Shown: piece by piece, positions 1 through 64,000 of the stretch
Layout of the letters: each line of letters starts with the position of its first letter
How positions within the stretch are numbered: the first letter of the stretch is position 1
From: Amoebophrya sp. A120
Lineage: Eukaryota > Protista > Dinoflagellata
NCBI GenBank assembly: GCA_905178155.1
Contig: CAJINV010000018.1
Coordinates: forward strand, 6,479 to 70,478
Length of the DNA: 64,000 nt
Reading direction: 5' to 3'
Notes under the pieces: model-generated
The model's input: the letters and a program-made list of their open reading frames with translations, nothing else
What the model was told of the DNA's origin: nothing
Databases searched by the model: none
Made by a program: the position numbers and the translations under genes

Positions 1-3000
1 CAACCAAGGCAGAAGACCGAACGCATTCGCGAATGCTTCCGAATGGTCTCGATTTCTTCCTTGCAAGACTGCGAAGGCCAAACCAGAGTCGGGCAGCAGC
101 GTCAGAGTGGGTCTTCGCTGTCCAAAAGCTCAACCCTTCCGCGCTGCTGTCGAATATTCGCGACGCCGGAAAAACTGAGAAACCCCCAGGCGGACAAAGG
201 GCGCCGGGCTTTTTCGTTAAAAGGCTGCTGAAAAAGTGCTAAAATTTTTTTTGCCCCAAAGCAACACGGGGAGCACACGCGACAGCCGGGAAAAGGGGAA
301 GGCGACCGCCTTGCCCCGGGCCCGAAGGCAGGCGAGGCGGAAGAAGGGGGCGACAACAGGCGCCCTCTGAGAAAAACCCCGGCCAAGCCTACTTGCGCGC
401 CGGCCCCCTGGCGGGCCCCGCAAGCGCGCTGGCCGGCGGAAGGGCGACGGCTTGGGGCGGGAGAAAACGAAACATCTCCCCGACGGCGGATGTGCGCGCC
501 ACCCATTCGCGCCCCGAATGACCAGTCAGACTTGAGCAATGGTTCTCCCCATAGAACCTTCCCGAACGCCCGACCCTGCGAACGCCCCCCAAAGCCAATG
601 ACTCCCCCCGTTTCACAAGATGCTGGGGGGGCGGCGGGTCTGCTAAAAAAATGCTAAAAGTCTGCTAATTCAGTGCTAATCCCATTGCTCAATCCCCTGA
701 AACCACATCCCGCCGCGCAAGTTTTGGTCTGCTGCAGTGTGTGCTAAAGTGTCTGCTAAAAAATTGCTAGCTCTGTGCTAAAATGCAAAAACCCACAAAA
801 CGTTCCCGCTTTGGGGGGTCAGGCATTTTAGCATCAGAATTAGCAATGCACTTAGCAGGCGAAATTGCGATTTTAGCAGTGCCCAAAAATGTCCACTCCG
901 GAGTCAACTCCGGCCCAAACTCCGGCCCCTGCCGGAGGACCGGATGCCCTCTCCCAAAACCAGAAAAGAGCCCAACCGAAAATAAAAAAGCAAGACCGCC
1001 TCCCAGCACGAAATCTCCAACCACCGAAGTCGGCCATTGGAGATTTCTTCTCGGAGCTGCGTATCTTGCTACTTTTCTATGGCCCTGCGCAAGTGCCCCT
1101 GGCGGAGGACGAAGGCGTGGCGGGCGCGGCAGGGCCTCCCACCAAGGGCTTTCGCACCCTGGCTATGTTCCCCGCCGCGCCCGCAACTAGAAGCTCAAGA
1201 ATGGGAAACCGCCGAGAGCAGAAAAAGGAACACCGGTCGGGCCCGGGGGGCAGGCCCTAGGAACTTCAGGCGCGTGGCGGAAGCCCTGAAAAGCCTGTGG
1301 GGGGGACAGAGAAAAAGCACGGAACCCGTTGAGGCCGCTAGCAGACCAACACCCGGGGGCCGGTCTTTTGATTTTAGCAATTCTCTAGCCCATTTTAAGC
1401 GGGAAAATCCGGCGGCATGTGTCCGCCTGAAAACCCAAAGCATTCGGAGCGGCCTCCGAATGGTCGCGGTCAACCAAGGCAAAGACCGAACGCATTCGCG
1501 AATGCTTCCGAATGGTCTCGATTTCTTGAAAGACTGCGGAGGCCAAACCAGAGTCGGGCAGCAACGTCAGAGTGGGTCTTCGCTGTCCAAAAGCTCACGA
1601 ATATTCGCGACGCCGGAAAATAAAACCGAGAAACCCAAAGCATTCGGAGCTGCCTCCGAATGGTCGTGGTCAACCAAGGCAGAAGACCGAAAGCGTTCGC
1701 GAATGCTTCCGAATGGTCTCGATTTCTTGAAAGACTGCGGAGGCCAAACCAGAGTCGGGCAGCAGCGTCAGAGTGGGTCTTCGCTGTCCAAAAGCTCAAC
1801 CGTTCCGCGCTGCTGTCGAATATTCGCGATGCCGGAAAAACTGAGAAACCCAAAGCATTCGGAGCTACCTCCGAATGGTCGTGGTCAACCAAGGCAGAAG
1901 ACCGAATGCATTCGCGAATGCTTCCGAATGGTCTCGATTTCTTGAAAGACTGCGGAGGCCAAACCAGAGGCGGGCAGCAGCGTCAGAGTGGGTCTTCGCT
2001 GTCCAAAAGCTCAACCGTTCCGCGCTACTGTCGAATATTCGCGATGCCGGAAAAACTGAGAAACCCAAAGCATTCGGAGCTACCTCCGAATGGTCGTGGT
2101 CAACCAAGGCAGAAGACCGAATGCATTCGCGAATGCTTCCGAATGGTCTCGATTTCTTGAAAGACTGCGGAGGCCAAACCAGAGGCGGGCAGCAGCGTCA
2201 GAGTGGGTCCTCGCTGTCCAAAAGCTCAACCGTTCCGCGCTACTGTCGAATATTCGCGATGCCGGAAAAACTGAGAAACCCAAAGCATTCGGAGCTACCT
2301 CCGAATGGTCGTGGTCAACCAAGGCAGAAGACCGAATGCATTCGCGAATGCTTCCGAATGGTCTCGATTTCTTGAAAGACTGCGGAGGCCAAACCAGAGG
2401 CGGGCAGCAGCGTCAGAGTGGGTCCTCGCTGTCCAAAAGCTCAACCGTTCCGCGCTACTGTCGAATATTCGCGATGCCGGAAAAACTGAGAAACCCAAAG
2501 CATTCGGAGCTACCTCCGAATGGTCGTGGTCAACCAAGGCAGAAGACCGAATGCATTCGCGAATGCTTCCGAATGGTCTCGATTTCTTGAAAGACTGCGG
2601 AGGCCAAACCAGAGGCGGGCAGCAGCGTCAGAGTGGGTCTTCGCTGTCCAAAAGCTCAACCGTTCCGCGCTACTGTCGAATATTCGCGATGCCGGAAAAA
2701 CTGAGAAACCCAAAGCATTCGGAGCTACCTCCGAATGGTCGTGGTCAACCAAGGCAGAAGACCGAATGCATTCGCGAATGCTTCCGAATGGTCTCGATTT
2801 CTTGAAAGACTGCGGAGGCCAAACCAGAGGCGGGCAGCAGCGTCAGAGTGGGTCTTCGCTGTCCAAAAGCTCAACCGTTCCGCGCTACTGTCGAATATTC
2901 GCGATGCCGGAAAAACTGAGAAACCCAAAGCATTCGGAGCTACCTCCGAATGGTCGCGGTCAACCAAGGCAGAAGACCGAACGCATTCGCGAATGCTTCC

Positions 3001-3545
3001 GAATGGTCTCGATTTCTTCCTTGCAAGACTGCGAAGGCCAAACCAGAGTCGGGCAGCAGCGTCAGAGTGGGTCTTCGCTGTCCAAAAGCTCAACCCTTCC
3101 GCGCTGCTGTCGAATATTCGCGAGGCCGGAAAAACTGAGAAACCCAAAGCGTTCGGAGCTACCTCCGAATGGTCGCGGTCAACCAAGGCAGAAGACCGAA
3201 CGCATTCGCGAATGCTTCCGAATGGTCTCGATTTCTTGAAAGACTGCGGAGGCCAAACCAGAGTCGGGCAGCAGCGTCAGAGTGGGTCCGCGCTGTCCAA
3301 AAGCTCAACCTTTCCGCGCGGCTGTCGAATCTTCGCGATGCTGGAAAACCTGAGAAACCCAAAGCAATCGGAGCTGCCTCCGAATGGTCGCTCGCGGCCA
3401 ACCAAGGCAGAAGACCGAATGCATTCGCGAATGCTTCCGAATGGTCTCGGTTTCTTGAAAGACTGCGGAGGCCAAACCAGAGTCGGGCAGCAGCGTCAGA
3501 GTGGGTCCTCGCTGTCCAAACGCTCAGCCTTTCCGCGCGGCTGTA
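1..3545. repeat. Tandem satellite, ~215-bp unit (~10 copies after 1430 plus a partial copy at 1-186; some 219-bp variants)
   Basis: The unit caaccaaggcagaagaccgaatgcattcgcgaatgcttccgaatgg... recurs every 215 bp (ORF-track repeats at 1660, 1875, 2090, 2305, 2520, 2735); copies degenerate near 3300-3545. Confidence 0.97.
187..1429. mobile_element. Non-autonomous hAT-like TIR element inserted in the satellite
   Basis: Ends CAGGCGGACA.../...TGTCCGCCTG with imperfect ~55-bp TIRs. Flanks gaaacccc / aaaaccca match the satellite 8-mer gaaaccca (8-bp TSD, one mismatch each). The satellite resumes in register; no transposase ORF. Confidence 0.8.
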
Positions 3546-4826
3546 GAAATATATTTTTCTGAAGGGCTTATTATTGAAAACTCTCACAGGGAATACATCA
3601 AATAAAGCTCCTGTAGCTGTACTTGCGAGCTGTAAGCTTTTATCTCGCCGACCACTAGTACGAAGAAGTAGTTCCCCGTGAAAACACGCCTGTGAAAAGA
3701 GAGGACGAGCAAAGCTTGTGCTACTCCTACCCACTACCGCTTTCTTTCTTTCTTTCTTGTCGTGCCTGGGCATGGCGTCAAATGTTCAAGGCCCTATAAT
3801 ACTCCATCCCACTACCGCTAGCGCGGCGTGCTCTAATCTAAAACGATTCAGTATTGCATTTAGCTGACCAAAGCGCCTTATCAAGAACTGGCCGTAATGT
3901 GCTCTTTCCAGGAATGATCCACATGATTGTACTGATAATTTGTTTTTGCGTTTTCTTCTCTCGTCGACTTTCTGATGATCCTCTCTTCACCTTGCTGGTG
4001 AGGATCATCGCTATGTCTTCATTCTGGAACCTAATTCAACTCACTCTATCAGAACCTAATTTCTTCCACAGACGATCCGAAGACGAAGTCGTTGTAGATC
4101 ACAATATTTCTGCGATAGTGCTGTTTGGCTAAGGCTAACTAACCCAGGTCGCAAACAACGAAAAAACCTGGTGCTCAGGCAACATTCGTAGTTGTACGAT
4201 TTTCAACGGCTCCCCTCCATCGAAAAAGCCAGCACTTTCTTCATGTCGTGGTGATCGCAATTAAGTACTACTTGGTCGACACAGGGAAGACCCCGGTGGA
4301 TCTTGCACACTGCGTTCGTGTTTTGAAATGAGACTCTCCAACGGTAGGTCGACGCGTCGGTCCGAGCGCGTCTATACGAGCGCACTCGCTTTCAGATCCA
4401 GCTTTTTAAAAAACGTGCCTTCTTTGTTTTTTTGGAACAGACCGTCTCAAGCAGGAGGCGGCATGATGCGTTTATGATGTGGTCTCTGGTTTTTTTGCTT
4501 CAAAAGAATGAAAACCACGTCGACAGTCGACGCTCGCTTTCCATATTTCATTTATCATTCCCGACCAAAAAAAGCTACTGTGATTGGCGCTACAAATTCG
4601 CAGCCAGATTTGCTTTCGCACCCAAGAATGAGCGCGGCTTCACAAAACTTTCAGTGTTCACATACCAGTCTTGGAAGCGTCGTCGCCAGCCAACGCGTGC
4701 TCCCAAAAGTGTAAAGTGTTAAGAGAATATTTTTCCTCCGGAAAAGTTTCTGAGAAGCCTTTCGTTAGCCTAGTGCTTCTTTAAGTACGTATACAACATC
4801 TTGGGTGAGCAGCTTCTGGTTTTGGA

Positions 4827-6405
4827 CTACGCCGGCGCTTCACTACCGAAATAGGGCTGCGCTACAACTTTTTCTTGAAATGCGATTTCATCCGCCCGTA
4901 GTGATGCGGCACTTTCTGGCGAGAGCATTTCCATGTCCAAAATTTCCTGCGGAGAAAAGCCGGTCTCGATCACGAAGCGAAAAAAACTGAGTCCGGCATC
5001 GGTGTCCCAATCGTAGGTGTCATAATCGCAGGGCTCTACGATGCGGTAAAAACGGCGGGTTTCTTGCAACTCGGCGCGCAGTTGCGTCTGTGCATCCTCA
5101 TCGTCGTACGGCTTACCCGCCTCTGCAGCGGCCATGGAACGTCGAAAAACCCAGACCTTGAGCGGACGGTCTGTCAGGAGATTCCGGAAACCTTGCATCT
5201 GGGGATCGCGTCCTTTGTACTCGTACTCGCGACAGTCGAGGAATTCCAGCATTTGGCCGAATTTTGCCACCACCTGCAGTCCCTGGAAAACACCAATGTG
5301 GTCGGGATTTGATGTGCGGAGTTGGGGCCCGGGAACGCCGCGTTTCATCGCATGCAGCATGGCGCCATTCCAATGAAGATTCGAGTGGAGAAGATCCAGC
5401 AAAACAGGCGGAACGCGATTTTCACTATCCGCTCCCGTGATGATGAAACTGAACTTGTAGTTGGTAACTGGTGCGACAATGTAGCCGGACCGACCGGCCG
5501 CAATTACATTATCGCAGAGGCGGACCTCATCTTGCGTCCGCTTGCTAATTCCCATCCCGAATTCCAGCCGAAAAACATCCTCTGGCGTTTCTTTTTCTTC
5601 TAAAGCGACTGCTTGTGCCTCACCATCCATGGTGATTTCATCACCTTCGAGCGAAAGAGGCATGCCCAGAAGCAACTGCGGCGAAGAGCCTGAAATGCGG
5701 TTGCCACTGCTGTCCACAAGTCCCTTGTGCCAGAACTGCAAACACATGTACGGGTCAGCTGATGGCGTTCCGTCGGGGAGCTGCAAGTGCGTGTGCACCA
5801 TCCTGACCTGATTGATTGCACACTGCGACGTGCTGCCCTGGCTCTTGCCGCGGTTCATAGAAAAACAGCGGTTCCGCAGCCGATCACACAAAGTCTCGTC
5901 ACTGATATCAATGTTGGTTTCCGGACAATAGGCACGTAGGCAACACCAGGACTTCCCACCGTCGTCCGGCAGCGGTTCGCAGACCAAGCGCACGTCCACT
6001 GTGCCCGCTGTCGTGGATGGATCATTCGACTGTAGTCTCAATTGTGCATCAAATCAGGCAAATAATGCACTGCAATGGTTCATCTTGTTGGGTCTCTGAA
6101 GGTGTAAACAGCAAAAGGCTTTATCTTCATGAATGAGAAACAGTTGAAAAGTTAAAGCAAATACACGAGCCTCCTTCTTGCAGTCCCGCGGCAGCCACAC
6201 CTCTGCCAAGAAAATTTTGAGTTCGGGAATTCGGACCAGCTCCCGCGCCGACAATTTTCCGTAAAGCAGGCAACCTGCAGCGCATGTTTCCCAGTCCTTC
6301 CTTCATCGTGACACCAGTGGGTAGTCCGACGGCAGGCTGCGCGGCGCGGCAGAGAGTGACTGAAAAACAGGCGTATTTGATGACAAATGTCCAGGCATTC
6401 ACCAT
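4827..6405 (-). CDS. Unknown family A protein, copy 1 (exon 6405-6171 with hydrophobic N-terminus, intron ~6044-6170, main exon to 4827)
   Basis: 404-aa ORF with clear paralogs at 14.9k, 17.7k and 63.3k (shared LRAYCPET, LCDRLRNR, TDRPxKVW, IETGFSP); upstream exon MRCRLPALR also conserved. Confidence 0.8.
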
Positions 6406-7999
6406 GGTATACTAGATTCTAGTTGGCCATCGCCAAAGTGTAGTGTTGTGGTATCCATATAAAAGAAAGAAACACGAGGTCGCTACTTTTAAAATCCACT
6501 ATGCTACTGATCTAAGACAGAGCTTGTCCTTTTTCAAGATTAGCCTGAGTTCTCGGTCGACTCGATTGCTTATTCACAAAAAAACTAGCTCGGAAATGTG
6601 AGTCGAGCGATTTGAAATGTTTTTTTTTCCTTTAGAGACCTGGAATTCTTGCGCACATCACGCTTTAACACGCCTTTTAATATGAGAAAACAACTCCGTC
6701 TGACAAACAGTTCATCTTTGGACCATGAATCGCTATTATGCTGCCTAGCCGCAGTGACGCAGTCCAGTTTTTCAGCGGAACTAGAGCTCTACTGGATTTC
6801 GGGATTACAGTTTCGGCTTTGCAGCTACTAAAAGAACAATTTCCAGACTAACGCTCTATTGCTCGGATATCTTGTTAGAGATAGCTGATAAATCATGCTG
6901 CGAAGGATCGATTTGGAGCTCCAGGTGTATTTCCATCAGCGGAACCAAGCGAGGTTTTCGCCCGTCGCTCAGTTGCATTTTTCAATTCAAAACCAAGGTA
7001 GCTGATACCACAATAAATGGAGCATGTGCACTGCGACCGGCTGTTCGACGTAAACAGAGGCTGCATTTTCCGCCGCTCACTAAATGGCAACTGCGATCCG
7101 CTCTATAAATGATATCCTGGCCTGCTATGATACACCAAATTGCAATTCTTAATCCCCGTTGCCTCTCTAAAAAGCTCGAAGAGCGCATCCATACTGCGCA
7201 TGGCCAATACTGACGCGACAATTCCATCAAAGGCTGCTACGTGCAATCTTGGTCCGTCTCGGCCCCTAAATGGTGCTTCTCTAACCTTGTACAAGGAGCC
7301 GCAACTTGCAGCCACCATGGAGGCCATAGTTTTCCGACAACTTCTGTGGAGTTCTTTGGATTTGGTATGTCGAAGAATATTTATCTGGCCTTAGATTTCC
7401 ACTTCGCTCTGAATTTCTATATCCTGATTGCTGACCATCAACGAAATAGACGGCCAAAACGCAAAAAACTACGTAGTGCGAGTTTTTGAAGTTTCTACGT
7501 GGGCACAGGGGCCCTTCCACAAAAGCGGCGATTTTCCACAATTGCTACATTGAAAAAAAAAAGTTCTTGTGCAAAAACAGTCGCGGATAAGGTCTCAGAC
7601 GCGCTTTTATTTGATGAAGCCACGTATTTATAATTTACTACTAAAAGAGATGTGACTAAAGGCCACAGATGCGTATTTTCAATACATAAATAGAATTATC
7701 CATAGCTTCTTGAAGAACTTTTCGTTCTTGGAAGGAAAACAAGAATCGACATAGTGCACTTACATCCATCAATTCTCAAGTGAGCTCGACAGCCCATGGG
7801 ACAGAGCGGCGCCATCTCGTCTCGCAGAAAAATATTTTCGCACTACGTGCACGACATGAGTAAGCGCGTGACGAAACGGCTCGCGCGGTATCTTCGGGCT
7901 AAGTATCTGGCCAGACAGGCCCTCTTGCGTCATTTCTAAAACAACTCTTTGAAAAGATCGGCTTCAACTATCGGCGGCGCGAATTATCTAGAACCGCGC

Positions 8000-9211
8000 T
8001 CAGCTAGCCGGGTTGCGAAATTGTGGGAACCGCAGGCGGGCGATGCGCTCCTCGTCCGTCATTCTGCCCCCGCCCATGTAGTTGGGGTTTGCTTGGATGG
8101 CGTGGCGGTCCACGTGGGTTCGGCGCTGCAACACTCCTTGAAACCGCGCGTACGCACGTCTGCCGCCCCAAGCCTTCATGGTTGGAGTTCCTACAAACTT
8201 CTTTTTAGATTTCTGGTCCTGTATGTACTTGGGGACCGGATCCGGGTTGCCAGGATGGTTGGCGCGCAGCAAGTGCTGCACGGCGCCTTGATCATACGGA
8301 TTTGTCAATCCGAAGTTGTTCTCGAGCTGCTGCCTCTCGGCGTCTCGCGCTGCACGTCCCGGCTTCACGTACGACACGACCTCCCGCCGGTCTGTAGTGT
8401 CTTGTCCCTGGTCGTTTGTGTTTGCAGCTTCCAAAATCATTCGTCCCATATGCCTCTGCGTTGCGACCTTGCGGTCGAACTCTGACACCGTCGGATCGTT
8501 TTCGTCATTCGGTTTTGGAAGCAGCGTGTCCAAACCATCTGGCGTTGTTGCCATATTAGCGGGACGCACGCTGACGCACGTCGGGTGCTGGTAGACGCCG
8601 TGCGTCTTCGACTTCGGGTGATCTTCGCTGGGAGCGTCTCGGTTTTTCTTCACAACCATATGACTGTACGGCTGCTGCAGCAGTGCCTCCGCAGCTGCTG
8701 CGTCATCGGCAGTCTCGACTTGGGTACTGTCGACCATGTGAGGCGGAAACCTGCTGTAGCCAGCGTTTGCCATATCCTGCTCACTTGGGGGGAGCGGCTG
8801 GACAGAAGCACCTTGAAAGATGAGTGCGTTCTCGTTCTTGTCGTCAATGACATTGATGTCACCGAGCGTGTTGATCATGGCCTCTGCATTGCGGTTTGCG
8901 CCATCCACAAACTCGGAACTGATCGTATTTCCCCCCCGGTTTACCGGCCACAGTGCTGTGATATCGGGGGCCTGATATTTGTTGCGGTTGTCTTGGCTGA
9001 TTAGGTAAGCTTCCCGTGGCACCGCTGGTACGAGGTGAATATTTTCTCCGTTTGTATGGTCAAACGTCTTTTCGGACCACGAAAGCTCGTAAGACCCGTC
9101 ATCTTTCACTCGGAAGTCTTGTATTTCTCGCCGATCAAGTTGATTCTTATACCCTGTCACCGTCTTCATCGTGTTGAGCGTCTGCTTGCGAAGTTCTGGC
9201 TGCGTTCGCAT
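8000..9211 (-). CDS. Hypothetical protein, 403 aa, single ORF
   Basis: Long ATG-initiated ORF on the coding strand with ordinary composition; no family recognised. Confidence 0.7.
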   Translation of the reverse strand: MRTQPELRKQTLNTMKTVTGYKNQLDRREIQDFRVKDDGSYELSWSEKTFDHTNGENIHLVPAVPREAYLISQDNRNKYQAPDITALWPVNRGGNTISSEFVDGANRNAEAMINTLGDINVIDDKNENALIFQGASVQPLPPSEQDMANAGYSRFPPHMVDSTQVETADDAAAAEALLQQPYSHMVVKKNRDAPSEDHPKSKTHGVYQHPTCVSVRPANMATTPDGLDTLLPKPNDENDPTVSEFDRKVATQRHMGRMILEAANTNDQGQDTTDRREVVSYVKPGRAARDAERQQLENNFGLTNPYDQGAVQHLLRANHPGNPDPVPKYIQDQKSKKKFVGTPTMKAWGGRRAYARFQGVLQRRTHVDRHAIQANPNYMGGGRMTDEERIARLRFPQFRNPAS

Positions 9212-9560
9212 GATTTCCTTATAGCAGAGTAAAAACGTTCAAGCATTACAGCAACCCTGTCTGATCCGGCTATAGGCCGCAGGGGGCGACAACCACAAGT
9301 CCAAGTCGAATGAAAAAACCTTCATGCACATTCCTCCCAAATTGGAAAATGTAAAGCGCAATAGTTCTCGACTGGGTTATCTCGAAGTTTATGACTCTCA
9401 TCATGTGCGATATGTTTTAAGGCGATCCTCTTCTGCTTGGACTCGTGCTTCAGCGTCTGGATCAGGTTCGCGATCAACGTCCCACTCATGCGTCGGCATG
9501 TAGTCGATCCGCGGTAGAACTATGGAGGTTGGACAAGCTTGTCTGGGCGCAAGTGGTAAC

Positions 9561-10066
9561 TCAAAGCATGATCATGCAGACAATAGTCCTTCGCGCAGCG
9601 AGAGTACTGCTACGGCGAAGAAAAAATGAAAAGTCTACTTTTACCGATCGTTTCCAACTTATATTACGGACCCACAGAACAAAGGGGCCAGTCTCACTTC
9701 GCATGCAAACAATTTTTGCCATCTCCCTACGCCCACAAGAAGATCTTGTCATAAGATTGCTAAGATCGATGTTCCCGTCCGCGTCCAGCGTCCCGCCAAC
9801 CTCTAGAACGGAAAGCGTCCGTGCCTGTCTTACGATAGGCAGATCATTATCTTCGTAATCATCCGCATCGCTACCTGCGGGGGATGCGCTTGGACCACTG
9901 TGATGCGTTCCACTGCTGCCAGCGGACGGGGGTCCTGCGGTAGATGAAGAGGATGCGCTTGGACCTGTGTGTGGCACTCTTTTGCTGCTAGCGGGCAAGG
10001 GCGTTGCGGTGGAAGAAGAGGATGCTTCTGCTCTCGGAAAAGTAGATAATCCCAATGGGTCGCCAT
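9561..10066 (-). CDS. Possible S/A/G-rich exon(s) of a hypothetical gene
   Basis: 164-aa ORF with an internal HTGPSASSSS/HSGPSASP repeat; boundaries uncertain. Confidence 0.4.
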
Positions 10067-11693
10067 TTCCTTCGTTGTTTGTTCCTATGAATTGGAGTTA
10101 ATGTTTGTCCGCATTAAAAATATTTTCATTTTTTATCCGACAGAAAGTGAAAGAGGAAGAGCGCCTTTTCCTTTTGTGAGTGATCTCGTTATCGACGTGA
10201 AGTTGATCCTTACAGAGAACAACAAAAAGAAAAACCACCACCGAGACATCGGGAAACCATACAGAATACCGACGGAAGGCAACCACGTTTCCAAAACTTG
10301 TAAACAACACAAAACCAGAACTAAACTCAAAAACCAAAACTTGAGTTGAGTTGGATCGTGGGTTGATTTCTTGGTTGGAGCCCGGAATTCGAAATCGAAA
10401 AACATCAATCACAAAAAACCGACAAGAGTGGCTGAGGAAAGTTGCTGGGTACGACAGTATGCACCGCAACAAACTATCTACAACTCATTGGCCCAACCAA
10501 ATTTGGACGAGCATTTGACGCGACCGAACTCTCACGTGTCAGTGAGCTCAGGCAGTTTCCATGTCACCAGGGGTAGAGGCGATCGCTCGGCAACAATGAC
10601 ATTGCCCATCGCTGGGTCGCGGAAAACTGCTCGTGGCTCGACTTCCCGGGAGAAACGAAAGGTCGCCACTGTTGCTCTGCAATTCCGGGAGCCATTCTGA
10701 CGCTAGGTGAAGCTGCTCTTCAAAACAAAAATCAGAGGTAGTGAAAAGTTGCGGACTGTCGGTTATCACAAATTTCGCCCGACGAAAAATCAAATCCAAA
10801 TCGGTAAAATAAATATAAAATACAATAGAAGAAACGCTTCTTTTGTTGAAAAGGTGAACGCAGAAAACCAAGATCAGAGACTGCCAACGAGTACTTGAAG
10901 TAGTTATTGTTGCTGAAGTGAATTGAATTTGTGAGGTAAGAGTGCTAATTGTTCAAAACAATTCAGGAAGAGCGCGCGAGCGGTTTTCAGCTACTGATGC
11001 ACGATCACCTGTGGAGCAAAAAGAGTGCTGCTCGACGATGTACTTGCATTTTGATCAAACGCTTTCTCCCTCTGGAAGCGCCGCGTCGACAGTCGACGCC
11101 TGCGCTCCATATTTCATTCTACATTCTCGATAAAAAAGTGCTGTGTCTGATTCGGAAATCATTGGCACTACAAACGAAAAGTTCATAGATCGTAGTTGAA
11201 AAGTCCAACGCTTGCTTCCGAAAGCAAACGCAATAGAAGCGCTCAGTTGCTTGTTTCCTTTTCTGATTGCGTTCTAGTTCACTTCTTGTGCCTCTTGTCG
11301 TCTTTCAAAAAATCTGAATGGCCAAAGAGCGCTTCCGAGCGACTTCTCTTTTGTGTTGCCGGCAGGTTGTGCAAAAACGAAGTCGGAGAGCAGTACGACC
11401 AGAAATCCTCCAAACAGCTACAGCTCCCCCGGGACTTGGTATCACCAAGCGTAGTGGACCCGATCTGGCAAAGGATAAGACTCACACTCCGTCTGCTCCA
11501 CGAATCGCTGGTATGGAAGGGAAGCTTCGTCCCACCTGTCAACCATCATCGCCTCCTAGCATTGATGCGATTCGTTTTCTGACTGAAAGCGCCGCGCTTT
11601 TACAATTGCTTCGTGACCAGGAATAAAATACACAGCATCTTCGTGTTTGTTGCTCTGCGTACGGCGAATTGCAGCAGCGGTGTACATGCAAAG

Positions 11694-13742
11694 TCAATCA
11701 GACATAGTGGCGCTTCTTCCCCTCTGTAAATTTGCGAGAACCGGGTCTGCTGTGGCTAGGTACTTTTTCCTCTCAACCCCGTCCAATCCGAAGTCTAGTT
11801 GTAACGGCAAAGCAGAATGCTGGTGAAAAAACGTGGGAAGAAAGTCTAGCTCTCGATCACGCAGCCACGCCAGCAGCACCCTTTTATTGTCATTTTCCCT
11901 ATCAGTGATGAACGACATCCGCACGACGCCCAGTTTCTGCAGAAGCAAGATGTTTTTTTCGGAAAAGAGCTGCTGGATTGCGTATCCAGCAATGGCCTGG
12001 TCGACCATGAACCACAGGTCAATCTGCTGGGCGTCGGGCTTGTTGAGCAGAACAAACTTCAAGTCGTCAACAGTATCTTCAAAAACGTCTAGGTCGTAGA
12101 TACCCCAGATGCGGAAACGCCAAGCGGGGGCAGTGGACTCCGCGATGCTGTGCCGCATTCTCGTCAAGACAGTGGGCGTGAGCGTGAGGGTGTGCAAGGA
12201 ATCACAGCTGTTGCTTTTCAGAAATTTGCGTACTTCGTCGACGCCACGTTCTAGCAAGGGTTGCGCGTGTTTTCTTGGGTTCGTGCCAGTATCGCCGACT
12301 GGGACGCCCCATCGAGGTGCTCCCAATATCTTCGAGGGCACCACTTCATCGTCATCATCAGGATGCACCCGTGCCGCGTCGATCACAGCGAGCTCCTGCA
12401 AGCCCCGAAGCTTCGCCAAAGCAGCGCCAATCCCAGCTAAGTTTCCCCCAGCGACGAAGAGTTTCCTCAGTGTCACTGGAACAAGTTCGTTCTGCGCTAG
12501 CGGCTGCCAGACTTCAGCTTCCAGTCGCTCGTCCGCGTTTCCGTTCCAATAAATCTCGAGTTCCTCCAGCTGCGGTGCATTGCGAAAAAATCCTTCTAAA
12601 CCAGTACCGATTGCGTCCCAGACAAAATGCTCGTGCTCCTCACCGTCGGGTTCATACTCCTCACCCATGGCCTCGGAAGCTTCGTTTCGGTGTTTCCCCT
12701 GAGATGCGTGCAGAAAGATTTTGAAACGTTTTACCGCTGGGAAAAGCGACGCGCATGGGTCCGGGCGCTGGGAGTTGATCGCCAAGTAGCTGAAAAACTC
12801 TTTTTGCCTTTCTGCAGGCCAATCTTCGGTCCACTGGGCGACGTCGTCTCTGTCTATGAAAGTGCCCCGGCAATCCAGCTGCAGTGTGTCGACTCCACCG
12901 AGGCTCAAGCAGTCTTGCAAAAGCTCGGGTGCTCCCCACAACATGTGGCTCCCGAGGGTGGTCGCTTCCCAAGGCTGTTTCTGAGCCGTGGCGCCTCTGT
13001 CTGGTACAGCAGCCGCCGTGGCGCCTCTGTCTGGTACAGCAGTCGCATCGATGATTTGAAACTCAAGGCGCTGCGATGCCTGCGGAAGCTGGTCAACGCC
13101 ATCGACTTCCATCGCGTTCTGATATTAGTAAAATACGTTTTTCGATGCATGTCAAAGATCCTTAAGCGTGGCGCATTGGCCTTCTTGGGTGCCATCATCT
13201 TCATAATTTATCCATCTACTGCTCTGCCATGCTGTTTTGATCAGCGAGAGAATATTGTGCGTCAGAACAAACGCATGCCTGATCGGGTCGGGGCACAAGG
13301 ACTATACTGCTTTTACTTTTCTTTGTATCTTGTTTTGCAAATGTAGTGTAACATTCTGAACAAGAAACAGTACCAAGGATCCACCAGTTCCCGTCGCAGG
13401 GACCAGCTCCTGCAGTCGGATTTTGAGCGGATTCTTCTCCGATGATGTGTCGCCCGTTGCGGAAGTTTTGATCTTGTGAAGGGCCACACCAGACCAGTGC
13501 CGCGGTGCAGCAGCTGCGTCTTCCTCTACGAGGTGTTCGTGAATTACTTTCCGCAGGTGCGGCACATACACATCGTCCGTGCCGGGTATTTGGGGAGTTT
13601 TCTCATTCGGCAACTGAACCTCCCTTACTCCACCCGACCTTTTCAAGAGCCGAATCGGAATCGGTCTAGCCACTGTCGTAGCGGGGGGACGAAAAAGGTC
13701 CGTCGTGCTAAGAACGCTGCTGGAGGCGTCATTCGTGCCCAT
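11694..13742 (-). CDS. Family B LRR/RNI-like protein, copy 1 (main exon 13112-11694; probable upstream exon ~13742-13345)
   Basis: 472-aa ORF with LRR-like segments (APQLEELEIYW, TLRKLFVAGGNL, LAKLRGLQELAVID); paralog at 23.7-25.6k; linkage of the upstream exon is inferred. Confidence 0.75.
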
Positions 13743-14349
13743 CGCACCCGGAGAGCATGGGATCAAAGACACAACAAGCCAAGCAATTTGCTCACCGCAT
13801 TTTGATTCATTCAGAAATCTATTTTCCTGAAGGATTTCCTGAAAACTCTCACAGGGAATACATCAAACGAAGTTCCTGTTGCTGTGGTTGCGAATTGTAA
13901 GCTCTTACCTTGTCGACCACTAGTACGAAGAAGTAGTTTGCCGTGGAAAGCCAATTGCGATAAGAGAGGACGAGCGATGGCCAATGGTACTAGTACTCGT
14001 ACCCGCTAGCGCGACGTGCTGTAGGTTAACGCAATTCACTCGTGCATTTAGCTGGCCAAAGTGCCTGATCAAAAACTAGCCGCATCGTGCTATTTCCAGG
14101 AATGATCCCAATGGTTGTAGGAAGGCAAGTTGTTTTTAATTATTTTCTCTGCTCATCGACTTTTTGATGATTTTCCCTTCACCTTGCTGGTGAGGATCAT
14201 CACTATGTCTTCATTCTGGAACCTAATTCAACTCACTCAATCAGAAGCAAACTGCTTCTGCAGACGATCCGAAGTCGCTGTTGGTCACAATATTTGTGCG
14301 ACGAAAAAGTCATCACTTGCTTCGTTGTTGGGGATCGCAGCTACTAGTT

Positions 14350-14510
14350 TGTCGACACAGGGAGGACTCCAGTGGATCTTGCACACTGCTTTCTTGTTTC
14401 AAAGTGAGACTCTGCAGTGGCAGATCGACGCGTCTGCACGAGCGCACTCGCTGTCAGATCCGGCTTTTCAAAAGGAGTGCCTTCTCTATGTTTTTCAAAC
14501 AGGCCGTCTC
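14350..14510. repeat. Dispersed intergenic repeat (copies near 4275, 14350, 17110, 46277, 62733)
   Basis: gtcgacacagggaggactccagtggatcttgcacactgc...gagcgcactcgctgtcagatcc recurs. Confidence 0.85.
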
Positions 14511-14931
14511 GTTCAAAAAACTTTGGCCCGGTGCGGGAGCGCGCAGAAGAACCGCCTCGTGATCAGTAAAAAGGGACTTTATCTACATGGCACACAACTT
14601 CATCGTGGCTGGTGGAGGGGCACAAGAACTCGTAGCGGTCGCTAGTAGGAGCCCCGTTCTGGTCCGACCCGTCTCACGGTGCCACAAGGCACAGCTTCAC
14701 AAGACTTTCGCGTCTCACTTTCGCGTCCACGAATAGGCACAGCTTCACAAAACTTTCAGTGTTCACATACCAGTCTTGGAAGCGTCGTCGACAGCCAACG
14801 CGTGCTCCCAAAAGTGTAAAGTGTTAAGAGAATACTTTGCCTCCGGAAAAGTTTTTGAAAAGCCTTTCGTTAGCCAAGTGCTTCTTTAAGTACGTATACA
14901 ACATCTTGAGTGAGCAGCTTCTGGTTTTGGA

Positions 14932-16398
14932 CTACACCGGCGCTTCACTACCGAAATAGGGCTGCGCTACAACTTTTTCTTGAAATGCGATTTCATCCAC
15001 CCGTAGTGATGCGGCACTTTCTGGCGTGAGCATTTCCATGTCCAAAATTTCCTGCGGAGAAAAGCCGGTCTCGATCACGAAGCGAAAAAAACTGAGTCCG
15101 GCTTCGGTGTCCCAATCGTAGGTGTCATAGTCGCAGGGCTCTACGATGCGGTAAAAACGGCGGGTTTCTTGCAACTCGGCGCGCAGTTGCGTCTGTGCAT
15201 CCTCATCGTCGTACGGCTTACCCGCCTCTGCAGCAGACATGGAACGTCGAAAAACCCACACCTTGAGCGGACGGTCTGTCAGGAGATTCCGGAAACCTTG
15301 CATCTGGGGATCGCGTCCTTTGTACTCGTACTCGCGACAGTCGAGGAATTCCAGCATTTGGCCGAATTTTGCCACCACCTGCAGTCCCTGGAAAACACCA
15401 ATGTGGTCGACAGTTGCGCTTTGAAGTTGAGGCCCGGGCCTCGTGATAAGCATCGCTTTCAACATTTCCCGACTCCAATAAAGCTTCGTGTGGAGAAGAT
15501 CCAGCAAAACAGGCGGAAGGGGATTTTCACTACCCGCACCCGTGATGATGAAACTAAACTCGTAGTTGACAACTGGCGCGACAATGTAGCCGGACTGACC
15601 GGCCGCAATTACATTATCGCAGATGCGAACCTCATCTTGCGACTGTTCGCTTATTCCCCCGAGAAGTAGCCGGAGAACATCCTCTGGCGGTTCTTCTTCG
15701 TCTAAAGTGACTGCTTGTACCTCACCATCCATGGTGATTTCATCACCTTCGAGCGAAAGAGGCATGCCCAGAAGCAACTGCGGTGAACTGCCTGAAATGA
15801 AAATGCCAGTTCTGTCCACAAATCCATTGTGCCAGAACTGCAAACACATGTACGGGTCAGCTGATGGCGTTCCGTCGGGAAGCTGCAATTGCGTGTGCAC
15901 CATCCTGACCTGATTGATTGCACACTCCGACGCGCTGCCCTGGCTCTCGCCGCGCTTCATAGAAAAACAGCGGTTCCGTAGCCGATCACACAAGGTCTCG
16001 TCGCTGATATCCATTCCAGTTTCCGGACAATAGGCGCGTAGGCAACACCAGGACTTCCCACCGTCGTCTGGCTTCGCTTCGCAGACCAAATGCACGTCCA
16101 CTGTGCCCGCTGTCGTGGATAGATCATTTGATTGCCGCGATTCTGCACTTAATCAAGTAAGCCTGCTTTCCTGCTGAACCTGAATAGCAAAAACTCTCTA
16201 CTTATGCAAGAGAGACAACTCCATTTGCTAAGTCAAAAGAACAAACACTTACTTACACAAACCTCCTCCTTCGAGTCCCGCGGCAGCGGCACCTCTGCGA
16301 AGAAGATTTTGGGTTCCGGAATATGAGCCCGCACCCTCGCGGGCGGTATTTCGCAAAGCAGGCAACCTGCAGCGCATGTTTCCGAGTCCTTCCCTCAT
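14932..16398 (-). CDS. Unknown family A protein, copy 2 (GT-AG intron 16143-16262)
   Basis: 389-aa ORF highly similar to 4827-6041; splicing gga g|gt...cag|aa is in frame. Confidence 0.8.
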
Positions 16399-16989
16399 CG
16401 CGGGCTGTAAGCTTTCTAACTTCACCGCATGAAGCTCTTGCAGCTGTTACACACTGTACGGCTTCTTCTCGTCGAGCACTAGTACGAAGACACAGCACAC
16501 CATGAAAAGACAGTTGCAAAACGGGAGGGGAAGCCATGACAGCTGGTACTACTTACTCATACACACTTACGCGGCGTGCTGTACGGTAAAACGATTCATC
16601 GTTGCACTTATCCGATAAAAATGCTTCTCAAAAACTGTTTGTCTTGTGCTATTGCCACGAATGACACAAATGGCCCTTTGATCCTTGTTTTCTTCCTGTG
16701 CCCGGACATGGCGTCAAAGGTTCAAGGCTCTAAACGCGATCCAATTCTTCGCTTTTGTTCTCGATTTTCTTCTGATTCTGAACTTCAGAATCTAATTTTT
16801 CAGAACTGGCCAAAATACGCTCACCCTCTATGCTATCAGTCAGTATTATTTGCTAATATGCTATGCGTTCATTCTGGAGCCCAATCACACTTTATCCGAA
16901 GGAGATTTCCTGTGCAGAAGATGGATCCGAAGTCGTTGCAGATCGCCATATTTGTGCGATGATGTTTGGCTAAGCAACCCAGGTCGCAC

Positions 16990-18330
16990 ACGAGGAAAAA
17001 CAGTGCTCAGGCAACATTCGTAGTTGTACGATTTCCAACTGCTCCTCTCCATCCAGAAAGTCAGCACTTGCACTTCCGGCATGCCTGGGGGATCGCAATT
17101 ACTAGTTGGTCGACACAGGGAGGACTCCAGTGGATCTTACACACTGCTTTCTCGTTTCAAAATGAGACCCTGCAGCGGCAGATCGACACGTCTGTACGAG
17201 CGCACCCGCTGTCAGATCCGGCTTTCCAAAAGGAGTGCCTTCTTTATGTTTTTCGAACAGGCCGTCTCAAGCAGGAGGCGGCATGATAGGCGTGTGCTGT
17301 TGTCTTTGATTCTTCTCGTTCAAAAAAAATGAGCGAAGCCACGTCGACAATCGACGCTTGCTCTGCATATTTCATTCTAAATTCTCGGTCAAAAGCTACT
17401 GGGTTGTAAATCATTGGGATAAATCAAAAGGTTAAAGGTGCTTGCCGATAAGACGTAGTGAGTTCTCCTCTATTTTTGTCAAGAGGAAAAGAAGTTCCGA
17501 GGAACGTTCGCTCACCTTCTTTTAGAAAGAAAAAAATGCTTAGATCTCCTTGCCGAAATATCGAAATAAGACTGGCACTCGGGTGTTGTGAGTCTAGGAA
17601 AAAATAGATGTTTTGTGGGTAGTAGCACATGGCGTTCGACAAAATCACGTAGCTTTGAATGCCTCAGTAGATTTCCTGCACCCCGTTCTGAAAGCTGGCA
17701 CAGTCACTTCGAAGATTTTGGGCATCTTCCGGCTTCAGCATGTTCAGCGCAAGAACTTCGTCTGGCGAAAAACCCGTTTCAATGATTGCGCGGAAAACTG
17801 CAGGCCATCCTAGCTCCACTGTTCGGTAAAACTTATCAGCGGCTTGCAACCGCGCACGAATTTCCGTTTGCTGTTCCTCATCGTCGAAGGGAGCCTCTTC
17901 TTCTGCAGCCGCGAGGGGGCGCTGAAACATCCATACTTTTATCGGTCTGTCTGTGACAAACATTTCCGCGCGGTCGTCTTGAAGCCCCCTGCCGGTGTTA
18001 AAGTACTGATCACAATACAGATACTCTAGTCCAGTTCCGTAATTCTCGTCTTTGCGGATTCCCCTGAACACGCCGTGTTTGGTCCTATCGGCATGTGGAC
18101 GAAGCTGCAGCGCCGGTGTGTACAGCGCTTTAAGCATGTCATCGCTCCACAAGTCGTGGGTCAGCAAATCCAGACCGCGAGTATCGACCTCGCCCTCCCC
18201 CGGAAAAACCAATTTGAAGCCGTAGTTGCAAATGGGGATGACAAGAAATCCGCCCTGCCCACCGGCGTCGATTCTGCTATCACACAGGGAACTAGTCGCG
18301 AAAGATTCATGGCTCCCTTCGTCGTCCAGT
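16990..18330. repeat. Segmental duplication with ~62620-64000
   Basis: Family A gene 3' half and downstream intergenic DNA are colinear. Confidence 0.85.
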
Positions 18331-19092
18331 TCCTCTCGAAGCACATCCTCCGGATTGGGTCCTTCCGCATTCTCCAAGGCGACGTCATGGCAACCCTCTT
18401 CTCCTGTGATTTCGTCGTCAGCCAGCGTAAGCGGCATGCCTAGAACAAGTTGCTGCGGGTAGAACTGCAAACACAGGTATCCACCTGGCGAGCCGCCGTC
18501 AACGCAATGGCTCATCTGCTGCATGCAGACGTGATTTATCGCAAATGGTGTTCCCTTGGGGTCCTTGTCAGCACAAAACCGCCGGTTCCGCAGGCGATCG
18601 CATAATGCATGCTCACTGATGTCTCGTCCTGTCTCAGGGCAGTATGCCCGAAGGCGACACGACGACAGCACTTGGTCGCCGACTTCTTCCGTTCTCTTTT
18701 CGCAAACGAGGTCTACCTCCACTGTTTCCGCTCCGCCGGAAACAACGACCATGGCGGTATCGGCGTCACCTGTGCAAAAATCACTATGCCAATTCCAGTA
18801 CCAGAGTGAGATTGATCAGAAATTTTCGTTGGAAAAACAGTTGGGTGCTTTATTTTCGCGGAAAAAAGTTTCCAACTTCGATGCCCAACCTGAATCAAGA
18901 ATGCCCTTTGTGATTACATCGCTGTCAGGTACTTGGAAAAAACTATAATTTAGAACCTCCATCATTTTCGTGCGCTGCGGTCTCATTCCTGCCAAGAAAC
19001 TGTTGAGGCCAAGACGCTTGCTGCGTGCTCCCGTCCCTGGTGGTCCGCAGAACAGGGAGTTGACACCGCATGGAAACCCAATGGGCCATCAT
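17664..19092 (-). CDS. Unknown family A protein, copy 3 (divergent subtype)
   Basis: 362-aa ORF 17664-18752 with family motifs; upstream exon MRCQLPVLR; 5' end uncertain. Confidence 0.75.
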
Positions 19093-19819
19093 CGGTGTTC
19101 CCGGATCGGCGCCGCCCGACAGCCTGCGACAGGCAGAGAGACTCCTTTTACAGCAACTGTTCACGCACTCACCATGGTGGTGGACTAGACTTCGGGGCTC
19201 TAGCTAGAGCGACTCGTCTCTCGAAATATCTACCAAAAATGCTTGTAAGAGACTGGTCGTCTTGTTGTGCTTTTGCCAAGGATACCAAAAGATCGCGTGA
19301 AGACTTTTTGTTTTTTGAATTTTTCCGCCCTTGACCTTCTGGCCCGTTTTTCATCTTCGTGGTGCTGATCATCGCGATCCTTTTTTTCTGGAACCGAAGT
19401 ACGAGTATTTTGTTTCCAAATATGTTTTTGCGAGTTCGGTCTGGTGTGAGAATCCTTGCAAAATGAGCACTCAGAGCGTCCCTGATCTTGGTGACACATC
19501 TTTCCGTCTTACAGAAAAAACAACCGTCACCGAATTAGGTCGACGCGCCTTGATTCTAGCCTCCAGATAGGACAATAAGATCTCGGCCCCGTACTCGAGT
19601 GCACGGGGCGACTGGTGATCGGTAAAGAACTACGACTCTATCTACTTACTTCGCACACAACTTCAGTCGCGGCTGGTAGACGGGCACAACTCGCAGCCAT
19701 CGCTAGTAGTAGCCAAGCTTTCGGCCGACAAATCTCAGGCTGCTAAAATTGCACCCGCATGCAAGCATAGGGCCTTAGAGTTTCGTTGTCCATAAAGCAT
19801 TTCACCAGTGGCATCATTC

Positions 19820-22290
19820 CTAGATGTCCTCGACCTCTGAAAACCCTCGATCCGGCCCGATCTTTCGTCGCATCGGGGAAGACGCAGGGTCCACCAGCAG
19901 CTTCGCCGCCAGATCGGGGCTCGCCGCCCATGCCGATGTTGTCACAGGCGTGTCTCCACCGAAGAGGTCCAGCTTCAACGGCAGTGTGTGCGACGATCCA
20001 ATCTCATCGCACAGGCGCTGCGCTGCAGTGACGGCAGCCTCACCTTGCCATGGCAGCGGCGCTTCCGACCAGGTCGTGTATTCGGCTCCGCTTTGCAAAG
20101 CCAGCGTCTTTGTGGCGGAGAATCGAGCGACTCCTATCTTCTCCAACATTGGAAGGCTTTCGGTTCGCAGAAAATGCTTCATCAGGGTGGCATCTGCGTG
20201 TTTTATCCCAATCAAAGAAATCCCCATCCATCACCACAACAAATCAAGTTTGAAAAGTCAGTATTTGCTGGGAAATTTGTCTCAAATAAGTAATACCAGA
20301 CAAACCTTTTATTTAACGAACCCGCATCTACCAATGCACAAATATTGATGTTGAAGCGTGTCAGCGCCAGTAAAGACGAAGTCGACTGAGTTCCCTGTAT
20401 GCTTGACGGCGGATAAAGTAATGCTTGTTTAAGTAAGTGCTGGATGGGGAGATTTTGGCCATGATACCGTTCGCGAAGCCGCCAAACATAAACCATACGT
20501 CGAAAAGGGCGTGATCGTCACTGGGTGCTCTCTTGTTCTCGAGAACATGTTTCAAATCCAGCAAAACCTGCTGGTATACGGTCATGCCCGGCTTCTCAGC
20601 GGTGCGCGCGTCTTTTGTCTTGTGTTCCTTGTAGTACTGCTCGCCTGCGTCGCGGTGCTGCAGCGAAGACGTCACGACATACTGTTGCCGGTCCTCGAAA
20701 ATGCCCCAGATTCTGATGCGGTAAATTGGTGCTGCGGAGGCGGCAATGGCGTCGCGCAAGGAATGCAGTACGGCCGGGGTTACGGTCAGCGTTTGCAAGT
20801 TGGTGGGCCGCACCATCGGCCAGAAAAGCAACTTCCTCACCCTATTTACAAACGGTATCTTTGATAGACCTCCTGCCCTCTGCCCATTTCCTGCCCTCTT
20901 CATATTTATACGAAATTTATCATAAAAGTCAGAAAAGGCAGAGCCTCCTCTTGAAGCAAATCTGCAAAGGAATCTGCACCATGGCGAAAGTAACCAAGGT
21001 CTATCGTCGTGCACAAGATGCTGAGAAGCAAGATTAGAGCCTGATAGCGCGCAGGCAATTTTCTGCGAATGTGGCTAGGAAAGCGTTCATCTGAATAACA
21101 GTGCGCAAAAAGTCCTGGATCGCAGCTAGAGCCTCGTCGCCGAGTGGTGCGACGTAATGGTTGTCGGAGTGGATGCAGTTGTGCGCGCCGGACGGAGCAA
21201 AGTTGTACTGTTCTGCGCCCAACCGTTGTTGCGAGCTATGGAGCGGAAAAAGCTGCGCCATTCCTCCGTCGTGTTGCGCGGCCGAGCGGGAGCACTCTCT
21301 GCGCTGCATTTACCCTTGTTGGGCCCCGAGGATTGCCTAGCAGAGAAGGTTGCGTGGGAACGCCACTTCTTCTCGAAAGGTAATGCACTTTCTCGGTCTT
21401 GCATCAGACGCATCGCTATGCAAACGCATTCATCTTTTCACTTACCTGAGATTTCCTTAGTCGACACTCAGACGAGCTTCTCGCGTGGCAGGCTCTATCA
21501 CGAAAGGGGGCGCAGCATATTTTTCAGTAACCCTAGGTGACCTCATTCGTCCAATCGAACACCCGCAGCTCTTCCAAACGCGGAAACTTAGGCAACGCCG
21601 TTCCAAGTCCTCCCTGGTTGCCGCCGACGACAGAAAGAAACTTCAGCGTCTCTGCCACATGCGCATTCATGGACAGCGGGTTCCACACAAAATCGCGGAT
21701 CGAGCCTTCCTCGTTCCCACCGAAAAAAACTTCCAAGCTCTCCAACGCCGATGCGTGCTGAAAAAACTCGGTCAAGTGGGATTTCATGATCTCCTCGTCG
21801 AAGCAATCCTGCTCTGGTCTGTCGTGGAAGTCCTCCTGCATCAGCAGAAGTTGCAAACGTCGGAGCGACCGGACTTCTCCCGCCCTAGAGGGGGGCGGCA
21901 GCTTTGCATTCTGTGCAAGTGCCTCAAAAAAGCTCTGCTGGTCCGCTGCGTCGATGCTCTCCCATCTCTCACAGGTCGTGCCACGGAGGTCCAACTTCAC
22001 GCTTTCTGCGGCGCCACTGATGAGATCACTCAGCAAGGACTTAAAATCGAAGTCTCTTGTTTCTTTTTCCAGGATGACCCTGCCGATCGGAGGCGACACA
22101 TAGTTGAAGTCCATTCTCACAGCTGCCACCAGAAAAGACAAATCGTGCTCAACGATGCGTGGCGCACGTGTTCGGACTACAGGGCTTTGCGGTTCGTCTT
22201 CCAAGAAACAGACGGACCAATAGGCACTGTGTCCCGGTTTCTCGGAAAATTCAGGGTCAGATTCAGGAAAATTTGGGCAGGCCACGCCAT
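19820..22290 (-). CDS. Family B LRR/RNI-like protein, copy 2 (multi-exon subtype)
   Basis: ORF pieces 21533-22285, 21034-21309, 20361-21014 and 19820-20227 carry family motifs (TLKFLSVVGGNQ, LTVTPAVL, RIRIWG, FDVWFM); canonical donor caggtaag near 21445. Confidence 0.7.
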
Positions 22291-23707
22291 TTTTCTTTTA
22301 CGCACATATTACCAACAGATAGCGAAAATTGGAAAGGACAGAAAATTCACAATATTGAGCGCTAGTGTAAATAATCGAGAAGTCGAAAAATACGGACCCG
22401 CAGAAAAGTACTTGGTATTTTGCGTTAATTCCATGTGTGTGTCCCGAGGTGGATTGTTATGTGGAACGGGGGTCAATGTGACGGCAGGGCAACTTAGAAA
22501 GGCTCGGTACGTGGCGCTGCTCCCCGCCTCCACAAGCCTTGAATAAAAAAACGCGACGGGGGAATAATGCGACTTGCTGGCAGATGCTCGATGAGACTGA
22601 AACTAAAGATGAGACCTAAGTTCATACAATAATCAAAGTCATGATCACTATTCCCAGTCACACAGAACAAGCTCTGCCGAAATCTAATGGAACTATAGAA
22701 TCTAGGAGCCCGGTTCTTCCACGGAGAAAGGAATACAAAAATATTTCAACAAGTATTTTTTCGCGACTAGTTCGATCCGAAGCGAGAATCCTTGCAGAAT
22801 GATCATTCAGAGCGTCCCTGATCTTGCTTCGACATGTTTCTTGGTGACGCATAGCTCTGTTCCACACAAAAAAAAACCATCACCGATTTAGATTGACTCG
22901 ACTTGACTTTCAACTCCAGATGGTTTGGGACGATAAGATCTCGGCGTCGTGCTTGAGTGCTCGACTTCGCACACAACTTTAGTCGCGGCCGGTCGACTAG
23001 CACAGCTAGTAGGTAACAAGTTTTCGGCCGACAAATCTCAGGCTGCCAAAATTGCCCTCGCATCCAAGAATAGGTCCTTCGAGTTTCATTGTCCAAATTC
23101 CACTTTTGGAAGCGTTGTCGACAGGCAACGCATGCTTCCGAAAGCGCAAAGAGATCAAGGATTGTTTCTTTTCTTGAAACATTTGTTCGGAGAAGTCGCA
23201 ATATCTAATATCTCGGGAAGTTGATGACTTTCGGCTGTGGGTATCTATCCGCGGGAAAAAAAGACAATAAGCAAAATTCAAAAACGGCCATTTAGGTAAA
23301 GCAGGTGGGTATGTAGTTCTGCTTCAAAGTAGTACCAAACGCCTGTTCACAAGCGGTACGATGTGTGCACGTCGGGCAAGCGCACAAATCTCTCTATCGC
23401 CATCCGTCACCAACCATAATGGACAAGATGCGACGCGGGAAAGGGCTCACACTCCGTTTGTTCCACGAAGCGGCACTATGGAACAAGAGAAATTTGCACC
23501 ACCGTCAGCTTCTCTTATGCCCTATGCCTGTTCATTTTCACCATCATCATGACATCGTCATCAAGATATGTTGACTCGGAACTGATACAGCATGCAAGTC
23601 CAGCCGCAAGCTCGTCGAGGAGCCACGCATCGCCACACAAGATAATTGTCTTCTTCCCAGAGTCAGAAACTATGGCAAAAGGGTGTGACGAGAAATCGGA
23701 AGGCTAA

Positions 23708-25586
23708 TCATGCAAAGGCACGCTGATCAAGGTCTGTTTTCTTGTTTTTTTTTAACTGCGCGAGGATCGGATCTACCTGAGCCAGGTACTTTCGTTTGTC
23801 GTCCTCATCGTCCTGCAGGTCGAGTCGAAAAGGTAGATCTGCATGCTCGCGAAAGAACTCGACGAGAAATTCTAGTGTTTTGTACGTATCCAACCAGTCG
23901 GTTTGAAGTTTGTTTAATTTGTCATCCGGAAAGGAAAACCGCACGACGCCGAGTTTCTGTAGGAGCGGGATGTTCTTTTCGGTAAAAAATGCTTGCATCA
24001 ATTCCACGTACAGCACGAGGTTCTGGTCGACCATGAACCAGAGGTCGATTCCCTGGGCATCGGGTTTATTCAACAGAATGAACTTCAAATCTTCGACGGC
24101 CTGCTGGAAAACATCGGCGTCATGAACACCCCAGATGCGGAACCGCTGGATAGGGGCCGTGGACTCCGCAATATCATCGCGCATTCTGGCCAAGACCGCC
24201 GGAGTGAGCGTGAGAGTGCTCAAAGACTTGCTGCTGTCGGTTTTCAGATATTCACGTATTTCGTCGAGCCCCTCATCGATCAATGGTTGCGCGTAAGCGT
24301 CTGGTGACTTGCTAGTCAATCCGTTTCGGATTTCCCAGCGAGGTGCCTGGAGAGTTTCCTCGTCAGACTCAGCGTCGACCACGACAAGGTCCTGCAAGCC
24401 TCGAAGCTTCATCAAAGCACCACCAATGCCCCGTAAATTTCCGCCGACGACGAAGAGTTTCTTCAGCGTGGCTGCAGCGTGGTCGTTCTGGGCTAACGGC
24501 TGCCACACTAACGCTTCGAGGGTCTGCCCCGTCTTTCCATTCCAATAAACTTCGAGCTCCTCCAGCTGCGGAGCATGCCGAAAGAATTCTCCGAAGCCGT
24601 TCTGGATTGCGTCCTCATTAAAATGCTCGTGGGCATCGGCACCGTCCTCGGAGGCGTGGAGGAAGATTGCAAAACGCTTTACCGCGGCAAAAAGCAGCGC
24701 GCACGGGTTCGGGCGTTTGGAGTTGGCCGCCAGGAAGCCGAAGAACTTCTTTTGCTTTTCTGCTGGCCATTCGTCAGTCCATTGAGCTTTTGTATTTTTG
24801 TCCATGAAAGTGCCACGACATTCCAGTTTTAGATTTTCGATTTCGCCCAAACTGAGGCAATCCCGAAAATACGACGGGTTTCTAAACAGCAGGTATTTTC
24901 CAAGGGGTAAAATCTCCCATGGTGGTTCTTTTAGTGTCGGGCTATCGCTGGGCCCAGAAATGGCATCGCTGACTTCGAATTGCAACCGCCCGGAGCCATG
25001 CTGAGATCCTTCACCCCCAATGACGTCCATTGCATCCTGATATTTGAATGTTTTGTCTCGTCGTGCTTTTCTGAGAATTTGCTGTGATATACATTGACGC
25101 ACGAATGCAAGGTGATAATTTCGTTGGGGTGGTACGAGAGCACATTTCTTTGCATTATCAACGTGATTCGACGCCTCGCCCACCATATCTGCACTTCGAG
25201 CGATGTACAATAACTAAGTAATCAATGGCATGTGGGTCAAGATTTACACACGAATCCTTTGTACCGAGATATCGGCGGCTCCTGCCGCAGGGATTAACTC
25301 CCGAAATTTGATCGTCAGCGGATTGCGCTCCAGTACTGCGTCTTCTCCCGTCGCCGAACTCACGACTCTGTCCAGGCTGACACAAGACCAGTGCCACGGT
25401 GCAGACGTTGCGTCTTCTTGCTTCAGCTGATCGTGGATCACTTTTCGCAGGTGCGGCACGTAAACTTCATCAGTGCCAGGACGTAGGGGAATGTTGTGTT
25501 TGTCCACCAGAACCTCTCGGACCTCCCCTGACCTCCTCAAGAGGGAAATCGGAACCGGGGCGGCTCCAGGGCCGGCGCGCATCATT
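23708..25586 (-). CDS. Family B LRR/RNI-like protein, copy 3 (main ORF 23708-25210; upstream exon ~25244-25586)
   Basis: 500-aa ORF clearly homologous to 11694-13112; upstream exon shares VYVPHLRKVIH with 13302-13772. Confidence 0.8.
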
Positions 25587-27936
25587 GTTGCTGCTATCAC
25601 CGAAGCGGATATGGCTACCACGGCGACAATGCGAGGAAAACGAAACTTCGTAAGATGGAATCAGAAGCACACCGGACTAAGCAACTCGCTAACCGCATTG
25701 AGTTTGTCGTTCAAAAAAAAATTGTGAAACGAGACGGAGAACCACGACGCATAATCTGACTTATGCCTGCTACCTGGGCTAGTTGTTTCTTGCTACAGGA
25801 GCGATTCGTCTCTCGAGACATTCGGCAAAAATGCGTGTCCGAAACTGGCAGTCTTTTGCTATTGTCAGGAATGATCCCAGTGATCATCTGAACTGTTTTT
25901 AATTTTTTCCGTTCATCGACCCTCTGATCCTTCGTCCGCCTTCCCGGAGATGATCATCTTTCTATCCAGGAACGGAATTATAGGTGCCTTGTTTCCAAAT
26001 ATTTGCGAGCTTGATTTGGTGCGAGAATCCTTGCAGAATGACTATACACAGCCTCCCGAAACTCGCTTGGACATCGTGGTGACACATCGCTCTTTCCTAC
26101 AGAGAAAACAGCCATCACTGACTGAAATCGACACGACTTGACCGAGTCTAGGAGAAAGAAGGGTGAAACAATGAAGTGCACAAGTCCCGTTCAATGTTTC
26201 GAGAATCGCGTACAGCAGCGTGATTCGTCGAAAGTAAGATTTTCAGTAAGCGACAAAAACATGAGGGGTGTTCTTCTTCTTTCAGCTCTTGGACATATGC
26301 TCTCTGATTTGTGAAGAAAGTAGCCGTCTCGAAAGAACGGCCTATCAAATGCGCCACTTATCTTCGCTTCGGGGCTACGCGTTCCACGAAGTTCCATTTT
26401 GAGACAGTACTTGTGGCGGCCACCGTAATATGATGTTTTGTTTTTGTGTACAGGTAAAGTGTTTATATCAAATCAGTACTGGTTTTATTCCACATCCGAA
26501 AACCCTCGGTCCGGGCCATTCTCTCGTCGCAGTGGCGATGACGCCGGGTCCACCAGCATCGTCGCCGCCAACTCGGGGCTTGTCGCCCACGCATATTTTA
26601 ACGGCATATCTCCACCGAAGAGGTCTAGCTTCAATGGCAGTGCGGGCTCCGACCCGAAATGCTCGCGCAGGCGCCTCGCTGCTGCGACAGCAGCCTCTCC
26701 TTGCCACGGTAGCGGCAGGACGTTGAACTCAGACACGGTGTGTGAATTTCCATTCTGCAAGGCCAGCGTCTTTGTGGCGGAGAATCGAGCGAAAGCTATC
26801 TTCTCCAACATTGGGAGGTTTTCAATTCGCAGGAAATCATCCAGCAGGGTAGGTTCTTCGTGTGGTATCCCAATGAAAAAAATCCCAGTACAACTCCACG
26901 ACCAATCAAGCTCCAAAAATCTGCTATTGCTACGGTCTTCCTGCGTCCTGGAGGCACGGCTAACAAACTTTTTTCTGTTTTTAGGCTACTTTCACCTGCT
27001 GTTGCAAAAATAATGAGGGATGTCAGGGCCACTCGACAAGTCCAGCGAGTTTCCCTTCCTCCTCATTACCAAATCAATTTGCTTCCATGCTAACACTGCA
27101 ATGCTTGATGCTGTTTGCAGTGCGTGACGTAGGGGAAGATTTTGACCAAGATACCGGTGGTGAACCCTCCGAACATAAACCATACGTCGAACAAGGGGGG
27201 CTGGTCGTCAGCGGATGCCTTGTTCGCGACAATATATTTCAAATCCAGCAAAGCCTGCTGGTACACGGTGAGATCAGGCTTCTCAGCGGTGCGTGCGTTT
27301 TTTCTCTTGTGTTCTTCGTAGTACTGAAAGGTCGCGTCGCGGTACTGCAGATTCTGTGGCCGGTCCTCGAAAATGCCCCAGATTCTGATGCGGTAAATTG
27401 GCGCTGCTGACGCGGCAATGGCGTCTCGGAGGGAATGCAGTACAGCCGGCGTTACAGTGAGCGTGTGCAAGTTTTCAGGCCGCGTCATCGGTGGGAAAAG
27501 ATTTTCCTCGCCCTACTTGCAAGCGACGTTTTTGTTGCGTTGTGCGGAGACGTCCAGTCTTGTTGCTGTACGAAGTGCAAAATTCAGAAAAGGAGAATAT
27601 CTTGTCGAAGCGAAAATTTGCGCGAATTTCCTCATCATGACAAAATGGAAAAAGGACCATGCTAATTCCAACAACAAGGTTATATGTGCCTGAGTGCGCG
27701 CAGGCAATTTTCTGCAAATGTGGTTCGGAAAATGTTGTCGTCGATAACAGCATGCAAAAACTCCTGAATCGTAGCCAAAGTGTCGTCGCCGAGTGGTTTC
27801 GCTTCCCCGGACCGCAGGCGCTCCGGACCGCCGTACCGAACTGCGCCAAACTGATGTTTTTGCGCGTTATGCAGCAAAGCAAGCTGTTCTGGTCCTCCTT
27901 CGTGTTGCGCTCTGCCGCACTTTCTGAGATACATTT

Positions 27937-28813
27937 AGAGGCTGTGCAACAATTGGACCCCCTTTCGCCAAGGCGAAAGGGGGGGGGGTAGGTTGGTCCG
28001 ATTCCGGAGGACGGGAGCGGGCACCCCGACGCAAGGGTGCAAGGTGCTCCCGGCGGTCTCGCCTCACAACAGACTGTCTGTCGAACGCCCGGCGGCTCTT
28101 CTTCGTGTGGCGCCTTCGCAAGGGGCGGCCAGTTGTTGGCTGGTTGGCAGTAGGCGCACAGGCACGCGCACTACGCAACGAGGCCGAAGCCAAACGCCTG
28201 CTATCTATGGGCGCGCTCCGAACCCGGCGCGCCGTAACATGTGAGCGCGCGCAGGACCAGGAGGGCGCGCGCCCACGCTGTTTTTTTTTCGCATTCCGAG
28301 CAGGAAGTCGCATCGGGCCGATTGCAGACGCCCCAGCCATGTGTTGGCCCCGGGCTCCGCGTGCTGCTCGGGGGTGCTTGTGCGTGCGCCCGAAGTTTTT
28401 TTTTGCCCCTTGTTGTGAGGCGCTGGCGGAGGCGGGGAGGGAGGCATGCGCGCGCTGTCAGGGCCGGCGACTACAGATGTAGGCATGTTGCAGTGCGATG
28501 CGAACGTAGCCGCACCGGGCGCGCGCAGCGCGGCCCGCAAAATTTGCTACATTACGCGCGCGCAGGAGCGACACATAAAAGGAACATAGCAGGGGGCGCG
28601 CGCAGCGCGAATTTTTTTTCAATTCCGGCAGCACGAGGACGAGCACAGGACGCAACCCAAGGCCCGCTCGCAGCGGGCACGCGTCCCGCAATTTTTTTTA
28701 CTGCGCACGGCTCCCGGCGAAAGGGGGGGGGGGAGGGGGGAGGTTGGTCTCCAGCGGGCCGCTACCCCCCCTTTCGCCATGGCGAAAGGGGGTCCAATTG
28801 TTGCGCAGCCTCT
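27937..28813. mobile_element. GC-rich MITE, ~55-bp TIRs, 7-bp TSD TACATTT
   Basis: Left end AGAGGCTGTGCAACAATTGGACCCCCTTTCGCC... is mirrored at the right end; tacattt at 27930-36 and 28814-20; absent from the paralog near 21300. Confidence 0.92.
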
Positions 28814-29212
28814 TACATTTGATTAAGTCCGAATATCACCGGGCAGGGAAAGTCACGAGAAGAAATCGAATTCTTCTGCAATGCAAATGAAGTTTCTTTG
28901 TTTTGCGTCAAACGTATTATAGTCATGCAAAAGTGTTTGTGTTGCTTCTTTATTTGAGATGTCCTAGTTTCTAGATGAGCCTCAGTGTGGAACGCTGTAA
29001 AACGACAGGGGACGCAGCACATTTTTCTGTCGACATAGGTGATCTCATTCGTCCAGTCGAACACCCACAGTTCCTCCAAACGCTGAAACTTGGGCAACGC
29101 CGCCCGAAGTCCTGCCTGATTGCCGCCGACGACGGAGAGAAACTTGAGCGTCTCTCGCACTCGCTCGTTCACGGACAGCGGGGTCCACACACAATCGCTG
29201 ATTGAGTCTTCG

Positions 29213-29464
29213 TATTCAATGCAAATATGTCCGGGTCTGGAAGAATGTAAGTTTGTCATGCTTGGTTTACATGCCCCTTAAATCTGTAATGCAGAAGCAG
29301 AAAAAACGCCTATTACCTGTCATGCAAAAACGCAATTTGTCATGCGAAAAGCGAAACAGAGAGGAGCTCAAAAAATTGTCATGCGTAGCTGGGTATTGCA
29401 GTGTGCCCACCAATCACAAACTAGCATCACAAATTTCGAGACCCATGCATATTTGCACAGGATA
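29213..29464. mobile_element. Introner (GTCYGGGTCTGGAA subfamily)
   Basis: IR tattcaatgcaaatatg / catatttgcacaggata; TSD cttcg/ctttg; empty site in the paralog near 21710; removal in frame. Confidence 0.9.
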
Positions 29465-31331
29465 CTTTGTGTGTCCCGTCGAAGAAAACTTCCAAACTCT
29501 CCAAAGACCGCACGTGCTGAAAAAACTCGGCCAAATAGGTTCTCATGATGCTGCTGTCGAATCTTGCCTGCGGGGAGGTCTTGTGGAAGTCATCCGGCGT
29601 CAGGAGAAGTTGCAAATGTCGGATTGGTCGAACTTCGTCACCTGGCTGCGTGGGGTGCGGCAGCTTTGCGTTCTGCGCAAGTGCCGCAAAAAAGGTCTGC
29701 TGGTCCTCTACGTCGATCGCCCGCTCAATGCCATAGCAGTTCGTGCCACGGAGGTCCAACCTCACGCTTTCCTCGGCGCCATTCACGAGATCATCCTGCA
29801 GGGATTGCAGATCTTCCTGTATGCGGTCGCCTATCGGAGGCAACAAGAAGTTGAAATCCATTCTCACAACTACCACCAGAAAAGGACAGATCGCGCTCAA
29901 CGATGTGCGGCGCACGCGGTTGAACTACAAGGTTTTGCGGTTCGTCTTCCAAACAGACGGACTGATAGGCACTGTGGCCCGGTTCTTCGGAAAATTCAGG
30001 GTCAGATCCCGGAAAATTTGGGCAGGACACGCCATTTTTCTTTTACGCACATATTACCAACAGATAGCAAAATTCGAAAGGACAGAAAATTCACAATATT
30101 GAGGGCTAGTGTAAATAATCGAGAAGTCGAAAAATACGGACCCGCAGGAAAGCACTTAGTATTTTGCGTTGGTTCCGTGTGTGTGTCCCGAGGTGGATTG
30201 GTATTTGGAACGGGGGTCAATGTGACGGCAGGACAAATGATCCTTTTTTCATGTTCCCGGTGATGATCATCGCGATCTTTTTATTCATCTGGAGCCGAAA
30301 TATGAGTATGTTGCTTCCACCAAGCATGTTTTCGATCTGGTGCGAGAATCCTTGCAGACTGATCTTGCTTCGGCATGATCGTGGTGACCACACGTCGCTC
30401 TGTTCTACACAAAAAAAAGCCATTACCGATTCAGATTGACGCGACTTGACTTTAGATCCCGGTTGTGACAATAAGACTTTGGCCCCGTGCGGGAGCGCGC
30501 AGAAAGCCGCCTCGCGACCGGTGAAAAGCGGCGTTATCTGCAGTGCACAGAACTTCCGTCGCGGCTAATCGACGGGCACAGCTCGCAGCTATCCTATTTC
30601 TAGTAGGGAACAACAAGTTTTCGGCCGACAAATGTCAGGCTGCGAAGACTGCCTTCGTTCGCGTCCAAGAATATGTTGTCCAAATTCGCGTCCATTCGGG
30701 TCTCATTGTCCACATACCACTTTTGGAAGCGTCGTTGACAGCCAAGGTGGGTTTCCGAAAGCATAAAGAGATTAAGGACTGTCATTTCTCTTGAAACGTT
30801 ATGGCTTCATCTCCTCACGAATCTCGCGGAGAAGATCAAATAAGGCATTCTACCTAGCGCTCCACGCACGTTCTGTTCCTCTAATAAGTTGCTCTCCACG
30901 CACGTTCTGTTCATCAAATAAGGCGCTCCAGTGCTGCGCTCTCGTTATTCATTTCGATTCGAATCAAAAAGCAACAACTTTATCTACGTGGCCGGAAAAG
31001 CAACAAAGCAGATGACAAGGGCCGCAGTTGGCTCTCTATACTTCCTAGCTTCAAAACCAATGCAAGTTTCCCTGCTACAACATCAAAATGTCAAAAAAAC
31101 TTGAGAGCTGTGCTTCCATCCTCGCCACTGTTGTCGGTGCGTTGTATAAAAGGCTGCTCGCCCAGTCCGACAATTTAAGCTTTGAAGAAGAGGAGGAAGG
31201 CGAGCTTCCACTGCTCCTATATTTTCACGCACTCCTCGGCGGTTACCGTGTTGTTACCGTGACAAAGTAGAGCCGTGTTTGCGCTTACGCCCCCTCGTTG
31301 GCGGGCGTACGTAGGCGACAAGATCAGCTCG

Positions 31332-34300
31332 TTAAATGTGCCAGATCTTCGTTGGCCCGCTTCGCTTGAGCGCGCCTTTGTCCTGTTGTGTTTCCTGTCC
31401 TTGTTGTGTTCCCTGTTCCTGTTGCTTAGTTCTCTCTTCCTGTTGTGTTCTTTGTCCGTGTTGCAGCGTCGGATCATCGGGGGTCGTTTGTTGTCCCCCC
31501 GTGGTCCTCTGGGTCTTGGTTTGTGTTTGTTCTCCCCCCGTGGCTGGGGCCTCAACTGGAACAGTGGGCGACGTCGTCCCACCAATACATGACGAAGCTT
31601 CTCCTCCCGTTGTTCCACCAGCAGTGCACGTGTGTTGTCCACCGCCGCCTGTTGGCCCGCTTGTAGCTCCACCACCGGAATTACTAGTACCTGCAGCGCC
31701 TGCTTCTGCGCTACCAGTGCCCGTTCCGGCCCCGGGCAGCGCCTGTGTACCAGGCGTCGTCGAAAAAGCCGCGCCAGTTTCTTGCTGGTCAACTTCAGTT
31801 GCCGCACCTGCGGCTGTTCCGGATGAACCGGCTTGGTCCGGTTGGGTAGGAGGTCCTGCTTGTCCCCCGGACGGGGCGGAGTGTGGAATGATAACCGCAG
31901 CTGCTCCTTGTCCTCCCATAGAGGAATGATTAGCACCAACTGCTCCACCTTGTCCTGCCGGAGTGGAATTATCACCGGCATCTTGGGCGGCGAAAGTTCC
32001 CACTTGTAGTCCAGACGATGCGAAGCCTGGGAGTATCGTGAAAGTTCCGCCTGCTCCAGCACTGCCACCACTTATTGTGAGGAATGTTCCCCCCTTCGCA
32101 TATCGAAAACGAGATTTGTGTTGCTGTATTTGAGTACACAACTCGACTTGTATAGCTAGAAGGCCAAGAGATGCAGTTGCTCCCTCATTTGTTGGCAATT
32201 TGTCATGCTGCTTCCCGTTTCCAGTTGCTTCGTATCATTCTGAACACGCAAAGTTTTCCTACACCAGGCAGCACTTACAGTCCACATCTCTTCCCTTCTA
32301 CCATGACAGCGTGACTTGTGATCACAAATAATGCTACACAAGTCCCCCTCTGAGTACGGGGAGGGGGGATTTTTCATTTCGATACCACTTCCGCTGCCTC
32401 TAGAAAAGCCACCTCGAGGACCCGAACTACTAGCACCACCCTGGTGCAGTCCCTCTAATGACTGACTGGCGTCTTCTACCGGAACAGTGCTATGCTCCCC
32501 TGTGCCCCGCACCGCTGCCATCACCGCGCTGCCTGCATCCGCCGCGCTGCCATCCCGCTGCAGCGCGTCGCGGAAGATCAGATCTTGGATCGGCCTGTGC
32601 ACTGCAAATGTGTCCGGTTCTGGAAATTTGTGACGCTCGGCGAAATGCGGATGGCGGAAACACTTCCGAATGCTGCCCAGCATGTCAACTTACCAGAGCG
32701 CTTTCTCTTAGACAGTCCGCATGAGAAGCTGCGTTTTTGCATGACAAAAGAGGAGGCGACTTTTGTTGGTTTGGCAATTCAGATTTCCGACGAATGTCAT
32801 AAAGCTAGCGTTACAAGTTCCAACTTTCCAGATCCAGGCAGTACATGTGTATTGGATAGGACCAGATCTTGGTTGGCCCGCTTCGCTTGAACGCGCCCTC
32901 TCCGCGAATCAGTTTGATTACGTCGTCCACTGATAAGTCGGCAAAGAAGTCCGTCGGGTCGATCAAATGGCTATCTAAATCTTCCAGCTGCCTTCGCAAC
33001 TCCTCGCGCTGCGTGTCCATCGTGACACTTTTGGTGATTCCATTGCTATCTAGGTCGTCGACGTCGGATTGGTGTTGCTGTTCAGCGTCGCAGCCTCCAG
33101 TGGCGGAGAATACATCTTCCTCTCCACCATCTGCAGGAGATTTCCTCGCGCCTATAATTTTCTGCAGCGCGTGCAGCTGCTTCGTGATAACCTGCAGCGC
33201 GTCCACCTGCAGCTGGTCGTGCAGTTGTTGCTTCGTGATAACCGCGCCGAGGGACATCAAATTGTAACTGTGGAAAATCTGCGTGGTTTCATCTTTCATG
33301 TTCTTGCCCCCCGCCGCGAGTTGTTGTTCGTCTTGTTGTTCCCCTATGCCCAGGTTCATCTCGTCTTCCGGACTCACGCTGGCAGCTGGGCTTCCGGTCG
33401 AGTCTGCATCCTGCGGAATTTCATGATGTAGCGGGGCCTGCAGCCCCCGCGAAGCAGATCTACTTCCGGCGAGATGTTGACCAAGAAGCCGCTCATTCTC
33501 CTGCTCCGCCTGCAAAGCGACGTCAATTTGTAATGGTGGAAGGGGGCTGCCGATGCCGTGTTGTTGTAGTGCTGCTGGCTGCAGCTGGTGCTCGTGGGGC
33601 GCAGCCTCATCACGCATTCGCCGCACTACGTCCGGTGTGCGTGAAACTGGTCGCGATGGTATCCTGAGTAAAAACGTACCCACACCAGAGTCAAGATGGG
33701 GACTTTGCAACACAAGCCTAGGAGTTTTGGGAGTCACGCATGACAAGATTCAGTCCGTAAGGTAGTGCAAGTTAGCAAGGAAAGCCACATCACAAATCGA
33801 CCTGCTGATCCTGTTCACAGCATCACAAATTCCAAAACACGATTGGAAGTGGCTCTCATGGGGATGCGCATCACAAATGTCTTTGTCATTGCAAATCTGC
33901 ATTACAACTCTGGGGTGGGTACGTTTTTACTCAGGATAGATGGTGAGCCAGAGCCACTTCCTCCCAAAATGCCGAAGGCGTCCGTTCGAAGTTGCTGAGT
34001 ATGAAATGCAAAAGTATCGTACTCGTAGTAATGGCATTCATGCATTACAAATTTTTTTCTTAAGGCAAATCCGCATGAGAAATTTTATTTCTCATGCTGG
34101 GCTAATTTGCAAATGCATTTATACGAGTACGATACTCTTCCAACGCATACTGTGGGCTGACCTGCAGTTGGTTGGCCCGTCGCTCGGACGGGGAAGGGCC
34201 TCGTCTAGGGGTTCGTGGAGGGGAGACCACTTCGCGCGGCACGGCGGGCCTTTGTAACCGTTGCTCCTCCAAGTGCGGCTGCAGGGACTCGACCCACTCG

Positions 34301-37300
34301 GCGTTTTGCAACGGTGGGGCATCTACAACTGGTTGTACGCCAGAACCACGAGGACCCTCCTGCTGCTGCTCTACAACTCCGTCAACCCGGCCCAGGAGCA
34401 GCTGTTGCTGCTCGTCGCGCTCGTTCCCTTCTTGTTCTTGTGCAGCGCGACTCCGCACTACTTCTTCGATCGACCGGTACCTCAGTCCCTCCCGCTCCGC
34501 GCGGTCAGCAGCTTCAGACAGGGCAGCGCTGGGACGATGCCGTTCGCCCGCACGGTAACTCGGAGGCGGATCATCTTCGCGTGGGGGCGACGGAGGTGTC
34601 CCGGAAGGTAGTACCGCAGGGGATGGGAGCTGAAAGTTGCTGAGGTTGCTGACACTGCCGTGTTCGGAGGTAGTGCCGTCATCTGCCGCTTGGAGTTCAT
34701 CTCCTGCTGGTCGTGCGGGTTGTAGTACAACTTGTGGTCCTCGTGCCATAGGTGGTGGTGCTGGTCCACCCCCAGCGCCTCCCGCTTCAAGCCCGGCGAG
34801 GCACGCTCGCACGTGTTCTGGATTCACGTCCGGCGGTGGAGCTGCACGCCTCACTTGCTCGAGGCCCACAGGGGACAATATCGTCCCGAAATCGTCTGCG
34901 TGCCCCACAACCGAGTTGCCCGCGGAGCCGGTGGCTGACCTGAAACCGCCCTGCTGCTGCTGCGCGTTCAAAACACCACTATCATCGCGCCGGCGGCTTT
35001 CCTGCACCACCTCCTGCATCCGCGCGACCAGTGCCTGGCAGTCTAGTTCCATGGCTTGTTGTCGGTCGTCTGGGTTCCCAAAATGCTCTACGGTTTCCGG
35101 GACAGACAGCTCGTCGTCCTCGCGCTGCCGGAGGTCTTGATCTTGTTGTAGCGGGGGAGATAGTAATGGCGCACCATGTAGTTGGCTGGGGCGATAATTA
35201 TTGATGTCCTCGACTGTTGGCCCGCCTCCAGCAGCTCCGCCGACTGTTGCGACTTCTGAGCGACGTGGACCACCACCTTCAGCAGGGCCAAGCACAGGTG
35301 GTGCCGGTGCCCCCGGCGTGCCTAGAATTTTCTGCAGCACGTGAAGCAGCTGGTCGTGCATCTGTTGCTTCGTGATGACCGCGCCCAGGGACATCAGGTT
35401 GTAACTGTGGAAAATCTGCGCGGGGTAACCCTCGTATAATTTCAGCTTCTCCTTAATCGGCAGCACCAAATCCAGCGGGTGTGATGCGTCAGCTGTGGCG
35501 CCTACTTCTATTTGGGACGACGACGAGGACGACCGACGTATCTCCCGCTGCCTTTGCAGCTCTCGCTTCAGGACCTCGGAAGCTGCCGAGGGCGACAGAC
35601 CACTTACTTCGTGTATAAGGAAGGCCTCCGCCTGACCGGATATCCAGTGCAAAAGTATCGCACTCGTACTCATTGCAGTTATATGCATTTACAAATCTAG
35701 GTGCTACGAGAAATCCACCGCATTACAAATTTTACTCCTCATGCTGAGCAAATTTGTATAAATGCATTATATACGAGTACGATACTTTATTTGCAATGCA
35801 TACGGGAGACGGTCCGCTTATAGAGAACCCAGGGCGACGGAGCCGAAGGAGATGGTGAACTATAAGACGGAAGCTGCGGACCGGAAGCTGCGGACGCAGT
35901 GCCAGCGGTCGCCGGTGGTGCTACCGCTTTGATGGTGGAAATATCAAATGCAAATATGTCTGGAGGTCTGGAAGGATGCAACTTGTGATGCTGTTTTTGG
36001 ATTCTAGGAAAATTTGTATTGCATGACCAGCAAGTGCAAGAGGGGTCCAGTTTGTGCTATAGGGCATTTCTCATGTGGAAGGCGCATCAGGATCAGGAAG
36101 GGTTCTAAAAATCTATGATGGTAGGGCAACATACATCACAGACAATCATGGGTCATGAGAAATATCAATATGCATGACAAGTCTTGCATTCTTCCAGACC
36201 CAGACATATTTGCAGTTGATAGGAAAACGAGGCGACTCGATGCCGCATGGCACCAATCCCGTCGCGGAGGGCGAACCGCAAATTCCCCTCGGGCCGGTCG
36301 GGTTGGATCGTGCTGCCCGCTGAGGTGCCGTCTTCGGCAGGAACAGCCTGCCCAAACGCGCTCAGCTGCGCGCGTCGCAGCTCCTTTATCGAAATTTCCA
36401 AGGCAAACCCGTGCGGCTTGTCGGCTCTTTGCTTCAGTATAGATGAGGAACTAGTAGGGGAGGTACCAATAGGCTTATTGCCAGCGGCTTGTTGTTCGCC
36501 CTCGTTTGCATGTGGATGTTCACAAAAATCTCCAGCAATGTATCCCTTATCCAGTTCTTGCTTCGAATAAATGCTACTTGCACTTCTATGACCAAGAACA
36601 GCAGAAGCACCAGCTGCTCCCGATAGTGCACTGCTGTCTGCACTTCTCCCGCGCCGGAGCGCGGGTCGGTCGGGCGTGGCAAAAGGGTCACGTAGTTGAT
36701 GACTGTGCGGATCATGAGTCGGTGTTGTACCTTGCAGCTCGTTGTGCTTGCCATAGTGGGCTATGCCATCCACTAAAGTAGCCGTTTCTCGAAGTCCACT
36801 TACTGCTACAACTCCGGCGTCGCTCGCACTGCTGGAGAGGCCAGCGGCCGATGCGGCAGAACTAGGAATGTTGAAGAGATTGCGTGGCTGCTCCTGCTGC
36901 TGCGCATAGTCCGGTCGGGGAGGCAGCTGCGGCACAACTAGTCCTGGAGGTTCTGCAGGTTGTAGTTCTTCTCTTGTGGGAAAGGCGAATTGCGTTGGCT
37001 GTTGATGGTGCTGGCCTCGCTTATCAAATGTAAAAGTGTCTGGGTCTGGAAGGATGCGAACTTGTGATGCGTGTTGCGGATCATACAAAAATCTGTGTAG
37101 CGTGACTTGCAAAAGATCCCCATTTCTAGCCATGCCGAGGGGGCATTTCTCATGCAGAATAGGCATCACCAAGGGGCTGCAGAACCTGTGATGCTAGGCC
37201 CTGCATTCGAGACTTGGCTGAGCTTGGAAAAACTGCATGACAAATCTCAGATTCTTCCAGACCCAGACATTTTTGCATTTGATATCGCTGCTGCAATTGC

Positions 37301-47159: not shown

Positions 47160-50042
47160 TCAATGTGCGAGATCTTGGCTGGCCCGCTCCGCTTGAGCAC
47201 GCCTTTGTCCTTGTTGTGTCCCTTGTCCCTGTTGTGTTCCCTGTCCCTGTTGCGTAGTTCCTTGCTCGTGCTGTTTTTCTTGTCCCTGTTGCAGCGTCGG
47301 GTCATCGGGGGTCGTTTGTTGTCCCCCCGTGGTCCTCTGGGTCTTGGTTTGCGTTTGTTCTCCCCCCGTGGCTGGGGCCTCAACTGGAACAGTGGGCGAC
47401 GTCGTCCCACCTGTAGCTGATGAAGGTCCTCCTTCCGTTGCTCCACCAGCAGTGCACGCGTGCTGCCCCCCGCCGCCTGTTGGCCCGATTGTAATTCCAA
47501 CACTGGAACTACTAGCACCTGCAGCACCTGCTGCTGCACTACCAGTGCCCGTTCCGGCCCCAGGCAGCATCTGTGTACAAGGCGTCGTCGAAACAGCCGC
47601 GCCAGTTTTTTGCTGGTCAACTTCGCCTGGTTCTTGTAGCGCAGAGCCAGAAGAAGACCAAGACCCCACGCCGGCGCCAACAGAAGGAGAAGATATTGAC
47701 CTCGTTATTTGTCTCCCAGTTGCCGCACCTGACGCTGTTCTTGATGCGTCGGCTTGGTCCAGTTGGGTAGGAGGCACTGCTTGTCGGGACGGGGCGGGGC
47801 CTAGAACGATAATACCAGCTGATCCTTGTCCTCCCGGAGAGAAATTATCAGCACCAGCTGCTCCACCTTTTCCTGCAGGAGTAGAATTGTCAGCGGCATC
47901 TTGGGCGGCGGTAGTTGCTGCTTGTAGTCCAGACGACGCGGGGCCTGGGGGCGTCGTAGAAGTTCCCCCTGGTCCAGCACTGCCACAACTTCTGCCTCCA
48001 GAAGAACCACCTCGAGGGCCCGAACTACTAGTACCACCCTGGTGCACCCCCTTTATTGACCGACTGGCATCTTCTTCTGGAACGACACCATGTCCCCTCG
48101 TGATCTCCGCGCTGCCTGCATCCGCCGCGCTGCGATCCCGCTGCAGCGCGTCACGGAAGATCAGATCTTGGATCGGCCTATGCACTGCGAATGTGTCCGG
48201 GTCTGGAAATTTGTGACGCTCGGCGAAATGCGGATGGCGGAAACACTTCCGAATGCTGCCCAGCATGTCAACTTACCAGAACGCTTTCTCTTAGACAGTC
48301 CGCATGAGAAACTGCGTTTTTGCATGACAAAAGAGGAGGTGACTCGTGTTGGTTTGGCAATTTAGATTTTTGACGAGTATTCGCCCAAAGGTAGCACTTT
48401 TGCAGTTTCCAACTTTCCAGCTCCAGGCATTACATATGTATTGGATAAGACCAGATCTTGGTCGGCCCGCTTCGCTTGAACGCGCCCGTTCCGCTAATCA
48501 GTCCGATTACATCGTCCGGAGATAAGTCGGCGAAGAAGCTCGTCGGGTCGATCAATAGGCTATCCAAATCTTCCAGCTGCCTTCGCAACCGTTGTGCATG
48601 TGCGCTCCTCGTCACGGGCTTGCCCTCAAACTCTTTCTCCTCGCGCTGCGTAGCCATCGTGGCACTCTTGGTCCTTCCATCGCTTTCTTGATCGTCGAAG
48701 TCGGGTTGGTGTTGCTGTTCAGCGTCGGGACCTCCACTGGCGGAGAAAAAATCTTCCTCTTCACCATCCGCAGGACATGCCGCAGCTTGAGCACCGCCAG
48801 CGGCCGAAGAAGCCACATTCCCCCACAGCAGGTCCTTTTCTCCTTCCAGGAGCTCAATTTGCGGCAACCCTGCAGCAACCGTCTGTGATTCAACCCTTGC
48901 CGGGCTCACAACGGCTGCCGGCACCCTTGCACGATCCAAAGCAGCCGCTCGCCCGTAGTGCTGCTGAAGTCCTGCTGCTGCATCTGTTGCTTTCTCGGCC
49001 GAAGCCGCAGCTCTCCTATGTAAAAACGACCCCGCCCCAACCTCACGATGGGACTTCTTGTACCACACAAATAATTCCGAAGGCTCGAAAGTAAAAAAGT
49101 GACAAATTTTTCCGCCGCAATGTGGTGCAGGTTAGCAAGGACAACCGCTTAACAGGGCAATCTGCGTTTATGGTTTACAGCATCATAAATGCCAGAACAC
49201 GACTACGGAGGCCTCTCAGCATAGAGCTGCAAACCCAAACTGTATTGCAATGCATAAGGAGCTGAAGTCTGAGTGCTGTATTTCAGTGCTGCTGCGTCTC
49301 TCTTTTTGCAAAGAGCAAAAACCAGAACTCAGGCCTCGGCTAGAACTGGTGCGGCACGTGGGTGGGAATGCGCGCGATGCAAGTGCTTCCGTAGCTGTAA
49401 ACGCATACCTGTATGACAAGTCTGGGGCGTGGCGTTTCTACTTAAGATAGCAGCAACTGCTGCTGTACCATTCCCAAGATGAGCCGCGCTTCTTTCCAAC
49501 CCAGAGTCGACGTCTTCTGCATCTACACCTCGTTGCGCCTCGTCCGAGTCCAAATAGCCCTCGGGCTCAGTGGCCCGATCATCGTCAATCCAAGACAGAT
49601 TGGAATCGGTGTCCTCTTTGCCTGCCCGAGCGTTTATATTGTTCTCGAGGAAAACTTTCTGCTGCTCCAGCATGTCGGCGTCGGCGGTTCGAGCGCCAGC
49701 ACCGACCGGCGGTGGGTGGTTCAGCTCGAGCCCTTGTGGGACCACGGAACCGGCTCCGCCCCCCTGTCCTGAAGAGCTGGCGGGCTTCTCCAGATCGAAA
49801 ACTGGGCCTTCATGCGGGCCGCTGGCGGGCTCGACTGGGTGCGGCTTCTCATGAGGAGCCTCCTTGCCGAGCTGCAGTTCTGACGGCGACCCAGAGGCGA
49901 GGGCAAAGGGCTTGGTGACTGCTCGGCCGGTGAAGAAAGAACCACATTCGCCCTCAAAGTAAAGAAACACACTGACAGCGCTCGCCAGATTTGCCAGCAA
50001 CCGGCCGCACCTTGTTTTGCTGCTTTCCCCGATGATCCTCAT
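47160..50042 (-). CDS. Low-complexity protein sharing the N- and C-terminal modules of the giant gene but lacking the RNB region
   Basis: ORFs 49329-50042, 48430-49068 and 47160-48266 join in frame after removing introners 49012-49449 and 48179-48447. Confidence 0.75.
48179..48447. mobile_element. Introner (paralogous to 32596-32858)
   Basis: Same position and near-same sequence as the 32.6k element. Confidence 0.82.
49012..49449. mobile_element. Long introner (related to the 33660 subfamily)
   Basis: Perfect TSD gcagc; IR tctcctatgtaaaaacg..gcccca / tggggcgtggcgtttctacttaagata; in frame. Confidence 0.85.
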
Positions 50043-52799
50043 TTCGTTCCTGCTTGTTTCAGGAAACGGGTGTACTAGTTTTGGCTGTTACTATCAAAGT
50101 TCGATGCGTAGAAGTACTTGTAGTCGCTTAGGTTGGTGCCTCTCGTAAAGAAAAGCTGAAGAGGGGAACAGCAAGGCACTAGCTGGCCCCACGCTTTTGT
50201 TTGTGTTTCAACAGAGGGCTGCTCTTGCTGCTAATATTTCGATCCTAGCTGAGTTTTGGTATTGTACTTGCTTCCTCCATTCCTCGGAAACACCTCTTTG
50301 CTATCCGCCGCCTTGTTGTATCTATGCGGGCTCGCTAAAAATGAATGACAGGCATTGAATATCAACAGAAACACAAGCTTCGGGGGCACAAGAAATCGAG
50401 TCACTGTGGGGGGGGGTAAGGGCATGGTAGATAGGTTTTTGGACCAGTAGGCGCATCAAATGAAATGGAGTTTCAGGTGTGTTGCGGTTTGTATTTACTT
50501 CATCTGGTAGTGGAAAAAATTTCAAATCACTAACAGCAGAGGCCAGCGCATCCTCGTAAAGGCATTCGCTTTTGCTACCTCAGGGCGAGGCAGAAAAACG
50601 GTGCACGTTTCGGGCTAAAAGCGGCGCTTGCAAATGATCAAAGGTGGCGAGAGCTTGCAGAGCTGTGCTCGTTTTGAAGTGCGGGTAGATCAATATTACA
50701 GAACTTTCCAGGAAAGACCTGGCAACCTGATCTCCCACGAGCGCAATGCGGTGAGGGTTGTTTCCACACGCTTCTCTTTTCGGTAGTTTTACGTCTGGAG
50801 ACCTAGACGAGCACGATCTGTGTTTTTTGTGTTTTTCTTAATCTTTTCTAAATTCTTATTGCGCACGCCAACGCGCTCAACAGCTCACATAAACAGGGGC
50901 AATTCAGCCACAACTTTCTTCTTCTTCGATCTCGGTTCTCTGCGAGGTTTCGTCGCAGCAATAAAACCTCACTCGGCCAGAGATGAACATCGGCCACGCG
51001 AGCCGCTTACCAATGCTTTAAGCTGGACGCTTTTCTGCTCGGAATTCTGAAAAAGATCTTGCGCAGCTGGCAGTGCCAGACCGAGAGATAGTGTCGCAGT
51101 TGTAGTTGTTCGGCAGACTTCAATACGTAGATAGGACGAATCAGTTGCAGACGGTCGCGCGTGTCATCTTTACATTGTCATCAGAATTCGCGCATCTGCA
51201 GATAAGAAACATAACGCCAGCAACATGGAAAAGCAAGGATTGCCTGTCTTTGCGGAATTTGCAAACGAACTCTGTTGCCGTTTTTCAAGCGACGGCATGT
51301 CGCGTCTTCGTAAGTCACGGCGGAAAGATTTCGCGTCAAAGATGTGCGGCAACGTCGTGATTTCCCACAATCTAGTTATTGAAGAGGGTTTACAAGCTTA
51401 GTACATTCTACAAACTGTCAAGACCACTAGAGCAGCGCGCGCGCGGTGACCTGCTGTTGCTGCGAAAGCGTGAAACGAGGTGAATGGGCTAAATCCCACT
51501 TCTTCCAAGCTTCTTCAGATATGAGTGACTGCGGCCAAAAGGTGAGAATTATTTGAAACGAAAGCCAATATATGTATGTATGTAAATCTCGCGACAGCTT
51601 TATTGATATAATTTACCCCGGAACATCCACAACGGACGCATCTGCGTCGTTTCAGTGGCCCTGGTAAAGTTCTTTTTCTGGAAAGATATAGAGAGAAGTT
51701 CGCAAAACGGCAAAACCAATAGCGCGGCCGGGGCTGCTGACGCTACGCTCACTGCTGGGAGTTTGAAAGCAAAAGCCTTTTTGTTCTGGTGCCTCATCAT
51801 CAGAAATTATGAACCGCGAAGAACGGGCCGCACCAACTAAAGATCGAGATCGAAAGAACTTGGTCATTGCCTACAACTTAAAAGTATATTTTACAGTGTA
51901 ATATCAAATTTGAAGTCTGAGTAGATCACTGTAGCCGGAGCGAACTGCGTGGCTTTGTGATGCTAGTCCTGTAAAAGTATATATCTATGAAAGCGACTAA
52001 ATAGAGAAAACTAGGGGCCTTTTGAGGGCTAGCGCCGATGACACCCCTGAAAACCAAAAAAGTAAAGGTCTTGCTGTTCGGAACGGAGTCAGAATATCGG
52101 CATCGTGCCCTCGTGGAGGGTTGATCTTGTTGGGACGCGCGTAGCGCTGATGAATAAGTAAGACCTTTAGTGTGGGCCGTAGTGTTGTGAAAGGCAGAGC
52201 TTGATGGTAACGCATTATATTGCCGCCTCAGGGGTCGAGCTTGGAAGGGCACAAAGGAGCTCAGAGACATACTATCGTGTGAAAGGGTAGCCTAGATGAG
52301 GAAGCTGCATATCTCTGCAGCAGGTCCAGGTGCTCTGACGTGCTGAGCTTACACGGCCACGATGTAAAGCAAAACGATAGAGATCAGAAATTGTTCAGAG
52401 AAATACAACAAAAAAGTCAGAAAATATTCCACAAGCCCCTGCGGGAAACTGAAACCCCTCGCACGCCCACACCTAGGGCCCAAGGAGGTCTTACTGGCGT
52501 TGTGGTAAGTTTCAGAACGCCTACGCAACTCCACGTGGTCTGTTTGAGAAAATTCGAAGAAAAGAGGAGATGGGGGGCAGAGAAGTATAAGGCGACCGCT
52601 TCTGCAGTAGACACTACAAGCCAGCACGGACTCTAGTGCAGAAACACTTCTGTTTCTTCACCCGAGGAGGTGCTTCTGGTACTAAGTACTGCTACTCCCT
52701 ATTCTACTTCCCCCGTACGACGCTTTTCTTCCCCTTTTTTCTCATTTTCGATGTTTCTGGCACAACGGTAGCAAGAGTGGGACACTTTGGTCGCTCCGG

Positions 52800-54412
52800 T
52801 TAGTAATCTTGGTACCCGCGAAGCATCTGTAGTTTTTCCCATTCCTCGGCAGTTTCCGGCGGCGAAAAAGAGGAGCTGGAGTAATCGTGTGCGGCCATGG
52901 GGGACGGTGGTGGCGGTGGGCCACCCAACATCGCTCTGGTCCGGTGGGGAAGGAGGCTTTCAGGCACAACAGGATTCATTTCCCTAGGACGGCCAGCAGG
53001 AGCAGCAGCTTGTGTACTCTTTGCGCCAACAGAAGCTGCTTCGCGGCAGCGCTGTTCTTCCTGCTTGGAGTCTTTAGTTTCCATGTTATCCACCGGGCCT
53101 TCACCGGGTTGAACGAAAGTGGCCTCACTGGGGTACGGCGACGGTGGAAGCTTTGAGCAGTCGTCGGGCCGTTCTTGACCAACACCTTCAAATTGACCAA
53201 ACAGCAAGACACCAGAGCTGTCACTCATTACCGGCGCCGTGGCGTTCGCGTATATATCCTATAAAATGCAAACTCGTCTGGGTCTAGGAAGTTGATGTGC
53301 CGCAACTCTCTAATTGGTGGGTACTGGAATACACAACCACAATGTGGTTGTGTATGGGCGAATGTGACATTCGCCCATACCAAATTATTGAGCTGCTACG
53401 TGTTTCTTGCTCCGCATCGCAGATTCTGTTTATTTTGGGTCACATGTACCATCAAGAGGGGTTCTTTGTGCATGCACGTGCATCACAGACATCAGGACGA
53501 TACCGGCCAAGCGTGACAAGTCTTGCATCTTAAGTCTTCCAGGCCCAGACAGGTTTGCACACGATACATCTTCGTCGTGTGCCACAACTCCTCCACCAGC
53601 TAATGTACCTGATTGCTGCCAGTGCCAGGGCAGTGCCTGGCCTCGACACACGTTCTTTGGCTACTTGTCAGCCACCGCCTGTTCGTGACAGGGAGTGCGA
53701 GACTCATTTTCGGAGGAGTCTAGCTTGTCCCAGAGCAGGACAACGGGCGCCTTTATGGCCGGGGAAACTTGCTCTTGCGCGCCTTCAAATTGCTGCTGGT
53801 AGTGGTCGTAGCGTTGCCACGGCGCAGCTTGATGGTTCTGGTCCACGAGCCGCGTCCTGGGTGCTACTGTTCTTTGGTAACCGACCGCCGGGCCGTGGAG
53901 CGAATGTAGTAGTTCATGCTGACACGATAACATCATGCCGTGCCCGTCGTGTTGGAAGAACGGGTCGGCGGGGGCTGCTCTGCCACCGCATTGTTCGCGT
54001 TGCCCTTGCAGGTGCAGCTGTGGCACTTGCTCTACCGGCGCATTTTCTCCAGCCTGATCTTCCGCGCGTCTTGCAGGATTCTTTTGTTCGTTGGATATTT
54101 TCTTCTGGGCCGCGGGGCCGCCCTGCTTCATAGTGATGATGTAGCAACGCCCCTGCGCTGGCCGTCCTTTGATATTCTCCTCGCCCGGCTTCTCGTCTGC
54201 CGCTTCATACACACGGACGCGGGCGGGCACGCCCTCGACCGTGCGGAAGGTTTGCACGGGTGGTGGAGGGCCGGCCTTGCTGCAAGGGGCCTTGGTCTGC
54301 TTCCGCGCTCTGTTGCCAGGTAGAAAAAATCTGGCCGCGGAGGCGGGCGGGAAATTGTCGGACCCGTGCTCTGGGACTGCTGCGCAGCCAGCTTCGCCGC
54401 CGCCTGGAGCAT
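52800..54412 (-). CDS. Hypothetical multi-exon low-complexity protein (boundaries uncertain)
   Basis: ORFs 53661-54257, 53430-53651 and 52800-53228; the last two join in frame across introner 53260-53566. Confidence 0.45.
53260..53566. mobile_element. Introner
   Basis: IR tataaaatgcaaactcgtctggg / cccagacaggtttgcacacgata; diverged TSD tatcc/catct; in frame. Confidence 0.8.
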
Positions 54413-54683
54413 CCGCGCCCCCTCGCTTCCAGTGTGTCCTTGGCCGGGCCGGGGAGCGATTTTTTGGTCCCGGGCTGAGCGCCGGCCGCGCTAGCTGGTC
54501 CCCAGGATCGACGTGATCCCTGTCCTGCCCCTCAAGCAGGTTCTCGGCAATGTCGGGCGCGTCTATTACACTGTCAAACTCAAGGACGGGGCCGATCTCC
54601 GAACTTCTTCTCGCGGAGGCCTGGTAAAAAATTTCAAAATGGAAAGTCCATAGTATTTCGAGTAAGCGTATGTCTGCCTGTTG

Positions 54684-54901
54684 TATCCAGGAAAAAAACT
54701 GTGTAAGTGTAACTTTGCAGGAAGATCTAGATCAGCATCACAAATTCGTCTTGCATTACAGGAAAGACCTGTCATGCGTAGCTCGTACTATGTGGAAACG
54801 CGTACGCAAGTGGCCTATGATGCAAATCCAGCATGACACATGTGCCAGTTTTGCATTTTCTGTGTCCCAGACTTACACTTACACAGTTGTTTTCTTGCAT
54901 A
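54684..54901. mobile_element. Introner (AACTGTGTAAGTGTAA subfamily)
   Basis: 30-bp IR tatccaggaaaaaaactgtgtaagtgtaac; TSD tgttg/tcttg; host frame not resolved. Confidence 0.85.
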
Positions 54902-55121
54902 TCTTGATGCTTTCCCGCAAAAAGCACACATGGTCCACGAGCAATCCTCCTGCTCATCTACAAAAAATGTGGGCGAAAAAAATGACAAAGAGCAATCTTC
55001 GAGCTGGCCCAACAAAAATCTGCAAGAAGATTATCGGCCAACTTGATCCATCGCAAGATTCTCAGCTTTTCTTGATTCCAGGTCGCACCACTAATCTGTC
55101 TATAGACGAGCATCAATTAAA

Positions 55122-55556
55122 TTATCGTACCTGCGGCGCATCCAGGACGACAGGCTCTTTTCCCGCAGGTGCTTCCTCTACAGCAGAGCTCGCAGCAGCT
55201 CTCGTGCAGCGTCCTCCTCTGTCATTGGCCGGAGGCTGCGATGCTGTTGGCATGCCATAAGGCCGGCTTTTTCGCTCTCCTTGTTCTCGCCCCCTCGGTA
55301 GCATACCATGGCAGGCGGCCTTCCGGTGTTTGCCTTTCCGCACTGGGTTTGACGCGCTATGTTCATTTGGTACTTGGAAAAAGCGATGCCGCCGAACGTC
55401 GAATTTTACCTTCACCGACCCCTCTCTCGGGATCAAATCAGAGTCCTGCAGATCGTAGTATCTGCTCGGGTTTTTGTTCCTATTGCATTGCACCACAAGG
55501 ACCACCGCGACGAGAACGGCCAGGGCGGCGAGAAAGATCGCGACCCCGGTTACCAC
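55122..55556 (-). CDS. Exon with a transmembrane segment (VAIFLAALAVLVAVVLVV)
   Basis: 144-aa ORF with a strong hydrophobic helix; gene limits unresolved. Confidence 0.5.
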   Translation of the reverse strand: MVTGVAIFLAALAVLVAVVLVVQCNRNKNPSRYYDLQDSDLIPREGSVKVKFDVRRHRFFQVPNEHSASNPVRKGKHRKAACHGMLPRGREQGERKSRPYGMPTASQPPANDRGGRCTRAAASSAVEEAPAGKEPVVLDAPQVR

Positions 55557-55898
55557 CCAGGCAAGCGTCGCTACCTCCTGCTGTGCTTGGTAGTAACTCT
55601 GGGCGAATCAAAGGAAAAAAAGCCAATGCCCGGTAGTCAAATAAATTTCACTAAGTGCAAAGATGTTCCACTTGCCTCGAAGTTTTCGCGCCATGACAGA
55701 AGAAGACAAAGGCTGGTAGCTTGTTGTCGTGGGAAGCTGTGGAAACTAGCTTAGGTAGCGGCTTTTGATAGCGAAAAGAGCCACTGTAGTAACTTAAGAC
55801 GCAGCCCATCAGGCTAGCGCCACGCTAAACTGCAGGCAAATATCTTTAAACTAAGTACCCAGTGGCTGCTCCTTCCCCACCGCCTTTTTGCGACAAGC

Positions 55899-58800
55899 CT
55901 ACTCATATATAAGTGAGGACTGCACCAAAAAAAAAACTTTTGGAGTTCGGGCAGCGCAAGCCATTTTTCCGCATGATAAGCGAAACCGCTCGGACGTGAA
56001 TTCAAGGGCAGTGCGGTTTCGTGCGATTGCCTCTCGGCAGACCTCGTCATCGTCACGCAATTCGAAATCCAGATGCCGCAGCGCCCGGCCGCATCGCCGC
56101 ACTGCAGCCAGGCCCAGCTCCCGGTCCCGCTGCAGTTCCGAGGAAGCAAACCTCATAGCGACACAGTCGCGACTTGTCGCCGGCCCGTGCCGGCCCTCGT
56201 TGCCAGGAACAGCGCTGTCATCTTCGTTGTCAATCGCTGAGCGAAGTACGTCTCGATTCCCCCGTAAGCGCTCGGAGGCGAACTCAAGCATTGCGGGCAC
56301 AGCTGCAATATCGAATGCAAAAGTAGAGTTTTTGCCTTTGTAGTAGTTGCAGTACTGCTTGAAAAGTCTATTCCCTAATGTATACATAGCTCCTCAACAT
56401 GACAAGTCGAATGCTCAGTGCGAAAAGCTTTTGCATATCATATGTAACGGCGATCGCAACAAGATTTTCATCGTCCCGCAGCCGCGGGGATGCAAACTCG
56501 AGGTTGTGCGCGACGTGCTTTACTGCGGGAAAAACAATATCCCCATGGTCCTGCAACCGGGTTGAAGCAAACCGGAGAAGCCCGAAAACGCGGAGAGCTT
56601 CCTGGCTCTCCTTTTCTGTGCCGGTTGCTTTGGGAACTTCCTCGAACCGCACGGCTTCTAACACTATGGGGAAGCTGTCGCGACAGGCCTCGCTGGCGTG
56701 CTCCAGGGCTGAAGGACTTTTTCGGATGCGATTTATCCATCGCAAATATGTCTGGGTCTGGAAAGTTGTGATGCTGCTTTATGGAATACGGAATGACAAT
56801 GACCAAAGTATGCTTATGCAGCCAAGCATGACAGATTTTTGAGTTGTCCGGTGTTGCGTAAAGCGAGTAAAAAGTTGCGCTTCTGCATGACAAATAAGCA
56901 GCACGATGTCGGGAGTATGATAGCACACGCATTCCAGAGTTGGGGAGCATGGAGTTTAGAATTACAGGTCTCGCAATCTTCCAGACCCGGATACATTTGA
57001 ACTGGATAAGGTCCCAGACGGTCTCAAAATGTTCGCACAGTGATTCCGGCTGGGCAGTTTATGCGTTGCAAAGATGTCTGGGTCTGGAAGAGTCGCGCGG
57101 GGTTTGAAGGATGGCGCGATCTGTAATGCGTCATTGCGATTGGTCAGGGTCAGTCTGTCATGCGTTTTACGAATAAGTGTGAATCTGCAACAAGCCTCGT
57201 AAAACTTGAAGTTTTCCAAGGCTTCTTGCAGATTCTGATCGATGGCATTGCGCAACACAAACGCCAGCTCTCCGGACATATTTCCTATGGATACAAGTCT
57301 AATGGGAGCAGTCATCGCAGCAGGAGCAACGTGGGAGCCGATCATGCTGATGCTCCTCCCGGGTGTCTTAGAGCCGTCGGAATTGTGTGGTGGGGTGATG
57401 ATTGTCCTGTGGGCGAGCGGGCTGGTTTTTGCGGGTAGAAGAAGAGGCCCATGGCCATGTGGTCTACGTCTCGGGGGATGCTGCTGCTGCTGCGGCACTG
57501 GGCCACCAGGCGCATGATGTGGCCCAACTCGCGCTGGGGGCTGCTCAGGCCCATGATGCGCCCCACCCCGTGCTGGTGGAGGCTGCTGCTGCACTCGGCC
57601 AGCTACAAGACCGGGCTCCTGGTGCTGTTGCGCCGTGGCTGGGGCCCCAACTGGAACAGTGGGCGATGTCGTCCCACCTGTTGAAGGCACTGAAGCTACA
57701 CCTGTAGATGGTGAAGCTCCTCCTCCCGTTGTTCCACCAGCAGTGGACGACGTCTGCTGTCCACCTCCACCACCGCCTGTTGGTCCGCTCGCAGTTGTTC
57801 CACCGACGCGAGGAGTACCTGCTGCACCAGTACTAGTGCCCGCCGTTCCGGCCCCGGGCGACAGCTGTGTAGCGCCAGGCGTTGTCGAAACAGCCGCGCC
57901 AGTTTGCTGCTGGTCAACTGCACCGGGTCCTGCTTGTGGTTCAGACGACGCGGAGCCTGGGACTACAGTAGAAGTTGCCCCTGGTCCACCACTGCCACCA
58001 CTTCTGCGTCCAGAAGATGAACCACTATCACGAGGACCTTGGTCGTGCCCCTCTATTGACTGACCGCCACTATCTGCTTCGGGAATAATAGGGGAGCTGT
58101 GAATACGCTGGCCGGTAATGTTGTGAAACGGAAAAATTGTTGTAGTACTACACCCATTAGTTGTACCAGCAAAAAAAAAATGAATTGAGGTGTTTCTTAA
58201 AGATCACATTAAAATCCGCAGCACAAGTCTATTTATTTTTCTGGTACAATTATGGGTGTTGTACTATTTTTTCTGCATCGGATACGCATCGTGCGTCGCG
58301 TCGGGCCCGCCAATGATGGCATGGATGCGCAAGGAGCCCTCTGGACCTGGAGATGTTGATCTAGGACCCACCTCCTGTTCCTCTCCAGTCTCTGGCGGCA
58401 CGACCGGCGGAGGCACTACAGGCATCGTCTGCGTCTGCGCCCCCTGGTTGGCGGTGCTACTGGTCGGACCCCCAGAAGCAGTTCCGCCTGCCCCGTCCTG
58501 TCCCGCCGCCGCGCTGCCATCCCGCTGCAGTGCGTCCGGCAAGATCGGATCTTGCATCGCTCTTGGCGGCGGTGCGTGAGCTGCACCTTTGGCGGCAGCG
58601 ATAGTCGTGTTTGCTCCCCGATTATTCTCCTCGTCGAGGGCCTGCGCTTCTTGCTCCGGTCTGCGGTTGACAACGACCGAAAACACATCATCGAACGAAA
58701 GCGATGCGTGATCTTGTTCTACTCTAGTGTGCTGCTGTTGCAGCTCTTGTTGTAGTCCTGCCTCAGCATGATCCTCACCGGACCCCTCTCCTGCTCTTCC

Positions 58801-61790
58801 CCCGCCGGCAGCGCCCACCCGCGCGAGGCTGAGAACCCGCGGAAAACTTTGGCCGCTCTCCTGTATCACAATGAAAAACCCCCCCCTCCCCATATCAAAA
58901 CGGAAATCTGTGATGCGGGATTTGTGTACACAAATCACATTTGTCTTGCAGGAAAGCATTGCACACAGATCGCAAGCCCAAGGGGGGCCCTTTTGGTGTA
59001 GGGACCTAGTCGATGGCAGACGTCTGCCCTGTAGGCCTTGCAGCATTACAAACCGCCTGCATGTAATCGCGGCGGACTCTCTGGATTTGCCTTCTGGCAA
59101 GACAGGCCGGATTTGTGGTCACAAATCTGCATCACAAATTTTCAGGGCGACATGTTTTAAATATGGGGAGGGGGGATTTTTCCTTGCAATATCCTGGTTG
59201 TAAGGTTTGTTCGCGTGGTCCTCGCGGGGCATTTCTCGTCGCGAGCGTTTTCCGCCATCATGGGAGGAGAGCAGCACCCCGACTGTTTTTCCAAAATTCG
59301 CAGGATTCTCGGCGGCTCGTGCTGCGAGCACCTCCGGGGCGGTTACGGGGTCAAAAGGAAATTCTGCCTGCGACGCGGCCACGTTGTCCAGGATCTTCCT
59401 CTCCACAAGCTGCTGCTCATGGTCCTGCACGGCTTGTTGTAGTTGCGCCGCCGCTGCTTGTTCCACCATGTGGTCGACTTGGGCCGCGCCGGTGGTGGTA
59501 CTATTATTCTCTTCCCATTCTTGCCTGAACCTGGCAAGTCGCTTGTCCTGGATCAGCTGCTGCTCCCTCTGCTCCTGATATGGATTGCAAAAATGTCTGG
59601 GTCTGGAAGATTAGAACTTGTAATGCTAAATCTGAATGATGCAAAAATCTGTGCTGCGTGAGTGCCAAAAGCTGTCCGCTTCTGACCAAGTTGAGAGGGA
59701 GTTTCTCATGCAGGAGAGGCATGATAGAGACCTCAAAGAATCTGTCATGCTGGGTTTCGCATTCCAGACCTCATGGGTCATGGAAAACCTGCATCACAAA
59801 TCTTGCAATCTTCCAGACCCAGACATTTTTACATTCGATACCTGATCCGGCGTTTTTATCGCGCCCCCGCGGACACTGGTGTTTGGGCTGCTGGTGCGGT
59901 GTGGACGAGCAAACACGTCCGGCTGTAGCTCCCTCTGCAGCGTGTCAAGGGTCCTTCGATTCAACGTCGAGGACTTCTGTGGAGGTCCTAGATCTAGTGC
60001 ATCTGGCACACCAGCTGCTGCAGGAGTTCCGCTCGTAGTTTGCCTGGATCTTGCTTTCGTCCTTGAGGAGGTGGCAGCACCTGCTGTCGCAGGAATTGTT
60101 GTCGCCTGGACCACTCCTCGTTGTTGTTCCTCGAGCTGCGGTGTCGTGGCTAGTGCAACCGTTTATCAAATGCAAAAGTGTCCGGGTCTGGAAGAATGCA
60201 AACTTCTCATGCATATTTTCCATGCCCCATGAGGTTTGGAATGCAGGACCTAGCATGGCAGGTCCTGCGACGTCTCTATTATTCCTATCCTGCATGACAA
60301 CATGCCTCTAAACTTGTTCAAAAGTGGACAGCTTTTGGTAGTCATGCAACACAAATTTTTGTACAATCCAGACTTAGCATGACAAGTTCGCGTCCTCCCA
60401 GACCCAGACATATTTCTTCCCGGCTTACAACCCGATTATTCTCCTCGTCGAGGGCCTGCGCTTCTTGCTCCGGTCTGCGGTTGACAACGACCGAAAACAC
60501 ATCATCGACCGAAAGCGATGTTACTGACGTCGTCTGCAACAAAGTGTCCGGGTCCGCGTAACACAGGCTCAGCAGTGTGGTATCCCTCAAGAGTGGGCCC
60601 GCGCGTGTGTTTACCGGAGAAAAAAACGTTGGAGGTAAATGAAATCGGACATCAATCCGGCGATGTGAAGATGTAACCGGAGAAAAAAACGGAGGTGGAA
60701 CGTCAGAGGATGGATCCGGAAAATGTGGAACGTTGGAGGTAAAAATGAAACGCCAATCTTCCAGCGATGAGTCTAGAAAACCTTGGACGCCCGCATCGCC
60801 AACCAGCCTGAGGTTTAGCATGTCCGAGAACGAAATATTCACTGACACTATAGGGGCACCATCATGATTATCTGCTCTCCCCATATTTGTTCGAACGAAG
60901 TTTGCCGTCTCGGGGGAAGGCAAGTCGTGGAGCACCCGCCACTTTCCGTCAGCATCGTGCCGCCAAGAGGCAGCCGACGGGAATTTTCTTCCAAGACGAC
61001 TTATCCAATTCCGATCGTCTTTCCAATATAATGTAGCTCCATTATCCGTCATACGATGAAATGCGGGCCACCATTTATATCCATTACGCCTGAGCATGCG
61101 GGCAACAGCCAGGACGACAGGCCAGTGTCTCAGGCTCTGCTCGATCTGTTCCGGCCACGTCATGGACTGGGGATCCAGAATGGAAGGTTGTTCCTGCGGT
61201 CTAGCTAGCTTAAACTGAACTTCGCACCAACTTGCTCTCGTGCTCCGGTTCTCGCGAGAGGCCTCGACGCCATGCGATCTGGCTGCGCACCAAACGGCTA
61301 GGTGGATAAGGAGGACGCGCTGCCACCAGTGTGACGCGTTTCGCACCAGCCATCTTCTCCCCGACCATGTCATTTTTCGCGACCTGAAGAACCCAATGGG
61401 CACGCGGAGACCACGAGCGGATATCGGATTGATGTTTGAAGCCATCCTAGAACCACTTATCGGGGTATGCATTGCAAATGGGTCGGGGTCTGGAAGACTT
61501 CTATATTTGTCTTTGTCACGCGCGTCGGACATGACTCGGGATACCCACGAAAAGGTCCTCTGGCCTGTGATGCAACGACGCAGTTTGCCATGCGAATAAT
61601 GCGCAACACATAGCAGCCCGACAATTTGCCACGCTTACTTAGCTGTGTATTGCAATACTTCATTCTTACCGTTCCCTTTCAGCATGACAACCTTCCAGAC
61701 CCAGACACATTTGCTGTCGATATTGGCTGGCGGATCCAGATGGTGCTCCACTGGCACCGTCTTCGCCTGCTACTTGTCTTCGCCTTTCTT
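55899..61790 (-). CDS. Chimeric multi-exon protein ending in DUF4116-like repeats
   Basis: C-terminal repeats ALEHASEACRD, LEFASPRLRDDENLV, LEFASERLRGNRDV, MRFASSELQRDREL. Frame restored across introners at 56309, 56734, 57060, 58864, 59579 and 60164. The junction near 58.1-58.3k and the 5' end are uncertain. Confidence 0.6.
56309..56442. mobile_element. Minimal introner (134 bp) inside a DUF4116-like repeat
   Basis: IR tatcgaatgcaaaag / cttttgcatatcata; TSD tgcaa/tgtaa; removal gives LVAIAVT-AVPAMLEFASE. Confidence 0.88.
56734..57008. mobile_element. Introner
   Basis: IR with GTCTGGGTCTGGAA; TSD diverged (cgatt/aggtc); removal +5 nt gives FETVWDL-IRKSPSALEHASE. Confidence 0.82.
57060..57293. 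mobile_element. Introner
   Basis: IR tatgcgttgcaaagatgtc / gacatatttcctatggata; TSD cagtt/caagt; in frame. Confidence 0.82.
58122..58284. mobile_element. Probable degenerate introner (AT-rich, 26-bp internal IR)
   Basis: tagtactacacccattagttgtaccag vs ctggtacaattatgggtgttgtacta; right end tgcatcggata; left end unclear. Confidence 0.55.
58864..59191. mobile_element. Introner (poly-C TIR subfamily)
   Basis: Perfect TSD tcctg; ~31-bp IR with aaaaaycccccctccccatat; in frame. Confidence 0.92.
59579..59840. mobile_element. Introner
   Basis: Perfect TSD cctga; empty site in the duplicate at 43486-43490; in frame. Confidence 0.95.
60164..60421. mobile_element. Introner (duplicate of 44066-44330)
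   Basis: Near-identical sequence; TSD ccgtt/ggctt; in frame. Confidence 0.8.
61466..61722. mobile_element. Introner
   Basis: IR tatgcattgcaaatgggtcggggtctggaag / cttccagacccagacacatttgctgtcgata; TSD poorly conserved. Confidence 0.8.
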
Positions 61791-63300
61791 GGCGGCACTA
61801 CTTGTTTCTGCAGGACTGCGTACGGGAAACGCAGAAGGATTTGCGGCAGTTGCTTGGGCTAAAGCTGTTCTTCAATGCTGGGGAACTGGGTCGCGGGGAA
61901 GAATAATTTTTGGTCTTCGTCAGGACACCAAAGGCCTAGGGGTAGTGCCGAGGCAAAAGACGACGTGCTTCTGGACGAGCAATATGTTGGCGACTACTAT
62001 GGGGAAAACATATCGAGACCATCGTCTTCATCGTCGCACCCACCATTGTCAAAACATCGCCAGGGTCGTGGAGAAACATGCTCAAAAAATCCAAGCTTTT
62101 CTAGTTCTTTGTGAAAGTGTAACTGTGAGAATGTAATTGTGAAAGTAGAGGACACGCTACGCCACGTGGCACTACTCATAACCATTAGCGCGGTGTGCTG
62201 TATTCTAGCGCGGTTCCTGCTCCGTTCATTTCTCGGAAAAAAATGTTTCTCGAAAACCAGCCGTGTTGTGCTTTAATTGCTAGGAACGACAAAAATGGCC
62301 CTTGAATTCTGGTTCCCGTGGTCCTGTGTCCGGGCAAGGCTCTAAAGGCGATCTATTTGTTCTTCGCTTTTCTTGTCGATGTCCTCTTTATTCTGCATTT
62401 CAAGATCTAACCTTGCAGATCTGGTCAAAGCAGGTTGCTCACCTTCTATGCTTTCATCATTCGAATAATACTATACTAACACTTGTTTACGAAAATGCTT
62501 TTATTCTGGATGATCTGTAGCCTAGTTATGATACCTCTACCGAGGCTAACTTCTTCTGCAGACGATCTGAAGTCGTTGTAGATCACAATATTTGTGCGAG
62601 AATTAGCACCGCTGAGGCAACCCACGTCACACACGACGAAAAGCACTGCCGAGGCGACACTCGTACGTTGTATGATTTTCACCGTTCCCTCTCCATCGAA
62701 GACCTCAGCGCTTCCTTCATGGTTGTCGTTGGGTCGACACAGGGAGGACTCCGGTGGATGTTACACACTGCTTTCTTGTTTCAAAGTGGGACTCTGCAGT
62801 GGCAGACTGACGTGCCTGTACGAGCGCACTCGTTGTCGGATACAGCTTTTTGAAAGGAGCGCCTGCTTTGTGTTTTTCGAACAGACCGTCTCGAGCAGGA
62901 GGCGGCATGATGGGTCTGTGCTGTTGTCTTTGGTTCTTCTCGTTCAAGAAAATGGGTAAAGCCGCGTCAACAGTCGACACTTGCTCTCCATATTTCATTT
63001 TACATTCTCGATCAAGAGGTAGGGGTTTGTAAATCAAAGGGATAAATCAAAGGCAAACGCAAAATAAAAAAGGTACTTGCCGATACATAAGACGTAGTGA
63101 GTTCTACTCCATTTTTGTGAACAGGAAAAGAAGTTCCGAACAACTTTTGATTATCTCCTTGTAGAAAAAAAAGTGCCTCGATCTCTTTGCCGAAATATCG
63201 AAATGTGACCGGCATTCGAGTGTTGTGAGTCTAGGAAAAAATAGATGTTTTGTGAGTGGCAGCACATTGCGTTCGACAAAGTCACGTAGTTTTGAATGCC

Positions 63301-64000
63301 TCAAAAGATTTCCTGCACGCCGTCCTGAAAGCCGACGCGATCACTCTGAAGATTTTGAGCATCTTCCGGCTTCAGCATGTTTAGCGCAAGAACTTCATCT
63401 GGCGAAAAACCCGTTTCAATGATTGCGCGGAAAACTTTAGGCCATCCGAGCTCCACTATTCGGTAGAACCTATCCGCGGCTTGCAAACGCGCGCGAAGTT
63501 CCGCTTGCTGTTCCTCGTCGTCGAAGGGAGCCTCTGCTTCTGCAGCCGCCAGGGTTCGCTGAGAAATCCAGACTTTTATCGGTCGGTCCGTGACAAACTT
63601 TTCCGCGCGGTCGTCTTTCAGCCTGCCGGTGTTAAAGTACTGATCACAATGCAGATACTCTAGTCCAGTTCCGTAATTCTCGGCTCTGCGGACTCCCGCG
63701 AACACGCCGTGTTTGGTCTCGTGGGCATGTCCTGGACGAAGCTGCAGCGTCCGGTCGTCAAGAAGCGCTTTAAGCATCTCATCGTTCCACAAGTCGCCGG
63801 TCAGCAAATCCAGATCGCGAGTATCGACCTCGCCCTCCCCCGGAAAAACCAATTTGAAGTCGTAGTTACGAATGGGGATGACGAGAAAGCCGCCCTTCCC
63901 ACCGGCCGCGATTCTGTTGTCACACAGAGAGCTACTCGCGCCAGAGTGGTGGCTAACGCTACCGTCCAGTTTTTCCCGAAGAACATCGGCGGGAACGGGT
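63301..64000 (-). CDS. Unknown family A protein, copy 4 (3' part; runs off the window)
   Basis: Closely similar to 17664-18752 (FPGEGEVDTR, ENYGTGLEYL, IETGFSPDEV). Confidence 0.85.
   Translation of the reverse strand, partial: PVPADVLREKLDGSVSHHSGASSSLCDNRIAAGGKGGFLVIPIRNYDFKLVFPGEGEVDTRDLDLLTGDLWNDEMLKALLDDRTLQLRPGHAHETKHGVFAGVRRAENYGTGLEYLHCDQYFNTGRLKDDRAEKFVTDRPIKVWISQRTLAAAEAEAPFDDEEQQAELRARLQAADRFYRIVELGWPKVFRAIIETGFSPDEVLALNMLKPEDAQNLQSDRVGFQDGVQEIF

Follow-up and report, generated by a model that had tools for sequence, protein, structure and literature searches.

The window (the whole 64,000-nt stretch of Amoebophrya sp. A120 DNA analysed here) carries, between positions 29213 and 61722, 22 elements of 134–438 bp with both inverted ends and three damaged ones, of which 44066 and 60164 have lost their outer right end and 58122 has a decayed left end (Table 1; elements are named by their first position). 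A preliminary description had counted about 25 such elements, which agrees with this total, and all nine perfect flanking 5-mers that it named are present. Deletion of nine consecutive elements, each with 5 nt, gives a single stop-free host frame of 2,186 codons, and the same gene also has two ordinary GT-AG introns. A second host gene is represented by the public model CAD7970675.1, all 808 residues of which can be placed on the window, and another A120 protein, CAD7970658.1, clusters with a protein 98% identical to the window ORF at 17667–18815. Two exons of the 2,186-codon frame had no match in a Pfam search, and 23 of the 24 long window frames belong to no Pfam family. Rearrangement and duplication have affected this region, as at 44066/60164.

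Table 1 Elements and host-gene features in the window
Feature	Position	Strand	Flanks (left/right)	Observations
Element, 252 bp	29213..29464		CTTCG/CTTTG	Empty paralogous site 21676–21740; frame test
Host frame, 2,186 codons	31332..40047	-		Nine elements + 5 nt each deleted; frame test
Element, 312 bp	32073..32384		CCACT/CCACT	Empty site 47960–48017; X3 contig piece ends 32066
Element, 263 bp	32596..32858		CGGCC/GGACC	Frame test
Element, 279 bp	33660..33938		GATGG/GATGG	Inverted repeat 31/32 bp
Element, 150 bp	34000..34149		CTGAG/CTGTG	Frame test
Element, 162 bp	35641..35802		CCGGA/CGGGA	Cut limited to registers 4–6 by RNA-like contig
Element, 280 bp	35942..36221		GGAAA/GGAAA	X3 record 11; frame test
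Element, 263 bp	37022..37284		TCGCT/TCGCT	X3 piece ends 37016; frame test
Element, 148 bp	38165..38312		ACGTG/ACGTG	X3 piece begins 38313; frame test
Element, 253 bp	39640..39892		TGGTC/CGGTC	Frame test
GT-AG intron, 228 bp	40044..40271	-		Sequence; same gene as 2,186-codon frame; frame kept
GT-AG intron, 415 bp	40813..41227	-		Same gene; X3 record 13 piece starts 41227
Element, 252 bp	43522..43773		GACAC/GACAC	Orientation opposite to 37022; empty site 59842–59906
Damaged element	44066..44330			Left end intact; 97% identical to 60164
Element, 167 bp	44570..44736		CCAAA/TCAAG	Frame test
Element, 269 bp	48179..48447		CGGCC/AGACC	Ends decayed; X3 contig enters it (retained, or DNA)
Element, 438 bp	49012..49449		GCAGC/GCAGC	Frame test
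Element, 307 bp	53260..53566		TATCC/CATCT	+5 not best in frame test
Gene model CAD7970675.1, DUF4116 repeats	53930..58023	-		7 exact blocks
Element, 218 bp	54684..54901		TGTTG/TCTTG	Public model instead skips 54621–55130 as single intron
Element, 134 bp	56309..56442		TGCAA/TGTAA	139 nt skipped in CAD7970675.1 (registers 3–5)
Element, 275 bp	56734..57008		CGATT/AGGTC (2/5)	280 nt skipped in CAD7970675.1 (registers 1–4)
Element, 234 bp	57060..57293		CAGTT/CAAGT	239 nt skipped in CAD7970675.1 (registers 3–5)
Decayed element	58122..58284			Right end intact, left end uncertain; matching 5-mer absent
Element, 328 bp	58864..59191		TCCTG/TCCTG	Frame test
Element, 262 bp	59579..59840		CCTGA/CCTGA	Empty site 43461–43520; frame test
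Damaged element	60164..60420			Duplicate of 44066
Element, 257 bp	61466..61722		CGGGG/TTGGC	+5 not best in frame test

The 44 ends share the consensus TATCCAATGCAAAAA, in which positions 1–3 are conserved at 0.93–0.97 and positions 11–13 at 0.89–0.95. The TAT...ATA termini originally claimed for all elements are found in 19 of the 22, the exceptions being 32596 (left end TGT), 49012 (left end TCT) and 44570 (GTA), and the claimed 15–32 bp of inverted repeat does not extend to the most decayed elements, in which it is shorter than 15 bp. A perfect 5-bp repeat flanks nine of the 22, and mean flank identity over all 22 is 0.80 at 5 bp vs 0.18–0.35 at 2–4 and 6–10 bp. Pairs of TAT-N7-AAA...TTT-N7-ATA lying 100–500 bp apart occur 18 times in the window (seven with a perfect 5-mer, ten with at least 4/5); 200 approximate dinucleotide shuffles of the window gave a mean of 0.5 such pairs and no perfect 5-mers. 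The motif CAT[GCT]ACA[AG] is about 73-fold enriched inside the elements. Across the 64,000 bases Rfam gave no match at the gathering score to a self-splicing group I/II or any other RNA.

These are almost certainly the published introner elements of the plankton parasite Amoebophrya sp. A120, a system already described by Farhat et al. 2021 (PMC7789003), whose account covers what the preliminary description offered as inference; the window therefore adds no new kind of element. The genus guessed in that description, Amoebophrya, is correct, and the strain is A120. In that paper's text the A120 signature is TAT, 7 nt and at least AAA, with direct repeats of 3–5 nt (5 bp in the Fig. S19 legend, and 5 bp in the window); 29,850 introns are repeated, and 65% of 66,565 RNA-supported introns are non-canonical, with a mean of 240 nt (the median element here is 262). 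The strain, the inverted ends, the similar length, the non-canonical boundaries and the mixture with GT-AG introns in one gene all agree, three window elements are introns in the public model, and the published text gives no categorical difference. It does describe the splice position as variable or unknown, whereas four junctions in the window fit one cut point. Its text, figures aside, also lacks a strict 5-bp duplication free of target consensus, insertion in either orientation, the rarity of GT/GC-AG registers and the internal CAT[GCT]ACA[AG] motif, some of which Figs. 3, 4 and S19–S25 may already show. Compared by family description, not by sequence, most of 23 of the 58 A120 rows in Dataset S2 of Gozashti et al. 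2025 (PMC12130899) are ‘TIR DNA’ of unknown superfamily, many are 150–340 bp and about half have non-canonical ends; the automated TSD calls there are 2–6 bp vs 5 bp here, and the mechanism labels are ‘co-opt both’ or ‘carry 5' co-opt 3'’, whereas the window duplications show no enrichment of GT or AG.

The elements have the traits of MITEs, i.e., non-autonomous TIR DNA transposons: they are short (94–481 bp with a 5-bp TSD), have terminal inverted repeats and a fixed-length duplication, and lack coding capacity, the two longest copies having open frames of at most 137 and 85 codons. Elements in related contigs were paired with no reference to the flanks, and of these 276 a perfect 5-mer is present in 222 and none has a perfect repeat at 6–10 bp; 174 different 5-mers occur, with no target consensus. 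Orientation is 22 vs 24 among the 46 of 64 elements with a strand call, and both orientations occur in open frames. Families recur within the window (32596 and 48179 are one insertion in paralogs, 89.5% identical), matches of 70–95% identity lie in 173 loci, and in the DNA-like run X1 summed depth reaches 268,070 in element-bearing bins vs about 40–80 outside. Four of the 22 elements (29213, 32073, 43522 and 59579) have an empty paralogous site with a single 5-mer. As the preliminary description stated, the mobilizing transposase is absent from the window, where none of the 24 long frames matches a transposase family in Pfam; no autonomous partner combining the same TIRs with a transposase was found among 84 exon pieces, 28 unpaired ends and viral contigs, and Farhat et al. 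2021 (PMC7789003) reported no transposase in A120.

Host reading frames were compared after deletion of each element with 3, 4 or 5 additional nt. At 18 of the 22 elements +5 outperformed both +3 and +4, the exceptions being 32073, 53260, 54684 and 61466; 32073 is open under +5, yet an overlapping frame is longer. The in-frame rejoining proposed earlier, including the nine consecutive junctions from 39640 to 32073, is thus borne out. For 19 elements retention would disrupt the frame, through an in-frame stop in 17 and a frameshift in two; that every element interrupts an ORF accordingly holds for 19 of 22, and the frame test gave no call at 53260, 54684 and 61466. Among 178 elements in related contigs +5 was best at 55, +3 at 24 and +4 at 15, with 20 ties and 64 without a call, and elements there interrupt the conserved genes for KIN17, SNF2 and DNA ligase, which read on in frame. 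By itself this test is blind between +5 and +2 or +8, which are separated by an X3 contig and the gene model.

X3 is called an RNA-like run on an automatic guess, to which a single empty bin and the skipping of a GT-AG intron add support. In its record 11 two elements and exactly 10 nt are missing from one contig (135 nt between 35634 and 36222 = 587 - 162 - 280 - 10), and records 11 and 12 share a 30-nt overlap if the element + 5 is taken away at both 37022 and 38165. X3 depth is zero at 33748, inside element 33660, vs 74 at 33339–33550. Similarly, the skips of 239, 280 and 139 nt in CAD7970675.1 equal elements of 234, 275 and 134 bp, each + 5 nt. The predicted transcript gap of element length + 5 nt is therefore seen in both sources and, together with the four empty sites, this upholds the proposal of transposon-derived introns lost with one 5-mer; at these few junctions the DNA retains the elements and their loss from RNA restores the host codons. 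Non-GT-AG splicing is seen at few junctions, namely X3 record 11 and the three in the gene model; at 35641 the allowed intron ends are GT-CG, TA-GG or AT-GT.

The cut point is limited by the RNA-like contig at 35641 and, at 57060, 56734 and 56309, by one gene model and not by reads. Register 4 alone fits all four imperfect repeats, which places the cut one base before TAT. Three observations count against this reading: at 56734 the paralog CAD7974163.1 has L, as in register 5, vs R in register 4; at 29213 the empty paralog agrees with the downstream copy at position 2, intronic under register 4; and in L020 the +5 product is one residue longer than two homologs. The gene model also leaves the ends of 54684 unused, a further point against. 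From the four junctions, the 5′ cut would lie one base upstream of TAT and the 3′ cut four bases downstream of ATA, so that the intron would be N-TAT...ATA-NNNN with U at +2. U at +2 is typical of spliceosomal donors. There is about an even chance that this is one fixed, orientation-blind splicing code, in which paired TAT-N7-AAA ends set both cuts regardless of flanking bases, perhaps with assistance from the CAT[GCT]ACA[AG] motif that recurs inside the elements. If so, the published ‘variable splice sites’ would be an alignment artifact of the 5-bp duplication, and an insertion in either direction would be a working intron at once.

We favor, at a probability of roughly 0.58 for the whole chain, spread as non-autonomous DNA transposons followed by splicing in which a modified U1-less spliceosome removes one 5-nt copy along with the element. 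The TAT-N7-AAA ends would be cut with a 5-nt stagger by a transposase or integrase whose gene lies elsewhere; the 5-bp duplication without target consensus, the empty sites and the high copy number belong to this step. Two symmetric ends, paired as a stem, would then mark the cut points. A GT/GC-AG register is possible in only 3 of the 22 window elements and 4 of 64 others, G occupies duplication position 5 in 17 of the 64, and so neither the duplication nor the element supplies GT/AG. An ordinary spliceosome is disfavored by the lack of G at +1, of a terminal AG and of strand asymmetry. A120 retains almost the full set of spliceosome proteins together with U2, U4, U5 and U6, and neither U1 nor U11, U12, U4atac and U6atac was detected (PMC7789003); the catalyst would, by a slight balance of probability, be U2/U5/U6 with a new factor replacing U1, as Farhat et al. 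2021 proposed.

Orientation independence, symmetric ends and the lack of conserved terminal dinucleotides would also suit non-spliceosomal removal from RNA by a stem-reading endonuclease, possibly a domesticated transposase domain, and an RNA ligase. An end-to-end stem is predicted with a mean pairing probability of at least 0.7 in 14 of 22 elements, and such removal is suspected for euglenid nonconventional introns, which have TIRs, TSD-like repeats and circles without lariats (PMC11282704). However, five of the 22 pair poorly end to end (mean 0.04–0.14), and two of them, 56309 and 57060, are spliced in CAD7970675.1; the staggered cut fits a spliceosomal donor; and transposon-derived non-canonical introns of tunicates are removed by a changed spliceosome (PMC11282704, PMC13326754). 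We regard this alternative as possible but the less probable one. That the elements are ordinary MITEs mostly kept in RNA, with host genes dead or spliced at other sites, is very unlikely. One X3 contig (record 15) does reach into element 48179 for 102 nt, and element copies belonging to other loci are abundant in X3 (depth about 1,100 at 37275), so either removal is incomplete or X3 contains DNA; the scarcity of Pfam families, the rearranged region and the uncalled frames in related contigs point the same way. Against it are the 2,186 codons open over nine elements, record 11, the in-frame continuation of the conserved genes and the published RNA-supported introns. Developmental excision from DNA, as with ciliate internal eliminated sequences, would be expected to show just such symmetric ends, orientation independence and precise loss of one duplication copy, but X1 contigs are unbroken over four element borders at single-copy depth (41–49; records 1, 3, 4 and 8), so there is no common excised form in that one DNA-like sample. 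A stage-specific event could have escaped it, as repeats swamped its joint table, but overall this reading is highly improbable.

The window elements can be set beside two other systems. The MITE-derived introners of Micromonas pusilla, Aureococcus and Symbiodinium are likewise described as non-autonomous TIR elements that duplicate their target and turn into introns with the protein unaltered (PMC9860276, PMC11282704), but in them one canonical splice site belongs to the element and the duplication supplies the other, unlike the window elements, where a GT/GC-AG register is absent in 19/22 (and in 60/64 others). Euglenid nonconventional introns are, as described, also a majority non-GT-AG class with paired ends and border repeats; Euglena, however, uses the code N3CDG...CH'GN5-6|R, where a purine is the rule for the first exon base, in place of TAT-N7-AAA, and the window elements are recent high-copy families with a fixed 5-bp duplication (PMC12501133, PMC11282704).

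The value of the window is as a handle on how introns lacking GT-AG ends, tens of thousands of them, are removed in a eukaryote with no detected U1. If they apply genome-wide, the fixed cut point, orientation independence and shared internal motif would turn a vague description into a testable rule, and would explain how exons, including those of the conserved KIN17, SNF2 and DNA-ligase genes, could be invaded at low cost.

The TAT...ATA elements of the window are real and already known: they are the A120 introner elements of Farhat 2021. In the available portion of that paper (PMC7789003), A120 introners number 29,850 copies, with inverted repeats that open with TAT, followed by seven variable positions and three or more A, and with direct repeats measuring 3–5 nt; A120 non-canonical introns average 240 nt there, and the gene models were built from transcript alignments. 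A position-weight scan of the window finds 22 two-ended elements of 134–438 bp between 29213 and 61722 (each named here by its start position), and together with the three damaged ones in the table they make up the approximately 25 of the preliminary description. The consensus of the 44 ends is TATCCAATGCAAAAA, in which TAT and the AAA at positions 11–13 are best conserved; one terminal triplet is imperfect in 3 of the 22. The flank match is restricted to 5 bp (mean identity 0.80, against 0.18–0.35 at other lengths) and is perfect in nine of the 22, as first described. A simple pair of end motifs occurs 18 times in the window versus a mean of 0.5 in 200 approximate dinucleotide shuffles, none of which produced a perfect 5-mer. 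Insertion with duplication is shown by four elements for which the window contains an element-free paralogous site with a single 5-mer.

Coordinates of damaged and shared elements, ordinary introns and paralogous genes in the window
Feature	Positions	Strand	Remarks
Damaged elements	44066, 58122, 60164		n = 3, beyond the 22 two-ended elements
Duplicated damaged element	44066–44330 and 60164–60420		97% identity; outer right end missing from both
Shared insertion in two paralogues	32596–32858 and 48179–48447		Predates gene duplication
Ordinary GT-AG introns	40044–40271 and 40813–41227	minus	In the gene with the 2,186-codon frame
Paralogous gene pair	17667–18815 and 63304–63999		About 80% identity; Amoebophrya-restricted family

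When the window was scanned for inverted repeats plus 5-mers with the TAT rule dropped, no convincing second family emerged, matches in 1–29 kb scoring just 8–10, and positions 1–29000 contain no paired elements and only weak single ends (e.g., 19284, 7688 and 16609). We also note that this part is rich in long minus-strand frames and that the next 33 kb has 25 elements. Removal of the one-ended element 44066 through 44330 plus 5 nt is in frame, with a 4/5 repeat (CCGTT/GCGTT), and it may still be spliced; frame and repeat could also be chance.

A 30-letter end pattern retrieved 173 loci, all in JACKZZ01 contigs, from 11 of the 64 parts of the sequence collection; the window's element families recur among them at 70–95% identity, and nothing in them matches the window's host genes. 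Pairing by ends alone, with flanks unused, gave 276 distinct related elements (median 262 bp). A perfect 5-mer flanks 222 of these and a 4/5 match another 35, none has a perfect 6–10-mer, and the 222 perfect duplications comprise 174 different 5-mers. From the observed anatomy we infer an enzyme that would insert the elements as DNA transposons, through a staggered cut of 5 nt at targets of no preferred sequence. The mobilising transposase had been described as absent from the window, and none was found in its frames, in 84 exon pieces, in long related copies or in viral contigs, where the end pattern has 0 matches. The copies with 5-bp duplications anticipated from an end-pattern search are thus abundant, but the long ones that might have carried a transposase (L033:632–1465, 834 bp, and L072:3862–4492, 631 bp, in two related contigs) have no long frame. 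Both have perfect 5-bp duplications and extra internal sequence.

The elements also share an internal motif, CAT[GCT]ACA[AG]. Counted on both strands, it has 55 copies in the 6,188 bp that elements occupy versus 7 in the remaining 57,812 bp. It is present in 23 of the 25 window elements (shuffled mean 1.2) and 268 of the 276 related ones, often 30–45 nt inward of an end with the copies facing each other, and is absent from both ordinary GT-AG introns. As a guess, it is a putative binding site for a transposase or a splicing factor; neither the available PMC7789003 text nor a literature search yielded a description of it.

The longest reading frames of the window and every spliced host frame lie on the minus strand, in agreement with the co-oriented gene blocks that the available literature describes in Amoebophrya. 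Deleting nine consecutive elements with 5 nt each leaves 2,186 stop-free codons (40047 to 31332), so the in-frame rejoining reported for this series holds. Deletion of an element plus 5 nt does better than plus 3 or plus 4 at 18 of the 22 elements, but not at 32073, 53260, 54684 or 61466. Leaving the element in place breaks the frame in all 19 cases with a clear frame. Among 178 related elements with enough flank, plus 5 was best in 55, plus 3 in 24 and plus 4 in 15; 20 were tied and 64 gave no decision. A bias in intron phase was considered and dropped (33, 17 and 14 of 64 in related contigs versus 5, 7 and 7 of 19 in the window).

From 31200 to 60400 the host genes are a tandem family; they are large and rich in repeats, evolve fast, and have upstream regions that are duplicated (about 45000–46400 and 50000–51200). 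Their sole Pfam family is DUF4116 (55902–56393). Exon 34156–35634 has no homologue among proteins of 864–2465 aa, and the complete gene is probably longer than these. The paralogous gene pair belongs to a family with five homologues and no Pfam domain; for frame 17667–18815, strain A25 provides a named relative (67%), and the cluster of the frame's 98% match includes an A120 protein. In the related contigs, 6 of the 84 exon pieces carry conserved Pfam domains, placing elements within KIN17, SNF2-helicase and DNA-ligase genes; the sole species-named match of the element-split SNF2 gene is A25, at 55%.

A homologue search with the DUF4116 exon recovered CAD7970675.1 (P0011) of Amoebophrya sp. 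A120, all 808 residues of which map to the window in seven exact blocks. This gene model leaves out 239 nt at a 234-bp element, 280 nt at a 275-bp element and 139 nt at a 134-bp element. With the TIR-like ends, the 5-bp duplication and the four empty sites, it supports the original reading of these elements as DNA-transposon-derived introns.

Four sequencing runs were compared with window positions 28900–48800. In the DNA-like run X1, depth reaches 268,070 in element-containing bins and is about 40–80 elsewhere, and contigs are continuous over four element borders at depth 41–49. Run X3 is RNA-like only by a tool's guess, backed by two internal signs (one zero-depth bin, and a piece whose start coincides with the GT-AG intron border at 41227), and its junctions come from contig pieces rather than reads. 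Its contig alignment 11 has 135 nt versus 587 genomic, the deficit being two elements plus 10 nt; there is a 30-nt overlap between alignments 11 and 12 provided that 37022 and 38165 are likewise each removed with 5 extra nt; and own-locus depth is zero at 33748, 35963, 37219 and 43555, all inside elements. The predicted gaps of element plus 5 nt are seen in alignment 11 and in the gene model, but alignment 15 extends 102 nt into 48179, which is apparently retained in that contig. X3 is also rich in element sequence from other loci, so either removal is incomplete or X3 includes DNA. The raw RNA runs X9 and X10 gave 13 and 4 matching reads, all partial and none on host exons. The few raw RNA reads from these runs (2026) at 37253–37287 align to element ends alone, beside foreign flanks, which indicates that other loci in those samples have this end sequence too.

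Removal probably takes place at the RNA level, and it includes as many bases as one duplication copy. Canonical splice sites are not recruited by the elements: a GT/GC-AG reading is possible in 3 of 22 window elements and 4 of 64 related ones, and duplication position 5 shows no enrichment of G (17/64). Families occur in both orientations within the minus-strand window genes (37022 versus 43522; 29213 versus 39640), and in the wider sample orientations number 22 versus 24. The splicing signal is therefore probably the symmetric element ends, whose predicted pairing is at least 0.7 in 14 of 22 elements and poor in five.

At elements with unequal duplication copies, the spliced product narrows down the cut position, counted here as upstream-copy bases that stay exonic. 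The RNA-like contig gives 4–6 for 35641; the gene model gives 3–5 for 57060, 1–4 for 56734 and 3–5 for 56309; and homology gives at least 3 for the element at L020:3809–4133, in a related contig. Only a cut after base 4 fits all of these, so that the intron reads N-TAT...ATA-NNNN. The insertion shared by 32596 and 48179, in which the downstream 5-mers are identical and the upstream copies differ at position 5, is compatible with this cut; the seven duplication mismatches in related contigs are too few to place it. Table S4 of PMC7789003, as available, has T as second base in all nine "predominant" A120 motifs, which agrees with an N-TAT start, and aligner preference could also yield it. Against a fixed cut, the 56734 paralogue has a register-5 residue, the empty site for 29213 has the downstream copy's base at position 2, CAD7970675.1 does not use the ends of 54684, and the plus 5 product at L020 is longer by one residue than both of two homologues, which may reflect a footprint or a codon duplicated afterwards. 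The L020 element interrupts an SNF2 helicase gene, and its duplication is imperfect (CTTCT/TTCCT).

In the available parts of Gozashti 2025 (PMC12130899), among 23 of the 58 A120 rows of Dataset S2, most families are classed as TIR DNA elements whose superfamily is unknown, and automated TSD calls run from 2–6 bp; one family with integrase-like frames is noted, and four window motifs have no match in 13 of its 14 supplementary files. The A. sp. Kv genome paper, in its available part, restricts such elements to part of the genus, and further context is found in what is available of Gozashti 2022, the 2024 review and the Euglena paper. Some of our refinements may already be in the figures of Farhat 2021, the other 35 rows of Dataset S2 or Roy 2023. 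In its available part, PMC7789003 reports that neither a transposase nor U1 was found in A120. A literature search with thin coverage of subscription journals found no later paper resolving the A120 removal mechanism.

The start of the intron as placed here, N-UAU(G/C), resembles positions 2–5 of the yeast GUAUGU and U12-type RUAUCC donors. Because of this resemblance and the near-complete A120 spliceosome, we favor removal by a U1-less spliceosome, at a probability of roughly 55%. A cut-and-ligate system ranks below it, at about one third. We would put at about even odds that A120 introners obey one fixed, orientation-blind splicing code.

Follow-up and report, generated by a model that had tools for sequence, protein, structure and literature searches.

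The class of introns considered here is already known from the dinoflagellate Amoebophrya sp. A120, in which it was described in 2021 (Farhat et al., 2021; PMC7789003). According to the parts of that paper drawn on here, A120 has 66,565 RNA-supported introns, of which 65% are non-canonical, and its introners carry inverted repeats with the motif TAT-N7-AAA together with direct repeats of 3–5 nt. Hairpin-guided splicing was proposed in the Fig. 4 legend and the discussion, and the same parts report that no transposase was found in A120. A later survey lists 58 A120 families (Gozashti et al., 2025; PMC12130899); mostly TIR DNA elements appear among the 22 of its 58 rows covered here, and family 38 carries an integrase-like ORF. 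We analyzed a 64,000-nt stretch of DNA, called the window below, and all positions refer to it. The window belongs to Amoebophrya sp. A120, and two proteins that NCBI names as A120 (P0003 and P0004) match it at 100%. An ORF of the window used as a protein query gave 3 proteins, of which two bear the name A120, and the match of P0003 extends over 463 aa. The element studied, at 33660–33938, shares with the A120 introners, as far as the two papers were covered, the organism, the TAT-N7-AAA inverted repeat, the 3–5-nt direct repeat, the predicted hairpin, a length near the 240-nt mean, membership in a repeated family, the lack of an internal transposase and the non-GT-AG ends. It may be a member of fam124 of the survey (278–279 bp, with a 30-bp TIR), judging from the rows covered. 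Nothing differs in kind; the intron border is unknown or variable in the 2021 text, whereas a single register is proposed here for 12 introners. A fixed register or a later mechanistic study was not found in the freely accessible literature covered, which took in text passages of PMC7789003 and 22 of the 58 rows of PMC12130899.

Three other systems resemble this element, each described here from part of its source. The nonconventional introns of euglenids (PMC11282704) also have paired terminal repeats, a fixed cut offset and TSD-like repeats, and a MITE origin has been proposed for them. They belong to another lineage, and their pairing starts from +4 with −6, whereas +2 is predicted to pair with −5 in the A120 element; circular excised RNA is reported there. 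In Fritillaria borealis (bioRxiv 10.1101/2025.08.15.670264), transposon-derived introns likewise escape GT-AG genome-wide, a parallel that would extend to the U2 spliceosome. That system follows an AG-AN rule with an altered U2AF and snRNA modification, whereas +1 and the acceptor are free in A120. The introner-like elements of Polarella and Symbiodinium (bioRxiv 10.1101/2020.10.14.339549) are dinoflagellate elements with a TIR and a TSD, some of which form introns whichever way round they lie, but in these the TSD or the element itself supplies a donor beginning with G and an AG acceptor, and the A120 element uses neither.

The 279-nt body of the element (33660–33938) has TAT...ATA ends and is bracketed by two 5-bp copies of GATGG, read as CCATC on the coding minus strand, at 33655–33659 and 33939–33943, which form a putative target-site duplication. 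The near-perfect 32-bp inverted repeat that the earlier note had seen was confirmed: the left arm (33660–33691, with a TAT-N7-AAA start) and the right arm (33907–33938) are each 32 nt long and 97% complementary, and they are predicted to form a terminal stem. In the predicted fold of the element RNA the two arms pair, and its energy of −114.8 kcal/mol (z = −7.67) was equaled by none of 100 shuffles. A coding role was not found for the body. At the gathering thresholds of Rfam there were 0 matches in the window, and the element showed no resemblance to a group I, group II or other structured intron of that database. Eight elements of the window end in TAT, have an exact repeat of 5 bp and match at 13 or more of 20 inverted-repeat positions, whereas each of 30 shuffles contained 0; demanding a repeat of 3, 4, 6 or 7 bp instead of 5 bp gave 1, 0, 0 and 0 elements. 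TAT-ended elements with an exact 5-bp repeat are therefore far above chance. The motif TAT-N7-AAA was found at 24 of 28 element ends in the window, which had been picked for TAT and not for AAA, including both ends of the element at 33660–33938.

The earlier note had listed six equivalent ways of removing the element with one repeat, with the termini CC-TA, CA-AC, AT-CC, TC-CA, CT-AT and TA-TC. All six were reproduced exactly and none is canonical, but the count was one short: a T follows both repeat copies, so the boundary can slide by 6 nt, which gives seven registers, and the seventh, AC-AT, is likewise non-canonical. The element therefore has neither the GT/GC-AG termini of a U2-type intron nor the AT-AC register of a U12-type intron, and minor snRNAs are reported absent in the parts of PMC7789003 covered here. 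The TTTCC element (35942), for which the same had been said, also has six registers that are all non-canonical. The broader statement that no canonical splice boundary is possible holds inside the repeat and not beyond it, since 12 GT/GC-AG pairs that preserve the frame are located no more than 40 nt from the ends. Among these, the GT-AG pair from 33930 to 33647 on the minus strand, lies 9 nt away, keeps the frame and is also 284 nt long.

A protein search with a 776-aa exon returned a single protein, P0004, named Amoebophrya sp. A120; a search with a 495-aa exon gave no match, the host protein being longer than the proteins covered by that search. P0004 is a low-complexity protein of 3410 aa whose entire sequence is accounted for by 15 exons on the minus strand, between 45067 and 31335. 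Its gene contains 14 introns, of which 12 are TAT-type introners and two are ordinary GT-AG introns without a terminal repeat (40044–40271 and 40813–41227). The intron that holds the element lies between an upstream exon of 56 nt (33940–33995) and a downstream exon at 32860–33655, both supported by the contig joint described below and by P0004. Five further introners are supported by both a contig and P0004: 32069–32385 (317 nt), 35938–36222 (285 nt; the TTTCC element), 37018–37285 (268 nt), 38161–38313 (153 nt) and 35637–35803 (167 nt, imperfect repeat). The same support exists for 32592–32859 (268 nt), an old copy with an imperfect repeat, and contig support exists for 33996–34150 (155 nt, imperfect repeat). 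The remaining four were placed by the protein: 39636–39893 (258 nt, imperfect repeat), 43518–43774 (257 nt), the degenerate 44062–44337 (276 nt) and 44566–44737 (172 nt, imperfect repeat). All of these introns are on the minus strand. Pfam returned no family for P0003 or P0004. The surrounding region (4800–61600) consists of tandem families of low-complexity minus-strand genes, and Pfam gave none in the 30 ORFs scanned.

Of the 11 listed runs, four (X3 and X9–X11) were aligned to the window. To locate the removal, we compared the contigs of run X3 with the annotated protein. One X3 contig joins 33654 to 33939 and skips 284 nt, that is, the body plus one repeat; X3 consists of contigs whose RNA nature is presumed, and this joint occurs on one contig with a short side of 56 nt. 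The annotated protein P0004 needs the identical 284-nt removal, and the element is already missing from the public gene model. These two lines are probably not fully independent, because the P0004 annotation probably rests on RNA data from the same strain. X3 had 28 joints, 15 of which were listed; eight of the 15 fall at element boundaries, and joining them gives a frame of 2134 aa, compared with 528 aa when unspliced. The other seven listed joints either jump inside a repeat copy or from one copy to another, or have a short side, and were not used. X3 has a depth of 0–0.2 outside the gene on its 5′ side, and the depth increases to about 200 toward the 3′ end, as expected of a transcript; a contig piece also ends at the canonical intron boundary 41227. 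The raw RNA runs X9–X11 had zero depth on the exons and hence are uninformative on the junction. Thus, the element is absent, with non-GT-AG ends, from both the presumed RNA contig and the annotated protein, and precise removal at the RNA level is very probable. Among the raw reads of RNA run X11, about 370 cross from a foreign flank into the terminal repeat (33660–33702) and continue into sequence like that of a 280-nt subfamily; these reads represent a copy retained in abundant RNA, probably that of another strain.

The earlier note had named two competing outcomes, the use of nearby GT-AG sites and retention of the element in mRNA. Neither was found: the X3 joint lies at 33654/33939 in agreement with P0004, and the element is absent from both. 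As for the GT-AG pair from 33930 to 33647, it exists and preserves the frame, but splicing there would alter three residues, and P0004 shows the residues of precise removal while the contig joint lies at 33654/33939. This form is missing from both sources and was excluded as the main form, although minor use would escape notice in contigs; it is extremely improbable that the pair is the real intron.

A further suggestion of the earlier note was that such elements are excised from DNA, as ciliate IESs are. The IESs of Paramecium are transposon-derived, TA-bounded sequences inside coding exons that are precisely removed. The A120 element shares with them the transposon derivation, the TA at its ends, the interruption of a coding exon and the precise removal, but it has a variable 5-bp repeat, stays in DNA assemblies and is joined in transcript-like data. 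The TA direct-repeat bounding of ciliate IESs is also missing here, since a variable 5-mer is retained and both TA ends are removed. Programmed excision in some life stage would account for the TA ends, the transposon anatomy and the precise loss of one repeat, and none of the 11 runs, each of which contains at most 0.79 of the words, is labeled as DNA. Evidence against it is the presence of the elements in two DNA assemblies, one represented by the window and the other by 71 loci, 53 of which have both ends, and the X3 data, in which the joined form occurs, the depth follows the gene (from 0–0.2 to about 200) and the contig piece stops at the canonical boundary 41227. Further evidence against it is given by the 66,565 RNA-seq-supported introns of A120, 65% of them non-canonical, which stand against a DNA assembly (PMC7789003, in the parts covered). 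DNA elimination in Amoebophrya was not mentioned among the literature matches listed, and we regard this explanation as very improbable.

The junction evidence is all cDNA-type or cDNA-derived. A hairpin flanked by direct repeats is the classic setting for a template-switch artefact, in which reverse transcriptase would jump across the hairpin, the intron would be false and the mRNA would keep the element. Three observations argue against this. The 284 nt contain in-frame stops, and the long frame appears only when all elements are removed; introns with repeats matching at just 1–3 nt are removed equally precisely; and at the DNA level, deletion of the body plus 5 nt restores coding at 20 of 44 family loci, compared with 2–5 of 44 for other lengths. 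We therefore consider template switching to be highly unlikely.

The position of the cut was expressed as k, the number of repeat bases left on the 5′ exon; perfect repeats hide the cut, whereas imperfect repeats bound k. For the element at 33660–33938 by itself, the seven registers are indistinguishable. The contig joints bound k to 3–4 at 32592–32859, 2–5 at 33996–34150 and 4–6 at 35637–35803, and P0004 bounds it, at the protein level, to ≤ 4 at 39636–39893 and 44566–44737 and to at least 3 at 44062–44337. The value k = 4 is the sole register allowed by all 12 introners of the P0004 gene, with the lower bound of 4 coming from one intron only, 35637–35803. Because only k = 4 fits all 12, the introns would read N-TAT...ATA-NNNN. 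The intron that holds the element would then be 33656–33939 with CT-AT ends, its length of 284 nt being observed and its register being taken from the other introns. We infer from these small numbers, assuming uniform behavior of introners, that they share the single register N|TAT...ATA-NNNN|. The Fig. 3 legend of PMC7789003, a source covered in part, speaks against a uniform register, giving the border as unknown or variable.

At k = 4, the first intron base of the 12 introners is G in five, C in four, A in two and T in one, and the T at +2 is kept in all 12. The last two intron bases take seven forms, and AG is never among them. In the intron 32592–32859, the repeat offers a GT-AG register at k = 1, which is bypassed; together with the pair 33930/33647, this suggests, from two introns, that same-length GT-AG pairs are bypassed. 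In the predicted fold, +2 pairs with −5 in nine of the 12 introners, and the ends are left unpaired in the other three, which are removed nevertheless. When the direct repeats of 24 loci were read in the direction of transcription, neither a clear G at +1 (9/24) nor an AG preference nor any other clear positional bias emerged, so that their composition is neutral on the register. In Table S4 of PMC7789003, the nine commonest non-canonical motifs of A120 have T at +2 in 9/9 and A at −2 in 8/9, as far as that source was covered. These motifs were rejected as proof of the register, since a mirror-image register (A at −2) and aligner bias also fit. Two introns deduced from P0003 (11508–11729 and 13119–13373) share the layout N-TAC...ATA-NNNN, and one has TT-AG and the other GT-AG ends; they may be old introners whose ends are becoming canonical.

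We also analyzed the family to which the element belongs. A 24-nt arm pattern retrieved 71 loci, all in one other DNA assembly, and both ends were present at 53 of them; the full-length copies at these loci are 71–97% identical to the element. After removal of five loci with repeated flanks, 48 remained, and their direct repeats were exact 5-bp repeats at 42 loci, had one mismatch at four and three mismatches at one, and measured 8 bp at one (the copy at L007:601–880). Among the 46 repeats with no or one mismatch, 44 distinct 5-mers occur, which indicates a repeated family at unrelated sites. When the body was removed together with 5 nt, coding continuity was regained at 20 of the 44 loci with enough flank, whereas the body plus 3, 4, 6 or 7 nt gave this result at 5, 2, 4 and 2 (pooled Fisher p = 1.7e-8). 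In tandem paralogs, the sites of the elements at 43522 (paralog near 59870) and 59579 are empty and have just one copy of the repeat, and a diverged empty site exists for the element at 32073 (paralog near 47990). The element at 33660–33938 has no empty site of its own among the 71 family loci, from all of which its flanks are absent. With terminal inverted repeats, a target-site duplication of fixed length and no coding capacity, and with empty sites for three neighboring elements, the family has the features of a MITE. Of the 44 loci, 24 had a confident strand call, and the orientation was that of the window in 12 and the opposite in 12 (8:8 at a stricter cut). The calls come from a codon model without RNA for the loci, and each subfamily leans 9:3. 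This suggests, on small numbers, that family copies occupy coding DNA in both orientations.

Several family observations concern single sites. The loci L019 and L027 have near-identical flanks and the same site and repeat but hold two clearly distinct copies of the family, which resemble the window element at 88% and 74%; on sequence comparison this would be an independent re-insertion or the replacement of one introner by another. The introner at 32596–32858 is also found in a paralog at 48179–48447, with a GT-AG register inside the repeat in both; its presence in both paralogs makes it older than the duplication. Two tandem paralogs show reciprocal presence and absence of introners at 43486–43522 and 59579–59877, with an offset of 31 nt between the sites. 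The segments 43711–44339 and 59777–60430 are 92% alike, above their surroundings, hinting at gene conversion. A degenerate relative of 438 nt at 49012–49449 has an exact 5-bp repeat and perhaps holds a nested insertion.

The earlier note had proposed that the ends are defined by the hairpin or a bound protein. The boundary does appear to be set by the terminal inverted repeat; the ends are non-canonical, the removal is precise and nearby GT-AG pairs are bypassed. On balance, we favor a relaxed U2-type spliceosome that measures both cuts from the predicted terminal stem of a MITE-like introner, a reading that we consider somewhat probable as a full mechanism. The element would have been inserted through a TIR-transposase-type reaction that duplicated 5 bp. 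In the pre-mRNA, the two arms would pair and draw the exons together; the 5′ cut would leave a single intron base ahead of TAT, and the 3′ cut would leave four behind ATA. One repeat would thus be rebuilt, four bases from one copy and one from the other. The spliceosome contacts the U at +2 and the A at +3 of an intron. In the proposed mechanism, N-T-A-T would replace the G-T-A of a normal donor, leaving +1 and the entire acceptor dinucleotide free. Because the arms read alike on both strands, copies would be removable whichever way round they were inserted, and this would account for the spread of the family across coding exons.

Part of the support comes from PMC7789003, in the parts covered: all but six of 89 splicing proteins were found in A120, U2, U4, U5 and U6 were found, and the repeat layout is common to 15% of the canonical A120 introns. 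Fritillaria, from the partly covered preprint (bioRxiv 10.1101/2025.08.15.670264), offers an earlier case of a spliceosome that accepts relaxed termini. RNA editing of the boundaries was set aside on the 2–4% figure of PMC7789003, as given in the parts covered.

The main rival to the relaxed spliceosome is a structure-specific endonuclease that would cut 1 nt upstream and 4 nt downstream of the stem, followed by an RtcB-type ligase, without any spliceosome. Such a pathway fits the termini, which are free at +1, −1 and −2, the occurrence of both orientations and the disregard of the GT-AG alternatives. It also fits two reports in partly covered sources, namely that U1 snRNA was undetected in A120 (PMC7789003) and that the hairpin introns of euglenids exit as circles and not as lariats (PMC11282704). 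However, the T at +2 in all 12 introners is donor-like, as is the TT-NN that prevails in strain A25, and A120 has a near-complete spliceosome and canonical introns of like layout (both from the parts of PMC7789003 covered). Moreover, three of the 12 introners are removed despite a weak predicted stem. We consider this rival rather unlikely, and it is a shade less likely that such a stem-measuring nuclease (1 nt before, 4 nt after) and a ligase form a spliceosome-independent pathway for most Amoebophrya introns. If they did, the nuclease would be blind to base and orientation, transposon insertions would be self-erasing in RNA, and a new general mRNA splicing chemistry would exist in the eukaryotic nucleus.

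Another explanation is that TAT-N7-AAA and TTT-N7-ATA are read linearly by the spliceosome or by a dedicated protein, the hairpin being a by-product of the transposon. The motif is kept across families with differing inner arms (24 of 28 ends), and old copies with only 8–14 of 20 arm matches are still removed, both of which agree with linear reading. On the other hand, the arms within a single element are 18–20/20 alike in five of the 12 introners, more than the motif needs, for which recent insertion alone would suffice. We judge linear reading to be quite improbable.

Relative to the class described in 2021, the register, the two orientations and the bypass of GT-AG pairs would be small additions, suggested by small numbers of introns and loci. 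They sharpen the question of the route by which about 40,000 non-canonical A120 introns are removed. A fixed cut, 1 nt upstream and 4 nt downstream of the stem, would, together with the indifference to orientation and the bypass of same-length GT-AG pairs, replace "no splice signature" with the rule N|TAT...ATA-NNNN|. This rule would improve annotation and points to the sites where junctions of lariats or circles would be expected. A machinery other than the spliceosome would amount to a new way of splicing mRNA in the nucleus.

Three other repeats of the window were recorded. A tandem array at 1490–3500 consists of units of about 215 bp with palindromic motifs, and ahead of it, at 186–1430, lies an inverted-repeat element with a 6-bp repeat. 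At 27937–28813, an 877-bp element of a different type has inverted repeats of 49 nt that are 96% alike.
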